This document shows positions 1 through 64,000 of a DNA stretch of 64,000 bases, piece after piece; within the stretch, counting starts at the first letter, position 1, and each line of letters begins with the position of its first letter. Position numbers and translations under genes: made by a program. The stretch spans positions 97,032,001 through 97,096,000 of the forward strand of contig CM059431.1 of assembly GCA_030390025.1 (NCBI GenBank), given 5' to 3'. Source of the DNA: Squalus acanthias (Eukaryota). Under the pieces are notes generated by a model, which did no database searches, was not told the origin of the DNA, and was given only the letters and a program-made list of their open reading frames with translations.

Positions 1-2566
1 AACCCAAACACGAAGCATTCTGGAACCCAAACAACAAGCGTTCCAGGACCCAAACACCAAGTGTTCTGGAACCCAAACACCAAGTGTTCCAGGACCCAAA
101 CACCAAGCGTTCCAGGACCCAAACACCAAGCGTTCCAGGAACCAAACCCCAACTGTTCTGGAACCCAAACACCAAGCATTCCAGGACCCAAACACCAAGC
201 ATTCCAGGAACCAAACCCCAACATTTCTGGGACCCAAACTCCAAATGTTCCAGGACCCCAACCCCAAGAGTTTGAGGACCTAAACACCAAGCGTTCCAGG
301 ACCCAAACACCAGGCGTTCTGGAACCCAAACACCAAAAGTTCCAGATTCCAAACACCAAGCATTCTGGAACCCAAACACCAAGCTTTCCGGGACCCAAAC
401 ACCAAGCGTTCCAGGACCCAAACACCAACTGTTCTGGAACCCAAACACCAAGCTTTCCAGGACCCAAACACCAACTGTTCTGGAACCCAAATACCAAGCG
501 ATCCAGGACCCAAACACCAAGCGTTCTGGAACCCAAACACCAAGCGTTCCAGGACCCAAGCACCAAGTGTTCCAGGACCCAAACACCAAGCATTCCAGGA
601 CCCAATCACCAAGCATTCCAGGACGCAAACCCCAAGCGTTCCAGGACCCAAACACCAAGCATTCTAGGACCCAATCACCAAGCAAACTGGGCCCCAAACA
701 CCAAGTGTTCCAAGACCCAAACACCAAGCGTTCCAGAACCCAAACACTAAGTGTTCTGGAACCCAAACACTAAGCGTTATGGTACCCAAACATCAAGCAT
801 TCCAGGACCCAATACCGAAGCATTCCGGAATCCAAATACCAAGCGACCCAGGACCCAAACACCAAGCATTCCAAGACCCAATCACCAAGCATTCTGGAAC
901 CCAAACACCAAGTTTTCTGGGACCCAAACACCAAGCGTTCCAGGACCCAAACACCAAGCAAACTGGGATCCATACCCCAAGCATTCCGGAACCCAAACAC
1001 AAAATGTTCCAGGACCCAAACACCAAGCATTCCAGGACACAAACCCCAATTGTTCTGGAACCGAAACACCTAGCTTTCCAGGACCCAAACACCTAACGTT
1101 CTGGAACACAAACATGAAGCATTCCAGGACCCAAACACCAAGCGTTCTGGAACCCAAACACCAAGCGTTCCAGGACCCAAACACCAAGCATACCGGAACC
1201 CAAACACCAAGCATTCCGGGACCCAAACACCTAACATTCTGGAACCCAAACACGAATCATTCCCGGACCCAAACACCAAGCGTGCTGGAACCCAAACACC
1301 AAGCATTCCAGGACCCAAACACCTAACGTTCTGGAACCCAAACACGAAGCATTCCAGGATCCAAACCCCAAGCGTTCCAGGACTCAACCACCAAGCAAAC
1401 AGGGAGCCAAACACCAAGTGTTCCAGGACGCAAACCCCAAGCGTTCCAGGACCCAAACACCAAGCATTCCAGGACCCAATCACCAAATGTTCCAGGACGC
1501 AAACCCCAAGCGTTCCAGGACCCAAATTCCAAGCATTCTAGGACCCAAACACCACGCAAACTGGGCCCCAAACACCAAGCGTTCCAGGATCCAAACACCA
1601 AGTGTTCCAAGACCCAAACACCAAGCGTTCCAGAACCCAAACACTAAGAATTCTGGAACCCATAACACTAAGTGTTATGGAACCCAAACATCAAGCATTC
1701 CAGGACCCAAACCCCAAGCGTTCCGGAACCCAAATACCAAGCGATCCAGGACCCAAACACTAAGCGTTCTGGAACACAAACACGAAGTGTTATGGAACCC
1801 AAACATCAAGCATTCCGGGACCCAAACCCCAAGCGTTCTGGAACCCAAATACCAAGCGATCCAGGACCCAAACCTTAACCATACTGGGACCCAAACACAA
1901 AGTGTTCTGGGAGCCAAACCCCAAATGTTCCACGACCCAAACAACAAGCGTTCCGGGACTCAAACACCAAGAGTTCCAGGACCCAAACCCAAAATGTGCT
2001 GGAACCCAAACACCAAATGTTCCAGGACCCAAACACCAAGCATTCCAGGATCCAAACACCAAGCATTCCGGAACCCAAACACCAAGCGTTTGAAACCCAA
2101 ACACCATGCGTTCCAGGACCAAAACACCAAGCATTCTGGAACCCAAACACTAAGCATTATGGAACCGAAACAACTTGCATTCAGGAACGCAAACACCAAG
2201 CATTCCAGAACCCAAACTCCAAGCGTTCTGGAACCCAAACTCCAAGCGTTCCAGGACAAAACACCAAGCATTCTGGAACCCAAACACAAAGCATTCCGGA
2301 ACTCAAGCACCAAGCGTTCCAGGACCCAAACACCAAGTGTTCTGGGACCAAAACACGAAGCTAACTGGGCCCCAAACACCAAGCATTCTGGAACCCAAAC
2401 ACCAAGCAAACTGGGCCCCAAACACCAAGCATTCTGGAAACCAAGCACCAAGCAAACTGGAACCCAAACACCAAGCATTCCAGGGCCCAAACACCAAACG
2501 TTCCAGGACCCAAACACCAAGCATTCTGGGACCCAAACACCAACTGTTCTGGGACCCAAACACCAA

Positions 2567-3459
2567 GGGGTAAAAATTCACTTGGTTGCGCCACCCGTTA
2601 GCGCCTTAAGAGGGCGCTAATGGGGCGCAAAGCCGCTAACGCCCGGGCGCAGCGATGTTTGCGCCGCTCGAGAACTTAACTTGAGATTGTGCGGCGGCGC
2701 TAAAACTTACCGCTGCGACCACCTGCGCGCGCAGATTGTGACGTCATTCCATGGTGCAACGCCCTTGGGGTGCCCCGTAGCGGAAATTGAGTGGCGCCCC
2801 CTGCCTTACCGCCTGGCGCTTCCAACGACCAGAAGACTGGAACGCTATCAATCGCTGTGGGGCTGGTGGGGGCGCTATTTAAAGGGGGCCTCTTCCTGTC
2901 TTTTATTGTTGGTGGCATTTTTGAACTACGCATTCTGAGAGAGAGAGGGAGAGACTTCTGGAGAGATTCAACGTTGTGTGAAGGAGTTTTGGGTACTGAG
3001 CAGCACTTTGCAGGTTCATTTTGAATTACCATTCCTTGTATCGATTTAGCAGAGACCGTGGGAGCTGCACTCTGAGCTCTTTGCCTGGTGCTCTCCATTG
3101 TTCTTTCCAGCACATTTGATGTGCAAGTCTCTCCAGGCCGAGATTCAAGGCAGCAATGAACAGGATGTGGATGGAAAGCAAGATTAACCAACCCCTTTAA
3201 GAACTGGCCCGTGCCATTGTGTGTGTGTTCCATTGCTGACTGACATTACATGAGCTTCGCCAGCGCTCCGAGTTAGCCCCTCACTGCTCGGCCTTTGCGC
3301 CTTAAGAGAGGTGTGCAGTGCCTGCTTTAGCGCTCCACTCACCTCCCGGGGCGGTAAAAGTGAAGTTTCCCGTCAGTGCCGATAATTAGCGCCAGGCGCT
3401 AATATTTGCGTCCGGACGATATTTGCGCCCCAAATGGGGTGCGACCTAATTTCTACCCC
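2567..3459 (+). mobile_element. Non-autonomous Harbinger (MITE type I), 893 bp
   Basis: TIRs GGGGTAAAAATT / AATTTCTACCCC; TSD CAA/CAA; both ends match the full-length elements. Confidence 0.95.
2739..2883 (+). promoter_or_regulatory. Putative left-end promoter of the Harbinger family: TGACGTCA (CRE-like, 2739-2746) and TATTTAAA (2876-2883)
   Basis: The same motifs lie upstream of the transposase in full-length copies and are retained in all three MITE types. Confidence 0.55.
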
Positions 3460-6400
3460 CAAGTGTTCTGGGGCCCAAACACCAAACGTTCCAGCACCCA
3501 AGCACCAAGTGTTCCAGGACCCAAACACCAAGCGTACTGGAACCCAAACACCAAGCATTCCGGGACCCAAACACCTAACGTTCTGGAACCCAAACACGAA
3601 GCATTCCCGGACCCAAACACCAAGTGTGCTGGAACCCAAACACCAAGCATTCCAGGACCCAAACACCTAATGTTCTGGAACCCAAACACGAAGCATTCCA
3701 GGATCCAAACCCCAAGCGTTCCAGGACTCAAACACCAAGCAAACAGGGCGCCAAACAGCAAGCAAACAGGGCGCCAAACACCAAGCGTTCCAGGATGCGA
3801 ACCCCAACTGTTCCAGGACCCAAACACCAAGCATTCCAGGACCCAATCACCAAGCATTCCAGGACGCAAACCCCAAGCGTTCCAGGACCCAAATTCCAAG
3901 CATTCTAGGACCCAATCACGAAGCAAACTGGGCCCCAAACATCAAGCATTCTGGGACCCAAACACCAAGCAAACTGGGCCCCAAACACCAAGCGTTTCAG
4001 GATCCAAACACCTAGTGTTCCAAGACTCAAACACCAAGCGTTCCAGAACCCAAACACTAATCATTCTGGAACCCATAACACTAAGCGTTATGGAACCCAA
4101 ACATCAAGCATTCCAGGACCCAAACCCCAAGCGTTCCGGAACCCAAATACCAAGCGATCCAGGACCCAAACACTAAGCGTTATGGAACCCAAACATCAAG
4201 CATTCCGGGACCCAAACCCCAAGCATTCTGGAACCCAAATACCAAGCGATCCAGGACCCAAACCTCAACCATACTGGGACCCAAACACAAAGTGTTCTGG
4301 GAGCCAAACCCCAAATGTTCTGGAACCCAAACACCAAACGTTCCAGGACCCAAACCCAAAATGTTCTGGAACCCAAACACCAAATGTTCCAGGATCCAAA
4401 CACCAAGCATTTGGAACCCAAACACCAAGCGTTTGAAACCCAAACACCAAGCGTTTGAAACCCAAACACCAAGCGTTTGAAACCCAAACACCATGCGTTC
4501 CAGGACCAAAACACCAAGCATTCTGGAACCCAAACACCAAGCATTCTGGAACCCAAACACTAAGCATTATGGAACCCAAACACCAAGCGTTCCGGAACCC
4601 AAACACCAAGCATTCCAGGACAAAACACCAAGCATTCTGGAACCCAAGCACCAAGCGTTCAAGGACCTAAACACCAAGCGTTCTGGGACCAAAACACCAA
4701 GCAAACTGGGCCCCAAACACCAAGCATTCTGGAACCCAAACACCAAGCAAACTGGGCCCCAAACACCAAGCATTCTGGAAACCAAGCACCAAGGCAAACT
4801 GGAACCCAAACACCAAGCATTCCAGGGCCCAAACACCAAAAGTTCCAGGACCCAAACACCAACCGTTCTGGGACCCAAACACCAAGTATTCTGGGGCCCA
4901 AACACCAACGTTCCAGGACCCAAACACCAAACGTTTGAGGACCCAAACCCCAAGCGTTCGAGGAACCAAACATCAACCGTTCTGGGACCCAAACACCAAG
5001 CGTTCCGGAACCCAAACACAAAGTGTTTCAGGACCCAAACACCAGTGTCCGGGACCCAAACACCAAGCATTCCGGAACCCAAACAGCAAGCGTTCTGGGA
5101 CACAAACAGCAAGCGTCCTGGGACCCAAACAGCAAGCGTTCCAGGACCCAAACACCAAGCCTACTGGGCCCCAAACACCAAGCATACTGGAACCCAAACT
5201 GCAAGCGTTCCGGGACCCAAACACCAAGCGTTCCGGGACCCAAACACCAAGCGTTCCAGGACCCAAACACCAAGTAAACTGGGCCCCAAACACCAAGCGT
5301 TCAGGGACCCAAACACCAAGCGTTCTGGAACCCAGCACCAAGAGTTCCAGGACCCAAACACCAAGCAAACTGGGCCCCAAACACCAAGCGTTCAGCGACC
5401 CAAACACCAAGAGTTCCAGGACCCAAACACCAAGTAAACTGGCTCCCAAACACCAAGCGTTCAGCGACCCAAACACCAAGAGTTCCAGGACCCAAACACC
5501 AAGTAAACTGGCTCCCAAACACCAAGTGTTCCGGAAACCAAACCCCAATCTTTCCAGGACCCAAACACCAAGCGTTCCAGGACCCAAACACCAAGCGTTC
5601 TGGAACCCAAACACGAAGCGGTCCAGGACCCAAACACCAAGCGTTCCGGGACCCAAATACCAAGCAAACTGGGCCTCAAACACCAAGCATTCCGGAACAC
5701 AAACACCAAGCATTTCAGGACCCAAACACAAAGCAAACTCGGCCCAAAACACCAAGCGTTTTGGAAACCAAACCCCAATCTTTCCAGGACCCAAACACCA
5801 AGCTTTCCAGGACCCAAACACCAAGCATTCTGGAACCCAAACACAAAGCGGTCCAGGACCCAAACACCAAGCGATCCGGGACCCAAACACCAAGCAAACT
5901 GGACCTCAAACACCAAGCGTTCTGGGACCCAAATACCAAGCAAACTCGGCCCCAAACACCAAGTGTTCCGGGACCCAAACACCAAGCAAACTGGGCCACA
6001 AACACCAAACGTTCCTGGACCCAAACACCAAGCGTTCCGAAACCAAACACCAAGCATTCTGGAAACCAAACACTAAGCTTATGGAACCCAAACACCAAGC
6101 GTTCTGGGACCCAAACACCAAGCGCTCCGGAACCCAAACACCAAGCGTTCTGGAAACCAAACACTAAGCTTATGGAACCCAAACACCAAGCGTTCTGGGA
6201 CCCAAACACCAAGCATACTGGAACCCAAACACCATGTGTTCTGGGACCCAAACACCAAGAGTTCCAGGACCGAAACACCAAGCAAACTGGGACCCAAACC
6301 CCAACTGTTTCAGAACCCAAACACCAGGCGTTCCAGGAACCAACCCCCAACCATTCTGGGACCTAAACACCAAGCGTTCCGGAACCCAAACTCTAAGTGT

Positions 6401-6672
6401 TCCAGGACACAAACCCCAACTATTCTGGAACCCAAACACGAAGTGTTCCAGAACCCAAACACCAAGCATTCCAGGAGCAAAAAACCAAGCGATGCAGGAC
6501 CCAAACAGCAAACGTTCTGGAACCCAAACACCAAGCAATCCAGGACCCAAATATGAAGCATTCCAGTACCCAAACACCAAGCGTTCCAGGATCAAAACAC
6601 AAAGCGTTATGGAACCCAAACACCAAGCATTCTGGAACCCAAACACCAAGCGTTCTGGAACCCAAACACTAA

Positions 6673-7568
6673 GGGGGAAAAATTCAGTCGCGCCCCGTTT
6701 GGGGCGCAAATATCGTCCGGGTGCAAAATTAGCGCCTGGCGCTAATTATCGCCACTGACTGGAAACTTCACTTTTATCGACGCCTGAGGTGATTGGAGCA
6801 CTAAATCAGGCGCTTCACACCTGTCTTAAGGCGCAAAGGCCGAGGAGCGAGGCGCTACCTCAGAGCGCTGGCGAAGCTCATGTAATGTCAGTCAGCAATG
6901 GAACACACACACAATGGCACGGGCCAGTTCTTAAAGGGGATGGTTAATCTTGCTTTCCATCCACATCCTACTCATTGCAGCCTTGAATCTCGGCCTGGAG
7001 AGACCTGCACATCAAATCTGCTGGAAAGAACAATGGAGAGTACGAGGCAAAGAGCTCAGAGTGCAGCCCCCACAGTCTCTCCTAAATCGATACAAGGAAT
7101 GGCAAATCAAAATGAACCTGCAAAGTGCTGCTCAGTACCCAAAACTCCTTCACACAACGTTGAAACTCTCCAGAAGTCTCTCTCTCTCTCTCTCTCTCAG
7201 AATGCGTAGTTCAAAAATGGCACCAACAATAAAGGGCAGGTAGCGGTCACCTTTAAATAGCGCTCCCCCTTTCCCTTCATGACTGCAGAATGCTCCCTTC
7301 AACCTGTCGTTGCTAGCGTCAGGCGGTAAGGCAGGGGGCGCCATGCAATATCCGCTCCGGGGCGATACCGGGGTGTTGTGCACTCGACTGACGTCACGAT
7401 CTGCCGGCGCAGGAGATCGTGGCGGTAGTGTTTAGCGCCGCCGCAAAATGTCTAGTTAATTTCGCGAGTGGCGCAAACTTCGCCGGGCCTGGGCGCTAGC
7501 TGCTTTGTGCCCCATTAGCGCCCTCTTAAGGCGTTAACGGGAGGCGCAACCAACTGAATTTTTCCCCC
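6673..7568 (-). mobile_element. Non-autonomous Harbinger (MITE type II), 896 bp
   Basis: TIRs GGGGGAAAAATT / AATTTTTCCCCC; TSD TAA/TAA; reverse orientation; left subterminal region diverged from type I. Confidence 0.95.
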
Positions 7569-8106
7569 TAAGTGTTATGGAACCCAAACACCAAGGGGTA
7601 AAAATTCACTTGGTTGCGCCTCCCGTTAGCACCTTAAGAGGGCGCTAATGGGGTGTTAAGCCGCTAACGCCCGGGCGCAGCGCTGTTTGCGCCGCTCGAG
7701 AACTTAACTTGAGATTGTGCGGCGGCGCTAAAACTTACCGCTGCGACCACCTGCGCGCGCAGATTGTGACGTCATTCCATGGTGCAACGCCCTTGGGGCG
7801 CCCCGGAGCGGAAATTGAGTGGCGCCCCCTGCCTTACCGCCTGGCGCTTCCAACGACCGGAAGACTGGAACGTTATCAATCGGTGTGGGGCTGGGGGGGG
7901 CGCTATTTAAAGGGGGCCTCTTCCTGTCTTTTTCTGTGGTCGACATTTATGCACCACTCGTTCTGAGAGAGAGAGAGAGATTCGGAGAGAGAGAGAGAGA
8001 GACTTCTACATTGACTCAATGCTTTGTGAGGTAGTTTTGCCGAGTTCATCCTAACTTTGTTGCTACTTTAGTTGCTGTACCTCATTACTTTTCTGGCAAA
8101 GAGAAT

Positions 8107-9269
8107 ATGGGGGCTGCAATGATTGGGGGCGTCGTCCTGCTCCAGCTGAATCGGAGGATAGTGAGACGCAGACAGAGAGTGGCAATGATGGTCAGACGGA
8201 GGAGGGCCATCAGGCGCATGTACAGGAGAGCTTACCCTCCCAGGGTATATCGTGAACAGCTCTCCTACATCCATATGTCCGAGGAGCTGTGTTTGCGAAG
8301 GCTGCGATTCAGCAAGGAGGTGGTCACTGAGCTCTGCCACCTGCTGCAGCCAGATCTGCAGCCTCAGCTGAGGTCCAGGACATCTCTGTCGGTGGCAGTG
8401 AAGGTCACAGTGGCTTTGAACTTCTACGCCACTGGCTCATTCCAAGCTGCTGTTGGGGACCTCGCCAATATCTCCCAGTTTGCGGTGCATTGCTGCATCC
8501 GGCAGGTCACCAATGCCCTCTTCAGAAGGAGACGAGACTTCATCTCTTTCCCTATGACCCCAGACAAGCAGCAGTGACCGTGCTCTGGGCTTTGTGAGGG
8601 TAGCGGGCTTCCCCATGGTGCAGGGCGCCATTGACTGCACGCATGTGGCTTTGCGTGCTCCGCGAGAGAATGCAGAGGAATTCAGGAACAGAAAGGGGTT
8701 CCATTCCTTGAATGTGCAGTTGGTCTGTGACCACAGACAGGTGATACTCGCTGTCAATGCCCACTATCCGGGCAGCTGCCACGATGCTTTCATCCTGCGC
8801 CAGACTACTGTGGCAGAACTTTTCGAGGCACCGCATCAGCCAGTTGGTTGGCTTCTGGGGGACAAGGGGTACGCATTGAGCACCTGGCTGATGACACCGC
8901 TCCGTACGCCAAACACCCCTGCTGAGCTGCGGTACAATGAAAGCCATCAAGCAACCAGGAACATTATTGAGCGCACAATCGGCGTGCTGAAACAACGGTT
9001 CCGCTGTCTGGACCATTCCGGAGGAGCCCTGCAGTACTCGCCTGAGCAAGTTTCGAACTTCGTAGTCGTGTGCTGCATGTTGCACAACATGGCAATCCTC
9101 AGGACCCAGCCAATGCCACCAGGCCTTGTAGCACCACCAGAGGAGGAGGAGGAAGAGGAGGAACAGGACGAGGACGATGATCATCAGCAGCACCAAGGCA
9201 GGAGGGCGGCCCACAATGGTCAAACTGCAAGGGCCTGTCCGTCAACGACTAATAGTAAGCCGCTTCTAG
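8107..9269 (+). pseudogene. Harbinger (HARBI1-like, DDE_Tnp_4) transposase, disrupted
   Basis: GAIDCTH / LLGDKGY / RNIIERTIG motifs. Relative to the intact copy at 34809 there are +1 insertions near 8574 (CAGCAGTGA) and near 9236. Confidence 0.92.
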
Positions 9270-9563
9270 GGCCCCTGCCATTGCTACAAACACTAATCAA
9301 CCCAGCACGCAACCCCTAAGCCGGCCAAGGCACCAATAATTCCAACCACCAGCCATGTATATTTTGAATACAGAAACTTATTTATTTTACAAACTCTGTG
9401 TGTGTCAATTCCTCATGACAAACTCATAGAAATAAACACAAAAAAACAGTCAATAACATAACTGGTTCTCACAACCTGGAGATAATGTCCAAAACACTAA
9501 ACAAAAGTTGGACCATGAACCTCGGCCTTTAATAAAAAAATGACCAGCATTTTGGCACACCTC

Positions 9564-11386
9564 CTACTTTTTGCCCTTCGAGGGTGATCTCCTTCCCTTG
9601 CGCACTTCCCCCCTTCTAACCCTACTGCTCCTCCGTAATGGGACCTCAGTGGCTGCAGCAAGGCTGGTGGAAGGCTGCTGCTTGTGAGACCCTGACACTG
9701 CAGATGCCCCTGAAGGACGGCCTCGACCACTTCTGGGCCTGGAGGGCCCGGCTGCAGACTGCACCAACTCTGCATGGGCGGCAGCAGTCTGTCCTACAGG
9801 CGGTGGCAAGTGCAGTGGAGAAGTGACAGTGTTGGCAGCAGGAATGCTGTCATCGTGAGAGAGGACAGCAACTCCCTGCTCGCCCGACACACTGGCACTC
9901 CCACGGGGCAGCACTTCAGCATCCGGAGCAATTTGCCGGAGAACAGATTGCTGGCCTGCTGCGGCGCGGTGACAGCCCCGGGGACATGTGCACGAACCAT
10001 CGAGGATGGCAGCAGTCAGTGCTCGCGTGGCCTCAATCTGAGTCTGCATGAGAGCAGTCTCAGATGGGTTCCTGGCAGCCAGTGACTGAATTGCAGCACT
10101 AAGCTGTAGTGTGGCATCCGCCTGTGCTACAGCGAAGTGCTCCACACTCCTTGCCAGTGACTCAATGCATTCGGGCACCCTTCCCACTGCACCCATGAGC
10201 TCAGTGTGCATGCCCACTGCCTGGCTGTTCATTTCTGCAATCAGCCGCTCCTCCTCTGCGTCCATTGCAGTAGGAGTGTCTGGCATACTCTCCCTCTGGG
10301 GAGAAGGCTCCCGTTCTTCCCTCCCCCCCCCATGGCGTTGCTGCAGCCCGCTGGGTCCTGGAGCTTCACCATCATCAGCCCCTTCCCCCCTGCTCCCCTC
10401 CGGGGAAGGCGTGTTCCCAGTGTGGGCATGGGCTTCCTCGGGAGAGGGTGGCACTGATGCTCCGGCTTCCTCTTCCTCCTCAGCTGCAGCATCACTCCCA
10501 GTGGCAGCTTCAGGGCCCGTCTCCTCAGCTGGTGAATCACCATCTGAAAGCAGGGAGGTACAAGAGTGGCTTTAGCGTGAGGACAGGGTGGCAGTAAGGG
10601 AGGAATAAGTGCAGCGAGTTAGCAAGTTGGATTGAAAGTGTCAAAGGCTGGTATTGTGAGGGACAAGTGGAAGGACAGAGGACAAAAAGGTGATGACCTT
10701 ACCATTGCTGTCCACAACGGGGTCGGCGTCCCCAGTGGCGACGGGACCGATCACCCGGCTTGCCACAATCCTGTGGACGCGCTCCTCCAGATCGCTGAGG
10801 GGTTGCAGCTGAAGCCGCCCTCCACCCGTCCGTTGCTGCTGTCTCCGATTATGAGCCAGCTTAGCCTGCAAGAAAAAGGACAGCATCTGAGTAAATATAC
10901 AGCCATGGTCTTGCCTGATGTGCCTCCCATAGGTGAATAGCCCTTACAATATGCAGCCATGGTCTTGCCTGATGTGCCTCCCATAGGTGAATAGCCCTTA
11001 CTGTATGCAAAGTGTGGAATGTGTGTGTGTGTTTGATGAAAGGGCCATAGGTGTTGGATGAGTGTTGTGCATTGGGGTTTTAAGACCCTCTGGCCATAGA
11101 GTGAGGTTGAGATGGAGGGATGGAGAGGTATTGAGAAAAAGCCACTCACCCTGACGACCCGAGTGAGGTCGTTGAACTTTTTGTGGCACTGAACATGGGT
11201 CCTGGGCACCATGCTCCTGGAGGAGACGCTCTGAGCCACCTCCCTCCACACTCTTCTGAACTCGCGTGGCAAAGGCCTCCTGCCACTCTCCGGGAACAGC
11301 ATGCATCGTCTGCGCTCCACTGCGTCAACCAGAGCATCCAAGGCCCGCTCGGTGAAGCGATGAGCGCGTTCTCTCACCCTCTCCAT
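9564..11386 (-). CDS. Harbinger Myb/SANT-like DNA-binding protein, 3 exons (11386-11150, 10865-10703, 10543-9564), ~459 aa
   Basis: Exon 1 carries RF..L..LV...W..VA..V......R...QC.KKF.DL (Myb/SANT-like); exon 2 carries RTGGG. GT-AG sites with compatible phases give 1380 nt in frame. Confidence 0.85.
10900..11007. repeat. 54-bp tandem duplication in intron 1 of the Myb-like gene (present in all four full-length copies)
   Basis: CAGCCATGGTCTTGCCTGATGTGCCTCCCATAGGTGAATAGCCCTTAC..TATG occurs twice. Confidence 0.9.
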
Positions 11387-12390
11387 GCTTGGCAGCAAAA
11401 TGAATTACAGGTCTCTCCAGGCTGAGATTCAAGGCTGCAATGAGCAGGGTGTGGCTGGGGAGCAAGTGGCCCCCCCTGCTTTAAGAAGTGTCCGGCGCAA
11501 TTGTGTCTGTGTTCCCTCACTAACTGGCAGCAGCTGCGCTGCGCTCGTGCGCTGAGGTAGCGCCTCACTCCTAGGCCTTTGCGCCTTAAGAGAGGTGTGC
11601 AGCGCCTAATTTAGCGCTCCACTCACCTCCCGGGGCGGTAAAAGTGAAGTTTCCTGTCAGTGCCGATAATTAGCGCCAGACGCTAATATTTGCGCCCGGA
11701 CGATATTTGCACCCCAAATGGGGCGCGACCTAATTTCTACCCCCAAGTGTTCCAGGACCCAAACACCAAGCGTTCTGGAACCCAAACAGCAAACGTTCTG
11801 GGACCCAAACCCCAAGTGTTCTGGACCCAAACACCAAGATTTCCAGGACCCAAACACCAAGCAAACTGGGACCCAAACCCCAAATGTTCTGGAACACAAA
11901 CACCAAACGTTCCGGGACCCAAACACCAAGCATTCCAGTAACCAAACACTAACTGTTCTGGGACCCAAACACCAAGTATTCTGGGAACCCAAACAGCAAG
12001 CGTTTCAGGACCCAAACACCAAGCGTTCCAGGACCCAAACCCCAACTGTTCTGGAACCCAAACACCAACCGTTCTGGAACCCAAACAGCAAGCCTTCCAG
12101 GAGCCAAACACCAAGCCAACTGGGCCCAAAACAGCAAGCGTTCGACGACCCAAACACCAAGCGTTCCGGGAACCAAACACCAAGCGTTCCAGGACCGAAA
12201 CACCAAGCAAACTGGGCCCCAAACACAAAGCGTTCCAGGACCCAAACACCAAGCAAACTGGGCCCCAAACACCAAGCATTCTAGAAATCAAACACCAAGC
12301 GTTCCAGGACCCAAACCCCAACCGTTCCGGAACCCAAACCCCAACTGTTCTGGAACCCAAACACCAAGCGTTCCAGGACCCAAACACCAG

Positions 12391-13150
12391 GGGGTAAAAA
12401 TTGAGTCGCGCCCCATTTGGGGCGCTAACCTCGCCGGGGCGCGACTTTTAGCGCCCCGAAAAAATTAGCGGCCCCGCGCCGGAACTTCAGTGGTTGCGCC
12501 CCAAGAGGGAAGCGGGGCGCAACTGGAAGCAGCCCGCATCCCTCTTGGGGCGCTGCGAGTGAATATCCTGGCGTTACGTGCCGCAGCGCCATGCGCTGCG
12601 GCACGTCGCGCCGCGGTATTGCAGGCCTTCCTCCCCTTCTTAAAGGGGCGGGACCCTGCGCAGCGCGAACCGGGGCCCAGCTGGGCCCCCAGGGATCGGG
12701 AGTGCCGGCAAAAGAGCCCGGCACTCAAGAGAAGTGCCGGGCTCTTGGAGCGCAGCCGGCACTTCACGGTGGGGGGGCTTCACGGGGGCCGGGGGCAGGT
12801 GCTGGCAGGCGGCCAGCAACAAAAATGGCCGCCTGCCACCTCCGCTTTAAATATCGATGCCCCGGCCGCACGTACGCCTCCCTGAACCCGTCGGACATAG
12901 CGTCTGGCGGTAAATCAGGGGGCGCGACTGAAGATCACGGCCGGGGCGCGAGCGGGGTGCTGCGCACGGCGATGACGTCATCGCCGGCGGCGCAGCGCCC
13001 CAGGGCGCTACCGGCTGCCGCCGCCGCTAACCTCCCACTAAATTTTTCGGGAGGCGTGGGCGGCGCTGCGCCCGGGCGTTAGCTGCTTTACGCCCATTAG
13101 CGCCCTCTTAAGGCGCTAACGGGAGGCGCAAGCAGCTGAATTTTTCCCCC
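12391..13150 (-). mobile_element. Non-autonomous Harbinger, distinct GC-rich family (type III), 760 bp
   Basis: TIRs GGGGTAAAAATT / AATTTTTCCCCC; flanks CAG/CAA; shares terminal sequence with the other elements but has a different interior. Confidence 0.9.
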
Positions 13151-15314
13151 CAAGCGTTTCAGGACCCAAACCCCAAGTGTTCCAGAATCCAAACACCAAG
13201 CATTCCAGGACCCAAACCCGAACTGTTCTGGAACCCAAACACCAAGCATTCCAGGACCCAAACACCAAGCGTTTCAGGACCCAAACCCCAAGTGTTCCGG
13301 AACCCAAACACCAAGCATTCCAGCAAGCAAACCCCAACTGTTCTGGGACCCAAACACCAAATATTCCAGGACCGAAACACAAAGCGTTCCAGGACAGAAA
13401 CACCAAGCGTTCCAGGACCCAAACACCAAGCGTTCCAGGACCCAAACCCCAACCGTTCTGGAACCCAAACAGCAAGCCTTCCAGAACCCGAACACCAAGC
13501 CAACTGGGCCCCAAACAGCAAGCATTCCGGGACCCAAACACCAAGCGTTCCGGGTACCAAACACCAAGAAAACTGGGCCCCAAACACCACGCATTCTGGA
13601 ACCCAAACACCAGGCATTCCAGAACCCAAACACCAAGCGTTCCAGGACCCAAACCCCAACCGTTTTGGGACCCAAACACCAAGCGTTCTAGGACCCAAAC
13701 ACCAAGTGTTCCAGGACCCAAACCCCAACTGTTCTGGAACCCAAACACCAAGCATTCCAGGACACAAACACCAAGCATTCCAGGACCCAAATACCAAACG
13801 TTCTGGAACCCAAACACGAAGTGTTCCAGGACCCAAACACGAAGAAGTCCAGGACCCAAACACCAAATGTTCTGGATCCCAAACACCAAATGTTCCAGGA
13901 CCAAAACATCAAGTGTTCCAGGACCCAAACACCAAGAGTTCTAGGACTCAAACACCAAGCAAAATGGGACCGAAACCCCAAGCGTTCCGGAACGCAAACA
14001 CCAAGCATTCCAGGACCCAAATACCAAGCATTCCAGGATCCAAACACCAAATGTTCTGGAACCCAAACACCAAACATTCCAGGACCCAAATACCAAGCAT
14101 TCCAGGATCCAAACACCAAGTGTTCTGGAACCCAAACACCAAGCGTTCTGGAACCCAAACACCATGTGTTCCGGGACCCAAATACCAAGCGTTCCAGGAA
14201 CCAAACCCCAACCATTCTGGGACCCAAACACCAAGTGTTCCGGAACCCAAACAGCAAGCTTTTCAGGTCCCAAACACCAAGCGTTCCATGACCTAAGCCC
14301 CAACTGTTCTGGAAACCAAACACCAAGCGTTCCAGGAACCAAACACCAAGTGTTCCAGTACCCAAACACCAAGCGTTCCAGGAACCAAACACCAAGCGTT
14401 CCAGGAACCAAACACCAAGTGTTCCAGGACCCAAACACCAAGCGTTCCAGGAACGAAACACCAAGTGATCCAGGACCCAAACACCAAGCGTTCCAGGAAC
14501 CAAACACCAAGCGTTCCAGGACCCAAACACCATGTGTTCCAGAACCCAAACACCAAGCGTTCCAGGAACCAAACACCAAGCGTTCCAGGACCCAAACACC
14601 ATGTGTTCCAGAACCCAAACAGCAAGCATTTCAGGACCCAAAAACCAAGTGTTCTGGAACCCAAACACCAAACATTCCAGGACCAAAACACCAAGTGTTC
14701 CAGAACAGAAACACTAAGCATTCCAGGACCCAAACACCAAGCGTTCTGGAACCCAAATAGCAAGCTTTCCAGGACCCAAACACCGGGCCAACTGGGTCCC
14801 AAACAGCAAGTATTCATGGAACCAAACATCAAGCGTTCTAGGACCCAAACTCCAAGTGTTCCGGAACCCAAACAGCAAGCTTTTCAGGTCCCAAACACCA
14901 AGCGTTGCACGACCCAAACCCCAACTGTTCTGGAAACCAAACACCAAGTGTTCCAGGACCCAAACACCAAGCATTCCGGGACCCAAACACCAAGCGTTCT
15001 GGGACCCAAACACCAAGCATTCTGGAACCCAAACACTAAGCATTATGGAACCCAAACACCAAGTGTTCCAGGACCCAAACACCAAGCAAACTGGGACCCA
15101 AACCCCAAGCGTTCCGGAATGCAAACACCTAGCATTCCAGGACCCAAACCCCAAATGTTCTGGAACCCAAACACCAAACGTTCCAGGATTAAAAAGCAAG
15201 CGTTATGGAAACCAAACACCAAGCATTCTGGAACCCAAACACCAAGCATTCCGGGACCCAAACACCAAGCATTCTGGAACCCAAACACCAAGCATTCCGG
15301 GACCCAAACACCAA

Positions 15315-16208
15315 GGGGTAGAAATTAGGTCGCGCCCCATTTGGGGCGCAAATATCGTCCGGACGCAAATATTAGCGCCTGGCGCTAATTATCGGCACTG
15401 ACGGGAAACTTCACTTTTACCGCCCCGGGAGGTGAGTGGAGCGCTAAAGCAGGCACTGCACACCTCTCTTAAGGCGCAAAGGCCGAGCAGTGAGGCGCTA
15501 ACTCGGAGCGCTGGCGAAGCTCATGTAATGTCAGTCAGCAATGGAACACACACACAATGGCACGGGCCAGTTCTTAAAGGGGATGGTTAATCTTGCTTTC
15601 CATCCACATCCTGTTCATTGCTGCCTTGAATCTCGGCCTGGAGAGACTTGCACATCAAATGTGCTGGAAAGAACAATGGAGAGCACCAGGCAAAGAGCTC
15701 AGAGTGCAGCCCCCACAGTCTCTGCTAAATCGATACAAGGAATCGCAAATCAAAATGAACCTGCAAAGTGCTGCTCAGTACCCAAAACTCCTTCACACAA
15801 CGTTGAATCTCTCCAGAAGTCTCTCCCTCTCTCTCTCAGAATGCGTAGTTCAAAAATGCCACCAACAATAAAAGACAGGAAGAGGACCCCTTTAAATAGC
15901 GCCCCCCCCCAGCCCCACAGCGATTGATAGCGTTCCAGTCTTCTGGTCGTTGGAAGCGCCAGGCGGTAAGGCAGGGGGCGCCACTCAATTTCCGCTACGG
16001 GGCGCCCCAAGGGCGTTGCACCATGGAATGACGTCACAATCTGCGCGCGCATGTGGTCGCAGCGGTAAGTTTTAGCGCCGCCGCACAATCTCAAGTTAAG
16101 TTCTCGAGCGGCGCAAACATCGCTGCGCCCGGGCGTTAGCGGCTTTGCGCCCCATTAGCGCCCTCTTAAGGCGCTAACGGGTGGCGCAACCAAGTGAATT
16201 TTTACCCC
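15315..16208 (-). mobile_element. Harbinger MITE type I, 894 bp
   Basis: Reverse complement of 2567-3459; TSD CAA/CAA. Confidence 0.95.
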
Positions 16209-19200
16209 CAAGCATTCCAGGACCCAAACCCCAACTGCTCTGGAACCCAAACACCAAGCGTTCCAGGACAGAAACACCAAGCATTCCAGGACCCAAACAC
16301 CAAGCATTCTGGAACCCAAACACCAAGCGTCCTGGAACCCAAACAGCAAGCCTTCCAGAACCCGAACACCAAGCCAACTGGGCCCCAAACAGCAAGCATT
16401 CCGGGACCCAAACACCAAGCGTTCCGGGAACCAAACACCAAGCAAACTGGGCCCCAAACACCAGGCATTCTAGAACCCAAACACCAAGCGTTCCATGAAC
16501 CAAACCCCAACTGTTCTGGGTCCCAAACACCAAGCCTTCTGGAACTCAAACACCAAGCGTTCCAGGACCCAAACCCCAACTGTCCTGGAAACCAAATACC
16601 CAGCGGTCCAGGACCCAAACACCAAGCATTCCAGGACACAAATACCAAGCAATCCAGGTCCCAAATACCAAACATTCTGGAACCCAAGCACCAAACATTC
16701 CAGCACCGAAACACCAAGCGTTCCAGGACAGAAACACCGAGCGTTCCAGGACCCAAACACAAAGTGTTCCAGGATTCAAACACCAAGCGTTCCGGGATCC
16801 AAACACTAAGCATTATGGAACCCAAACACTAAGTGTTCCGGGACCCAAACACCAAGCGTTCCAGGAACCAAACCCCAACCGTTCTGGGACCCAAACACCA
16901 AGTGTTCTGGAACCCAAACAGTAAGTGTTTCCGGACCCAAACACCAAGCGTTCCAGGACCCAAACCCCAACTGTTCTGGAACCCAAACAGCAAGCGTTCC
17001 GGGACCCAAACACCAAGTGTTCCGGGACTCAAACACCAAGCGTTCCAGGATGCAAACACCAAGCAAACTGGGCCCCAAGAACCAAGCATTCTGGAACCCA
17101 GCACCAAGCAAACTGGGCCCCAAATACCAAGCATTCCAGAACCCAAACACCAAGTGTTCCATGACCCAAACACCAAGAAAACTGGGCCCGAAACACCAAG
17201 CGTTCCAGAACCCAAACACCAAGCATTCCAGGATCCAAACACCAAGCGTTCGAGGACCCAAACCCCAACAGTTCTGGGACCCAAACACCAAGCCTTCTGA
17301 AACACAAACACCAAGCGTTTCAGGACCTAAACACCAACCGTTCCAGGACCCAAACCCCAACTGTTCTGGAACCCAAACACCAAGTGCTCCAGGACCCAAA
17401 CACCATGCGTTCCAGGACCCAAACACCAAGCATTCCAGGACCCAAATACCAAACGTTCTGGAGCCCAAACACCAAGTGTTCCAGGACTCAAACACGAAGC
17501 ATTCCAGGACCCAAACATCAAGCGGTCTGGAACCCAAACACCAAATGTTCCAGAACCGAAATACCAAGTGTTCCAGGAACCAAACACCAAGCGTTCCAGG
17601 ACCCAAACACCAAGTGTTCCAGGACCGAAACATCAAGTGTTCCAGGACCCAAACACCAAGCAAACTGGGCCCCAAAAACCAAGCGTTCCAGAATCTAAAC
17701 ACCAAGCATTCCAGGACCCAAACCCCAAATGTTCTGGAACCCAAACACCAAACGTTCCAGGACCCAAACACCAAGCAAACTGGGACCCAAACCCCAAGAG
17801 TTCCAGAACCCAAACACCAAGCGTTCCAGGAATCAAACCCCAACAGTTCTGGAACCCAAACACCAAAGGTTCCAGGACCCAAACACCAAGCATTCTGGAA
17901 CCCAAACACCAAGCGTTCTGGAACCTAAACACCAAGCAAACTGGGACCCAAACACCAAGTGTACCAAGACCCAAACATCCAAGTGTTCTGGGACCCAAAC
18001 ACCAAGCATTCCGGGACCAAAACACCAAGCGTTCTGAAACCCAAACACAAAGCTTACCAGAACCCAAGCACCAAGTGTTCCAGGACCCAAACACAAAGCA
18101 AACTGGGACACAAACCCCAAGTGTTCCGGAACCCAAACACCAAGCGTTCCAGGACCCAAACACAAAACGTTCCAGGAACCAAACCCGAACCGTTCTGGGA
18201 CCCAAACTCCAAGCATTGCGGAACCAAACACCAAGCAAACTGGGCCCCAAATATTAAGCGTTCTGGAACCCAAACACCTAGCATTCCAGGATCCAAATAC
18301 CAAGCAAACTGGGCCCCAAACACCAATCATTCCAGAACCTAAACACCAAGCGTTCCAGGACCCAAACACCAAGCATTCCAGGACCCAAACATCAAGGGTT
18401 CAAGGATCCAAAAACCAAGCGTTCCGGGACCCAAACACCAAGCAAACTGGGTCCCAAACACCAAGCATTCCGGGGCCCAAACACCAAGCAAACTGGGCCC
18501 CAAACACTAAGCGTTCTGGGACCCAAACACCAAGCATACTGGGCCCCAAACACCAAACGATCCAGGACCCAAACACCAAGCGTTCCAGGACCCAAACACC
18601 AAGCGTTCCAGGACCCAAACACCAAGCATTCCGGAACACAAACACCAAGCATTCTGGGACCCAAACCCCAAGTGTTCCAGAACCTAAACACCAAGCTTTC
18701 CGAGACCCAAACACCAAGCAAACTGGGACCCAAACACCAAGCAAACTGGGACCCAAACACCGAACATTCCAGAACCCAAGCACCAAGCGTTCTGGAACCC
18801 AAACACTAAGCATTATGGAACCCAAACACCAAACATTCCGCAACCCAAACTCCAAGCGTTCTGGAACCCAAAAAACAAGTGTTCCATGACCCAAACACCA
18901 AGCAAACTGGGACCCGAACCCTAAGTGTTCCAGAACCCAAACACCAAGCATTTCAGGACCCAAACACCAAACGTTCCAGGAAGCAAACACCAACCGCACT
19001 GGGACCCAAACTCCAAGCATTCCAGGCCCCCAACACCAACCAAACATGGCCCCAAACACCAAGCATTCCGGATCCCAAACACCAAGCAAACTGGGCCCCA
19101 AATATCAAGCGTTCCGGAACCCAAACACCTAGCGTTCCAGGATCCAAATACCAAGTGATTCAGCACCCAAACTCCAAACGTTCTGGAACCCAAACACCAA

Positions 19201-20563
19201 GCATTCTTCAACCCAAACAGCAAGCGTTCCGGGACCCAAACACCAAGTGTTCCGGGACTCAAACACCAAGCGTTCCAGGATGCAAACACCAAGCAAACTG
19301 GGCCCCAAGAACCAAGCATTCTGGAACCCAGCACCAAGCAAACTGGGTCCCAAATACCAAGCATTCCAGAACCCAAACACCAAGTGTTCCATGACCCAAA
19401 CACCAAGAAAACTGGGCCCGAAACACCAAGCGTTCCAGAACCCAAACACCAAGCATTCCAGGATCCAAACACCAAGCGTTCGAGGACCCAAACCCCAACA
19501 GTTCTGGGACCCAAACACCAAGCCTTCTGAAACCCAAACACCAAGCGTTTCAGGACCTAAACACCAACTGTTCCAGGACCCAAACCCCAACTGTTCTGGA
19601 ACCCAAACACCAAGTGCTCCAGGACCCAAACACCATGCGTTCCAGGACCCAAACACCAAGCATTCCAGGGACCCAAATACCAAACGTTCTGGAGCCCAAA
19701 CACCAAGTGTTCCAGGACTCAAACACGAAGCATTCCAGGACCCAAACATCAAGCGGTCTGGAACCCAAACACCAAATGTTCCAGAACCGAAATACCAAGT
19801 GCTCCAGGAACCAAACACCAAGCGTTCCAGGACCCAAACACCAAGTGTTCCAGGAACCAAACACCAAGCGTTCCAGGACCCAAACACCAAGTGTTCTGGA
19901 ACCCAAACACCAAGCGTTCCAGGACCCAAACACAAAGTGTTCTGGAAACCAAACACCAAGCATTCTGGGACCCAAACACCAAGCATTCCTGGACCCAAAA
20001 ACCTAGCGTTCCAGGCCCCAAACCCCAACCGTTCTGGAACCCAAACACCAAGGGGTAAAAATTCAGTTGGTTGCGCCTCCCGTTAGCGCCTTAAGAGGGC
20101 GCTAATGGGGCGCAAAGCCGCTAACGCCCGGGCGCAGCGATGTTTGCGCCGCTCGGGAACTTAACTAGACATTGTGCTGCGGCGCTAAACTTTACCGCTG
20201 CGACCACCTGCGCGCGCAGATTGTGACGTCATTCCATGGTGCAACGCCCTTGTGGCGCCCCGGAGCGGAAATTGAGTGGCGCCCCCTGCCTTACCGCCTG
20301 GCGCATCCAACGACCGGAAGACTGGAACGCTATCAATCGCTGTGGGGCTGGGGGGGGGCGCTATTTAAAGGGGGCCTCTTCCTGTCTTTTTCTGTGGTTG
20401 ACATTTTTGCACCACTCGTTCTGAGAGAGAGAGAGAGATTCGGAGAGAGAGAAAGAGAGACTTCTGCATTGAGTCAACGCTTTGTGAGGTAGTTTTGCCT
20501 ACTGATCCTAACTTCGCTGCTACTTTGGTTGTTGTCCTTCATTACTTTGCTTGCAAAGAGACT

Positions 20564-21593
20564 ATGGGGGCTGCACTGATTGGGGGCGTCGTCCTGCTCC
20601 AGCTGAATCGGAGGACACAGAGACGCAGAGAGAGAGTGGCAATGATGGCCAGACGGAGGAGGGCTAACAGGCGTATGTACAGGAGAGCTTACCCTCCCAG
20701 GGTATATCGTGAACAGCTCTCCTACATTCATATGTCTGAGGAGCTGTGTTTGCGAAGGCTGCGATTCAGCAAGGAGGTGGTCACTGAGCTCTGCCACCTG
20801 CTGCAGCCAGATCTGCAGCCTCAACTGAGGTCCAGGACGTCTCTGTCGGTGGCAGTGAAGGTCACAGTGGCGCTCAACTTCTATGCTACTGGCTCATTTC
20901 AAGCTGCTGCTGGGGACCTCGACAATATCTCCCAGTTCGCGGTGCATTGCTGCATCCGGCAGGTCACAAATGCCCTCTTTAAAAGGAGACGAGAGTTCAT
21001 CTCTTTCCCCATGACCCCAGACAAGCAGCGTGACCGCGCTCTGGGCTTGCGAGGATAGCGGGCTTCCCCATGGTGCAGGGCGCCATTGACTGCACGCATG
21101 TGGCTTTGTGTGCTCCACATGAGAATGCCGAGGAATTCCGGAACAGAAAGGGGTTCCATTCCTTGAATGTTCAGTTGGTCTGTGACCACAGACAGCTGAT
21201 ACTCGCTGTCAATGCCCACTATCCTGGCAGCTGCCACGATGCTTTTATCCTGCGCCAGACTACTGTGGCAGAACTTTTCGAGGCACCGCATCAGCCAGTT
21301 GGTTGGCTTCTCGGGGACAAGGGGTATCCATTGAGCACCTGGCTGATGACACCGCTCCGTACGCCCAACACCCCTGCTGAGCTGCGGTACAATGAGAGCC
21401 ATCAAGCTACCAGGAACATCATTGAGCGCACAATCGGCGTGCTGAAGCAACGGTTCCGCTGTCTCGACCATTCTGGAGGAGCCCTGCAGTACTCGCCTGA
21501 ACGAGTATCCAACTTCGTAGTTGTGTGCTGCATGTTGCATAACATGGCAATCGTCAGGACCCAGCCAATGCCACCAGGCCTTGGATCACCACC

Positions 21594-21624
<31 letters not shown>

Positions 21625-21732
21625 GAAGAGGACGAGGAGGATGATCATCAGCAGCACCAAGGCGGGAGGGCGGCCCACAATGGTGAAACTGCAAGGGCCG
21701 TCCATCAACGGCTGATAGCAAGCCGCTTCTAG
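20564..21732 (+). pseudogene. Harbinger transposase with a -1 frameshift near 21048
   Basis: CTGGGCTTGCG here versus CTGGGCTTTGCG in the intact subfamily B copy; split ORFs 20495-21058 and 21070-21732; DDE motifs present. Confidence 0.92.
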
Positions 21733-22044
21733 GGCCCCTGCTGTGGAAATGGCCCCTGCCATTGCTAACAACATCAATGAACCCAGCACGCAACCCCTAA
21801 GCCGGCCAAGGCACCAATAATTCCAAACACCAACCATGTATATTTTGAATACAGAAACTTATTTATTTTACAAACTCTGTGTGTGTCAATTCCTCATGAC
21901 AAACTCATAGAAATAAACACAAAAAAACAGTCAATAACATAACTGGTTCTCACAATCTGGAGATAATGTCCAAAACACTAAACAAAAGTTGGACCATGAA
22001 CCTCGGCCTTTAATAAAAAAATGACCAGCATTTTGTCACACCTC

Positions 22045-23863
22045 CTACTTTTTGCCCTTCGAGGGTGATCTCCTTCCCTTGCGCACTTCCCCCCTTCTAA
22101 CCCTACTGCTCCTCCGTAATGGGACCTCAGTGGCTGCAGCAAGGCTGGTGGAAGGCTGCTGATCGTCAGACCCTGACACTGCAGATGCCCCTGAAGGACG
22201 GCCTCGACCAGTTCTGGGCCTGGAGGGCCCGGCTGCAGACTGCACCAACTCTGCATGGGCGGCAGCAGTCTGTCCTACAGGCGGTGGCAAGTGCAGTGGA
22301 GAAGTGACAGTGTTGGCAGCAGGAATGCTGTCATCGTGAGAGAGGACAGCAACTCCCTGCTCGCCCGACACACTGGCACTCCCAAGAACAGCACTTCAGC
22401 ATCCGGAGCAATCTGCTGGAGAACAGATTGCAGGCCTGCTGCAGCGCGGTGAGAGCCCCGGGGACATGTGAACGAACCATCGAGGTTGGCAGCAGTCTGT
22501 GCTCGCTTGGCCTCAATCTGAGTCTGCATGAGAGCAGTCAGAGATGGGATCACGGCAGCCAGTGACTGAATTGCAGCACTAAGCGTTAGTGTGGCATCCG
22601 CCTGTGCTACAGCGAAGTGCTCCACACTCCTTGCCAGTGACTCAATGCATTCGGGCACCCTTCCCACTGCACCCATGAGCTCAGTGTGCATGCCCACCGC
22701 CTGGGTGTTCATTTCTGCGATCAGCCGCTCCTCCTCTGCGTCCATTGCAGTAGGAGTCTCTGGCATACTCTCCCTCTGGGGAGAAGGCCCCCGTTCTTCC
22801 CTACCCCCATGGCGTTGCTGCAGCCCGCTGGGTCCTGGAGCTTCACCCTCATCAGACCCTTCCCCCCTGCTCCCCTCCAGGGAAGGCGTGTTCCCAGTGT
22901 GGGCATGGGCTTCCTCGGGAGAGGGTGGCACTGATGCTCCGGCTTCCTCTTCCTCCTCGGCTGCAGCTTCACGCCCAGTGGCAGCTTCAGGGCCCGTCTC
23001 CTCAGCTGGTGAATCACCATCTGAAAGCAGGGAGGTACAAGAGTGGCTTTAGCGTGAGGACAGGGTGGCAGTAAGGGAGGAATAAGTGCAGCGAGTTAGC
23101 AAGTTGGATTGAAAGTGTCAAAGGCTGGTGTTGTGAGGGACAAGTGGAAGGACAGAGGACAAAAAGGTGATGACCTTACCATTGCTGTCCAGAACGGGGT
23201 CGGCGTCTCCAGTGGCGACGGGACCGATCACCCGGCTTGCCACAATCCTGTGGACGCGCTCCTCAAGATCGCTGAGGGGTTGCAGCTGAGGCCGCCCTCC
23301 ACCTGTCCGTTGCTGCTGTCTCCGATTATGCGCCAGCTTGGCCTGCAAGAAAAAGGACAGCATCTGAGTAAATATACAGCCATGGTCTTGCCTGATGTGC
23401 CTCCCATAGGTGAATAGCCCTTACTGTATGCAGCCATGGTCTTGCCTGATGTGCCTCCCATAGGTGAATAGCCCTTACTGTATGCAAAGTGTGGAATGTG
23501 TGTGTGTGTTTCATGAAAGGGCCATAGGTGTTGGATGAGTGTTGTGCATTGGGGTTTTAAGACCCTCTGGCCATAGAGTGAGGTTGAGATGGAGGGATGG
23601 AGAGGTATTGAGAAAAAGCCACTCACCCTGACGACCCGAGTGAGGTCGTTGAACTTTTTGCGGCATTGAACATGGGTCCTGGGCACCATGCTCCTGGAGG
23701 AGACGCTCTGAGCCACCTCCCTCCACACTCTTCTGTACTCGCGTGGCAAAGGCCTCCTGCCACTCTCAGGGAAGAGTATACATCTTCTGCGCTCCACCGC
23801 GCCAACCAGAGCATCCAAGGCCCGCTCGGTGAAGCGATGAGCTCGTTCTCTCACCCTCTCCAT
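22045..23863 (-). pseudogene. Myb/SANT-like gene (exons 23863-23627, 23342-23180, 23020-22045) with a frameshift near 22386
   Basis: Exon 3 is split into ORFs 22275-22931 and 22045-22371; CCCAAGAACAG here versus CCCAAGGGGCAG in the copy near 44292. Confidence 0.82.
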
Positions 23864-24591
23864 CCTTGGCAGCAAAATGGATTCACAGGTCTCTCCAGGC
23901 CGAGATTCAAGGCTGCAATGAGCAGGGTGTGGCTGGGGAGCAAGTTGGCCCCCCCTGCTTTAAGAACTGGCCGGCGCCAGTGTGTCTGTGTTCCCTTGCT
24001 AACTGGCAGCACCTGCGCTGCGCTCGCGCGCTGAGTTAGCGCCTCACTGCTCGGCCTTTGCGCCTTAAGACAGGTGTGCAGCGCCTGATTTAGCGCTCCA
24101 CTCACGTCCCGGGGCGGTAAAAGTGAAGTTTCCAGTCAGTGGCGATAATTAGCGCCAGGCGCTAATATTTGCGTCCAGACGATATTTGCGCCCCAAACGG
24201 GGCGCGACCTAATTTTTCCCCCCAAGTGTTCTGGGACCCAAATACCAAGCATTTTGGGACCCAAACACCAAGCATTCTGGAACCCAAACACCAAAGTTCC
24301 ATGACCCAAACACCAAGCATTCCAGAACCCAAACATCGAGCGTTCTGGAACCCAAACACCAAGTGTTCCAGATCCCAAACACCTAGCGTTCCAGGGCCCA
24401 ATCACCAAATGTTCCAGCAAGCAAACCCCAACCGTTCTGGGACCCAAACTCCAAGCATTCCAGGCCCCCATACCAAGCAAACATGGCCCCCAACACCAAG
24501 CAAATGGTGCCCCAAACACCAAGAATTCCGGAACCCAAACACCAAGCAAACTGGGCCCCAAATATCAAGCGTTCCGGAACCCAAACACCTA

Positions 24592-25483
24592 GGGGGAAAA
24601 ATTCAGTTGGTTGCGCCTCCCGTTAGCGCCTTAAAGGGCGCTAATGGGGTGCAAAGCATCTAGCGCCCAGGCGCGGCGAAGTTTGCGCCGCTCGTGAAAT
24701 TAACTAGACATTTTGCGGCGGCGCTAAACACTACTGCCACGATCTCCTGCGCCGGCAGATCGTGACGTCAGTCGAGTGCGCAACGCCCCGGTATCGCCCC
24801 GGAGCGGATATTGAGAGGCGCCCCCTGCCTTACCGCCTGACGCTAGCAACGACAGGTTGAGGGGAGCGTTCTGCAGTCATGAAGGGAAAGGGGGAGCGCT
24901 ATTTAAAGGTGACCGCTTCCTGCCTTTTATTGTTGGTGCCATTTTTTAACGATGCATTCTGAGAGAGAGTGAGAGAGACTTCTGGAGAGATTCAACGTTG
25001 TGTGAATGAGTTTTGGGTACTCAGCAGCACTTTGCAGGTTAATTTTGATTTGCCATTCCTTGTATCGATTTAGAAGAGACTGTGGGGGCTGCACTCTGAG
25101 CTCTTTCCCTGGTACTCTCCATTGTTCTTTCCAGCAGATTTGATGTGCAGGTCTCTCCAGGCTGAGATTCAAGGCTGCAATGAGCAGGATGTGGATGGAA
25201 AGCAAGATTAACCATCCCCTTTAAGAACTGGCCCATGCCATTGTGTGTGTGTTCCATTGCTGACTGACATTACATGAGCTTTGCCAGCGCTCTGAGGTAG
25301 CGCCGCGCTCCTCGGCCTTTGCGCCTTAAGACAGGTGTGAAGCGCCTGATTTAGCGCTCCAATCACCTCCAGGGGTGATAAAAGTCAAGTTTGCAGTCGG
25401 TGGCGATAATTAGCACCAGGCGCTAATCTTTGCGCCCGGCCGATAATTGCGCCCCAAATGGGGCGATACTGAATTTCTCCCCC
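24592..25483 (+). mobile_element. Harbinger MITE type II, 892 bp
   Basis: TIRs GGGGGAAAAATT / AATTTCTCCCCC; TSD CTA/CTA. Confidence 0.95.
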
Positions 25484-28400
25484 CTAGTGTTCCAGGATCC
25501 AAATACCAAGCAAACTTGACCCGAAACACCAAGCGTTCCGGAACCTAATCACCAAGCGTTCCAGGACCCAAACACCAAGCATTCCAGAACCCAAACCCCA
25601 AATGTTCTGGAACCGAAACACCAAACGTTCCAGGACACAAACATCAAGTGTTCCAGGATCCAAACACCAAGCATTCTGGAACCCAAACACCAAGCGTGCT
25701 GGAACCCAAACACTAAGCTTTATGGAACCGAAACACCAAGTGTTCAAGGACCCAAACACCAAGCATTCCAGGACCCAAACAACAAGCAAACTGGGACCCA
25801 AACCCCAAGTGTTCCGGAACCCAAACAGCAAGCGTTTCCGGACCCAAACACCAAGCGTTCCAGGACCCAATCCCCAACTGTTCTGGAACCCAAACACCAA
25901 GTGTTCCAGGACCCAAACACCAAGCATTCCAGGACCCAAATTCCAAATGATCCATGGCCCAAATTCCAAACGTTCTGGAACCTTAACACCAAGCAATCCA
26001 GGACCCAAAAATCAAGTGTTCTGGAACCCAAACACCAAACATTCCAGGACCAAAACACCAAGCGTTCCAGGACTGAAACACCAAGTGTTCCAGGTCCCAA
26101 ACACCAAGCGTTCTGGAACCCAAACAGCAAGCACTCCAGGACCCAAACACCAAGCCAACTGAACCCCAATAGCAAGCGTTCCGGGACCAAAACACCAAGC
26201 GTTCCGGAACCCAAACACCAAGCGTTCCAGGACCCAAATCCAAGCGAACTGGGCCCCAAATACCAAGCATTCTGGAACCCAAACACCAAGCATTCCATGA
26301 CTCGAACACCAAGCAAACTGGGCCCCAAGCACCAAGTGTTCCAGAACCCAAAGACAAAAGCATTCCAGGATCCAAACACCAACTGTTCTGGAGCCCAAAC
26401 ACCAAGTGTTCCAGGACCCAAGCACGAAGCATTCCGGGACCCAAACGCCAAGCATACTGGAACCCAAACACCAAAGTTCCAGGACCCAAACACCAAGCAT
26501 TCCAGCACCCAAACCCCAACCGTTCTGGGACCCAAACACCAAGTGTTCTGGAACCCAAACACCAAGCATTCCAGGACCCAAACACCGAGCATTCCAGAAC
26601 CCAAGCACCAAGCGTTCTGGAACCCAAACACTAAGCATTATGGAACCCAAACACCAAACATTCCGCAACCCAAACTCCAAGCGTTCTGGAACCCAAAATC
26701 CAAGTGTTCCATGACCCAAACACCAAGCAAACTGGGACCCGAACCCTAAGTATTCCAGAACCCAAACACCAAGTATTTCAGGACCCAAACACCAAACGTT
26801 CCAGGAAGCAAACACCAACCGTACTGGGACCCAAACTCCAAGCATTCCAGGCCCCCAACACCAACAAAACATGGCCGCAAACACCAAGCAAACTCTGCCC
26901 CAAACACCAAGCATTCCGGATCCCAAACACCAAGCAAACTGGGCCCCAAATATCAAGCGTTCCGGAACCCAAACACCTAGCGTTCCAGGATCCAAATACC
27001 AAGCAAACTGGGCCCCAAACACCAAGCATTCCAGAATCTAAACACCAAGCGTTCCAGGACCCAAACCCCAAATGTTCTGGAACCCAAACACCAAGCGTTC
27101 CAGGATCCAAACACCAAGGGTTCCAGAACCCAAACACTAAGTGTTCTGGAACCCAAACACCATGCGTACTGGAACCCAAACACCAAGTGTTCCGGGACCC
27201 AAACACCAAGCATTCCAGGAATCAAACCCCAACTGTTCTGGGACCCAAACACCAAGTGTTCTGGAACCCAAACAGCAAGCGTTTCCTGACCCAAACATCA
27301 AGCGTTCCAGGACCTAAACCCAAACTGTTCTGGAACCCAAACACCAAGCGTTCCAGGACCCAAACACCAGGCATTCCAGGACCCAAATACCAAGTGATCC
27401 AGGGCCCAAACACCAAACGTTCTGGAACCCAAACACCAAGTGATCCAGGACCCAAAAACCAAGCATTCTGGAACCCAAACACGAAACATTCCAGGACCGA
27501 ATCACCAAGCGTTCCAGCACCCAAACCCCAACCGTTCTGGGACCCAAACAGCAAGTGTTCTGGGACCCAAATACCAAACGTTCCAGGACCCAAATACCAA
27601 GCGATCCAGGGCCCAAACACCAAATGTTCTGGAACACAAACACCAAGCGATCCAGGACCCAAAAATCAAGTATTCTGGAACCCAAACACGAAACATTCCA
27701 GGACCGAAACACCAAGCGTTCCAGGGCTGAAACACCAAGCATTCCAGGACCCAAACACCAAGTGTTATGGAACCCAAACACCAAACATTCTGGAACCCAA
27801 ACAGCAAGCATTCCAGGATGCAAACACCAAGCCAACTGGGACACAAACCCCAAGTGTTCCGGAACCCAAACACCAAGCATTCCAGGACCCAAACACAAAA
27901 CGTTCCAGGAACCAAACCCGAACCGTTCTGGGACCCAAACTCCAAGCATTCCGGAACCAAACACCAAGCAAACTGGGCCCCAAATATTAAGCGTTCTGGA
28001 ACCCAAACACCTAGCATTCCAGGATCCAAATACCAAGCAAACTGGGCCCCAAACACCAATCATTCTAGAACCTAAACACCAAGCGTTCCAGGACCCAAAC
28101 ACCAAGCATTCCAGGACCCAAACATCAAGGGTGCAAGGACCCAAAAACCAAGCGTTCCGGGACCCCAACACCAAGCAAACTGGGTCCCAAACACCAAGCA
28201 TTCTGGGACCCAAACACCAAGCATTCTGGGACCCAAACCCCAAGTGTTCTAGGACCCAAACACCAAGCATTCCGGGACCCAAACACCAAGCGTTCCAGCA
28301 CCCAAACACCAAGCATTTCAGGACCCAAACACCAAGCGTTCCAGGACCCAAACAACAAGCGCTCCGGAACACAAACACCAAGCAAACTGGGACCCAAACA

Positions 28401-29302
28401 CCAAGTGTTCCAGGACCCAAACACCAAGCAACACGGGACCAAAACACCAAGCGTTCTGGAACCCAAACACAAAGCTTACCGGAACCCAAGCACCAAGCGC
28501 TCCAGGATCCAAACACCAACCTTTGCCGGACCCAAACACCAAGCGTTCTGGAACCCAAAGTCAAGCATTCCGGGACTCAAACCCCAAGCATACCAGGACC
28601 CAAACACCAAGTGTTCCAGGACCCAAACACCAAGCATTCCAGGAACCAAATACCAAGTTTTCCGGGACTCAGACACCAAGTGTTCCGGAACCAAAACACC
28701 AAGCATTCCAGGACCGTAACACCAAGTTTTCCGGAACCCAAACACCAACCATTCCGGAACCCAAACACCAAGCATTATGGAACCCAAACACTTAAGCATT
28801 ATGGAACCCAAACACCAAGCGTTCCGGGACCCAAACACCAAATGTTCCGGAACCCAAACACCTAACATTCCGGAACCCAAACACCAAGCGTTCTGGAACC
28901 CAAACACCAAGCGTTCTGGAACCCAAACACCAAGCGTTCCAGGAACCAAACACCAAGCATTCCAGGAACCATACAACAAGCGTTCTGGAACCCAAACACC
29001 AAGCGTTCCTGAACCCAAACACTAAGCATTCCAGGAACCAAACACCAAGCATTCCGGAACCCAAACACCAAGCATTCCGGAACCCAAACACCAAGCGTTC
29101 CAGGACCCAAACACCAAGCATTCCAGGACCCAAACACCAAGCGTTCCAGGACCCAAACACCAAGCGTTCTGGGACATAAACAACAAGCTTTCCGGGACCC
29201 AAACACCAAGCAAACTGGGACCCAAACACGAAGTGTACCAAGACCTAAACATCCAAGTGTTCTGGGACCCAAACAGCAAGCGTTCCAGGACCCAAACACC
29301 AA

Positions 29303-30198
29303 GGGGTAAAAATTCACTTGGTTGCGCCTCCCGTTAGCGCCTTAAGAGGGCGCTAATGGGGCGCAAAGCCGCTAACGCCCGTGCGCAGCGATGTTTGCGC
29401 CGCTCGAGAACTTAACTTGAGATTGTGCGGCGGCGCTAAAACTTACCGCTGCGACCACCTGCGCGCGCAGATTGTGACGTCATTCCATGGTGCAACGCCC
29501 TTGTGGCGCCCCGGAGCGGAAATTGAGTGGCGCCCCCTGCCTTACCGCCTGGCGCATCCAACGACCAGAAGACTGGAACGCTATCAATCGCTGTGGGGCT
29601 GGGGGGGGGGGCGCTATTTAAAGGGGGCCTCTTCCTGTCTTTTATTGTTGGTGGCATTTTTGAACTACGCATTCTGAGAGAGAGAGGGAGAGACTTCTGG
29701 AGAGATTCAACGTTGTGGGAAGGAGTTTTGGGTACTGAGCAGCACTTTGCAGGTTCATTTTGATTTGCCATTCCTTGTATCGATTTAGCAGAGACTGTGG
29801 GAGCTGCACTCTGAGCTCTTTGCCTGTTACTCTCCATTGTTCTTTCCAGCACATTTGATGTGCAAGTCTCTCCAGGCCGAGATTCAAGGCTGCAATGAAC
29901 AGGATGTGGATGGAAAGCAAGATTAACCATCCCCTTTAAGAACTGGCCCGTGCCATTGTGTGTGTGTTTCATTGCTGACTGACATTACGTGAGCTTCGCC
30001 AGCGCTCTGAGTTAGCGCCTCACTCCTTGGCCTTTGCGCCTTAAGAGAGGTGTGCAGCGCCTGCTTTAGCGCTCCACTCACCTCCCGGGGCGGTAAAAGT
30101 GAAGTTTCCTGTCAGTGCCGATAATTAGCGCCAGGCGCTAATATTTGCGTCCAGACGATATTTGCGCCCCAAATGGGGTGCGACCTAATTTCTACCCC
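29303..30198 (+). mobile_element. Harbinger MITE type I, 896 bp
   Basis: TIRs; TSD CAA/CAA; empty paralogous site near 39937. Confidence 0.95.
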
Positions 30199-30293
30199 CA
30201 AGCATTCCAGGACCAAAACACCAAGCATTCTGGAACCCAAACACAAAGCTTACCAGAACAAAAGCACCAAGTGTTTCGGGACCCAAACACCAC

Positions 30294-31189
30294 GGGGTAG
30301 AAATTAGGTCGCGCCCCACTTGGGGCGCAAATATCGTCTGGACGCAAATATTAGCGCCTGGCGCTAATTATCGGCACTGACTGGAAACTTCACTTTTACC
30401 GCCCCGGGAGGTGAGTGGAGCGCTAAAGCAGGCGCTGCACACCTCTCTTAAGGCGCAAAGGCCAAGGAGTGAGGCGCTAACTCAGAGTGCTGGCGAAGCT
30501 CATGTAATGTCAGTCAGCAATGGAACACACACACAATGGCACGGGCCAGTTCTTAAAGGGGATGGTTAATCTTGCTTTCCATCCACATCCTGTTCATTGC
30601 AGCCTTGAATCTCGGCCTGGAGAGACTTGCACATCAAATGTGCTGGAAAGAACAATGGAGAGTACCAGGCAAAGAGCTCAGAGTGCAGCTCCCACGGTCT
30701 CTGCTAAATCGATACAAGGAATGGCAAATCAAAATGAACCTGCAAAGTGCTGCTCAGTACCCAAAACTCCTTCACACAACGTTGAATCTCTCCAGAAGTC
30801 TCTCCCTCTCTCTCTCAGAATGCGTAGTTCAAAAATGCCACCAACAATAAAAGACAAGAAGAGGACCCCTTTAAATAGCGCCCCCCCCCCCCAGCCCCAC
30901 AGCGATTGATAGCGTTCCAGTCTTCTGGTCGTTGATGCGCCAGGCGGTAAGGCAGGGGGCGCCACTCAATTTCCGCTCCGGGGCGCCACAAGGGCGTTGC
31001 ACCATGGAATGACGTCACAATCTGCGCGCGCAGGTGGTCGCAGCGGTAAGTTTTAGCGCCGCCGCACAATCTCAAGTTAAGTTCTCGAGCGGCGCAAACA
31101 TCGCTGTGCCCGGGCGTTAGCGGCTTTGCGCCCCATTAGCGCCCTCTTAAGGCGCTAATGGGAGGCGCAACCAACTGAATTTTTACCCC
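30294..31189 (-). mobile_element. Harbinger MITE type I, 896 bp
   Basis: TIRs; flanks CAC/CAA; empty paralogous site near 40029. Confidence 0.95.
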
Positions 31190-32109
31190 CAAGCATTCCG
31201 TGATTGAAACACAAAGCCTTACAGGAACCAAACACCAACCGTTCCGGGACCCAAATACCAAGCGTTCCGGGACTCAAACACCAAGCATACTGGAACCCAA
31301 ACACTAAGCATTCTGCAATCGAAACATCAAGCGTTCTGGAACCGAAACACCAAGCGTTCCATGACCCTAACACCAAGTTTTCCAGGACTCAAACACCAAG
31401 CGTTCCAGGATCCAAACACCAAGTGATCTGAGACCCAAACACCAAGCGTTCAAGGACCCAAACACCAAGCATTCCAGGACCCAAACACCAACCATTCCGG
31501 GACCCAAACACCAAGCATTCCAGGAACCAAACACCAAGCATTCTGGAACCCAAACACCAAGCTTTCCGGAACCCAAACACCAGGTTTTCTGAGACCCAAA
31601 CACAAGCGTTCCAGGACCCAAACACCAATCGTTCTGGAACCAAACACCAAGCGTTCCGGGACCAAAACACCAAGCATTCTGGAACCAAACACCAAGCGTT
31701 CTGGGACCCAAACAACAAGCCTTCCGGGACACAAACACCAGGATTTCTGGGACCCAAACACCAAGCAAACTGGGACCCAAACACCAAGTGCACCAAGACT
31801 CAAACATCCAAGCATTCTGGAACCCAAACAGCAAGCGTTCTGGAACCCAAACACCAAGCGTTCTGGGACCAAAACACTAAGCATTCTGGAACCCAAACAC
31901 AAAGCGTACAGGAACCCAAGCACCAAGTGTTCCGGGATTCAAACACAATGCGTTCCAGGACCCAAACTCCAAGCATTCCGGGACCCAAACACCAAGCTTT
32001 CTGGGACTCAAACACCAAGCGTTCTGGGACCCAAACACCAAGCGTTCTGGAACCAAACACCAAGTGTTCTGGAACCCAAACACCAAGCATTCCGGAACCC
32101 AAGCACTAA

Positions 32110-33006
32110 GGGGTAAAGATTCAGTTGGTTGCGCCTCCCGTTAGCGCCTTAAGAGGGCGCTAATGGGGCGCAAAGCCGCTAACGCCCGGGCGCAGCGATG
32201 TTTGCGCCACTCGGGAACTTAACTAGAGATTGTGCGGCGGCGCTAAAACTTACCGCAGCGACCACCTGCGCGCGCAGATTGTGACGTCATTCCATGGTGC
32301 AACGCCCTTGTGGCGCCCCGGCGCAGAAATTGAGTGGCGCCCCCTGCCTTACCGCCTGGCGCTTCCAACGACCAGAAGACTGGAACGCTATCAATCGCTG
32401 TGGGGCTGGGGGGGGGCGCTATTTAAAGGGGGTCTCTTCCTGTCTTTTATTGTTGGTGGCATTTTTGAACTACGCATTCTGAGAGAGAGAGGGAGAGACT
32501 TCTGGAGAGATTCAACGTTGTGTGAAGGAGTTTTGGGTACTGAGCAGCACTTTGCAGGTTCATTTTGATTTGCCATTCCTTGTATCGATTTAGCAGAGAC
32601 CGTGGGAGCTGCACTCTGAGCTCTTTGCCTGGTACTCTCCATTGTTCTTTCCAGCACATTTGTTGTGCAAGTCTCTCCAGGCCAAGAAATAAAGGCTGCA
32701 ATGAACAGGATGTGGATGGAAAGCAAGATTAACCATCCCCTTTAAGAACTGGCCCGTGCCATTGTGTGTGTGATTTCCATTGCTGACTGACATTACATGA
32801 GCTTCGCCAGCGCTCTGAGTTAGCGCCTCACTGCTCGGCCTTTGCGCCTTAAGACAGGTGTGCAGCGCCTGCTTTAGCGCTCCACTCACCTCCCGGGGCG
32901 GTAAAAGTGAAGTTTCCAGTCAGTGCCGATAATTAGCGCCAGGCGCTAATATTTGCGTCCAGACGATATTTGCGCCCCAAATGGGTCGCGACCTAATTTC
33001 TACCCC
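32110..33006 (+). mobile_element. Harbinger MITE type I, 897 bp
   Basis: TIRs; TSD TAA/TAA. Confidence 0.95.
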
Positions 33007-33285
33007 TAAGTGTTTTTGGACCCAAACACCAAGCGTTCTGGAACCCAAACACTAAGCATTCAGGGACCCAAACACCAAACATTCCAGAACTCAAACACCA
33101 AGCGTTCCAGGATGCAAACACCAAGTGTTCCGGAACCCAAAGACCAAGCGTTTCGGAACCCAAACACCAAACGTTCTGGGATTGAAACACAAAGCGTTCC
33201 GGGACCCAAACGCCAAGTGTTCTGAGACCCAAACACCAAGCTTTCCAGGACCCAAACATGAAGCATTCCAGGACCCAAGCACCAA

Positions 33286-34178
33286 GGGGGAGAAATTCAG
33301 TATCGCCCCATTTGGGGCGCAATTATCGGCCAGGCGCAAAGATTAGCGCCTGGCACTAATTATCACCTCCAACTGCAAACTTGGCTTTTATCGCCCCTGG
33401 AGGTGATTGGAGCGCTAAATGAGGCGCTTCACAACTGTCTTAAGGCGCAAAGGCCGAGGAGCGAGGCGCTACCTCAGAGCGCTGGAGAAGCTCATGTGAT
33501 GTCAGTCAGCAATGGAACACAGACACAATGGCACCAGCCAGTTCTTAAAGGGGAGGGTTGATCTTGCTCTCCATCCACATCCTGCTCATTGCAGCCTTGA
33601 ATCTCGGCCTGGAGAGACCTGTACATCAAATCTGCTGGAAAGAACAATGGAGAGACCCAGGGAAAGAGCTGAGAGTGCAGCCCCCACAGTCTCTTCTAAA
33701 TCGATACAAGGAAGGGCAAATCAAAATGATCCTGCAAAGTGCTGCTCAGTACCCAAAACTCCTTCACACAGCGTTGAATCTCTCCAGAAGTCTCTCTCTC
33801 TCTCTCTCAGAATGCGTGGTGCAAAAATGTCACCAACAAAAAAAGGCAGGAAGCAGTCGCCTTTAAATAGCGCTCCCCCAGTCCCTTCCTGACTGCAAAA
33901 CGCTCGCCTCAACCTGTCGTTGCTAGCGGCAGGCGGTAAGGCAGGGGGAACCACTCAATATCCGCTCCGGGGTGCTACCGGAGCGTTGCGCACTCGACTG
34001 ACGTCACAATCTGCCTGCGCAGAAGAGCGTGGCAGTAGTGTTTAGCACCGCCGCAAAATGTCTAGTTAATTTCATGAGTGGCGCAAACATCGCCGCGCAT
34101 GGGCACTAGTTGCTTTGCGCCCCATTAGTGCCCTCTTAAGGCGCTAACGTGAGGCACAACCAACTGAATTTTTCCCCC
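33286..34178 (-). mobile_element. Harbinger MITE type II, 893 bp (duplicate of 47287-48181)
   Basis: TIRs; TSD CAA/CAA; same left flank and diagnostic bases as the 47287 copy. Confidence 0.95.
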
Positions 34179-34808
34179 CAAGGGTCCCGGAACCCAAACA
34201 CCAAGGATTCTGGAAACCAAACACCAAGCGTTCCAGGAGCCAAACACCAAGCATTCCGGAACCCAAACACCAAGCGTTCTGGAACCCAAACACTAAGGGG
34301 TAAAAATTCAGTTGGTTGCGCCTCCCGTTAGCGCCTTAAAAGGGCGCTAATGGGGCGTTAAGGCGCTAACGCCCGGGCGCAGCGCTGTTTGCGCCGCTCG
34401 AGAACTTAACTTGAGATTGTGCGGCGGCGCTAAAGCTTACCGCTGCGACCACCTGCGCGCGCAGATTGTGACGTCATTCCGTGGTGCAACGCCCTTGGGG
34501 CGCCCCGGAGCGGAAATTGAGTGGCGCCCCCTGCCTTACCGCCTGGCGCTTCCAACGACCGGAAGACTGGAACGTTATCAATCGGTGTGGGGCTGGGGGG
34601 GGCGCTATTTAAAGGGGGCCTCTTCCTGTCTTTTTCTGTGGTCGACATTTATGCACCACTCGTTCTGAGAGAGAGAGAGAGATTCGGAGAGAGAGAGAGA
34701 GAGACTTCGACATTGACTCAACGCTTTGTGAGGTAGTTTTGCCTAGTTCATCCTAACTTTGCTGCTACTTTCGTTGCTGTACCTAATTACTTTTCTGGCA
34801 AAGAGAAT

Positions 34809-35969
34809 ATGGGGGCTGCAATGATTGGGGGCGTCGTCCTGCTCCAGCTCAATCGGAGGATAGTGAGACGCAGACAGAGAGTGGCAATGATGGCCAGACG
34901 GAGGAGGGCCATCAGGCGCATGTACAGGAGAGCTTACCCTCCCAGGGTATATCGTGAACAGCTCTCCTACATCCACATGTCCGAGGAGCTGTGTTTGCGA
35001 AGGCTGCGATTCAGCAAGGAGGTGGTCACTGAGCTCTGCCACCTGCTGCAGCCAGATCTGCAGCCTCAGCTGAGGTCCAGGACGTCTCTGTCGGTGGCAG
35101 TGAAGGTCACAGTGGCTTTGAACTTCTACGCCACTGGCTCATTCCAAGCTGCTGTTGGGGACCTCGCCAATATCTCCCAGTTTGCGGTGCATCGCTGCAT
35201 CCGGCAGGTCACCAATGCCCTCTTCACAAGGAGACGAGACTTCATCTCCTTACCTATGACCCCAGACAAGCAGCATGACCGTGCTATGGGCTTTGCGAGG
35301 GTAGCGGGCTTCCCCATGGTGCAGGGCGCCATTGACTGCACGCATGTGGCTTTGCGTGCTCCGCGAGAGAATGCAGAGGAGTTCCGGAACAGAAAGGGGT
35401 TCCATTCCTTGAATGTGCAGTTGGTCTGTGACCACAGACAGGTGATTCTCGCTGTCAATGCCCACTATCCGGGCAGCTGCCACGATGCTTTCATCCTGCG
35501 CCAGAGTACTGTGGCAGAAATTTTCGAGGCACCGCATCAGCCAGTTGGTTGGCTTCTGGGGGACAAGGGGTACGCATTGAGCACCTGGCTGATGACACCG
35601 CTCCGTGCGCCAAACACCCCTGCTGAGCTGCGGTACCAGGAAAGCCAACAAGCAACCAGGAACATTATTGAGCGCACAATCGGCGTGCTCAAACAACGAT
35701 TCCGCTGTCTGGACCATTCCGGAGGAGCCCTGCAGAACTCGCTTGAGCAAGTTTCCAAATTCGTAGTGGTGTGCTGCATGTTGCACAACATGGCAATTCT
35801 CAGGACGCAGCCAATGCCACCAGGCCTTGCAGCACCACAAGAGGAGGAGGAGGAAGAGGAGGAACAGGCCGAGGACGATGATCAGCAGCAGCACCAAGGC
35901 AGGAGGGCGGCCCACAATGGTCAAACTGCAAGGGCCGTCCGTCAACGACTAATAGCAAGCCGCTTCTAG
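34809..35969 (+). CDS. Harbinger DDE transposase (HARBI1-like), 386 aa
   Basis: Uninterrupted ORF; N-terminal HTH-like region; [54 protein letters not shown]. Confidence 0.94.
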   Translation: MGAAMIGGVVLLQLNRRIVRRRQRVAMMARRRRAIRRMYRRAYPPRVYREQLSYIHMSEELCLRRLRFSKEVVTELCHLLQPDLQPQLRSRTSLSVAVKVTVALNFYATGSFQAAVGDLANISQFAVHRCIRQVTNALFTRRRDFISLPMTPDKQHDRAMGFARVAGFPMVQGAIDCTHVALRAPRENAEEFRNRKGFHSLNVQLVCDHRQVILAVNAHYPGSCHDAFILRQSTVAEIFEAPHQPVGWLLGDKGYALSTWLMTPLRAPNTPAELRYQESQQATRNIIERTIGVLKQRFRCLDHSGGALQNSLEQVSKFVVVCCMLHNMAILRTQPMPPGLAAPQEEEEEEEEQAEDDDQQQHQGRRAAHNGQTARAVRQRLIASRF

Positions 35970-36263
35970 GGCCCCTGCCATTGCTACAAACACGAATCAA
36001 CCCAGCACGCAACCCCTAAGCCGGCCAAGGCACCAATAATTCCAACCACCAGCCATGTATATTTTGAATACAGAAACTTATTTATTGTACAAACTCTGTG
36101 TGTGTCAATTCCTCATGACAAACTCATAGAAATAAACACAAAAAAACAGTCAATAACATAACTGGTTCTCACAACCTGGAGATAATGTCCAAAACACTAA
36201 ACAAAAGTTGGGCCATGAACCTCGGCCTTTAATAAAAAAATGACCAGCATTTTGGCACACCTC

Positions 36264-38173
36264 CTACTTTTTGCCCTTCGAGGGTGATCTCCTTCCCTTG
36301 CGCACTTCCCCCCTTCTAACCCTACTGCTCCTCCGTAATGGGACCTCAGTGGCTGCAGCAAGGCTGGTGGAAGGCTGCTGCTTGTCAGACCCTGACACTG
36401 CAGATGCCCCTGAAGGACGGCCTCGACCACTTCTGGGCCTGGAGGGCCCGGCTGCAGACTGCACCAACTCTGCATGGGCGGCAGCAGTCTGTCCTACAGG
36501 CGGTGGCAAGTGCAGTGGAGAAGTGACAGTGTTGGCAGCAGGAATGCTGTCATCGTGAGAGAGGACAGCAACTCCCTGCTCGCCCGACACACTGGCACTC
36601 CCACGGGGCAGCACTTCAGCATCCGGAGCAATTTGCCGGAGAACTGATTGCTGGCCTGCTGCGGCGCGGTGACAGCCCCGGGGACATGTGCACGAACCAT
36701 CGAGGATGGCAGCAGTCAGTGCTCGCGTGGCCTCAATCTGAGTCTGCATGAGAGCAGTCTCAGATGGGTTCCTGGCAGCCAGTGACTGAATTGCAGCACT
36801 AAGCTTTAGTGTGGCATCCGCCTGTGCTACAGCGAAGTGCTCCACACTCCTTGCCAGTGCCTCAATGCATTCGGGCACCCTTCCCACTGCACCCATGAGC
36901 TCAGTGTGCATGCTCACCGCCTGGCTGTTCATTTCTGCAATCAGCCGCTCCTCCTCTGCGTCCATTGCATTAGGAGTGTCTGGCATACTCTCCCTCTGGG
37001 GAGAAGGCTCCCGTTCTTCCCTCCCCCCCCCATGGCGTGGCTGCAGCCCGCTGGGTCCTGGAGCTTCACCATCATCAGCCCCTTCCCCCCTGCTCCCCCG
37101 TTCTTCCCTCCCCCCCCAATGGCGTTGCTGCAGCCCGCTGGGTCCTGGAACTTCACCATCATCAGCCCCTTCCCCCCTGCTCCCCTCCGGGGAAGGCGTG
37201 TTCCCAGTGTGGGCATGGGCTTCCTCGGGAGAGGGTGGCACTGATGCTCCGGCTTCCTCTTCCTCCTCAGCTGCAGCATCACTCCCAGTGGCAGCTTCAG
37301 GGACCATCTCCTCAGCTGGTGAATCACCATCTGAAAGCAGGGAGGTACAAGAGTGGCTTTAGCGTGAGGACAGGGTGGCAGTAAGGGAGGAATAAGTGCA
37401 GCGAGTTAGCAAGTTGGATTGAAAGTGTCAAAGGCTGGTATTGTGAGGGACAAGTGGAAGGACAGAGGACAAAAAGGTGATGACCTTACCATTGCTGTCC
37501 ACAACGGGGTCGGCGTCCCCAGTGGCGACGGGACCGATCACCCGGCTTGCCACAATCCTGTGGACGCGCTCCTCCAGATCGCTGAGGGGTTGCAGCTGAA
37601 GCCGCCCTCCACCCGTCCGTTGCTGCTGTCTCCGATTATGAGCCAGCTTAGCCTGCAAGAAAAAGGACAGCATCTGAGTCAATATACAGCCATGGTCTTG
37701 CCTGATGTGCCTCCCATAGGTGAATAGCCCTTACAATATGCAGCCATGGTCTTGCCTGATGTGCCTCCCATAGATAAATAGCCCTTACTGTATGCAAAGT
37801 GTGGAATGTGTGTGTGTGTTTGATGAAAGGGCCATAGGTGTTGCATGAGTGTTGTGCATTGGGGTTTTAAGACCCTCTGGCCATAGAGTGAGGTTGAGAT
37901 GGAGGGATGGAGAGGTATTGAGAAAAAGCCACTCACCCTGACGACCCGAGTGAGGTCGTTGAACTTTTTGCGGCACTGAACATGGGTCCTGGGCACCATG
38001 CTCCTGGAGGAGACGCTCTGAGCCACCTCCCTCCACACTCTTCTGAACTCGCGTGGCAAAGGCCTCCTGCCACTCTCCGGGAACAGCATGCATCGTCTGC
38101 GCTCCACTGCGTCAACCAGAGCATCCAAGGCCCGCTCGGTGAAGCGATGAGCGCGTTCTCTCACCCTCTCCAT
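36264..38173 (-). CDS. Myb/SANT-like protein, 3 exons (38173-37937, 37652-37490, 37330-36264), ~488 aa
   Basis: Same splice sites as the other copies; exon 3 has an in-frame 87-bp duplication. Confidence 0.85.
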
Positions 38174-38557
38174 GCTTGGCAGCAAAATGAATTACAGGTC
38201 TCTCCAGGCTGAGATTCAAGGCTGCAATGAGCAGGGTGTGGCTGGGGAGCAAGTGGCCCCCCCCCGCTTTAAGAAGTGTCCGGCGCCAGTGTGTCTGTGT
38301 TCCCTCGCTAACTGGCAGCAGCTGCGCTGCGCTCGTGCGCTGAGGTAGCGCCTCACTCCTAGGCCTTTGCGCCTTAAGAGAGGTGTGCAGCGCCTAATTT
38401 AGCGCTCCACTCACCTCCCGGGGCGGTAAAAGTGAAGTTTCCTGTCAGTGCCGATAATTAGCGCCAGGCGCTAATATTTGCGCGCGGACGATATTTGCGC
38501 CCCAAATGGGGCGCGACGTAATTTCTACCCCTAAGCATTCTGGAACCCAAACACCAA

Positions 38558-39452
38558 GGGGGAAAAATTGAGTTGGTTGCGCCTCCCGTTAGCGCCTTAA
38601 GAGGGCGCTAATGGGGCGCAAAGCAACTAGCGCCTGGGCGCAGCGATGTTTGCGCCGCTCGCGAACTTAACTAGACATTTTGCGGCGGCGCTAAACACTA
38701 CTGCCACGATCTCCTGCGCTGGCAGATCGAGACGTCAGTCGAGTGCGCAACGCCCCGGTATCGCCCCGGAGCGGATATTGAGTGGCGCCCCCTGCCTTAC
38801 CGCCTGACGCTAGCAACGACAGGTTGAGGGGAGCGTTCTGCAGTCAGGAAGGGAGAGGGGGAGCGCTATTTAAAGGTGACCGCTTCCTGCCTTTTATTGT
38901 TGGTGCCATTTTTGAACTCCGCATTCTGAGAGAGAGAGAGAGAGAGACTTCTGGAGAGATTCAACGTTGTGTGAAGGAGTTTTGGGTACTGAGCAGCACT
39001 TTGCAGGTTCATTTTGATTTGTCATTCCTTGTATCGATTTAGAAAAGAATGTGGGGGCTGCACTCTGAGCTCTTTACCTGGTACTCTCCATTGTTCTTTC
39101 CAGCAGATTTGATGTGCAGGTCTCTCCAGGCCGAGATTCAAGGCTGCAATGAGCAGGATGTGGATGGAAAGCAAGATTAACCATCCCCTTTAAGAACTGG
39201 CCCGTGCCATTGTGTGTGTGTTCCATTGCTGACTGACATCACATGAGCTTCGCCAGCGCTCTGAGGTAGCGCCTCGCTCCTCGGCCTTTGCGCCTTAACA
39301 CAGGTGTGAAGTGCCTGATTTAGTGCTCCAATCACTTCCAGGGGCGATAAAAGTCAAGTTTGCAGTCGGTGGCGATAATTAGCGCCAGGCGCTAATCTTT
39401 GCGCCCGGCCGATAATTGCGCCCCAAATGGGGCGATACTGAATTTCTCCCCC
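38558..39452 (+). mobile_element. Harbinger MITE type II, 895 bp
   Basis: TIRs; TSD CAA/CAA; one satellite unit away from the preceding element. Confidence 0.95.
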
Positions 39453-40421
39453 CAAGTATTTTGGGACCCAAACACCAAGCGTTCTGTAACCCAAACACCA
39501 AGCGTTCTGTAACCCAAACACCAAGCGTTCTGTAACCCAAACACCAAGCGTTCTGTAACCCAAACACCAAGCGTTCTGTAACCCAAACACCAAGCGTTCT
39601 GTAACCCAAACACCAAGCATTATGGAACCCAAACACTAAGCATTATGGAACCCAAACACCTAACATTCCGGAACACAAACACCAAGCATTCCGGAACCCA
39701 AACACCAAGCGTTCCAGGACTCAAACACCAAGCGTTCCAGGACCCAAACACCAAGCGTTCCAGGACCCAAACACCAAGCGTTCCAGGACCCAAACACCAA
39801 GCGTTCTGGGACCTAAACAACAAGCTTTCCGGGACCCAAACACCAAGCAAACTGGGACCCAAACACGAAGTGTACCAAGACCTAAACATTCTAGTGTTCT
39901 GGGACCCAAACAGCAAGCATTCCAGGACCAAAACACCAAGCATTCCAGGACCAAAACACCAAGCATTCTGGAACCCAAACGCAAAGCTTACCGGAACAAA
40001 AGCACCAAGTGTTTCGGGACCCAAACACCAAGCATTCCGTGATTGAAACACAAAGCCTTACAGGATCCAAACACCAACCGTTCCGGGACCCAAACACCAA
40101 GCATTCCGGGACTCAAACACCAAGCATACTGGAACCCAGACACCAAGTGTTCCGGGACCCAAACACCAAGCATTCTGAAATTGAAACATCAAGCGTTCTG
40201 GAACCGAAACACCAAGCGTTCCATGACCCTAACACCAAGTTTACAGGACTCAAACACCAAGCGTTTCAGGATCCAAACACCAAGTGATCTGAGACCCAAA
40301 CACCAAGCGTTCAAGGACCCTAACAACAACCATTCCAGGACCCAAACACCAAGCATTCCAGGAACCAAACACCAAGCATTCTGGAACCCAAACACCAAGC
40401 TTTCCGGAACCCAAGCACCAA

Positions 40422-41312
40422 GGGGTAAAAATTCAGTTGGTTGCGCCTCCCGTTGCGCCTTAAGAGGGCGCTAATGGGGCGCAAAGTCGCTAATGCCCGG
40501 GCGCAGCGATGGTTGCGCCGCTCGGGAACTTAACTAGAGATTGTGCGGCGGCGCTAAACTTTACCGCTGCGACCACCTGCGCGCGCAGATTGTGACGTCA
40601 TTCCATGGTGCAACGCCCTTGTGGCGCCCCGGAGCAGAAATTGAGTGGCGCCCCCTGCCTTACCGCCTGGCGCATCCAACGACCAGAAGACTGGAACGCT
40701 ATCAATCGCTGTGGGGCTGGTGGGGGCGCTATTTAAAGGAGGCCTCTTCCTGTCTTTTATTGTTGGTGGCATTTTTGAACTACGCATTCTGAGAGCGAGA
40801 GGGAGAGACTTCTGGAGAGATTCAACATTGTGTGAAGGAGTTTTGGGTACTGAGCAGCACTTTGCAGGTTCATTTTCATTTGCCATTCCTTGTATCGATT
40901 TAGCAGAGACTGTGGGAGCTGCACTCTGAGCTCTTTGCCTGGTACTCTCCATTGTTCTTTCCAGCACATTTGATGTGCAAGTCTCTCCAGGCCGAGATTC
41001 AAGGCTGCAATGAACAGGATGTGGATGGAAAGCAAGATTAACCATCCCCTTTAAGAACTGGCCCGTGCCATTGTGTGTGTGTTCCATTGCTGACTGACAT
41101 TACATGAGCTTCGCCAGCGCTCTGAGTTAGCGCCTCACTCCTTGGCCTTTGCGCCTTAAGACAGGTGTGCAGCGCCTGATTTAGCGCTCCACTCACCTCC
41201 CAGGGCGGTAAAAGTGAAGTTTCCAGTCAGTGCCGATAATTAGCGCCAGGCGCTAATATTTGCGTCCAGACGATATTTGCGCCCCAAATGGGGCGCGACC
41301 TAATTTTCCCCC
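40422..41312 (+). mobile_element. Harbinger MITE type I, ~891 bp
   Basis: TIRs (right TIR 1 nt short); TSD CAA/CAA. Confidence 0.93.
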
Positions 41313-42487
41313 CAAATGTTTTGGGACCCAAACAACAAGCATTCTGAAACCCAAATACTAAGTGTTCTGGAACCCAAACACCAAACGTCTGGAACCCAAA
41401 CACCAAGCGTTCCGGTATTCAAACACAATGCATTCCAGACCCAAACTCCAAGTGTTCCGGGACCCAAACACCAAGCTTTCCGGAACCCAAACACCAGGTT
41501 TTCTGAGACCCAAACACAAGCGTTCCAGGACCCAAACACCAGCATTCCAGGACCCAAACACCAATCGTTCTGGAACCAAACACCAAGCGTTCCGGGACCC
41601 AAACACCAAGCATTCTGGAACCAAACACCAAGCGTTCTTGGACCCAAACAACAAGCGTTCCAGGACACAAACACCAGGATTTCTGGGACACAAACACCAA
41701 GCAAACTAGGACCCAAACACCAAGTGCACCAAGACCCAAACATCCAAGCATTCTGGAACCCAAACAGCAAGCGTTCTGGAACCCAAACACCAAGCGTTCA
41801 GGAACCCAAGCACCAAGTGTTCCGGGATTCAAACACAATGCGTTCCAGGACCCAAACTCCAAGCATTCCGGGACCCAAACACCAAGCTTTCTGGGACTCA
41901 AACACCAAGCGTTCTGGGACCCAAACACCAAGCGTTCTGGGACCCAAACACCATGTGTTCTGGAACCAAACACCAAGGGGGAAAAATTCAGTTGGTTGCG
42001 CCTCCCGTTAGCGCCTTAAGAGGTCGCAAATGGGGCGCAAAGCCGCTAGCGCCCGGGCGCAGCGATATTTGCGCCGCTCGGGAACTTAACTAGACATTGT
42101 GCGGCGGCGCTAAACTTTACCGCTACGACCACCTGCGCGCGCAGATTGTGACGTCATTCCATGGTGCAACGCCCTTGTGGCGCCCCGGAGCGGAAATTGA
42201 GTGGCGCCCCCTGCCTTACCGCCTGGCGCATCCAACGACCGGAAGACTGGAACGCTATCAATCGCTGTGGGGCTGGGGGGGGCGCTATTTAAAGGGGGCC
42301 TCTTCCTGTCTTTTTCTGTGGTTGACATTTTTGCACCACTCGTTCTGAGAGAGAGAGAGAGATTCGGAGAGAGAGAAAGAGAGACTTCTGCATTGAGTCA
42401 ACGCTTTGTGAGGTAGTTTTTTCTACTGATCCTAACTTCGCTGGTACTTTGGTTGCTGTCCTTCATAACTTTGCTTGCAAAGAGACT

Positions 42488-43645
42488 ATGGGGGCTGCAC
42501 TGAATGGGGGCGTCATCCTGCTCCAGCTGAATCGGAGGACACAGAGACGCAGAGAGAGAGTGGCAATGATGGCCAGACGGAGGAGGGCCAACAGGCGTCT
42601 GTACAGGAGAGCTCACCCTCCCAGGGTATATCGTGAACAGCTGTCCTACATTCATTTGTCTGAGGAGCTGTGTTTGCGAAGGCTGCAATTCAGCAAGGAG
42701 GTGGTCACTGAGCTCTGCCACCTGCTGCAGCCAGATCTGAGGTCCAGGACGTCTCTGTCGGTGGCAGTGAAGGTCACAGTGGCTCTCAACTTCTATGCTA
42801 CTGGCTCATTTCAAGCTGCTGCTGGGGACCTCGCCAATATCTCCCAGTTCACGGTGCATTGCTGCATCCGGCAGGTCACAAATGCCCTCTTTAAAAGGAG
42901 ACGAGAGTTCATCTCTTTCCCCATGACCCCAGACAAGCAGCGTGACCGCGCTCTGGGCTTTGCGAGGATAGCGGGCTTCCCCATGGTGCAGGGCGCCATT
43001 GACTGCACGCATGTGGCTTTGCGTGCTCCACATGAGAATGCCGAGGATTTCCGGAACAGAAAGAGGTTCCATTCCTTGAATGTTCAGTTGGTCTGTGACC
43101 ACAGACAGCTGATACTCGCTGTCAATGCCCACTATCCTGGCAGCTGCCACGATGCTTTCATCCTGCGCCAGACTACTGTGGCAGAACTTTTCGAGGCACC
43201 GCATCAGCCAGTTGGTTGGCTTCTCGGGGACAAGGGGTATCCATTGAGCACCTGGCTGATGACACCGCTCCGTACGCCCAACACCCCTGCTGAGCTGCGG
43301 TACAACGAGAGCCATCAAGCTACCAGGAACATCATTGAGCGCACAATCGGCGTGCTGAAGCAACGGTTCCGCTGTCTCGACCATTCTGGAGGAGCCCTGC
43401 AGTACTCGCCTGAGCGAGTATCCAACTTCGTAGTTGTGTGCTGCATGTTGCATAACATGGCAATCGTCAGTACCCAGCCAATGCCACCAGGCCTTGGAGC
43501 ACCACCAGAGGAGGAGGAGAAAGAGGAGGAAGAGGAGGAAGAGGACGAGGAGGATGATCATCAGCAGCACCAAGGCGGGAGGGCGGCCCACAATGGTGAA
43601 ACTGCAAGGGCCGTCCGTCAATGGCTGATAGCAAGCCGCTTCTAG
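42488..43645 (+). CDS. Harbinger DDE transposase, 385 aa
   Basis: Uninterrupted ORF from ATG 42488; DDE triad intact; 4-aa deletion (QPQL) and KGF>KRF relative to the other copies. Confidence 0.93.
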   Translation: MGAALNGGVILLQLNRRTQRRRERVAMMARRRRANRRLYRRAHPPRVYREQLSYIHLSEELCLRRLQFSKEVVTELCHLLQPDLRSRTSLSVAVKVTVALNFYATGSFQAAAGDLANISQFTVHCCIRQVTNALFKRRREFISFPMTPDKQRDRALGFARIAGFPMVQGAIDCTHVALRAPHENAEDFRNRKRFHSLNVQLVCDHRQLILAVNAHYPGSCHDAFILRQTTVAELFEAPHQPVGWLLGDKGYPLSTWLMTPLRTPNTPAELRYNESHQATRNIIERTIGVLKQRFRCLDHSGGALQYSPERVSNFVVVCCMLHNMAIVSTQPMPPGLGAPPEEEEKEEEEEEEDEEDDHQQHQGGRAAHNGETARAVRQWLIASRF

Positions 43646-43955
43646 GGCCCCTGCTGTGGAAATGGCTTCTGCCATTGCTAACAACATCAATGAACCCAGG
43701 ACGCAACCCCTAAGCCGGCCAAGGCACCAATGATTCCAAACACCAAACATGTATATTTTGAATACAAAAACTTATTTATTTTACAAACTCTGTGTGTGTC
43801 ATTTCCTCATGACAAACTCATAGAAATAAACACAAAAAAAGTCATTAACATAACTGGTTCTCACAACCTGGAGATAATGTCCAAAACACTAGACAAAAGT
43901 TGGACCACGAACCTCGGCCTTTAATAAAAAAATGACTAGCATTTTGTCACACCTC

Positions 43956-45775
43956 CTACTTTTTGCCCTTCGAGGGTGATCTCCTTCCCTTGCGCACTTC
44001 CCCCCTTCTAACCCTACTGCTCCTCCGTAATGGGACCTCAGTGGCTGCAGCAAGGCTGGTGGAAGGCTGCTGATTGTCAGACCCTGACACTGCAGATGCC
44101 CCTGAAGGACGGCCTCGACCAGTTCTGGGCCTGGAGGGCCCGGCTGCAGACTGCACCAACTCTGCATGGGCGGCAGCAGTCTGTCCTACAGGCGGTGGCA
44201 ACTGCAGTGGAGAAGTGACAGTGTTGGCAGCAGGAATGCTGTCATCGTGAGAGAGGACAGCAACTCCCTGCTCGACCGACACACTGGCACTCCCAAGGGG
44301 CAGCACTTCAGCATCCGGAGCAATCTGCTGGAGCACAGATTGCTGGCCTGCTGCGGCGCGGTGAGAGCCCCGGGGACATGTGAACGAACCATCGAGGTTG
44401 GCAGCAGTCAGTGCTCGCGTGGCCTCAATCTGAGTCTGCATGAGAGCAGTCAGAGATGGGATCACGGCAGTCAGTGACTGAATTGCAGCACTAAGCTTTA
44501 GTGTGGCATCCGCCTGTGCTACAGCGAAGTGCTCCACACTCCTTGCCAGTGACTCAATGCATTCGGGCACCCTTCCCACTGCACCCATGAGCTCAGTGTG
44601 CATGCCCACCGCCTGGGTGTTCATTTCTGCGATCAGCCGCTCCTCCTCTGCGTCCATTGCAGTAGGAGTCGCTGGCATACTCTCCCTCTGGGGAGAAGGC
44701 CCCCGTTCTTCCCTACCCCCATGGCGTTGCTGCAGCCCGCTGGGTCCTGGAGCTTCACCCTCATCAGACCCTTCCCCCCTGCTCCCCTCCAGGGAAGGCG
44801 TGTTCCCAGTGTGGGCATGGGCTTCCTCGGGAGAGGGTGGCACTGATGCTCCGGCTTCCTCTTCCTCCTCGGCTGCAGCTTCACTCCCACTGGCAGCTTC
44901 AGGGCCCGTCTCCTCAGCTGGTGAATCACCATCTGAAAGCAGGGAGGTACAAGAGTGGCTTTAGCGTGAGGACAGGGTGGCAGTAAGGGAGGAATAAGTG
45001 CAGCGAGTTAGCAAGTTGGATTGAAAGTGTCAAAGGCTGGTGTTGTGACGGACAAGTGGAAGGACAGAGGACAAAAAGGTGATGACCTTACCATTGCTGT
45101 CCAGAACGGGGTCGGCGTCTCCAGTGGCGACGGGACCGATCACCCGGCTTGCCACAATCCTGTGGACGCGCTCCTCAAGATCGCTGAGGGGTTGCAGCTG
45201 AGGCCGCCCTCCACCTGTCCGTTGCTGCTGTCTCCTATTATGCGCCAGCTTGGCCTGCAAGAAAAAGGACAGCATCTGAGTAAATATACAGCCATGGTCT
45301 TGCCTGATGTGCCTCCCATAGGTGAATAGCCCTTACTGTATGCAGCCATGGTCTTGCCTGATGTGCCTCCCATAGATGAATAGCCCTTACTGTATGCAAA
45401 GTGTGGAATGTGTGTGTGTGTTTCATGAAAGGGCCATAGGTGTTGGATGAGTGTTGTGCATTGGGGTTTTAAGACCCTCTAGCCATAGAGTGAGGTTGAG
45501 ATGGAGGGATGGAGAGGTATTGAGAAAAAGCCACTCACCCTGACGACCCGAGTGAGGTCGTTGAACTTTTTGCGGCATTGAACATGGGTCCTGGGCACCA
45601 TGCTCCTGGAGGAGACGCTCTGAGCCACCTCCCTCCACACTCTTCTGTACTCGCGTGGCAAAGGCCTCCTGCCACTCTCAGGGAAGAGTATACATCTTCT
45701 GCGCTCCACCGCGCCAACCAGAGCATCCAAGGCCTGCTCGGTGAAGCGCTGAGCTCGTTCTCTCACCCTCTCCAT
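43956..45775 (-). CDS. Myb/SANT-like protein, 3 exons (45775-45539, 45254-45092, 44932-43956), ~458 aa
   Basis: Conserved GT-AG junctions; 1377 nt in frame. Confidence 0.85.
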
Positions 45776-46320
45776 CCTTGGCAGCAAAATGGATTCACAG
45801 GTCTCTCCAGGCCGAGATTCAAGGCTGCAATGAGCAGGGTGTGGCTGGGGAGCAAGTTGGCCCCCCCTGCTTTAAGAACTGGCCGGCGCCAGTGTGTCTG
45901 TGTTCCCTTGCTAACTGGCAGCACCTGCGCTGCGCTCGCGCGCTGAGTTAGCGCCTCACTGCTCGGCCTTTGCGCCTTAAGACAGTGTGCAGCGCCTGAT
46001 TTAGCGCTCCACTCACGTCCCGGGGCGGTAAAAGTGAAGTTTCCAGTCAGTGGCGATAATTAGCGCCAGACGCTAATTTTTGCGTCCAGACGATATTTGC
46101 GCCCCAAATGGGGTGCGACCTAATTTTTTCCCCCAAGTGTTTCGGAACCCAAAGACCAAGCGTTTCGGAACCCAAACACCAAACGTTCTGGGATTGAAAC
46201 ACAAAGTGTTCCAAGACCCAAACACCAACCTTTCCGGGACCAAAACACCAAGCATTCTGAAACCTAAACACCAAACATTCCGGAACCCAAACACCAAGCG
46301 TTCCGGGACCCAAACACTAA

Positions 46321-47214
46321 GGGGTAAAAATTCACTTGGTTGCGCCACCCGTTAGTGCCTTAAGAGGGCGCTAATGGGGCGCAAAGCCGCTAACGCCCGG
46401 GCGCAGCGATGTTTGCGCCGCTCGAGAACTTAACTTGAGATTGTGCGGCGGCGCTAAAACTTACCGCTGCGACCACCTGCGCGCGCAGATTGTGACGTCT
46501 TTCCATGGTGCAACGCCCTTGGTGCGCCCCGTAGCGGAAATTGAGTGGCGCCCCCTGCCTTACCGCCTGGCGCTTCCAACGACCAGAAGACTGGAAGGCT
46601 ATCAATCGCTGTGGGGCTGGGGGGGGGCGCTATTTAAAGGGGGCCTCTTCCTGTCTTTTATTGTTGGTGGCATTTTTGAACTACGCATTCTGAGAGAGAG
46701 AGGGAGAGACTTCTGGAGAGATTCAACGTTGTGGGAAGGAGTTTTGGGTACTGAGCAGCACTTTGCAGGTTCATTTTGATTTGCCATTCCTTGTATCGAT
46801 TTAGCAGAGACCGTGGGAGCTGCACTCTGAGCTCTTTGCCTGGTGCTCTCCATTGTTCTTTCCAGCACATTTGATGTGCAAGTCTCTCCAGGCCGAGATT
46901 CAAGGCAGCAATGAACAGGATGTGGATGGAAAGCAAGATTAACCATCCCCTTTAAGAACTGGCCCGTGCCATTGTGTGTGTGTTCCATTGCTGACTGACA
47001 TTACATGAGCTTCGCCAGCGCTCCGAGTTAGCGCCTCACTGCTCGGCCTTTGCGCCTTAAGAGAGGTGTGCAGCGCCTGCTTTAGCGCTCCACTCACCTC
47101 CCGGGGCGGTAAAAGTGAAGTTTCCCATCAGTGCCGATAATTAGCGCCAGGCGCTAATATTTGCGTCCGGACGATATTTGCGCCCCAAATGGGGCGCGAC
47201 CTAATTTCTACCCC
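46321..47214 (+). mobile_element. Harbinger MITE type I, 894 bp
   Basis: TIRs; flanks TAA/CAA (mismatched). Confidence 0.94.
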
Positions 47215-47286
47215 CAAGTGTTCTGAGACCCAAACACCAAGCTTTCTGGGACCCAAACATGAAGCATTCCAGGACCCAAGCACCAA

Positions 47287-48181
47287 GGGGGAGAAATTCA
47301 GTATCGCCCCATTTGGGGCGCAATTATCGGCCAGGCGCAAAGATTAGCGCCTGGCGCTAATTATCACCTCCAACTGCAAACTTGGCTTTTATCGCCCCTG
47401 GAGGTGATTGGAGCGCTAAATCAGGCGCTTCACAACTGTCTTAAGGCGCAAAGGCCGAGGAGCGAGGCGCTACCTCAGAGCGCTGGCGAAGCTCATGTGA
47501 TGTCAGTCAGCAATGGAACACAGACACAATGGCACCAGCCAGTTCTTAAAGGGGAGGGTTGATCTTGCTCTCCATCAACATCCTGCTCATTGCAGCCTTG
47601 AATCTCGGCCTGGAGAGACCTGTACATCAAATCTGCTGGAAAGAACAATGGAGAGACCCAGGGAAAGAGCTCAGAGTGCAGCCCCCACAGTCTCTTCTAA
47701 ATCGATACAAGGAAGGGCAAATCAAAATGAACCTGCAAAGTGCTGCTCAGTACCCAAAACTCCTTCACACAGCGTTGAATCTCTCCAGAAGTCTCTCTCT
47801 CTCTCTCTCAGAATGCGTGGTGCAAAAATGTCACCAACAAAAAAAGGCAGGAAGCGGTCGCCTTTAAATAGCGCTCCCCCAGTCCCTTCCTGACTGCAAA
47901 ACGCTCCCCTCAACCTGTCGTTGCTAGCGGCAGGCGGTAAGGCAGGGGGCGCCACTCAATATCCGCTCCGGGGTGCTACCTGGAGCGTTGCGCACTCGAC
48001 TGACGTCACGAGCTGCCTGCGCAGGAGAGCATGGCAGTAGTGTTTAGCACCGCCGCAAAATGTCTAGTTAATTTCGTGAGTGGCGCAAACATCGCCGCGC
48101 ACGGGCACTAGTTGCTTTGCGCCCCATTAGCGCCCTCTTAAGGCGCTAACGTGAGGTGCAAACCAACTGAATTTTTCCCCC
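47287..48181 (-). mobile_element. Harbinger MITE type II, 895 bp
   Basis: TIRs; TSD CAA/CAA. Confidence 0.95.
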
Positions 48182-49219
48182 CAAGTGTTCCGGAACCCAA
48201 ACACCAAGGGTCCCGGAACCCAAACACCAAGGATTCTGGAACCCAAACACCAAGCGTTCCAGGACCCAAACACCAAGCTTTCTGGAACCCAAACACTAAG
48301 CATTCTGGAAGCCAAACACCAAGTATTTCGGGACCCAAACACCAAGCGTTCTGGAACTCAAACGCTAAGCGTTCTGGGACCCAAACACCAAGCGTTCCGG
48401 GACCCAAACACCAAGCGTTCTGTAACCCAAACACCAAGCGTTATGGAACGCAAGCACCAAGTGTTTCAGGACATCAACACCAAGCATTCTGGAACCCAAA
48501 CACTTAACGTTTCGGAACCCAAACACCAAACATTCCAGAACCTAAACACCAAGCGTTCTGGGATTCAAACACAAAACATTCCAGGACCCAAACACCAAGT
48601 GTTGTGGGACCCAAACACCAAGCGTTCCAGGACCCAAACATCAAGCATTCCAGGACCCAAATACCAAGCGTTCTGAAACCCAAACACCAAGTGTTTCAGA
48701 ATACAAACACCAAGCGTTCCAGAACCCAAACACCAAGCGCTCTGGAACCCAAACAACAAATGTTCAGAACCCAAACAACAAATGTTCCAGAACCCAAACA
48801 CCAAGCATTCCAGGACCCAAACACAAAGCGTTCCAGGACCCAAACACCAAGCGTCCCGGGACCCAAACACCAAGCATTCCGGGACCCAAACACCAAGCGT
48901 TCCGGGACCCAAACACCAAGCGTTCTGGGACCCAAACACCAAGTGTTCTGGAACCCAAACACCAAGCGTTCCGGAACCCAAACACCAAGCGTTCTGGAAC
49001 CCAAACACCAAGTGTTCTGGAACCCAAACACCAAGTGTTCCGGAACCCAAACACCAAGCGTTCTGGGACCCAAACACTAAGCAGTCTGGGACCCAAACAT
49101 CAAACGTTCCGGGGCCTAAACACTAAGCAGTCTGGGGCCCCTTTCTTTGAAGTCTTGGCGAAGTTCTTTGTGGACCACTCAACACATCCTGTCACACTCA
49201 CCTGGAGGGGAAAGTGGAC

Positions 49220-49830
49220 CTGAATAGGAAGGGGAGTAAGCCAACATCTTACTGCAATTATATAGGGCCCTGGCGAGACCACACCTGGAGTACTGTGTAT
49301 AGTTTTGGTCTCCTTACCTAAGGAAGGATATACTTGCCATAGAGGGAGTGCAATGAAGGTTCACCAGACTGGTTCCTGGGATGGGGGGATGGGAGAGATT
49401 GAGTAGACTGGGCCTATATTCTCTGGAGTTCAGAAGAATGAGAGGTGATCTCATTGAAACATACAAAATTCTTACAGGGCTTGACAGGATAGATGCTGAG
49501 AGGATGTTTCCCCTTGCTGGGGAGTCGAGAACTAGGAATCACAATCTCAGAATAAGGGGTCGGACATTTAGGACTGCGATGAGAAGATATTTCTTCACTC
49601 AGAGGGTGGTGAATTTTTGGAATTCTCTACCCCAGAGAGCTGTGGCATTGAGTATATTCAAGACAGAGATCGATAGATTTTTGGATATTAAGGGAATCAA
49701 GGGATATGGGGATAGTGCAGGAAAGTGGAGTTGAGGTAAAAGATCAGCCATGATCTTATTGAATGGTAGAATATTCTCAAAGGGACAAGTGGCCTACTCC
49801 TGCTCCTATTTCTTATGTTCTTATGTTCTT
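49220..49830 (+). mobile_element. 5'-truncated CR1 LINE (ORF2 C-terminus and 3' UTR)
   Basis: LGLYSLEFRRMRGDLIETYKI...FFTQRVVNFWNSLP; ends in a (TTCTTATG)n tail. The left boundary is approximate. Confidence 0.9.
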
Positions 49831-50095
49831 ATAACAAGGCTGTCCACCCATAGAGAGTCAAGATCAGCAAACCCCAACCGACAGAACCACCAGCAGACAC
49901 GACAACTTTGACATTACTAAAATGAACTCCAGAGACCACACATACACCTGCACATAAACAAATTGCAGCCTTGGCACCCCTGATAAGTACAGCCTGAATA
50001 GACTTCACCTGATGAAGGAGCAGCGCTCCGAAAGCTTGTGATTTCAAATAAAGCTGTTGGACTATAACCTGGTGTTGTGCGACTTCTCACTTTTG
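49831..50095 (+). mobile_element. Probable Penelope-like element terminal (pLTR) fragment
   Basis: Contains a hammerhead core followed by AATAAA; boundaries are approximate. Confidence 0.55.
50005..50041 (+). ncRNA. Minimal type I hammerhead ribozyme
   Basis: TCAC-CTGATGA-A-GGAGC(AGC)GCTCC-GAAA-GC-TT-GTGA: stem I TCAC/GTGA, both core boxes, a 5-bp stem II and a palindromic AAGCTT stem III. Confidence 0.75.
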
Positions 50096-50150
50096 AATAG
50101 AATGTACACAGAGTGTGGATGAAAAATCCAGAACGTACAGTGACAGGAAA

Positions 50151-50444
50151 CACTGGGGCCCAAACACCAGGCAAACTGGAGCCCAAACACCAGGCAAATT
50201 GGAGCCCAAACACCAGGCAAACTGGGGCCCAAACACTAAGCAAACTGGGGCCCAAACACCAGGCAGACTGGGGCCCAAACACCAGGCAAACTGGGGCCCA
50301 AACACGAAGCAAACTTGTGCCCAAACACCAGGCAAACTGGGTCCCAAACACTAAGCAAACTGGGGCCCAAACACCAAGCAAACTGGGCCCAAACACCAGG
50401 CAAACTGGGTCCCAAACACTAAGCAAACTGGGGCCCAAACACCA
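50151..50444. repeat. Satellite B (23 bp, GGGGCCCAAACACCARGCAAACT), left part
   Basis: About 13 tandem units. Confidence 0.93.
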
Positions 50445-50750
50445 AAAACCCGGGAGAGTTCAAAAGCAGCGGGAGCAGAGCGAGAGCGTCAAAACCCGGG
50501 AGAGTTCAAAAGCAGCAGGAGCAGAGCAAGAGCGCTAAAACCCGGGAGAGTTCAAAAGCAGCGGAAGCAGAGCGAGAGCGCCAAAACCCGAGAGAGTTCA
50601 AAAGCAGCAGGAGCAGAGCAAGAGCGCCAAAACCTGAGAGAGTTCAAAAGCAGCAGGAGCAGAGCAAGAGCGCCAAAACCCGGGAGAGTTCAAAAGCAGC
50701 GGGAGCAGAGCAAGAGCGCCAAAACCCGAGAGAGTTCAAAAGCAGCAGGA
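50445..50750. repeat. 46-bp tandem repeat (~6.7 copies) at the CR1 5' end
   Basis: AAAACCCGGGAGAGTTCAAAAGCAGCRGGAGCAGAGCRAGAGCGCC repeated. Confidence 0.92.
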
Positions 50751-50949
50751 GATGCTGAGATACAAAGAAGTGTAAAGAAGTAAAAAGTAATCGTAGTGTG
50801 ACGTCACCAGAAAGCAGGTAAGTGATTGGTTGGTGAGTATTTCTCTATTTCTCGCTTTTTTTCCCAACTTGAGCATCTAAATTTAAGTGCCTTGGTGTAG
50901 ATTAAAAGATATAAGTGTTCCAAATTTTAAAACTAATTAATCAATTGAG

Positions 50950-51885
50950 ATGGGAGACCAGGCAATGTGTTGTTGCTGTTGCATGTGGGAGCTGGTGGAC
51001 ACCATTGAGGTCCAGGGCGAACACATCTGCAGCAAATGATGGCTGCTCGAGGAACTTCGGCTAAGAGTTGATGAGCTGGAGTCCGAGCTTCAGGCACTGC
51101 GACACATTAGGGAGGGGGAGCTTTACCTGGACACTATGTTCCAGAAGGCAGTCACACCCACTAGAATAATTACTTCCAATTTGGCCCATGGTCAGGGACA
51201 GGAGGGTGTGACTACAAGCGAGGCAGGTATTGGGATCCAGGAGGTAGTGGTGGAGGAGCCTCAGCCCTTGGCCTTGTCCAACAGGTACGAGATTCTTGCT
51301 CCCTGTGTGGACGAGGCCAGGGACTGCAGGGAGGATGAGCAAACTGACCACAGCACCGTGGGGGGAGCAAAAAGAAATGTGATAGTGGTAGGTGACAGTA
51401 TAGTTAGGGGGATAGACACTGTTCTCTGCAGCCAAGAGTGTGAGTCACGAAGGCTGTGTTGCCTGCCCGGTGCCAGGGTTAAGGACATCTCCTCTGGGCT
51501 GGAGAGAAACTTGGAGTGGGAGGGGGAAGATCCAATTGTCATGGTCCACGTAGGTACCAATGACATAGGTAGGACAAAGAAAGAGGTTCTGCTGAGAGAA
51601 TATGAGCAGCTAGGGGCTAAATTAAAAAGCAGAACCACAAAGGTAATAATCTCTGGATTACTACCTGAGCCACGAGCGAATTTGCATAGGGTAAATAAGA
51701 TCAGAGAAATGAACGAGTGGCTCAAAGACTGGTGTGGGAGAAATGGGTTTCGATTTGTGGGGCACTGGCACCAGTACTGGGATAAAAGGGAGCTGTTCCG
51801 TTTGGACGGGCTTCACTTGAACCATGCTGGGGCTAGAGTCCTGGCAAATCGAATAACTAGGGCTGTAGAGAGGGCTTTAAACTAA
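50950..51885 (+). pseudogene. CR1 ORF1 (Cys-rich zinc-finger-like / coiled coil / SGNH esterase) with an in-frame stop at 51037
   Basis: VVGDSIVR, PGA, HVGTND and DGLHL esterase blocks; ATG 50950 is in frame with ORF 51136-51885. Confidence 0.85.
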
Positions 51886-52039
51886 ATCGTGGGGGGGAGG
51901 ATCCAGGTGAGCGGGAAAATAAAAAGTCAATGAGAAATGAGAAAGCAATAGAGCAGGCTAGAGATGGGGGAAATAATAACCAGAGTGTGACAGGAAGGGA
52001 CAGAATAAAAAAAAGGCCAAAACAAGGAAAAATGGTAAA

Positions 52040-54850
52040 AAGACAAAGTTAAAAGTTCTATATCTGAATGCATGCAGCATTTGTAACAAGATAAATGAGT
52101 TAACGGCACAAATAGATACAAATGGGTATGATCTGATCGCCATTACAGAGACGTGGTTGCAAGGTGACCAGGGTTGGGAACTGAATATTCCAGGGTATAT
52201 GATAATTCGGAAGGATAGAAAGAAAGGAAAGGGAGGTGGGGTGGCTTTGTTGGTAAAAGATGGGATCAGTGCAGTGGTGAGAAGTGATATTGGCTCTGAA
52301 GATCAAGATATAGAATCGGTTTGGGTGGAGATAAAAAATAATAAGGGGAAAAAGTCTCTGGTGGGCGTATTCTACAGGCCCCCGAACAATAGCAATGCTG
52401 TTGGACAGAGTATAAATCAACAAATAATGGAGGCCTGTAAAAAAGATACAGTAACAATCATGGGTGATTTTAATCTCCATATTGATTGGACAAATCAAAT
52501 TGGCCATGGTAGCCTGGAGGAGGAGTTCATAGAGTGCATCCAGGATGTTTTCCTAGAACAGTATGTAATGGAACCAACCAGGGAGCAGGCTATCTTGGAT
52601 CTGGTACTATGTAATGAGACAGAATTAATAAATGATCTCATAGTAAAGGATCCTCTAGGAAAGAGTGATCATAGCATGGTTGAATTTCAAATTCAGTTGG
52701 AGGGTGAGAAAGTTGTATCCCAAACCAGTGTCCTGATCTTAAACAAAGGCAATTATAATGGCATGAGGGCAGAACTGGCTAAAGTGGACTGGAAAAACAA
52801 ATTAAAGGGTAAGAAAGTTGAAATGCAGTGGCGGACATTTAAGGAGATATTTCATAACTCTCAACAAAAATATATTCCAGTGAGAAAGAAAGATTTTAAG
52901 AGAAGGGAGCACCATCCATGGCTAACTAAGGAAGTAAAGGATGGTATCAAATTGAAAATGAAGGCATACAATGTTGCCAAGATTGGTGGGAGACCAGAGC
53001 ATTGGGAAATTTTAAAAAACCGACAAAGGATGACTAAAGAAATAAAGAGAGAGAGATGAATTATGAGAGTAAGCTGGCAAGAAACATTAAAACAGACAGT
53101 AAGAGCTTCTACAGGTATATAGAGGAAGAGGGTAGCTAAAGTAAACGTTGGTCCCTTAGAGGATGAGACTGGGGAATTATTAATGGGGAACGGGGACATA
53201 GCAGAGACTCTGAACAAATATTTTGCATCTGTCTTCACTGTAGAAGACACTAACAACATCCCAATAATGGATAATCAAGGGGCCACAGGGAGTGGGGAAC
53301 TAAAGACAATCACTATCACAAAGGAAATAGTACTCGGTAAAATAATGGGACTAAAAGACGAAAAGTCCCCTGGTCCAGATGGCCTGCATCCCAGGGTCTT
53401 AAAAGAAGTGGCTACAGAGATAGTGGATGCATTGGTTGCAATATATCAAAATTCCCTGGACTCTGGAGAGGTCCCAGCGGATTGGAAAACCGCTAATGTA
53501 ACACCCCTATTTAAGAAAGGAAATAGACAGAAAGCAGGAAGCTATAGACCAGTTAGCCTAACATCTGTTGTTGGGAAAATGCTGGAGTCCTTCATTAAGG
53601 AAGCAGAAGCAGGGCATTTAGAAAAACATACTGCAGTCAAACAGAGTCAGCATGGTTTTAGGAAAGGGAAATCATGTTTAACAAATTTACTGGAGTTCTT
53701 TGAGGATGTAACAAGCAGGGTGGACAAGGGTGAGCCAGTGGATGTGGTGTATTTGGATTTCCAGAAGGCATTCGATAAGGTGCCACATAAAAGGTTACTG
53801 CATAAGATAAGAGCTCACGGAGTTGGGGGTAATATATAAGCATGGATAGAGAATTGGCTAACTAACAGAAAGCAGAGAGTCGGGATAAATGGGTCATTTT
53901 CTGGTTGGCAAACGGTAACTAGTGGGGTGCCACAAGGATCGGTGCTGGGGCCCCAACTATTTACAATCTACATTAATGACTTGGATGAAGGGATTGAGTG
54001 TAATGTAGCCAAGTTTGTGGATGATACAAAGGTGGGTGGGAAAGCAAGTTGTGCAGAGGACTCAAAGAATCTGCAAAGGGATATAGACAGACTAGGTGAG
54101 TGGGCAAACATTTGGCAGATGGATTATAAAGTGGGAAAGTGCGAGGTTATACACTTTGGAAGGAAAAATAAAAAAGCAAACTATTATTTAAATGGAGAGA
54201 GATTACAAAATGCTACAGTTCAGAGGGACCTGGGGGACCTTGTGCATGAAACACAAAAGTTAGCATGCAGGTACAGCAAGTAATCAAAAAGGCAAATGGA
54301 ATGTTGGCCTTTATTTCAAGGGGGTTGGAGTATAAAAGCAGGGAAGTCCTGCTACAACTGTACAAGGTATTGGTGAGACCATACCTTGAGTACTGCGTAC
54401 AGTTTTGGTCTCCTTATTTAAGGAAGGATATACTTGCATTGGAGGCAGTTCAGAGACGATTCACTAGGTTAATTCCAGAGATGAGGGGTTTGACTTATGA
54501 GGAAAGGTTGAGCAGGCTGGGCCTATACTCATTGGAATTTAAAAGAATGAGAGGTGATCTTATTGAAACATATAACATACTGAGCGGGCTCAACAGGGCA
54601 GATGCAGAGAGGATGTTTCCCCTCATGGGGAAATCTAGAACCCGGGAGCACAGTCTCAGAATAAAGGGTCGCCCTTTTAGAACTGAGATGACGAGGAACT
54701 TCTTCTCTCAGAGGGTCGTAAATCTGTGGAATTCTGTGCCCCAGAGAGATGTGGAGGCTGGGTCATTAAATACATTTAAAGTGGTGATAGACAAATTTTT
54801 GCAAGATAAGGGCGTGAAGGTTATGGGGAGCGTCTGGGAAGTGGCTTTGA
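52040..54850 (+). pseudogene. CR1 ORF2 (AP endonuclease + reverse transcriptase), frameshifted
   Basis: ITETWL, GGGVAL, MGDFN, LDL, SDH; PGPDG, YRPVSLTS, YLDFQKAFDKV, PQGSVLGP, FVDD, spread over several frames. Confidence 0.9.
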
Positions 54851-54941
54851 GCCCTAGATCAGCCATGATCTTATTGAATGGCGGAGCAGGCTCGAGGGGC
54901 CTTGTGGCCTATTCCTGCTCCTATTTCTTATGTTCTTATGT

Positions 54942-57900
54942 AAACTGGGGCCCATACACCAGGCAAACTGGGGCCCAAACACCAGGAAAACTGAAGCCCA
55001 ATAACCAGGCAAACTGGAGCCCAAACACCAGGCAAACTGGAGCCCAAACACCAGGCAAACTGGGGCCCAAACACCAGGCAAACTGGGGCCCAAACACCAG
55101 GCGAATGAGGGCTCAAACACCATGTAAACTGGGGCCCAAACACCAGGTAAACTGGGGCCCAAACACCAGGTAAACTGGGGCCCAAACACCAGGCAAACTG
55201 GAGCCCAAACACCAGGTAAACTGGGGCCCAAACACTAAGGAAACTGGAGACCAATCACCAGGCAATGGGGCCCAAACATCAGGCAAACTGGAGCCCAAAT
55301 ACTAGGCAAACTGGAGCCCAAACACCAGGCAAACTGGAGCCCAAACACCAGGTAAACTGGGGCCCAAACACCAGGCGAATGAGGGCTCAAACACCAGGTA
55401 AACTGGGGCCCAAACACCAGGCAAACTGGGGCCCGAACACCAGGCAAACTGGGGCCCAAACACCAAGCAAACTCGACCACAAACACCAGGCAAACTGGGG
55501 CCCAAACACCAAGCAAACTGGACCACAAACACCAGGCAAACTGGGGCCCAAACACCAAGCCAACTGGGGCCCAAACACCAGGCAAACTGGGGCCCAAACA
55601 CCAAGCAAACTGGACCACAAACACCAGGCAAACTGGACCACAAACACCAAGCAAACTGGGGCCCAAACACCAGGCAAACTGGGGCCCAAACACCAGGCAA
55701 ACTGGGGCCCAAACACCAGGCAAACTGGGGCCCAAACACCAAGCAAACTGGGGCCCAAACACCAAGCAAACTGGGGCCCAAACACCAGGCAAACTGGGGC
55801 CCAAACACCAGGCAAACTGGGGCCCAAACACCAGGCAAACTGGAGCCCAAACACCAGGCAAACTGGACCACAAACACCAAGCAAACTGGGGCCCAAACAC
55901 CAGGCAAACTGGGGCCCAAACACCAAGCAAACTGGACCACAAACACGAAGCAAACTGGGGCCCAAACACCAGGCAAACTGGGGCTCCAAACACCAGGCAA
56001 ACTGGGGCCTAAACACCAGGCAAACTGGGGCCCAAACACCAGGCAAACTGGAGCCCAAACACCAAGCAAACTGGACCACAAACACCAAGCAAACTGGGCC
56101 CAAACACCAAGCCAACTGGGGCCCAAACACCAGGCAAACTGGGGCCCAAACACCAGGCAAACTGGAGCCCAAACACCAGGCAAACTGGACCACAAACACC
56201 AAGCAAACTGGGCCCAAACACCAAGCCAACTGGGGCCCAAACACCAGGCAAACTGGGGCCCAAACACCAGGCAAACTGGAGCCCAAACACCAGGCAAACT
56301 GGAGCCCAAACACCAGGTAAACTGGGGCCCAAACACCAGGCAAACAGGGGCCCAAACACGAGGCAAACTGGGGCCCAAACACCAAGCAAACTGGGGCCCA
56401 AACACCAGGCAAACTGGGGCCCAAACACCAAGCAAACTGGACCACAAACACCAAGCAAACTGGGGCCCAAACACCAGGAAAACTGGGGCCCAAACACCAA
56501 GCAAACTGGGGCTCCAAACACCAGGCAAACTGGGGCCCAAACACCAAGCAAACTGGGGCTCCAAACACCAGGCAAACTGGGGCCCAAACACCAAGCCAAC
56601 TGGGGCCCAAACACCACGCAAACTGGGGCCCAAACACCAAGCAAACTGGGGCCCAAACACCAAGCAAACTGGACCACAAACACCAAGCAAACTGGACCAC
56701 AAACACCAAGCAAACTGGGGCCCAAACACCAGGCAAACTGGGGCCCAAACACTAAGCAAACTGGGGCCCAAACACCAGGCAAACTGGGGCCCAAACACTA
56801 AGCAAACTGGGGCTCCAAACACCAGGCAAACTGGGGCCCAAACACCAAGCAAACTGGGGCTCCAAACACCAGGCAAACTGGGGCCCAAACACCAAGCAAA
56901 CTGGACCACAAACACCAAGCAAACTGGGGCCCAAACACCAGGCAAACTGGGGCCCAAACACCAGGCAAACTGGGGCCCAAACACCAAGCAAACTGGGTCC
57001 CAAACACCAGGCAAACTGGGGCCCAAACACCAAGCAAACTGGACCACAAACACCAAGCAAACTGGGGCCCAAACACCAGGCAAACTGGGGCCCAAACACC
57101 AAGCAAACTGGGGCTCCAAACACCAGGCAAACTGGGGCCCAAACACCAAGCAAACTGGACCACAAACACCAAGCAAACTGGGGCCCAAACACCAAGCAAA
57201 CTGGGGCCCAAACACCAGGCAAACTGGGGCCCAAACACCAGGCAAACTGGGGCCCAAACACCAAGCAAACTGGACCACAAACACCAAGCAAACTGGGGCC
57301 CAAACACCAGGCAAACTGGGGCCCAAACACCAGGCAAACTGGGGCCCAAACACCAAGCCAACTGGGGCCCAAACACCAAGCAAACTGGGGCCCAAACACC
57401 AAGCAAACTGGGGCTCCAAACACCAGGCAAACTGGGGCCCAAACACCAAGCAAACTGGAGCCCAAACACCAAGCAAACTGGACCACAAACACCAAGCAAA
57501 CTGGACCACAAACACCAAGCAAACTGGACCACAAACACCAAGCAAACTGGGGCCCAAACACCAGGCAAACTGGGGCCCAAACACCAACCAAACTGGGGCT
57601 CCAAACACCAGGCAAACTGGGGCCCAAACACCAAGCAAACTGGGGCTCCAAACACCAGGCAAACTGGGGCCCAAACACCAAGCCAACTGGGGCCCAAACA
57701 CCAAGCAAACTGGGGCCCAAACACCAAGCAAACTGGGGCTCCAAACACCAGGCAAACTGGGGTCCAAACACCAAGCAAACTGGACCACAAACACCAAGCA
57801 TACTGGGGCTCCAAACACCAGGCAAACTGGGGCCCAAACACCAAGCCAACTGGGGCCCAAACACCAGGCAAACTGGGGCCCAAACACCAAGCAAACTGGA

Positions 57901-58440
57901 CCACAAACACCAAGCAAACTGGGGCCCAAACACCAGGCAAACTGGGGCCCAAACACCAAGCATACTGGGGCTCCAAACACCAGGCAAACTGGGGCCCAAA
58001 CACCAGGCAAACTGGGGCCCAAACACCAAGCAAACTGGAGCCCAAACACCAGGCAAACTGGGGCCCAAACACCAGGCAAACTGGAGCCCAAACACCAGGC
58101 AAACTGGAGCCCAAACACCAGGTAAACTGGGGCCCAAACACCAGGCAAACAGGGGCCCAAACACGAGGCAAACTGGGGCCCAAACACCAAGCAAACAGGG
58201 GCCCAAACACCAGGCAAACTGGAGCCCAGACACCAGGCAAACTGGGCCCCAAACGCCAAAGAAACTGGGGCCCAGACACCAGGCAAACAGGGGCCCAAAC
58301 ACGAGGCAAACTGGGGCCCAAACACCAAGCAAACAGGGGCCCAAACACCAGGCAAACTGGAGCCCAGACACCAGGCAAACTGGGCCCCAAATACCAGGCA
58401 AACTGGGCCCCAAATACCAGGCAAACTGGGTCCCAAATAC
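54942..58440. repeat. Satellite B, main array (~150 units of 23 bp), more homogeneous than satellite A
   Basis: GGGGCCCAAACACCARGCAAACT, with GGACCAC, GGAGCCC and GGGGCTCC variants. Confidence 0.97.
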
Positions 58441-59899
58441 CTGCCCTTATGTTCAGCAATGTCACATTCACCAGAACTTTCTGCATAAGGAACAAACTTG
58501 TTCTTAACTTGCTTTTTTTGCCCCTGGTAGCGTAAAATATTTAAAGGCCCTCACTAGCACTTGCAGCAGAATCAACATTGAAGATATTGCTCTGGAACTG
58601 TCAGCTAAACAATATTTACAGAAAATGTAAATATCTGATTCAATCACCTGTGTAAATGCAATATAAAAAAATAGATAATCTGGCATCGACACAAGCTTCT
58701 CGCACCCAGCGTTCGAACTCTGTCAAAATTCACCCGTTGTTTTGTACATTTAGACAACTCCGGCTGCTGAATTTGAGATGAAGGCCGTTTCACGCATGGA
58801 GTGAGCAGCTGGGAGTATTTTAAGATTTGTGGAGGGGAGTAGGTTAGCTCGTAACCTGTGAGTCGTGAGCAAAGTGAACCTGAATCGGCGTGTGTTTCCT
58901 ACATTGTAGACTATCTTACAAACACGGGACATAACGGGGCATTTCAACACAAGGTTTTGTCATATAGCTTCCTCTGGAAGTAAATGCCGGAGTCACAGTT
59001 TCGTCGTTTCACTTTATTTATGAGGTCTTAATGAAAAAAGTGGATTTAAGTAGGTCCCTAAACCAGCTGAGACCTTACTGTAATAAAACAGCAAAGCCTC
59101 ACTAGTCATATGTACATTTACTGTAATTTCTGTTAGGGGCGGGGGTGGGGTGGGGGTTGCACCGTTTAAAAGAGTTGGATGCAAGTACGATTTGTACTAA
59201 TGTTGTGGTTTAGAAAAAGAATTAAAGAAATGTGATCCCAGTGGTGACGGCTCCGTACCCTGGGCTGTGAACACACTCTGGGGTTCCACCCGTCAGTCAG
59301 TCAGTCTGACTCTGACAGTACTGTCACATTCTGTCACTCCGTGTCTCTGTACTCAGAGAATGTGACAAACAACTGTCAGATCAGCATCGAAAAACAGAAC
59401 ACCTGCGCCGTTATCTGTGGTGTATTGTACATGGTTATATCAGAGCAAGTCCCGAACAATTACAGATGTAGATTAGAGTTGCACCGTGCTTGTTGTTATC
59501 CGGGATTGACTGAGCCGGAACTCTGTGAATTCCTAAAAGAAACAAAGACAAAGCCTGACTTTCCGATGACTCGCAGATTCATAACTGTAAAAAAAACCTG
59601 CAAACCCGCGGATTTTGTAAAGGCGACACACTGGGATTGTTGGACAGCAGAACTAGTTTGCTTGTGAAAATTACACTTCCATGTTGTAAAATCACTGGTG
59701 CCATGAGATAAACTTTCAAATGTGCAACTTGCCCGAGTCACCAAACGGCACATGAACCAGACTAATTCATAGGAATAGAACATAGACACAATATCCTTCC
59801 AAATTTAGTTAGATCAGCTACTGTTTACATATTTTGGGGAGATTTTATATGTTTGTTAATTTCGGAATGGGCTGGGTACTTGTCCTCCTCACAGCTTAC

Positions 59900-62155
59900 T
59901 TTCCCACCTAGCTTTGTATCTTCAGCAAACTTGGATACATTGCACTCAGTCCCTCATCTAAGTCATTGATATAGATTATAAATAGCGAGGCCCAAGCACT
60001 GATCCTTGCTGCACCGCACTAGTTACAGACTGCCAACTGGAAAATAACCAGTTTATCCTGATGCTCTGTTTTCTGTCCATTAACCAATCCTCTATCCTCG
60101 CTAATATATTGCCCTCAACTCCATGAGCCCTGATCTTGCATAGCAACCTTTTATGGGGCACCTTATCGAATGCCTTTTGGAAATCCAAATATATTCCATC
60201 CACTGGTTCCCCTTTATCTACCCTCCTAGTTACATCCACAAAAAGCTCTAATAAATATGCTAAACACGAGTTCCCTTTCATAAAGCTATGTTGACTCTGC
60301 CTAATCATATTATGATTTTCTAAGTGCCCTGTTACCACTTAATAATGGATTCCAGCATTTTCCAGATGACTGATGTCAGGCTAGCTGGCCTGTAGTTACC
60401 TGTTTTTTCTCTCCCTCCTTTCTTGAATAGCAGGATTACATTTGCTACCTTGCAATCCACTGGGACTGTTTGTTTCTTAAGTACTTTTTCTCTACTGATA
60501 TTAATTACTTTAAGTTCCTCACTGTTATTAGACCCTTGGTTCCCCACTATTTTCAGTATGCTTTTTATGATTTCTACTGTGAAGACAGATACAAAGTATG
60601 TTTAAAGTCTCTGCCATTTCCTTATTCACCATTATAATTTCACCTGTCTCCGCTTCTAAGGGACCAATGCTTACTTTTGCTACTCTCTTCCTTTTTACAT
60701 ACTTATAGATGTTCTTACAATCTGTTTTTAGATTTCTTGTTAGTTTACTCTCATATTCTATTTTTTCCCTTTTTATCAATTTTTTTGTCACCTTTGCTGG
60801 CTTCTAAGGCTCTCCCAATCCTCAGGCTTACTACTATTATTTGCAACATTATAAGCCTCTTCTATTAATCTAATACTATCCTTAAATTCTTTAGTTAGCC
60901 ACAGATGGATCACTTTTGCTGTGGAGTTTTTATTTCTCAATGGAATGTATATTTGTTGAGAATTTTGGAATATTTCTTTAAATGTTTACCACTGTTTTTC
61001 TACCACCATACCTTTTAATCTAATTTCCCAATCTACCTTAGTTAACTCACTGCTCTTATCTATGTAACTGGCTTTATTTAAGTTTAAGACTCTCGTTTCT
61101 GACATAAGTATTTCACTCTCAAACTCAATGTGAAATGTTTAATATTATGATCACTCTTTCCCGAGGATCTTTTACTATGAGATTACTAATTAACCCTGTC
61201 TCATTACACAAAACAAGATCTAAAATAGCTTGTTCCCTGGTTGGTTCCATGAAGTATTGTTCTAGGAAACTGTTTTGAATGCATTCCATTAACTCATCAT
61301 CCAGACTACCATTGCCAATTTGATTTGCCCAGTCTATATTAAGATTAAAGCCCCCATGATTATTGTATTACCCTTGTTACAAGCTCCTATTATTTGTTGA
61401 TTAATACTCTGTCCAATGGTATAGCTACTATTTGGGGGCCTATAAATTACTCCCACCATGTTTCCTGCCCCTTGTTATTTCTTATCTCCACCCATACTGA
61501 TTCTACTTCCTGATCTTCTGAGCCAAGATCCTTTCTCACTACTGTCCTTATGTCATCTTTTATTACCAGGACTACCCCCCTCCTTTTCCATTCTGCCAGT
61601 CTTTTCAAAATGTCAAGTACCTAGGAATATTTAGTTCCCAACCTTGGTCACCTTGCAGCCACGTCTCTGTAATGGCTATTAGATCAAAGGCATTTATCTC
61701 TACTTGAGCCACTAATTCTACCTGAATGCATTCAGAATAAGATAACGAGCCTTTAATTTTAACTTTTTACCATGAATCTCTGCTTTCACCTTATTAGCTG
61801 ATGCACTTTTCCCGTTAAACTCTCTGTCCCTTCCTGTCACACTCTGCTTATCTTTACACAAATCACTACACTGGTCCATTGCCTTGACATTTCACTTTAG
61901 ATTTTTAAATTTCCCCTCACCTGACCCCTCCTCCCTTTTTAGTTTAAAGCCCTATATACAGCCCCAGTTATTCAATTCATCAGGACACTGGTCCCAGTCC
62001 AGTTTAAGTGGACACCGTCCCAACGGAACAGCTCCTTCTTTTCCCAGTACTGGTACCAGAGCCCCATGAATTGGAACCCCTTCCTTCCACACAACTCTTT
62101 GAGCCACGCATTTAACTCTCTGATTTGCCTGTCCCTTTGCCAATTTGCGTGTGGC
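59900..62155 (-). mobile_element. Degenerate CR1 LINE on the minus strand (ORF1 end, endonuclease, RT up to the ADD motif)
   Basis: ORF fragments YLDFQKAFDKV, QGSVLGP, NYRPASLTS, RWDGVHLN; many stops and an internal deletion. Confidence 0.88.
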
Positions 62156-63282
62156 AATTGCGTGGGGTTAAGGTACTGATTTGGAGAGAGAACTGGTTGG
62201 CAGACAGGAAGCAAAGAGTTGGAATAAACGGATCTTTTTCTGAGTGGCAGGCAGTGACTAGTGGGGTACCGCAGGGATCAGTGCTAGGACCCCAGCTATT
62301 CACAATATATATTTATGATCTAGACGAGGGAACTAGATGTAATATCTCCAAGTTTGCAGATGACAGAAAGCTGGGTGGGCATGTGTGCTGTGAGGAGGAT
62401 GCAGAGAAACTCCAGTATGATTTGGACAGGTTGGGTGATTGGGCAGATGCATGGCAGATGCAGTATAATGTGGATAAATGCGAGGTTATCCACTTTGGTG
62501 GCAAAAACAGGAAGACAGATTATTATCTGAACGGCAATAGATTGGGAAAAGGGGAAGTGCAACGAGTTCTGGGAGTCCTTGTGCACCAGTCACTGAAGGT
62601 AAGCATGCAGGTGCAGCAGGCGGTTAAGAAGGCAAATGGTATGTTGGCCTTCATAGCGAGAGGATTCGAGTACAGGAGCAAGGATGTCTTGCTGCAGTTG
62701 TACAAGGCCTTGGTGAGACCACACCTTGAGTATTGTGTGCAGTTTTGGTCGCCTTATCTGAGGAAGGATGTTCTTGCCATGGAGGGACTGCAGCGAAGAT
62801 TTACCAGACTGATACCTGGGATGGCAGGAATGACGTATGAAGAGAGATTGGGTCGATTAGGCTTATATTCGCTAGAGTTTAGAAGAATGAGAGGGGATCT
62901 CATTGAAACTTATAAAATTCTAACAGGACTAGACCGACTAGATGCAGGAAGGATGTTCCCGATGGCGGGGGAGTCCAGAACCAGAGGTCACAGTCTAAGG
63001 ATAAGGGGTAAGCCATTTAGGACTGAGATGAGGAGGAATTTCTTCACCCAGAGAGTGGTGAACCTGTGGAATTCTCTACCACAGAAGGCAGTTGAGGCCA
63101 ATTCATTAAATATATTCAAGAAGGAGATAGATATATTTCTTAAGGCTAAAGGGATCAAGGGATATGGGGAGAAAGCAGGGACAGGGTACTGAATTTGGAT
63201 GATCAGCCATGATCTCATTAAATGGCGGAGCAGGCTCGAGGGGCTGAATGGCCTACTCTTGCTCCTATCTTCTATGCTCTAT
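62156..63282 (+). mobile_element. Younger 5'-truncated CR1 nested in the minus-strand CR1
   Basis: Open 3' ORF2 (PQGSVLGP, FADD, RGDLIETYK) to 63192 with a CTATG tail; it interrupts the host ORF1. Confidence 0.9.
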
Positions 63283-64000
63283 GGCTTAGGTAACAATCCA
63301 GAGATTATTACCTTAGAGGTTCTGCTTTTTAATTTGGACCCTAGCTCCTCAAACACTTTCAGCAGAAACTCATTCCTAGTTCTACCTATGTCGTTGGTTT
63401 CTACATGGACCACGACAACTGGATCCTACCCCTGCCACTCCAAATTTATCTCCAGCCTGGAGGAAACAATGTTAAGCCTGGCACCAGGCAGGCAACACAG
63501 CTTTTGGATCTCCCAGTCGTGAATGCAGAGAACAGTATCTATCCCCCAACTATAATGTCCCCTACCACTACAAATTACTTTTCACTCCCCCCACTTGAAT
63601 GGCCACCTGTACCATGGTGCCGTGGTTAGTTTGTTCATCAACTCTGCATGCTTTGTCCTCATCCACACAGGCAGCAAGAACCTCATACCTGTTGGACAAG
63701 GGCAAAGGCTGAGGCTCCTCCAGCACTGCACCTTGGGTCCCCTTCCCTGAATGAGTTGCAGTCATGCCCTCCTGTCCCTGACCACTAACCAGACCTGTAC
63801 TAGCTAACCTAAGGGGTGTGACTGCCTCCTGGATCAAAGTGTCCAGATAACTCCCTGATGCCCGACAATGTCTGCACCTTGGACTCCAACTCAACAACTC
63901 TGAGCTGAAGTTCCTCAAGATACAGACGCTTACTGCAGATGTGCTCTTCCAGAATCACGATGCTGTCCACAAACTCACATATGCTGCAGTTGCGGCACAC
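63283..64000 (-). mobile_element. Continuation of the minus-strand CR1 (ORF1), running off the window
   Basis: EEPQPLPLSNRYEVLA and HICSK, homologous to ORF1 at 50950-51885. Confidence 0.88.

Follow-up and report, generated by a model that had tools for sequence, protein, structure and literature searches.

Seventeen PIF/Harbinger transposons at one fixed position of a 23-bp satellite in a cartilaginous fish

Few eukaryotic cut-and-paste transposons integrate with strong sequence specificity, and the relevant passage of a 2022 paper names only Pokey, CryptonV and Dada (PMC8869645). The lists of target-specific DNA transposons in that paper and in PMC3706591, in the portions of these sources available, hold no PIF/Harbinger member. 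Harbinger3_DR and Harbinger3N_DR are PIF/Harbinger elements of zebrafish, known through the reconstruction by Sinzelle et al. 2008 (PMC3016246, PMC2836001, PMC9710019), and the target consensus given for Harbinger3_DR is AAACACCWGGTCTTT (PMC3016246). Pokey, a piggyBac-family element of the 28S rDNA of Daphnia, resembles the elements described here in moving by cut-and-paste, in having autonomous and MITE forms and in using one specific site of a tandem repeat while occurring elsewhere in the genome as well (PMC4912750, PMC3706591). However, it belongs to another superfamily, targets TTAA, and its repeat is a functional gene array, whereas ours is a non-coding 23-bp satellite. Dada, which targets small RNA genes, and CryptonV, which targets microsatellites, are likewise sequence-specific DNA transposons of multi-copy targets (PMC3706591, PMC8869645), although their enzymes are unrelated, their target-site duplications (TSDs) are 6-7 bp or absent and their targets are different. 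Non-LTR elements such as R2 (in rDNA) and the Tx1 group (in microsatellites and satellites) also occupy a fixed tandem-repeat position in many same-phase copies (PMC4494074, PMC8869645), but they copy and paste via RNA with a target-specific endonuclease, lack terminal inverted repeats (TIRs) and a palindromic site, and insert in a single orientation only.

The window analysed here is a stretch of 64,000 nucleotides from Squalus acanthias (contig CM059431.1, positions 97,032,001 to 97,096,000). Its bases 1-49140 are a single 23-bp satellite in one orientation (sat1), broken up by 17 complete PIF/Harbinger elements. Tandem Repeats Finder reports 23-bp arrays spanning 2 to 49128, and a consensus mask from 1 to 49140 yields 18 plus-orientation blocks of satellite, no minus-orientation block and 17 gaps; the array runs off the left window edge. 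All 17 gaps are filled by the elements, four long two-gene copies and 13 MITEs, which total 28,204 bp of the 49,140 (57%), in agreement with the ~28 kb put forward in an earlier sequence-only reading. The features are as follows, with each site written as left hexamer/TSD/right flank.

1 to 49140, plus: sat1, 23-bp satellite, consensus ACCCAAACACCAAGCGTTCCGGG, ~21.1 kb of repeat in 18 blocks
2567 to 3459, plus: #1, MITE M1, 893 bp, AAACAC/CAA/GTGTT
6673 to 7568, minus: #2, MITE M2, 896 bp, AAACAC/TAA/GTGTT, exactly 1 satellite unit from #3
7595 to 11743, plus: #3, long, subfamily A, 4149 bp, AAACAC/CAA/GTGTT
12391 to 13150, minus: #4, MITE M3, 760 bp, AAACAC/CAG vs CAA/GCGTT, ends in common with the long elements over only ~88 and 65 bp
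15315 to 16208, minus: #5, MITE M1, 894 bp, AAACAC/CAA/GCATT
20052 to 24222, plus: #6, long, subfamily B, 4171 bp, AAACAC/CAA/GTGTT
24592 to 25483, plus: #7, MITE M2, 892 bp, AAACAC/CTA/GTGTT
29303 to 30198, plus: #8, MITE M1, 896 bp, AAACAC/CAA/GCATT, empty paralogous site 39937-39939
30294 to 31189, minus: #9, MITE M1, 896 bp, AAACAC/CAC vs CAA/GCATT, empty paralogous site 40029-40031
32110 to 33006, plus: #10, MITE M1, 897 bp, AAGCAC/TAA/GTGTTT
33286 to 34178, minus: #11, MITE M2 sub-branch, 893 bp, copy of #17 arising through array duplication, with one satellite unit gone from its right edge
34297 to 38531, plus: #12, long, subfamily A, 4235 bp, AAACAC/TAA/GCATT, empty paralogous site 48297-48299
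38558 to 39452, plus: #13, MITE M2, 895 bp, AAACAC/CAA/GTATT, 1 unit from #12, empty paralogous site 48320-48322
39880 to 40088, plus: empty paralogue of the #8/#9 region, distinctive variant units kept, both sites unfilled
40422 to 41312, plus: #14, MITE M1, 891 bp, AAGCAC/CAA/ATGTT
41977 to 46133, plus: #15, long, subfamily B, 4157 bp, AAACAC/CAA/GTGTTT
46321 to 47214, plus: #16, MITE M1, 894 bp, AAACAC/TAA vs CAA/GTGTT, empty paralogous site 33214-33216
47287 to 48181, minus: #17, MITE M2 sub-branch, 895 bp, AAGCAC/CAA/GTGTT, one insertion event with #11
48182 to 48500, plus: #11/#17 duplication, right arm, with the unfilled equivalents of sites #12 and #13

All 17 elements share the termini GGGG(T/G)A(A/G)AAATT... 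and ...AATTT(C/T)T(A/C)CCCC, an inverted terminus of ~12 bp followed by further imperfect matches, and the MITE ends are common to the long copies over ~400 and 337 bp at 80-92% identity. The identities separate two long subfamilies, A (#3 and #12, 98.3%) and B (#6 and #15, 98.3%; A versus B 94-95%), and three MITE families, M1 (#1, 5, 8, 9, 10, 14 and 16, 95.6-98.7%), M2 (#2, 7 and 13 with the sub-branch #11 and 17) and M3 (#4), which are the two autonomous subfamilies and three MITE families of the earlier reading; the use of both orientations also held (11 plus, 6 minus). Element lengths are uniform, and the window contains no extra element fragments and no nested insertion. The earlier remark that no element lies within another is thus true, yet trivially so, because the elements lack the target motif (AARCAC-N3-GYRTT has no match inside them).

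Pfam recovers a DDE_Tnp_4 domain (PF13359, E 4.2e-40 and 3.9e-40) in the long copies and, on the strand opposite to the transposase, a Myb_DNA-bind_5 domain (PF13873, E 7.7e-8 and 4.5e-9), bearing out the proposal of a Harbinger system. Judged from their sequence, the elements are assigned to PIF/Harbinger by this transposase, the Myb-like gene, the 3-bp TSD and the short TIRs common to long copies and MITEs. The genes lie as follows, the three-exon model of the Myb-like gene being drawn from open frames only.

8107 to 9319, plus: #3 transposase frame, interrupted by one inserted base near 8574
9564 to 11386, minus: #3 Myb-like gene, all 3 putative exons open
20564 to 21732, plus: #6 transposase frame, broken by a 1-bp deletion near 21046
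~22045 to 23863, minus: #6 Myb-like gene, exon 3 frameshifted
34809 to 35969, plus: #12 transposase, 386 aa, open
36264 to 38173, minus: #12 Myb-like gene, 3 putative exons open, 87-bp tandem duplication at 37010-37185
42488 to 43645, plus: #15 transposase, 385 aa, open
43956 to 45775, minus: #15 Myb-like gene, 3 putative exons open

With both genes open, #12 and #15 are predicted to have the capacity for activity. Aligned with 11 homologues, their transposases retain the invariant blocks; the best match is 65% identical, and the name carried by the matches, 'putative nuclease HARBI1', is an automatic label.

Every insertion follows AAACAC (13 of 17) or AAGCAC (#10, #11, #14 and #17) and is flanked by a 3-bp TSD, and the right flank is GYRTT in 15 of the 17 (the exceptions being #11 and #14), so that our recount agrees with the earlier one on all these points. 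In 14 elements both TSD copies have the same sequence; in #4, #9 and #16 they show a single mismatch. Empty paralogues carrying a single triplet exist for five insertions and establish an exact 3-bp duplication; in all five pairs the filled and empty copies are alike at the right half-site, which therefore predates the insertion. The sequence-specific insertion suggested beforehand is upheld within this array, with the same repeat position used 17 times out of 17 in 16 separate events; the chance of 16 independent events falling in one phase among 23 is (1/23)^15 = 4e-21.

Comparison with Harbinger3_DR, drawn on target site and TSD, reveals a palindromic target of ~15 bp with its central 3 bp duplicated in both. 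The left half AAACAC is identical (6/6) and the right half agrees at 5/6 positions (GTGTTT here, GTCTTT in zebrafish), whereas the central triplet is CWG in zebrafish and CAA or TAA here. The likeness of the left half-site had been pointed out in the sequence-only reading; the published consensus (PMC3016246), in the part of that source available, confirms it and extends it to both half-sites. The locus differs also in that the satellite supplies the target in tandem and the host is a cartilaginous fish. Each sat1 unit combines the left half-site with a right half-site 1-2 bases off (GCGTTC), and the array therefore amounts to ~900 tandem imperfect target sites; the presence of a near-copy of the palindromic motif in every 23-base unit accounts for the gathering of 16 insertions at one repeat position.

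Occupied units differ from average units, and the consensus unit is a poor site. When the 16 events and 878 uninterrupted (empty) sat1 units were scored by the number of complementary positions out of 6 in AAACAC-N3-GTGTTT, occupancy was 0/193 at scores of 2 or less, 4/322 at 3, 2/287 at 4, 9/89 at 5 and 1/3 at 6 (Mann-Whitney p = 1.5e-5). The right half GTGTT is found at 9/16 events and 11.2% of empty units (p = 2e-5), T at +6 at 5/16 and 4.3% (p = 6e-4), and the consensus GCGTT at 1/16 and 27.8%, these enrichments being several tests on 16 events. The earlier description of the satellite as a multimerised recognition site does not stand in so far as the repeat is not optimised, since GTGTT units are occupied in 9/107 cases and consensus GCGTT units in 1/245. 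The ranking obtained from the array is GTGTTT > GTGTT >> GCATT > GCGTT, GCAAA, a strong preference for an extended palindrome around the TSD, as in a Harbinger3_DR-like target-specific lineage. The motif is not the whole explanation: AAGCAC is enriched (3/16 versus 1.9%, p = 0.0045) without improving the palindrome. TAA enrichment falls to 3/16 (p = 0.03) when the left TSD copy of #16 is judged a later mutation. Insertions are also clustered, with 10 of 17 lying within 144 of 908 units (P = 0.002) and two pairs in adjacent units (P = 0.03).

An internal control is provided by a neighbouring array:

50144 to 58441, plus: sat2, related 23-bp satellite CCCAAACACCAGGCAAACTGGGG, in 50144-50444 and 54942-58441 with a 46-bp repeat and a LINE between

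This array has left half-sites and lacks the right half-site (153 AAACAC, 0 right half-sites), and it holds no Harbinger insertion, against an expectation of 3.8 were the left half enough (P = 0.02). Similarly, none of the 55 sat2-like GCAAA units inside sat1 is occupied. Left and right half-sites both appear to be needed.

Sequence-specific transposition of this kind is already known, and we hold with high confidence that Harbinger integration at a 15-bp palindrome, met by a satellite offering ~900 imperfect targets, has produced at least 16 events in a passive hot spot. The integration machinery would pick AAACAC-N3-GTGTTT and duplicate its central 3 bp, and the events would have used the same phase in either orientation, favouring the variant units nearest to the palindrome. 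A two-fold symmetric complex of transposase and Myb-like protein may read both half-sites and cut with a 3-bp stagger. Decay of GCGTT by CpG-to-TpG change would yield better sites, insertions may persist because they carry no cost within the satellite, and their local clustering may reflect local hopping or regional accessibility.

The same phase would be kept automatically if in-register unequal crossing-over or segmental duplication had spread copies of a few insertions, the outcome named beforehand as fatal to the idea of target choice. There is one case of such co-amplification: #11 and #17 share 97.8% identity, their left flanks agree at 88/92 bp and their right flanks at 96-98% over ~140 bp, and they represent one event copied by an array duplication of ~1.3-1.5 kb. 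Other recent duplications are present in the array, including an 893-bp match at 93.5%, and 92-bp contexts have a median best non-self match of 0.91. However, the remaining 15 elements and this pair are 16 independent insertions. The closest element pairs lie in opposite orientations (#1/#5 98.5%, #5/#16 98.7%, #8/#9 98.1%), and TSD triplets vary among copies while agreeing within each copy (TAA three times, CTA once). Flanks of same-family, same-orientation elements are 0.73-0.85 identical, no better than background (mean 0.78, 95th percentile 0.85), with #11/#17 the sole outlier. Of the 68 closest 92-bp contexts listed across the 17 sites, 66 are empty and the other two are the #11/#17 pair. 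The five filled sites with empty paralogues speak in the same direction: the flanks of #8, #9 and #16 match theirs at 114/120, 116/120 and 108/120 bases, and the counterparts of #12 and #13 sit in an alignment 96-98% identical over ~140 bp. As the main cause, co-amplification is refuted by flanks, orientations, TSDs and empty paralogues, and we regard it as extremely improbable.

Independent insertion at a preferred site leaves the role of the satellite to be weighed, for which a landing pad, a safe haven and a decoy had been proposed; nothing seen goes beyond imperfect target sites in a passive array. The element may have evolved specificity for the satellite, as R2 did for rDNA and Dada for small-RNA genes, with coding-competent copies persisting harmlessly there, and this would suit a multi-copy target in which element DNA makes up 57% of 49 kb and two of the four long copies have both genes open; target specificity in multi-copy sequences is an established strategy of DNA transposons in the available text of PMC3706591 and PMC8869645. 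We nevertheless think it unlikely, since the consensus unit is so seldom occupied and since the family is seemingly not confined to the satellite, as an excess of MITE depth and the non-satellite flanks of an end-variant suggest. In two public runs from one organism, summed contig depth is ~1-2 million over the MITE and 0.8-12 thousand over the left satellite flank, a ratio (100-1000x) in which a flank counts if it is at least 85% like the one here, in contigs that break at repeats; this hints at a MITE family in great excess over the satellite flank in question. The contigs are ~100 bp long and rarely span element ends; ~100 per run extend from a related end-variant into non-satellite sequence, and one loose-end consensus has non-satellite flanks with low agreement, a hint of a related subfamily with such flanks. 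Moreover, the zebrafish element uses a near-identical target (PMC3016246), so the specificity is probably older than the satellite. Still less credible is an array kept or expanded by the host as a transposon sink, for example a putative small-RNA-producing silencing cluster. The dense, clustered pile-up of several families at one locus is its sole support, whereas the consensus unit is a sub-optimal bait, the sister satellite nearby has no right half-site at all, and ordinary satellite dynamics with target specificity suffice for the pattern. A passive hot spot, not an evolved device, is the best reading of the satellite.

In a vertebrate very unlike zebrafish, the locus reveals a Harbinger family whose palindromic target resembles that of Harbinger3_DR, and it offers a natural site library of ~900 variant targets in one chromatin context, with occupancy readable for each variant. 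The open-frame proteins of #12 and #15 are candidates for testing a naturally site-specific eukaryotic transposase. More speculatively, and with little confidence, expansion of the satellite may have been favoured by its soaking up a high-copy transposon (as a host sink or small-RNA trap, or as a refuge of the element in which coding-competent copies survive), or AAACAC-N3-GTKTTT specificity may be ancient in the HARBI1-related Harbinger clade and common to cartilaginous and bony fishes. If it is ancient, the DNA site of the domesticated HARBI1/NAIF1 proteins could be predicted from it, and if it is common by descent with zebrafish it would inform DNA recognition by the domesticated HARBI1 nuclease. 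A 2022 survey, in the part available, reports Harbinger as undetected in the elephant shark and urges analysis of other cartilaginous fish (PMC9179366); with the present locus, cartilaginous fishes join the hosts in which Harbinger has apparently been active recently.

Positions 1-49140 hold a single satellite, sat1, with the 23-bp consensus unit ACCCAAACACCAAGCGTTCCGGG. Its blocks run from 2 to 49128 according to Tandem Repeats Finder, and a consensus mask resolved 18 of them, all on the plus strand (0 minus), with 17 gaps between. The repeat DNA amounts to ~21.1 kb, in which 878 uninterrupted units were scored, and the array passes beyond the left edge of the window. The literature search returned primer coincidences only and no description of the satellite sequence. 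The median best non-self match of 92-bp contexts in sat1 is 0.91, so amplification of the array in blocks has taken place recently. An 893-bp segmental duplication within it (16935-17826 against 19165-20051, 93.5% identity) ends at the insertion point of #6, one of the elements described below.

All 17 gaps are complete elements, numbered #1 to #17 from left to right, with inverted ends GGGG(T/G)A(A/G)AAATT... and a summed length of 28,204 bp. Four are long (4149-4235 bp) and carry a DDE_Tnp_4 transposase (E 4e-40) and a Myb_DNA-bind_5 protein (E 8e-8, 4.5e-9) on opposite strands; the other 13 are MITEs, 12 of them 891-897 bp long and the thirteenth 760 bp. All four of the defining features tested mark them as a PIF/Harbinger family. 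The two long subfamilies and three MITE families proposed by the sequence-only reading were borne out by identity comparison: the A pair (#3, #12) and the B pair (#6, #15) are each 98.3% identical internally and 94-95% identical to one another, and the MITEs fall into M1 (7 copies, 95.6-98.7%), M2 (5 copies) and M3 (1 copy). Over their first ~400 bp and last ~337 bp, the M1 and M2 MITEs match the long copies with 80-92% identity. Eleven elements lie one way and six the other, in line with the reported use of both orientations. None is inserted inside another, as had also been stated, and no further fragments occur within the window; since the elements contain 0 matches to AARCAC-N3-GYRTT, the absence of nesting leaves nothing more to explain.

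The claims made about the flanks of these insertions all hold. AAACAC precedes 13 insertions and AAGCAC four, a 3-bp target site duplication (TSD) accompanies all 17 (the triplet copies are identical in 14, with one mismatch in #4, #9 and #16), and GYRTT follows 15 of the 17. The chance of 16 events falling in one of 23 phases is 4e-21. Integration is a site-specific cut-and-paste process at a palindromic site, with a 3-bp duplication and in either orientation. Excision footprints (a duplicated triplet kept at the target phase) numbered 0 in the array, a count that is uninformative if excision is precise.

The main rival explanation is that in-register unequal exchange copied the elements together with their satellite context, preserving the phase without repeated insertion. 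This explanation fails for all but one pair. The most alike elements are oppositely oriented in a uniform array (#1/#5 98.5%, #5/#16 98.7%, #8/#9 98.1%), and the triplets vary among copies, yet the two that belong to one copy match (TAA/TAA in three cases, CTA/CTA in one). Gapped identity over 26-138 bp of flank is 0.73-0.85 for same-family, same-orientation pairs, against a background mean of 0.78 and a 95th percentile of 0.85; #11/#17 alone exceeds this background, with 0.97 on the left. When the element-free array was searched with the 92 bp flanking each insertion on the left and on the right, 66 of the 68 best matches listed were empty sites, and the other two were #11 and #17, reciprocally; a BLAST self-comparison had missed this duplication through HSP culling. 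Flank and context comparison thus found copies sharing flanks through duplication, the outcome named in advance as counting against repeated targeting, nowhere except at #11/#17.

That pair is a genuine segmental duplication of ~1.3-1.5 kb. The two elements are 97.8% identical, their left flanks match at 88 of 92 bases after removal of #16, and their right flanks are 96-98% identical over ~140 aligned bases when unit-length gaps are allowed. One unit was lost at the right edge of #11, which accounts for its odd GGGTC flank, and the original site, AAGCAC-CAA-GTGTT, is preserved at #17. After the duplication, #12 and #13 inserted into one of its copies and #16 into the second, so that each has an empty paralog, that is, a duplicated stretch of satellite lacking an element at the matching site. 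A second duplicated stretch provides the same for #8 and #9:

48297-48299, empty paralog of #12
48320-48322, empty paralog of #13
33214-33216, empty paralog of #16
39937-39939, empty paralog of #8 in the second duplicated stretch (114/120 flank bases match)
40029-40031, empty paralog of #9 in the second duplicated stretch (116/120 flank bases match)

In 5/5 comparisons what the filled paralog has beyond the empty one is the element and a single additional triplet, with the right half-site unchanged. Flank, context and empty-paralog evidence together establish 16 independent transposition events.

Target preference was examined by comparing these 16 events (#17 representing the #11/#17 pair) with the 878 empty units, at the left half-site (the six bases before the TSD triplet) and at the right half-site (the bases after its second copy). 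An intact AARCAC is present at 16/16 events and in 70.8% of the empty units (p = 0.004). For the right half GTGTT the figures are 9/16 and 11.2% (p = 2e-5), and for T at +6, likewise enriched, they are 5/16 and 4.3% (p = 6e-4). Only one event fell on the consensus GCGTT, though 27.8% of units have it. It is precisely T at +2 and T at +6 that turn the right half into the reverse complement of AAACAC. Each unit was given a score that counts its complementary positions across -6..-1 and +1..+6, and occupancy was 0/193 at a score of 2 or less, 4/322 at 3, 2/287 at 4, 9/89 at 5 and 1/3 at 6. This rise with palindrome score (Mann-Whitney p = 1.5e-5) identifies the true target as the palindrome AAACAC-N3-GTGTTT.

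Post-insertion CpG decay was considered as a source of the GTGTT excess. Among decayed sites, the TG:CA ratio of occupied units is 9:4 and that of empty units 98:190 (p = 0.012). Filled and empty paralogs have the right half-site alike in 5/5 cases, so that its state is older than the insertion and CpG decay is rejected. TAA triplets are over-represented, at 4/16 counted by left copies or 3/16 (p = 0.03) if the left copy of #16 mutated later, as its paralog suggests. AAGCAC is also enriched, preceding 3/16 independent insertions (#10, #11/#17 and #14) against 17/878 empty units (1.9%, p = 0.0045); G at -4 brings no gain in palindrome, and this enrichment is unexplained by the motif. The insertions are clustered as well, with 10/17 lying in 144 of 908 sat1 units between 29303 and 48181 (simulation P = 0.002) and two pairs occupying adjacent units (#2/#3 and #12/#13, P = 0.03). 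GTGTT density is not higher in that stretch, and local hopping, for instance from the long copies, or regional accessibility are possible causes of the clustering.

A sister 23-bp satellite, sat2, lies to the right of sat1 and is split by a LINE:

50144-50444 and 54942-58441, sat2, unit CCCAAACACCAGGCAAACTGGGG, ~90% unit identity
50445-50751, 46-bp repeat, 6.7 copies, adjoining sat2
~50752-54941, CR1/L2-like LINE of ~4.2 kb that splits sat2, with stops in the endonuclease and reverse-transcriptase frames
49190-49830 and 62116-63192, further LINE 3' fragments of like kind, with the common tail ...CTCCTATTTCTTATGTTCTTAT

The two satellites have the AAACAC half in common, but sat2 has GCAAAC where sat1 has GCGTTC. 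With 153 left half-sites and 0 right half-sites, sat2 carries 0 insertions, against an expectation of ~3.8 on the assumption that the left half suffices (P = 0.02). Sat2-like GCAAA units within sat1 are similarly empty (0 of 55 occupied).

The symmetry of the site, together with what is known of zebrafish Harbinger3_DR, suggests that two AAACAC half-sites separated by 3 bp are read by a complex with two-fold symmetry, which makes its cuts with a 3-bp stagger. The left half-site would be supplied by ~71% of sat1 units, with the right half-site off by one or two bases, and the better site GTGTT would arise from GCGTT when the C of its CpG changes to T. Insertions in the satellite would presumably be harmless and so be retained. 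For Harbinger3_DR, passages in PMC2836001 and PMC9710019 report that the transposase as well as a Myb-like protein is required, and that the latter binds the element ends and carries the transposase into the nucleus.

The transposase frame is uninterrupted in #12 (386 aa) and #15 (385 aa), where the invariant blocks are kept in an alignment with 11 homologues, and is broken by a 1-bp insertion near 8574 in #3 and a 1-bp deletion near 21046 in #6. The Myb-like gene, predicted from open frames only, would comprise three exons on the minus strand, all open in #3, #12 and #15, with exon 3 frameshifted in #6. An 87-bp tandem duplication (37010-37185) in the predicted exon 3 of #12 only leaves the frame open, and a 54-bp repeat of ~2 copies occupies the predicted first intron in 4/4 long copies (10894-11009, 23373-23486, 37680-37796 and 45285-45398). 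Given the open frames and the low divergence among M1 copies (1.3-4.4%), the family looks recently active and is possibly still competent.

A database search with the transposase gave 336 relatives at E <= 1e-20. Shark, ray, sawshark or sawfish names are attached to 113 of the 120 relatives listed, all automatically named 'putative nuclease HARBI1', and the closest among the matches listed is 65% identical. An elasmobranch is thus the probable host, one with its own copies absent from the protein database. The first Myb exon gave one match among longer proteins, a ray protein that is uncharacterised and 50% identical, and a link to NAIF1 is indicated neither way. Metagenome contigs yielded 0 matches to the element-end pattern and 0 confirmed transposase relatives.

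When words sampled from MITE #5 and its flanks were looked up, 35-81% of them occurred in each of at least 20 public runs, from 12 studies (organism codes A-K). Contigs from four runs were compared with MITE #5 plus 40-bp flanks at 85% likeness, giving 18,411 and 25,846 matching contigs in two organism A runs and 78 and 18 in organisms C and G; these contigs are ~100 bp, mostly element-internal and broken at repeats, and the count covers just those flanks whose likeness to the MITE #5 flanks is 85% or more. In the organism A runs the MITE has a summed depth of ~1-2 million, compared with 12 thousand and 0.8 thousand for its left flank. A related end-variant runs on into non-satellite sequence in ~100 contigs per organism A run (103, 111). 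As a lead only, given the ~100-bp contigs, this suggests that the family is very abundant and mostly without this satellite as flank. The loose-end consensus past the alternative element end is non-satellite and ends ...TCTTT; it was dropped as motif evidence, since at an agreement of 0.74 and 0.75 it may represent majority letters of heterogeneous flanks. Pieces of MITE #5 (15315-16208) at least 99% identical occur in runs labelled with other organism codes (C and G), including 18 of 78 contigs in X9, where their flanks are non-satellite; related species or horizontal spread may account for them.

The observation made by the sequence-only reading is confirmed and sharpened. Its comparison with the Harbinger3_DR target stands at all six bases of the left half (consensus from a portion of PMC3016246), and five of six bases of the right half of AAACAC-N3-GTGTTT are also equal. 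Palindromic target specificity of the Harbinger3_DR type is a mechanism already known, and the family resembles Harbinger3_DR in its way of working, lineage apart. The proposed landing pad holds in a passive sense, as an array of imperfect targets with fixed-phase insertions; that sat1 is a safe haven for the family, or a decoy trap, is speculation.

A passage of PMC8869645 describes few DNA transposons as sequence-specific for multi-copy DNA. According to part of PMC9179366, Harbinger was not detected in elephant shark in a 2022 survey, and other cartilaginous fish were proposed for study. The literature searched contained no description of Harbinger, or of any DNA transposon, at a fixed satellite phase; Repbase Reports and journals behind subscription, Kapitonov & Jurka 2004 among them, lay outside its scope, and a prior description there is possible. 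What is new here is the host group, a satellite that offers imperfect targets in tandem, and an occupancy that can be read variant by variant.

Follow-up and report, generated by a model that had tools for sequence, protein, structure and literature searches.

An excerpt of PMC2836001 states that PIF/Harbinger transposons excise precisely and have an extended target preference, '9 bp in plants and 15 bp in vertebrates'. The zebrafish elements Harbinger3_DR and Harbinger3N_DR, the latter a non-autonomous partner, combine a DDE transposase and a Myb-like gene with a 3-bp duplication (TSD) and a 15-bp palindromic target, AAACACCWGGTCTTT, for which an excerpt of PMC3016246 gives the published consensus AAACAC-CWG-GTCTTT. 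Maize PIF/mPIF and rice Ping/Pong/mPing likewise have a 3-bp TSD, a target preference beyond it and MITEs amplified to thousands of near-identical copies (PMC2836001, in part). TIRs of the superfamily usually measure 25-50 bp according to part of PMC9179366, where Harbinger was undetected in the only cartilaginous fish examined and other species were called for.

Here we describe a family from Squalus acanthias that has inserted repeatedly into a satellite array within a 64,000-nucleotide stretch of DNA (the window, meaning the whole stretch that was analysed). The family shares the DDE transposase, Myb-like gene, non-autonomous copies, 3-bp TSD and 15-bp palindromic target of the zebrafish pair, and the mass amplification of MITEs seen in maize and rice. 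By analogy with the plant systems covered in the same excerpt of PMC2836001, it may also require two proteins and excise precisely.

Results

Seventeen elements interrupt a single satellite array

A TIR scan of the window returned exactly 17 elements, the first starting at 2567 and the last ending at 48181, all bounded by GGGG[T/G]A[A/G]AAATT ... AATTT[C/T]T[A/C]CCCC and flanked by a 3-bp duplication. Four are coding copies of ~4.2 kb and 13 are non-coding MITEs of about 0.76-0.9 kb. The features are listed below with window coordinates, strand, TSD copies (left/right) and target or right-flank bases.

1..49128, no strand: satellite A, 23-bp unit, consensus ACCCAAACACCAAGCGTTCCGGG, broken up by the 17 elements (TRF)
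2567..3459, +: #1, MITE subfamily I, 893 bp; CAA/CAA; AAACAC-CAA-GTGTTC
6673..7568, -: #2, MITE subfamily II; TAA/TAA; AAACAC-TAA-GTGTTA
7595..11743, +: #3, coding copy, 4149 bp; CAA/CAA; GTGTTC
8558..9319, +: DDE_Tnp_4 (PIF/Harbinger transposase) region of #3; Pfam PF13359, E=5.3e-40
10751..11386, -: Myb/SANT-like ORF of #3, 211 aa from the first Met (ORF list); PF13873 Myb_DNA-bind_5, E=8.1e-8
12391..13150, -: #4, 760 bp; CAG/CAA; GCGTTT
15315..16208, -: #5, MITE subfamily I; CAA/CAA; GCATTC
20052..24222, +: #6, coding copy, 4171 bp, split transposase frame; CAA/CAA; GTGTTC
24592..25483, +: #7, MITE subfamily II; CTA/CTA; GTGTTC
29303..30198, +: #8, MITE subfamily I; CAA/CAA; GCATTC
30294..31189, -: #9, MITE subfamily I; CAC/CAA; GCATTC
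32110..33006, +: #10, MITE subfamily I; TAA/TAA; AAGCAC-TAA-GTGTTT
33286..34178, -: #11, MITE subfamily II; CAA/CAA; GGGTCC; one satellite unit missing alongside
34297..38531, +: #12, coding copy, 4235 bp; TAA/TAA; GCATTC
38558..39452, +: #13, MITE subfamily II; CAA/CAA; GTATTT
40422..41312, +: #14, MITE subfamily I; CAA/CAA; AAGCAC-CAA-ATGTTT
41977..46133, +: #15, coding copy, 4157 bp; CAA/CAA; GTGTTT
46321..47214, +: #16, MITE subfamily I; TAA/CAA; GTGTTC
47287..48181, -: #17, MITE subfamily II; CAA/CAA; AAGCAC-CAA-GTGTTC
54942..58441, no strand: satellite B, related 23-bp unit, AAACAC-CAG/CAA-GCAAAC (TRF)

Left and right TSD copies agree in 14 of the 17 elements, the exceptions being #4, #9 and #16, and the TSD varies between CAA, TAA and CTA, as had been noted before. 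The left flank reads AAACAC in 13 cases and AAGCAC in four. The elements fall into at least five sequence groups; #4 shares its TIRs with the others and differs from them in its interior, at about 59% identity. Eleven elements lie on the plus and six on the minus strand, and the presence of both orientations is what a symmetric target leads one to expect. Elements #11 and #17 (97.9% identity) have rare left-flank variants in common, and their right flanks are equal after one extra unit; judged by these sequences, they are clearly one duplicated event, which leaves 16 independent events in the satellite.

Counts of its unit over the preceding 50 kb place the start of satellite A some 4.5-5 kb upstream of the window. 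All 19 whole-genome matches of an exact 20-mer from its unit lie inside this array, and pattern searches placed the satellite and its junctions at a single locus genome-wide, beyond which no further satellite A insertions exist to count. An origin of satellite A from the element was considered and rejected, elements #1, #3, #4 and #12 having no satellite-like core.

The elements belong to one PIF/Harbinger family

On their sequence features, all 17 elements are assigned to one PIF/Harbinger family. The transposase is of the DDE_Tnp_4/Plant_tran type, with matches to PF13359 (E=5.3e-40) and PF04827 (E=4.9e-11) at 8558-9319 of #3, whose transposase frame is split and whose 211-aa Myb-like ORF is present; the PF13873 match to this second ORF spans 10751-11404 on the minus strand, convergent with the transposase. 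Open transposase ORFs were found in #12 (386 aa, 34809-35969) and #15 (385 aa, 42488-43645). The best DDE matches are HARBI1-like annotations from sharks, frog and lungfish (48-63% identity, E 3.8e-79 to 3.3e-47), the best named relatives being 'putative nuclease HARBI1' of sharks with up to 63% identity. HARBI1 itself is a domesticated single-copy gene, whereas the ORF described here belongs to a transposon copy: the element around it is multi-copy, is bounded by TIRs, is flanked by TSDs and encodes a Myb-like partner.

The TIR measures 12 bp, with 11 of 12 positions matching in the three copies compared, and is thus shorter than the usual 25-50 bp. The 13 short copies, Tourist-like MITEs, have the same TIRs as the coding copies and, at about 0.9 kb, are longer than the 100-500 bp that the excerpt of PMC2836001 gives for MITEs in general. 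More than 2000 MITE candidates were found genome-wide, and the 39 that were scored are 99% identical to #1. TSD copies are identical at 43 of 51 dispersed sites. The family adds to a known transposon type, its extended palindromic target being a published PIF/Harbinger hallmark, and it looks very young, with 99%-identical copies by the thousands and two open transposase ORFs.

Insertions are enriched in satellite units that complete a palindrome

The counts of bases following the right TSD in the preliminary description proved exact: GTGTT follows nine insertions (#1, 2, 3, 6, 7, 10, 15, 16, 17), GCATT four (#5, 8, 9, 12), and GCGTT (#4), GTATT (#13), ATGTT (#14) and GGGTC (#11) one each. Its estimate by eye that GCGTT and GCATT are the commonest satellite variants also holds, at 284 and 216 of the 1038 unoccupied satellite A units; GTGTT accounts for 112 and GCAAA for 67. 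GTGTT therefore makes up 9/17 of the insertion flanks against 10.8% of the background (112/1038; odds ratio 9.3, Fisher p=2.8e-5), which bears out the proposed preference. With the background confined to intact AAACAC-[CT][AT]A units, GTGTT amounts to 48/533 (p=9.4e-6), and with a local background of the 40 nearest units per insertion 1.6 GTGTT flanks are expected (P(>=9)=1.5e-5). The observation that no insertion precedes GCAAA was reproduced (0/17 versus 67/1038), a difference that is not significant by itself, about 1.1 being expected.

In a position-by-position scan, the strongest single position was T at base 2 of the right half-site (11/17 versus 221/1038, p=1.6e-4), followed by T at base 6 (5/17 versus 50/1038, p=0.0012). 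These are the bases that complete a palindrome with AAACAC. Units with a TAA centre are mildly over-used (3/17 versus 45/1038, p=0.04). A preference for AAGCAC as left half was rejected despite its enrichment (4/17 versus 19/1038, p=3.4e-4), since the variant hitch-hikes with GTGTT, which is present in 10 of the 19 AAGCAC units that lack an insertion; the genome-wide matrix described below disfavours G at the variant position (6/51).

The same target is used away from the satellite

The family is not satellite-specific. A 17-mer of the B end has 9252 exact copies in the 3.7-Gb genome, and NNN-GTGTT follows in 482 of them (5.2%, six from the window), NNN-GCATT in 19 and NNN-GCGTT in five. Before the 5142 copies of an A-end 19-mer, AACAC-NNN stands 285 times (5.5%), AATGC-NNN 14 times and AACGC-NNN six times. 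Against background 5-mer frequencies of 0.108% (GTGTT), 0.104% (GCATT type) and 0.052% (GCGTT type), GTGTT/AACAC is enriched about 48x/51x (about 47-51x), the GCATT type about 2x, and the GCGTT type 1.0x at the B end and 2.2x at the A end, the two minor types together spanning only about 1-2.4x.

A weight matrix was built from 51 paired off-satellite sites of the youngest subfamily, some of them within other repeats (seven collapse as near-identical contexts), and gave the consensus AGACAC-TAA-GTGTCT. Its left half and its reverse-complemented right half correlate with r=0.94, or 0.91 with similar contexts collapsed to 44. The information amounts to 3.7 bits per 6-bp half-site and 1.5 bits for the TSD, 8.9 bits in total, the training sites being self-scored. 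These values support the proposal that specificity lies in the 6-bp half-sites, with the qualification that the TSD is not neutral: it is strongly A/T-rich genome-wide (TAA, TTA, ATA, AAA, TAT), with C at position 1 in 4 of 51 sites. Scores of the left and right half-sites, compared for a possible compensation of one half by the other, correlate at -0.25 over the 51 sites (p=0.08). The mirror symmetry would fit a symmetric reading of the half-sites by a transposase dimer.

Within the satellite, the matrix distinguishes units that hold an insertion from those that do not (AUC 0.79, Mann-Whitney p=2.1e-5; without #11, AUC 0.82, p=6.1e-6). With insertion proportional to 2^score, the 16 events are expected to divide into 9.9 GTGTT, 4.4 GCGTT+GCATT, 0.0 GCAAA and 1.6 other, compared with 9, 5, 0 and 2 observed. 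In satellite B there are no insertions and no site of >=8 bits, the top score being 6.4.

Compared with Harbinger3_DR, the left half of the published target equals the satellite's AAACAC, and its right half, GTCTTT, fits the pattern G-W-S-T-Y-T found here. The central TSD is CWG there and A/T-rich here, and one near-fixed sequence there is matched here by a graded consensus across many contexts. This likeness in target, between families of Squalus acanthias and zebrafish, is drawn from the consensus in the excerpt of PMC3016246. In the plant elements the preference extends 3 bp to each side of the TSD, 9 bp in all, while information here reaches 6 bp per side.

Alternative explanations of the GTGTT excess

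Insertion might be blind to the right flank, the GTGTT excess arising later by CpG decay of GCGTT beside methylated elements. GCGTT, which bears the CpG, is indeed depleted at insertions (1/17 versus 284/1038, one-sided p=0.03), and its two deamination products, GTGTT and GCATT, together account for 13 of the 17 flanks. Deamination should, however, yield both products equally, whereas the flanks divide 9:4 over a background of 112:216 (binomial p=0.0105). Even complete decay of GCGTT would bring GTGTT to only 24.5%, so that the excess survives the correction for CpG decay that the preliminary description had called for (p=0.011 for 9/17). Moreover, GTGTT already flanks both #1 and #16, a pair with 98.4% identity, #1 matches dispersed copies at 99%, and the preference recurs outside the satellite at thousands of sites that imply no GCGTT precursor. 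We consider decay a very improbable source of the excess. The same low probability attaches to a founder effect, in which segmental or higher-order-repeat duplication multiplied a few insertions along with their flanks. Amplification in blocks does occur in satellites, and #11 and #17 are one such event, but in every other pair the flanks are no more alike than units ordinarily are; the closest of these pairs, #2 and #12, joins a MITE on the minus strand to a 4.2-kb copy on the plus strand. The differing TSDs, the number of sequence groups and the two orientations likewise speak against copying, and with #11 removed GTGTT still follows 9 of 16 insertions (p=1.5e-5).

A bias in retention, with integration itself unbiased and copies at imperfect sites excised or lost more often, seems slightly less improbable, if still very unlikely. 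Against it, excision in described systems depends on the element ends and not on host flanks past the TSD, and very young copies (99% identical) are already biased genome-wide. Reconstructed Harbinger3_DR, moreover, integrates into the palindromic consensus (PMC3016246, in part). The reading draws on the precise, traceless excision of PIF/Harbinger elements (PMC2836001, in part): a search of the array for excision footprints, that is, duplicated TSDs, gave 0 matches, which is compatible with precise excision, and past excisions would therefore be invisible. Present copies are insertions minus excision and loss, and from sequence alone insertion bias and retention bias are inseparable.

Discussion

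We consider it highly probable, from the sequence patterns described, that one family with a palindromic 15-bp target has met in satellite A a dense field of such targets. Integration would proceed by a 3-bp staggered cut within a two-fold symmetric 15-bp target, roughly A-R-A-S-W-C / W-W-W / G-W-S-T-Y-T, and each transposase protomer may read one half-site, with or without the Myb-like partner. Every satellite A unit combines AAACAC, a near-invariant and near-optimal left half, with CAA, which is tolerated as a TSD, and with a right half that varies. The family would land there repeatedly because every unit carries the preferred palindromic target, and the near-optimal left half in every unit makes the array a dense field of good targets. 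By a rough estimate, sites of >=12 bits are some 300 times denser in the satellite than elsewhere, with similar per-site occupancy. Variation in the right half would then act as a natural target library. Units that complete the palindrome (GTGTT, best GTGTTT) hold an insertion about ten times more often than GCGTT and GCATT units, which are more numerous, and no insertion lies in a GCAAAC unit, either in satellite A or anywhere in satellite B.

Within the half-site, a CpG, plausibly through its methylation, might also influence target choice, a suggestion that we regard as doubtful. The additive matrix reverses the minor classes, with 3.6 GCGTT and 0.9 GCATT expected compared with 1 and 4 observed. 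Use of half-sites with a CpG (GCGTT/AACGC) falls about fivefold short of the matrix prediction: among 42 GCRTT-type flanks across the genome 11 are of this kind, versus 66% expected (p=1.6e-7). Of the satellite's 285 GCGTT units one holds an insertion, versus 4 of its 220 GCATT units. If this sensitivity is real, unit variants together with methylation state would decide where a vertebrate DNA transposon lands, the satellite would be a natural read-out of that choice, and the array would serve as a harmless sink for the transposon.

The case illustrates how a locus-specific satellite can become a transposon sink purely through the sequence of its unit, the array being fragmented as a result. 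If the host is an elasmobranch, as the protein matches hint, the Harbinger family described here helps to fill the cartilaginous-fish gap indicated in the cited part of PMC9179366, and it could be used to study how sequence guides a cut-and-paste transposase at integration. Natural data alone indicate recognition of a 15-bp palindrome by a vertebrate PIF/Harbinger family, with a half-site matching that of zebrafish Harbinger3_DR, which suggests that half-site specificity is conserved across distant fishes.

Harbinger elements in satellite A

Satellite A, a 23-bp tandem repeat with the consensus ACCCAAACACCAAGCGTTCCGGG, occupies the window's first 49 kb according to TRF, and inspection of the upstream DNA placed its start about 4.5-5 kb before the window. 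When the 3.71-Gb assembly was searched with an exact 20-mer of the unit, all matches (19/19) fell at C7:97,028,806-97,080,948, making this the sole array with that 20-mer in the assembly.

A scan for the terminal motifs GGGG[T/G]A[A/G]AAATT ... AATTT[C/T]T[A/C]CCCC identified 17 elements in the array, numbered #1 to #17 along it, whose 12-bp terminal inverted repeats (TIRs) match at 11/12 positions. Each element is flanked by a duplicated 3-bp target site (TSD), mostly CAA but also TAA or CTA, with both copies identical in 14/17 cases. All 17 are inserted in the same register of the satellite unit, after AAACAC (13) or AAGCAC (4), 11 in one orientation and 6 in the other. Four elements are 4.15-4.24 kb long, forming two pairs with 98.3% identity within a pair and about 95% between pairs, and 13 measure 0.76-0.90 kb. 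The shorter copies include 7 of MITE subfamily I, 96-99% alike, and 5 of subfamily II, 90-98% alike. Element #4 (12391-13150; 760 bp) carries the TIRs and subterminal sequence of the family, while only about 59% of its interior can be aligned to the other MITEs; it forms a separate non-autonomous lineage sharing the family's ends.

Element #3 encodes a DDE_Tnp_4 domain on the plus strand (E=5.3e-40) and a Myb/SANT-like domain (Myb_DNA-bind_5) on the minus strand (E=8.1e-8), an arrangement that corresponds to the two-gene layout of PIF/Harbinger. The transposase ORF is open in #12 (386 aa) and #15 (385 aa) and split in #3 and #6. For the Myb-like ORF, #3 and #6 have 211 aa each and #12 has 164 aa; in #15 it is shorter than the listing threshold of 150 aa. 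The best named protein relatives are shark 'putative nuclease HARBI1' proteins, with up to 63% identity, followed by those of frog and lungfish. These matches suggest, without proving it, that the host is a cartilaginous fish. The family is a new, apparently very young member of PIF/Harbinger.

Two pairs of elements, #2/#3 (7568-7595) and #12/#13 (38531-38558), lie a single satellite unit apart, which amounts to 26 bp when the TSD is included. Each pair combines a 4.2-kb copy with a subfamily-II MITE, in an order and orientation that differ between the pairs. This spacing could be due to chance within a dense field of targets or to preferred landing beside a resident copy.

Over-use of GTGTT at the insertion sites

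Our recount of the five bases following the right TSD reproduced that of the preliminary description (GTGTT 9, GCATT 4, and GCGTT, GTATT, ATGTT and GGGTC once each). Among 1038 unoccupied units parsed, including those of the satellite stretch upstream of the window, we counted GCGTT 284, GCATT 216, GTGTT 112 and GCAAA 67 times. GTGTT is therefore over-used at insertions, as had been proposed (9/17 vs 112/1038, odds ratio 9.3, Fisher p=2.8e-5). The excess was also found relative to units with an intact AAACAC-[CT][AT]A (48/533, p=9.4e-6) and in a local control using the 40 nearest units per insertion (1.6 expected, P(>=9)=1.5e-5).

Elements #11 and #17, both subfamily-II MITEs, are 97.9% identical, have rare variants in common in their left flanks, and have identical right flanks save for one extra unit, beginning with GTGTT, beside #17. 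Judging by these flanks, they represent a single event copied by local duplication. No other pair among the 17 elements showed flank sharing beyond ordinary unit similarity. Without #11, GTGTT accounts for 9/16 insertions (p=1.5e-5).

In a scan of occupied against unoccupied units, the top position was the second base of the right half-site (the 6 bp next to the TSD), where T is over-represented (p=1.6e-4). T is also over-represented at the sixth base of this half-site (5/17 vs 50/1038, p=0.0012) and, to a weak degree, at the first TSD position (p=0.04). We rejected an apparent preference for the left half AAGCAC because it is linked to GTGTT, which is also present in 10/19 unoccupied AAGCAC units.

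CpG decay of GCGTT generates GTGTT and could in principle inflate its count, but it cannot yield the observed pattern. Deamination produces GTGTT and GCATT equally, whereas the two stand at 9:4 in the flanks against 112:216 in the background (p=0.0105), and even if every GCGTT had decayed, merely 24.5% of units would carry GTGTT (p=0.011).

The decay products of GCGTT are themselves uneven among unoccupied units (GCATT 216 vs GTGTT 112), and TRF reported 46- and 69-bp periods at 1-49128, in which GCGTT alternates with GCATT. The GCATT variant therefore seems to belong to an older higher-order repeat and not to have arisen by recent decay.

Dispersed copies and the target model

A genome-wide search with MITE #1 gave over 2000 candidate matches; among the 40 scored, one was #1 itself and 39 had 99% identity. 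The 29 dispersed loci listed are all in unrelated DNA outside the satellite, and their A/T-rich TSDs vary, so the family is not restricted to the satellite. Counts of the two element termini showed that the half-site completing the palindrome is about 50-fold enriched at both ends, while the commoner variants of the satellite are enriched just about 1-2.4-fold.

Flanks of the element ends, counted by exact pattern in the whole genome. Background 5-mer frequencies come from about 199 kb of non-element DNA and were similar in two subsets.
B-end 17-mer (9252), then NNN-GTGTT: 482 (5.2%; 6 from the window); background 0.108%; ~48x
B-end 17-mer (9252), then NNN-GCATT: 19; background 0.104%; 1.9x
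B-end 17-mer (9252), then NNN-GCGTT: 5; background 0.052%; 1.0x
A-end 19-mer (5142), after AACAC-NNN: 285 (5.5%); background 0.108%; ~51x
A-end 19-mer (5142), after AATGC-NNN: 14; background 0.104%; 2.4x
A-end 19-mer (5142), after AACGC-NNN: 6; background 0.052%; 2.2x

From 59 dispersed loci, of which 9 lacked a complete end pair and 1 had two pairs, we obtained 51 sites with both flanks. Their TSDs are nearly pure A/T.

Base counts at 51 off-satellite sites; the left flank is counted from the element end.
-9: A 27; +9: T 29
-8: G 25, A 21; +8: C 26, T 21
-7: A 42; +7: T 49
-6: C 20, G 15; +6: G 29, C 9
-5: A 30, T 15; +5: A 22, T 22
-4: C 38; +4: G 38

When the right matrix is reverse-complemented, its correlation with the left one is r=0.94 (0.91 with similar contexts collapsed, leaving 44 sites). 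After symmetrisation, the consensus is AGACAC-TAA-GTGTCT and the matrix contains 8.9 bits, of which each half-site contributes 3.7 and the TSD 1.5; the three T preferences found in the satellite all follow the direction of this matrix. The proposal that specificity lies in the half-sites rather than in the TSD was essentially right, with the amendment that the TSD contributes too.

Several dispersed insertions share contexts. Five of the 51 MITEs (L006, L007, L023, L026, L059) share one insertion point in another repeat (…AAGCCTGAAGGC-TTT / GTGTC TTAATGC…); both TSD copies at L023 are TCT, which argues for independent hot-spot hits rather than copies of one composite. Further recurrent contexts are AACTC-TAT-GACTC and (A/G)ACAC-AAA-GAGTC. 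At L011 (C4:156.63 Mb), a MITE lies at the perfect palindrome AACTT-TAA-AAGTT, with flanks resembling internal sequence of another family copy, and it may be a self-nested insertion. L005 and L017 (C28:28.069 and 28.076 Mb) are 6.8 kb apart with the same flanks within another tandem repeat (unit …AGAGATACAGAGTCACTCCCCATC…), and probably stem from the duplication of one insertion within a further satellite-like array.

Prediction of the satellite insertions

The off-satellite model predicts the satellite insertions. Occupied units scored a median of 12.5 and unoccupied units 8.9 (AUC 0.79, p=2.1e-5; without #11, 0.82, p=6.1e-6). With probability set proportional to 2^score for 16 events, the model expects GTGTT 9.9, GCGTT+GCATT 4.4, GCAAA 0.0 and others 1.6, compared to 9, 5, 0 and 2 observed. 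Beyond satellite A, TRF and matrix scoring gave the following:

50144-50444, short stretch of 23-bp units of the satellite-B type, directly before the 46-bp repeat (TRF)
50445-50751, 46-bp tandem repeat between satellites A and B, 6.7 copies, 93% matches (TRF)
54942-58441, satellite B (AAACAC-CAG/CAA-GCAAAC), no insertion and 0 sites of at least 8 bits (matrix scoring)

In satellite A, whose DNA we estimate at roughly 25 kb, 110 sites score at least 12 bits and 9 of them are occupied; 197 kb of DNA elsewhere contains 3 such sites. Occupancy of these sites is about 8% in the satellite; genome-wide the figure is, very roughly, 4-6%, assuming about 10,000-15,000 family copies. Given this similar occupancy, unit sequence alone may account for the pile-up, an estimate based on very few background sites.

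CpG-bearing half-sites are used less than the additive model predicts: of the GCRTT-type flanks genome-wide they account for 11/42, where 66% would be expected (p=1.6e-7). Within satellite A, GCGTT is occupied in 1/285 units and GCATT in 4/220 (p=0.17). Avoidance of methylated CpG, non-additive recognition and some decay after insertion could each contribute.

Relation to known Harbinger systems

The evidence shows that this PIF/Harbinger family combines 3-bp staggered integration with a graded, two-fold symmetric 15-bp preference. Its symmetry would reflect a dimeric integration complex in which each protomer contacts one 6-bp half-site, through either the transposase or the Myb-like protein; which protein contacts the target is also treated as open for the superfamily in PMC2836001. 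The same paper describes excision as usually precise and a preference beyond the 3-bp TSD as common to all characterised members, spanning 9 bp in plant elements and 15 bp in those of vertebrates. Extended palindromic targeting is an already known hallmark of the superfamily.

According to PMC3016246, zebrafish Harbinger3_DR targets the palindrome AAACACCWGGTCTTT. Its left half is the AAACAC of satellite A and its right half, GTCTTT, conforms to the G-W-S-T-Y-T of our family, the sole difference being the TSD, CWG there but A/T-rich here. In the elephant shark, Harbinger went undetected, and other cartilaginous fishes were proposed for examination (PMC9179366). Our literature search, based on partial texts, found neither a Harbinger family targeting a satellite nor such a family in sharks, which does not prove their absence. 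Satellite A constitutes a natural target library for Harbinger integration.

Follow-up and report, generated by a model that had tools for sequence, protein, structure and literature searches.

A chance array of near-consensus target sites as a probable insertion hotspot for Harbinger transposons in Squalus acanthias

Seventeen PIF/Harbinger elements interrupt a 23-bp tandem array in a 64,000-bp window of the Squalus acanthias genome (the window being the whole stretch of DNA analysed), all in a single register of the repeat. The explanation we favour, with a probability of roughly 0.8, is that ordinary target specificity of the Harbinger3_DR type encountered near-consensus sites arrayed in tandem by chance, creating a hotspot without a dedicated trap. 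The array would be a hotspot because its unit happens to spell the preferred palindromic target of the family.

The array and its surroundings

TRF identifies a 23-bp tandem array with the consensus ACCCAAACACCAAGCGTTCCGGG at 2-49128, split into blocks, which we annotate as 1..49128 without a strand and which, leaving out the elements, amounts to ~20.9 kb of repeat. Neighbouring units match at 69-82% (TRF). The array runs on for ~3.5 kb upstream of the window, the whole locus measuring ~50 kb, and the exact-monomer positions listed for this upstream part have a 1,173-bp higher-order period. A search of the 3.7-Gb genome places 244 of 244 exact monomers at this one locus, all forward, with 206 inside the window and 38 just upstream. 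The array unit on contig C7 reads CCAAACAC-CAA-G[C/T][G/A]TTC.

A variant 23-bp satellite lies beyond the main array at 50144..50444, where it contains …CCCAAACACCAGGCAAACTGGGG…, and at 54942..58441 (152 units, 90% matches, with a negative target score), both likewise annotated without a strand. Neither stretch carries a Harbinger insertion, and the TIR scan of the window found none in the variant satellite or the flanking 15 kb. LINE fragments are plentiful in the 15 kb beyond the main array and absent within it; the interruptions of the main array belong, 17 of 17, to one TIR group.

The seventeen elements

The TIR scan returned 17 left and 17 right ends; matched up, they delimit 17 elements (E1 to E17) bounded by ~12-bp TIRs, GGGG[G/T]A[A/G]AAATT. 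Four are autonomous and 13 are MITEs, none is nested in another, and 11 lie on the + and six on the - strand. By length, four measure 4149-4235 bp, twelve 892-897 bp and one 760 bp, which sums to 28,205 bp. An earlier reading from sequence only had described just such a set, in both orientations, from two autonomous subfamilies and three MITE families, with ~28 kb of un-nested elements.

The autonomous elements form two subfamilies, E3/E12 and E6/E15, at 98% within each. Subfamily 1 comprises E3 (7595..11743, +, 4149 bp), in which the transposase is frameshifted, and E12 (34297..38531, +, 4235 bp, TSD TAA/TAA), in which it is open. Subfamily 2 repeats this pattern with the frameshifted E6 (20052..24222, +, 4171 bp) and with E15 (41977..46133, +, 4157 bp), which has an open 385-aa transposase frame at 42488-43645. 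The transposase ORF of E12 (34809..35969, +) encodes 386 aa with a DDE_Tnp_4 domain; the profile (PF13359) matches with E=1.8e-37 in E12 and 4.6e-40 in E6. A second gene, Myb/SANT-like, is found in four of four autonomous copies, and in E12 and E6 it lies on the strand opposite to the transposase with a match to Myb_DNA-bind_5 (PF13873; E=5.7e-9). In E12 it occupies 36264..38191 (-) and probably consists of two exons, with the Myb/SANT-like N-terminal part at 37679-38191 and a C-terminal open frame at 36264-37358. The transposase has 345 homologues, the best being an elasmobranch 'putative nuclease HARBI1', and its closest named proteins are elasmobranch 'HARBI1-like' at no more than 65% identity. 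The DDE transposase, the Myb/SANT-like gene, the 3-bp TSD and the short TIRs place the elements in PIF/Harbinger.

MITE family A has seven members: E1 (2567..3459, +, 893 bp, TSD CAA/CAA), E5 (15315..16208, -, 894 bp), E8 (29303..30198, +) and E9 (30294..31189, -) of an older subfamily, E10 (32110..33006, +, TSD TAA/TAA), E14 (40422..41313, +, right boundary uncertain by 1 bp) and the young E16 (46321..47214, +, TSD TAA/CAA). Family B has five: E2 (6673..7568, -, 896 bp, TSD TAA/TAA), E7 (24592..25483, +, 892 bp, TSD CTA/CTA), E11 (33286..34178, -), E13 (38558..39452, +) and E17 (47287..48181, -). E4 (12391..13150, -, 760 bp, TSD CAG/CAA) stands alone as family C. E2 and E3 lie one monomer apart, as do E12 and E13. 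The group would be read as autonomous elements with one gene for a DDE transposase and another for a Myb/SANT-like protein, together with three putatively deletion-derived MITE families that have their termini in common.

Register and independence of the insertions

The left flank is AAACAC in 13 of the 17 elements and AAGCAC in four (E10, E11, E14 and E17), followed by 3 bp; the right flank is GYRTT in all except E11 and E14, that is, in 15 of 17. The TIR scan and these counts agree with the sequence-only reading, which had reported the same position, the same 13 and 4, a 3-bp TSD and GYRTT after most insertions. The common register is not chance, because there are 23 registers and even 15 further coincidences would have a probability of ~4e-21. 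The two 3-bp flanks, which in the array are CAA, TAA or CTA, are identical in 13 of 17 array elements (the informative cases being TAA/TAA three times and CTA/CTA once); elsewhere in the genome they agree in 24 of 29 copies. Paralogous empty sites at 48291..48328 (+, AAACAC TAA ... AAACAC CAA ...) for E12 and E13, and at 33208..33230 (+) for E16, preserve the sequence as it was before insertion and confirm the 3-bp TSD.

E11 and E17 have both flanks in common (by alignment, empirical p<=0.0007; the right side of E11 is one monomer shorter) and therefore represent one insertion copied by segmental duplication; E16 arrived after it. A flank likeness between E10 and E14 (p=0.011) is not significant after multiple testing. 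This makes 16 independent events, and 15 should E10/E14, a doubtful case, be a duplicate too. The suggestion that these copies descend from a few insertions by duplication holds for E11/E17, is doubtful for E10/E14 and fails for the rest.

Target preference across the genome

The genome contains ~124,700 TIR ends of the group, equivalent to ~62,000 dispersed elements, of which the array holds 17, at ~48 times the average density in the genome. The 29 nearest family-A copies elsewhere all lie outside the satellite, as do 28 of 28 other CCAARCAC-flanked insertions. E1 and E8 have copies on other contigs, 99-100% identical, that are nearer than their array neighbours: E8 is ~100% identical to a copy on contig C10 and differs from E9 at 15 sites. 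E1, E5 and E16 differ from one another by 12-14 positions and from the majority of 36 copies by 6-8.

The flanks of insertions elsewhere might have proved to be without a motif, an outcome that the sequence-only reading had named as fatal to its own proposal, and this is not so: a matrix built on the small basis of 75 unique half-sites, all outside the satellite, gives the consensus TAARANAC-TWA-GTNTYTTA. Within these half-sites position -4 is A in 64 of 75 and position -1 is C in 46 of 75, and the duplicated triplet is T-W-A, with C at its first position in only 6 of 75 and G at its third in 9 of 75. AACAC adjoins 4,904 of the ~124,700 TIR ends (3.9%), 33-fold above background, against 21 for a control pattern. 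Rather than requiring a strict site, the group shows a graded preference of ~9 bits. Inspected by eye, the 100 flanks listed follow the same pattern as the matrix.

The array unit carries a perfect left and a near-perfect right half-site of this genome-wide target, which provides ~900 candidate sites in 21 kb. Among the 23 registers the observed one is the only one to score positively (+5.7 bits; next best -3.0), and the matrix likewise predicts the choice of monomer, with a score of 9.3 for the GTGTT variant and -2.6 for GCAAA. The median score is 10.9 in occupied monomers and 6.0 in the 837 without an insertion (Mann-Whitney p=7e-4), and occupancy is 11-12% at scores of at least 10 and ~1% below. 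GTGTT monomers received 9 of 16 events while making up 106 of 853 monomers (12%; p=3.5e-5); they were favoured over GCATT and GCGTT, and GCAAA units were not hit. AAGCAC is also over-represented (3 of 16 events versus 19 of 853 monomers, p=0.005) although the matrix disfavours G at -4, an excess that is partly hitch-hiking because 11 of the 19 AAGCAC monomers have GTGTT. In other motif-bearing repeats, too, members of different subfamilies have inserted more than once at a single position (L006/L007/L023/L026, L033/L036/L044 and L042/L043/L051).

We propose that a young, very abundant PIF/Harbinger group picks its insertion sites by sequence, that its preferred target would be the ~19-bp palindrome given above, and that the cut would duplicate the central 3 bp. 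Elements from the genome-wide pool would then have landed in the array always in the sole matching register, and monomers in which the CpG had decayed to GTGTT would have been favoured, as GTGTT completes the palindrome. The reader of the target would be the transposase, acting as a dimer on the two half-sites, and the array itself probably has no evolved role. What survives of the sequence-only reading, which saw in the satellite a multimerised recognition site, is that the elements are PIF/Harbinger, that they are sequence-specific and that each monomer contains a target site; the landing pad, safe haven or trap is not supported.

Excess and clustering within the array

Perfect-core sites (AACAC-NNN-GTGTT) are occupied in 7 of 70 cases inside the array (10%), and outside it in ~96-98 cases against 3,881 empty ones, or ~2.3%, an estimate that derives from 2 pairs among the first 100 ends listed or from assuming half-site independence; the odds ratio is 4.7. 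Rates inside and outside therefore come close to the equality that, according to the sequence-only reading, would speak against a special role as a trap, without quite reaching it. Flanking positions account for only ~1.4-fold of the gap, and an additive matrix expects 3.5-6.7 insertions in the array where 16-17 are seen. The events are also mildly clustered: 9 of 16 fall within 3.5 kb, above a matrix expectation of 18% (scan-statistic p=0.01-0.08), and two pairs of events occupy adjacent monomers (p ~0.02). A 3-5-fold excess and this clustering thus remain after sequence, and possibly reflect local hopping.

It is conceivable, though on balance we doubt it, that a multimerised target site captures insertions supra-additively, at 3-5 times the rate of equally good isolated sites and with hits beside earlier hits. 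If so, a tandem array of near-consensus sites would naturally soak up the insertions of a sequence-specific cut-and-paste transposon, by facilitated target search along the repeated sites, by local hopping or by tolerance, and such arrays could soften a transposon burst without dedicated host machinery.

Alternative explanations

Local hopping, in which resident autonomous copies mobilise elements that settle again close by, or regional accessibility might instead be the main cause, the sequence match merely fixing the register. The events do cluster around E12-E15, of which E12 and E15 keep an open frame for the transposase, and both the adjacent-monomer pairs and the residual excess per motif would follow. 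This is nonetheless very unlikely, as the array MITEs do not have their closest relatives among themselves (E8 with its copy on contig C10; E1, E5 and E16), the choice of monomer obeys the genome-wide matrix and the adjoining variant satellite and flanking 15 kb have received no insertion.

Dedicated satellite targeting, the core of the sequence-only reading, would make the array a landing pad, safe haven or host decoy trap, comparable to rDNA for R1/R2 or small-RNA genes for Dada. We regard it as most unlikely, given that the satellite is a single ~50-kb locus, that nearly the whole group and all sampled copies lie elsewhere (0/29 and 0/28) and that the preferred TSD of the family is TWA while the satellite offers CAA. 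The fixed register of 17 of 17 elements, the 48-fold density and the occupancy of perfect motifs, 3-5-fold above that outside, do speak for it, as do the two orientations combined with the open frames of E12 and E15, a combination that may loosely recall piRNA-cluster traps. However, the half-site preference is common to a zebrafish element and therefore older than this private array. Nor does the satellite resemble the subterminal GGCGCTAA repeats of the elements (55 near-matching 9-mers versus 38 in shuffles), which gives no sign of a decoy for the Myb-like protein.

Passive accumulation in gene-free heterochromatin, which would tolerate any insertion and seldom lose one, is scarcely credible as the explanation: a single TIR group in a single register makes up all 17 interruptions while LINEs abound next door. 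Tolerance probably aids persistence and could add to the residual excess. The multiplication of a few insertions with their flanks by unequal crossing-over, of which E11/E17 is an instance and for which one could cite the higher-order period upstream, the four private variants common to E10 and E14 and the likeness of their near flanks, is already refuted as a general explanation by the five families, both orientations and differing TSDs, by the empty paralogous sites, which show that E12, E13 and E16 postdate duplication, and by flank identities that, save for E11/E17, are never higher in same-family pairs than in different-family pairs, which cannot be duplicates.

Implications and comparison with known systems

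With ordinary target specificity as the preferred explanation, the locus becomes a clean natural experiment on target choice by a vertebrate Harbinger transposase: ~900 near-identical sites with single-base differences faced the same transposition burst, and the outcome reveals the half-site rules. The strong preference that the reconstructed Harbinger3_DR of zebrafish has for its target would also act in a natural, very successful ~62,000-copy family of a cartilaginous fish, with another central triplet, which is relevant to Harbinger-type transposases as site-biased integration tools. There is also a caution for genome scans, as a "satellite-specific" appearance can come from a chance match between a repeat and a target preference.

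In rice, the PIF/Harbinger elements mPing/Ping/Pong resemble the shark group in pairing an autonomous element with Tourist MITEs moved in trans, in their 3-bp TSD of the TWA type and in their preference for an extended target. Their preference is AT-rich and weak, and we know of no tandem-array hotspot for them.

Dada DNA transposons and the R1/R2 non-LTR retrotransposons each have a fixed insertion position within a multicopy repeat, as described in PMC3706591. They are strict specialists with copies almost only in their target, whereas the shark group has 17 of ~62,000 elements in the array; and their durable, conserved, multicopy type of target contrasts with a satellite whose exact units all sit at one locus. 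Pokey of Daphnia (piggyBac superfamily), in the accounts in PMC3706591 and PMC4912750, uses one position of a tandemly repeated unit as well as other genomic sites. Like the shark group, it is a cut-and-paste transposon with MITEs and a fixed position in a tandem unit; unlike it, it belongs to another superfamily and targets the conserved multicopy 28S rRNA gene rather than a private 23-bp array that is non-coding and confined to one locus.

A close parallel is Harbinger3_DR of zebrafish, for which Sinzelle et al. (2008), as cited in PMC3016246, found a marked preference for a ~15-bp palindromic target; the sequence-only reading had given this target correctly, and it is printed there as AAACACCWGGTCTTT. 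As reported in that source, the element resembles the array group in its pair of genes, one for a transposase and one for a Myb-like protein, in its 3-bp TSD and in its palindromic target, a likeness of gene content and target features. The central triplet is CWG in Harbinger3_DR and, in the shark group, TWA genome-wide and CAA in the array. Its half-sites AAACAC and AAAGAC, on the other hand, would both fit the ARANAC measured here, and an AAACAC-type half-site within an extended palindromic target is the trait of Harbinger3_DR-like Harbingers that the shark group displays.

The array and its insertions

The main array consists of a 23-bp repeat (consensus ACCCAAACACCAAGCGTTCCGGG) whose blocks, as delimited by Tandem Repeats Finder, span positions 2-49128 of the window with 69-82% matches between adjoining units; a periodicity mask shows that it is interrupted by non-repeat gaps. 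When the sequence is scanned for the termini GGGG[G/T/A]N[A/G]A[A/G]ATT and their complement, left and right ends turn up precisely 17 times each and can all be joined as elements E1-E17, 28,205 bp in sum. All-against-all BLAST divides the autonomous copies into two subfamilies, E3 (7595-11743) with E12 (34297-38531) and E6 (20052-24222) with E15 (41977-46133), each 98% identical within itself. The MITEs comprise family A, 96-99% identical (E1, 2567-3459; E5, 15315-16208; E8, 29303-30198; E9, 30294-31189; E10, 32110-33006; E14, 40422-41313; E16, 46321-47214), family B, 90-98% identical (E2, 6673-7568; E7, 24592-25483; E11, 33286-34178; E13, 38558-39452; E17, 47287-48181), and the 760-bp E4 (12391-13150), which forms a family of its own. 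Eleven elements point one way and six the other. Every left flank reads AAACAC (13/17) or AAGCAC (4/17) followed by three bases, GYRTT directly follows the element in 15 of 17 cases, and the 3-bp flank is identical on both sides in 13, including the informative variants TAA/TAA (E2, E10, E12) and CTA/CTA (E7). The sequence-only reading had described 17 insertions in one fixed register of the repeat, and this description proved accurate: ends, AA[A/G]CAC flanks, target site duplications (TSDs), families and both orientations were all reproduced.

In E12 a DDE_Tnp_4 domain (E=1.8e-37) is encoded by an open frame of 386 aa, and a Myb/SANT-like domain (PF13873, E=5.7e-9) lies on the opposite strand; E6 carries both genes as in E12, with the transposase frameshifted. 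By tblastn the transposase frames are uninterrupted in E12 and E15 and frameshifted in E3 and E6. The nearest named proteins are shark and ray models called "putative nuclease HARBI1", at no more than 65% identity, which makes a cartilaginous fish the probable host. Judged by their 3-bp duplications, short terminal inverted repeats (TIRs) and predicted domain content, the elements are assigned to PIF/Harbinger with Tourist-like MITEs. All four autonomous elements contain a 54-bp tandem duplication of 2.1-2.2 copies (10894-11009, 23373-23486, 37680-37796, 45285-45398). E12 alone has an additional 87-bp duplication (37010-37185), within the C-terminal frame of the second gene, because of which it is longer than the other autonomous copies.

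The satellite itself is confined to this place, the window corresponding to C7:97,032,001-97,096,000. An exact-unit pattern, CCCAAACACCAAGYRTTCY, has 244 matches in the 3.71-Gb assembly, all on the same strand; since 206 of these lie in the window and the other 38 directly upstream, starting at C7:97,028,468, with none elsewhere, the satellite amounts to a private, single-locus array some 50 kb long. In the upstream part (C7:97029337-97031172) exact-unit positions recur at a 1,173-bp offset (51 units), which indicates a recent higher-order duplication just outside the window. A variant 23-bp satellite (…CCCAAACACCAGGCAAACTGGGG…) occupies 50144-50444 and 54942-58441 and is more homogeneous than the main array (88-90% matches, Tandem Repeats Finder); it retains the AAACAC left half-site, has GCAAA on the right side and is without Harbinger elements. 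A 46-bp repeat (50445-50751, 6.7 copies, 93% matches) adjoins it.

Independence of the insertions

Segmental duplication as the general cause of the 17 copies can be rejected on a comparison of flanks. We rebuilt the empty array (20,872 bp) by removing the elements with one TSD copy each, and set the flanks of every two elements against those of in-register array positions paired at random, for which flank identity was 0.77-0.78 (sd 0.03-0.06, varying with flank length). The only outlier was the pair E11/E17, with identities of 0.90 at ±92 bp and 0.87 at ±184 bp (empirical p <=0.0007); the alignment shows flanks in common on both sides, with one monomer missing beside E11. Within this duplication, the empty counterpart of the E12 and E13 sites, AAACAC-TAA-GCATTCTGGAAGCCAAACAC-CAA-GTATTT, is found at 48291, downstream of E17, and that of the E16 site at 33208, upstream of E11. 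These empty paralogous sites make the 3-bp duplication directly visible, and E12, E13 and E16 must therefore have inserted after E11/E17 was duplicated. E10 and E14 have four private substitutions in common and similar near flanks, and their flank identity (p=0.011) does not rise above that of cross-family pairs, which cannot be duplicates. Because E11/E17 stand out in this way while E10/E14 do not, the independent events number 16, possibly 15.

Twice, a family-B MITE and an element of the E3/E12 subfamily sit in adjoining monomers, as E2/E3 (6673-11743) and E12/E13 (34297-39452); on both occasions TAA is the triplet at the left site and CAA that at the right, with no difference between the 23-nt left flanks. 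Since order and orientation differ, the two pairs do not go back to a single composite; both site pairs resemble old paralogues that received two insertions apiece.

The elements belong to a very large group. The TIR pattern GGGGNANAAATT has 140,405 matches in the genome against 15,742 for its reversed control, and the pattern count minus the control gives about 124,700 real ends, or some 62,000 elements. Away from the array, the 29 nearest copies of E1, at 99% identity, are without exception surrounded by unrelated sequence, and 24 carry identical 3-bp flanks. The junction CCAARCAC-NNN-TIR occurs 103 times (controls 0), 16 times in the window, and of the remainder the 28 among the matches listed all lie outside the satellite. 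E8 is matched best, at 99-100% identity, by copies on other contigs, and less well by its array neighbour E9, which differs at 15 sites; E1, E5 and E16 show 12-14 differences from one another and 6-8 from the majority among 36 aligned copies. That these elements are closer to outside copies, or to the majority, than to their array mates argues that those in the array arrived separately, from a dispersed pool that was active recently, and do not form a local lineage. Two family-A MITEs elsewhere are nested within other Harbingers, one in a family-B-like terminus (locus L011) and one in an autonomous interior (L028), so that the family as such is capable of nesting, even though the array shows none.

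Target preference outside the satellite

To describe the target without reference to the array, a matrix was built from 75 unique half-sites outside the satellite (loci L002-L058, not chosen by flank). From position -8 the half-site reads T, A, A, R, A (-4, 64/75), N (C in 35/75), A/T and C (-1, 46/75), followed by a T-W-A triplet; the 75 half-sites together give a palindromic target TAARANAC-TWA-GTNTYTTA of about 9 bits in total. A further 100 flanks, inspected by eye only, resemble this consensus. Genome-wide, 4,904 ends have AACAC immediately before the triplet (control 21). This amounts to 3.9% of ends and, with a background frequency of 0.12% per position, makes AACAC 33-fold enriched.

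Other motif-bearing repeats are hit at one position by different subfamilies or in different orientations (L006/L007/L023/L026; L033/L036/L044; L042/L043/L051), and L046 and L054 also represent a dispersed repeat struck more than once at one position; an example of a dispersed-repeat target is …GAAGGC-TTT-GTGTCTTAA…. Such repeatedly hit dispersed repeats are further sequence-determined hotspots. The motif …TATGA[C/T]TC-TAT, common to many of the 100 flanks read by eye, suggests one more common repeated target.

Register and monomer choice

Applied to the consensus unit, the matrix gives the observed register +5.7 bits and the next best of the 23 registers -3.0. The right half-site matters as well: GTGTT, which completes the palindrome with AACAC, scores 9.3, GCATT 4.2, and the GCAAA of the variant satellite -2.6, for which 0.004 insertions are expected, in line with the zero present. 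The median score is 10.9 in occupied units and 6.0 in the 837 in-register units that are unoccupied (Mann-Whitney p=7e-4), with occupancy of 9/79 (11%) at scores of at least 10 and 7/774 (about 1%) below 10. GTGTT follows 9 of 16 events and 106 of 853 units (p=3.5e-5), AA[A/G]CAC stands at 16/16 events compared with 73% of units (p=0.006), and the TAA triplet at 4/16 compared with 4.5% (p=0.005), which agrees with the TWA preference. AAGCAC is also in excess (3/16 events, 2.2% of units), partly by hitch-hiking, since 11 of 19 AAGCAC units bear GTGTT. Among AAACAC units, those with GCGTT, an intact CpG, are hit once in 183 and those with GCATT four times in 149, though it is GCGTT that the matrix scores better; on these small numbers, one possible reading is that methylated CpG is avoided.

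Insertion rate inside and outside the array

The sequence-only reading had proposed comparing insertions per matching motif inside and outside the satellite. The empty core AACAC-NNN-GTGTT occurs 3,881 times in the genome, 63 of these in the window. The first 100 AACAC-flanked ends listed include two opposed pairs with matching triplets (C1:46,720,397/46,721,287 and C1:35,558,206/35,563,057), which, scaled to 4,904 ends, gives about 98 occupied cores genome-wide; under independent half-sites the figure is 62,350 × 0.039² ≈ 96. Seven occupied cores lie in the array. With 7/70 cores (10%) occupied inside and roughly 2.3% outside, the odds ratio is about 4.7, the outside estimate coming from small numbers. 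As a side observation, the 3,881 matches of the core AACACNNNGTGTT compare with 8,372 for the reversed, uncomplemented control; the roughly 100 sites that are occupied could make up only a small part of this deficit, which is likely due to dinucleotide composition (TG/CA richness).

Insertion density in the array shows a 48-fold excess overall, and sequence preference accounts for most of it. The flanking bases of the array contribute a factor of 1.4 only by the matrix, and 2^score summed across the array predicts 3.5-6.7 insertions against the 16-17 observed, the 75-site matrix being blunt, so that a 3-5-fold residual is left. Nine of 16 events fall within 3.5 kb around E12-E15 (scan p=0.01-0.08), a clustering beyond that of the matrix, and two pairs of events lie in adjoining units (p ~0.02). 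The residual could come from local hopping off the resident autonomous copies, from the tolerance that a gene-free array may have for insertions, or from some advantage of tandem sites.

Other explanations and known systems

Insertions are unlikely to have accumulated passively: a single TIR group in a single register accounts for each of the 17 interruptions of the main array, and one LINE with four LINE fragments occupies the next 15 kb beside it. The former is a near-full non-LTR retrotransposon at 51040-54940 with open frames, endonuclease-like and reverse-transcriptase-like, and the fragments resemble it (49357-49734; 59976-60338, minus strand; 62116-63192; 63568-63954, minus strand). Both variant-satellite blocks (50144, 54942) start exactly at a LINE 3' end, and the LINE may have inserted into, or seeded, the variant satellite. 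Nothing supports the idea that the satellite imitates the subterminal repeats of the elements (GGCGCTAA/TTAGCGCC) as a decoy for the Myb-like protein, satellite-like 9-mers in the elements being near chance (55 compared with 38 in shuffles), and no likeness to element termini was found that would derive the satellite from an element.

The sequence-only reading had also seen here a satellite-targeted system. This is not borne out by a single-locus array, some 62,000 dispersed elements and a matrix trained outside the satellite that predicts the register. Instead, the ordinary sequence-directed target choice of this Harbinger branch probably drives insertion, and the pattern is conspicuous because the unit of a private tandem array by chance matches that target. 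The locus is a further example of a known behaviour rather than a new satellite-targeting system, and the array is useful as a natural read-out of half-site rules. The open-access full-text literature searched yielded no account of a Harbinger hotspot in a tandem array or satellite, and nothing on the target specificity of shark Harbingers.

As for known systems, the target of zebrafish Harbinger3_DR, in the passage of PMC3016246 that describes it, has the half-sites AAACAC and, on the other strand, AAAGAC, both of which fit the ARANAC found here, whereas its central triplet differs from that of the present group. The locus does not qualify as a dedicated satellite niche like those of R2 or Dada, since the copies are not mostly in the target and the target is not a durable multicopy one. 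The closest behavioural analogue is Pokey, which, in the part of PMC3706591 that concerns its insertion, uses one rDNA site plus other places.
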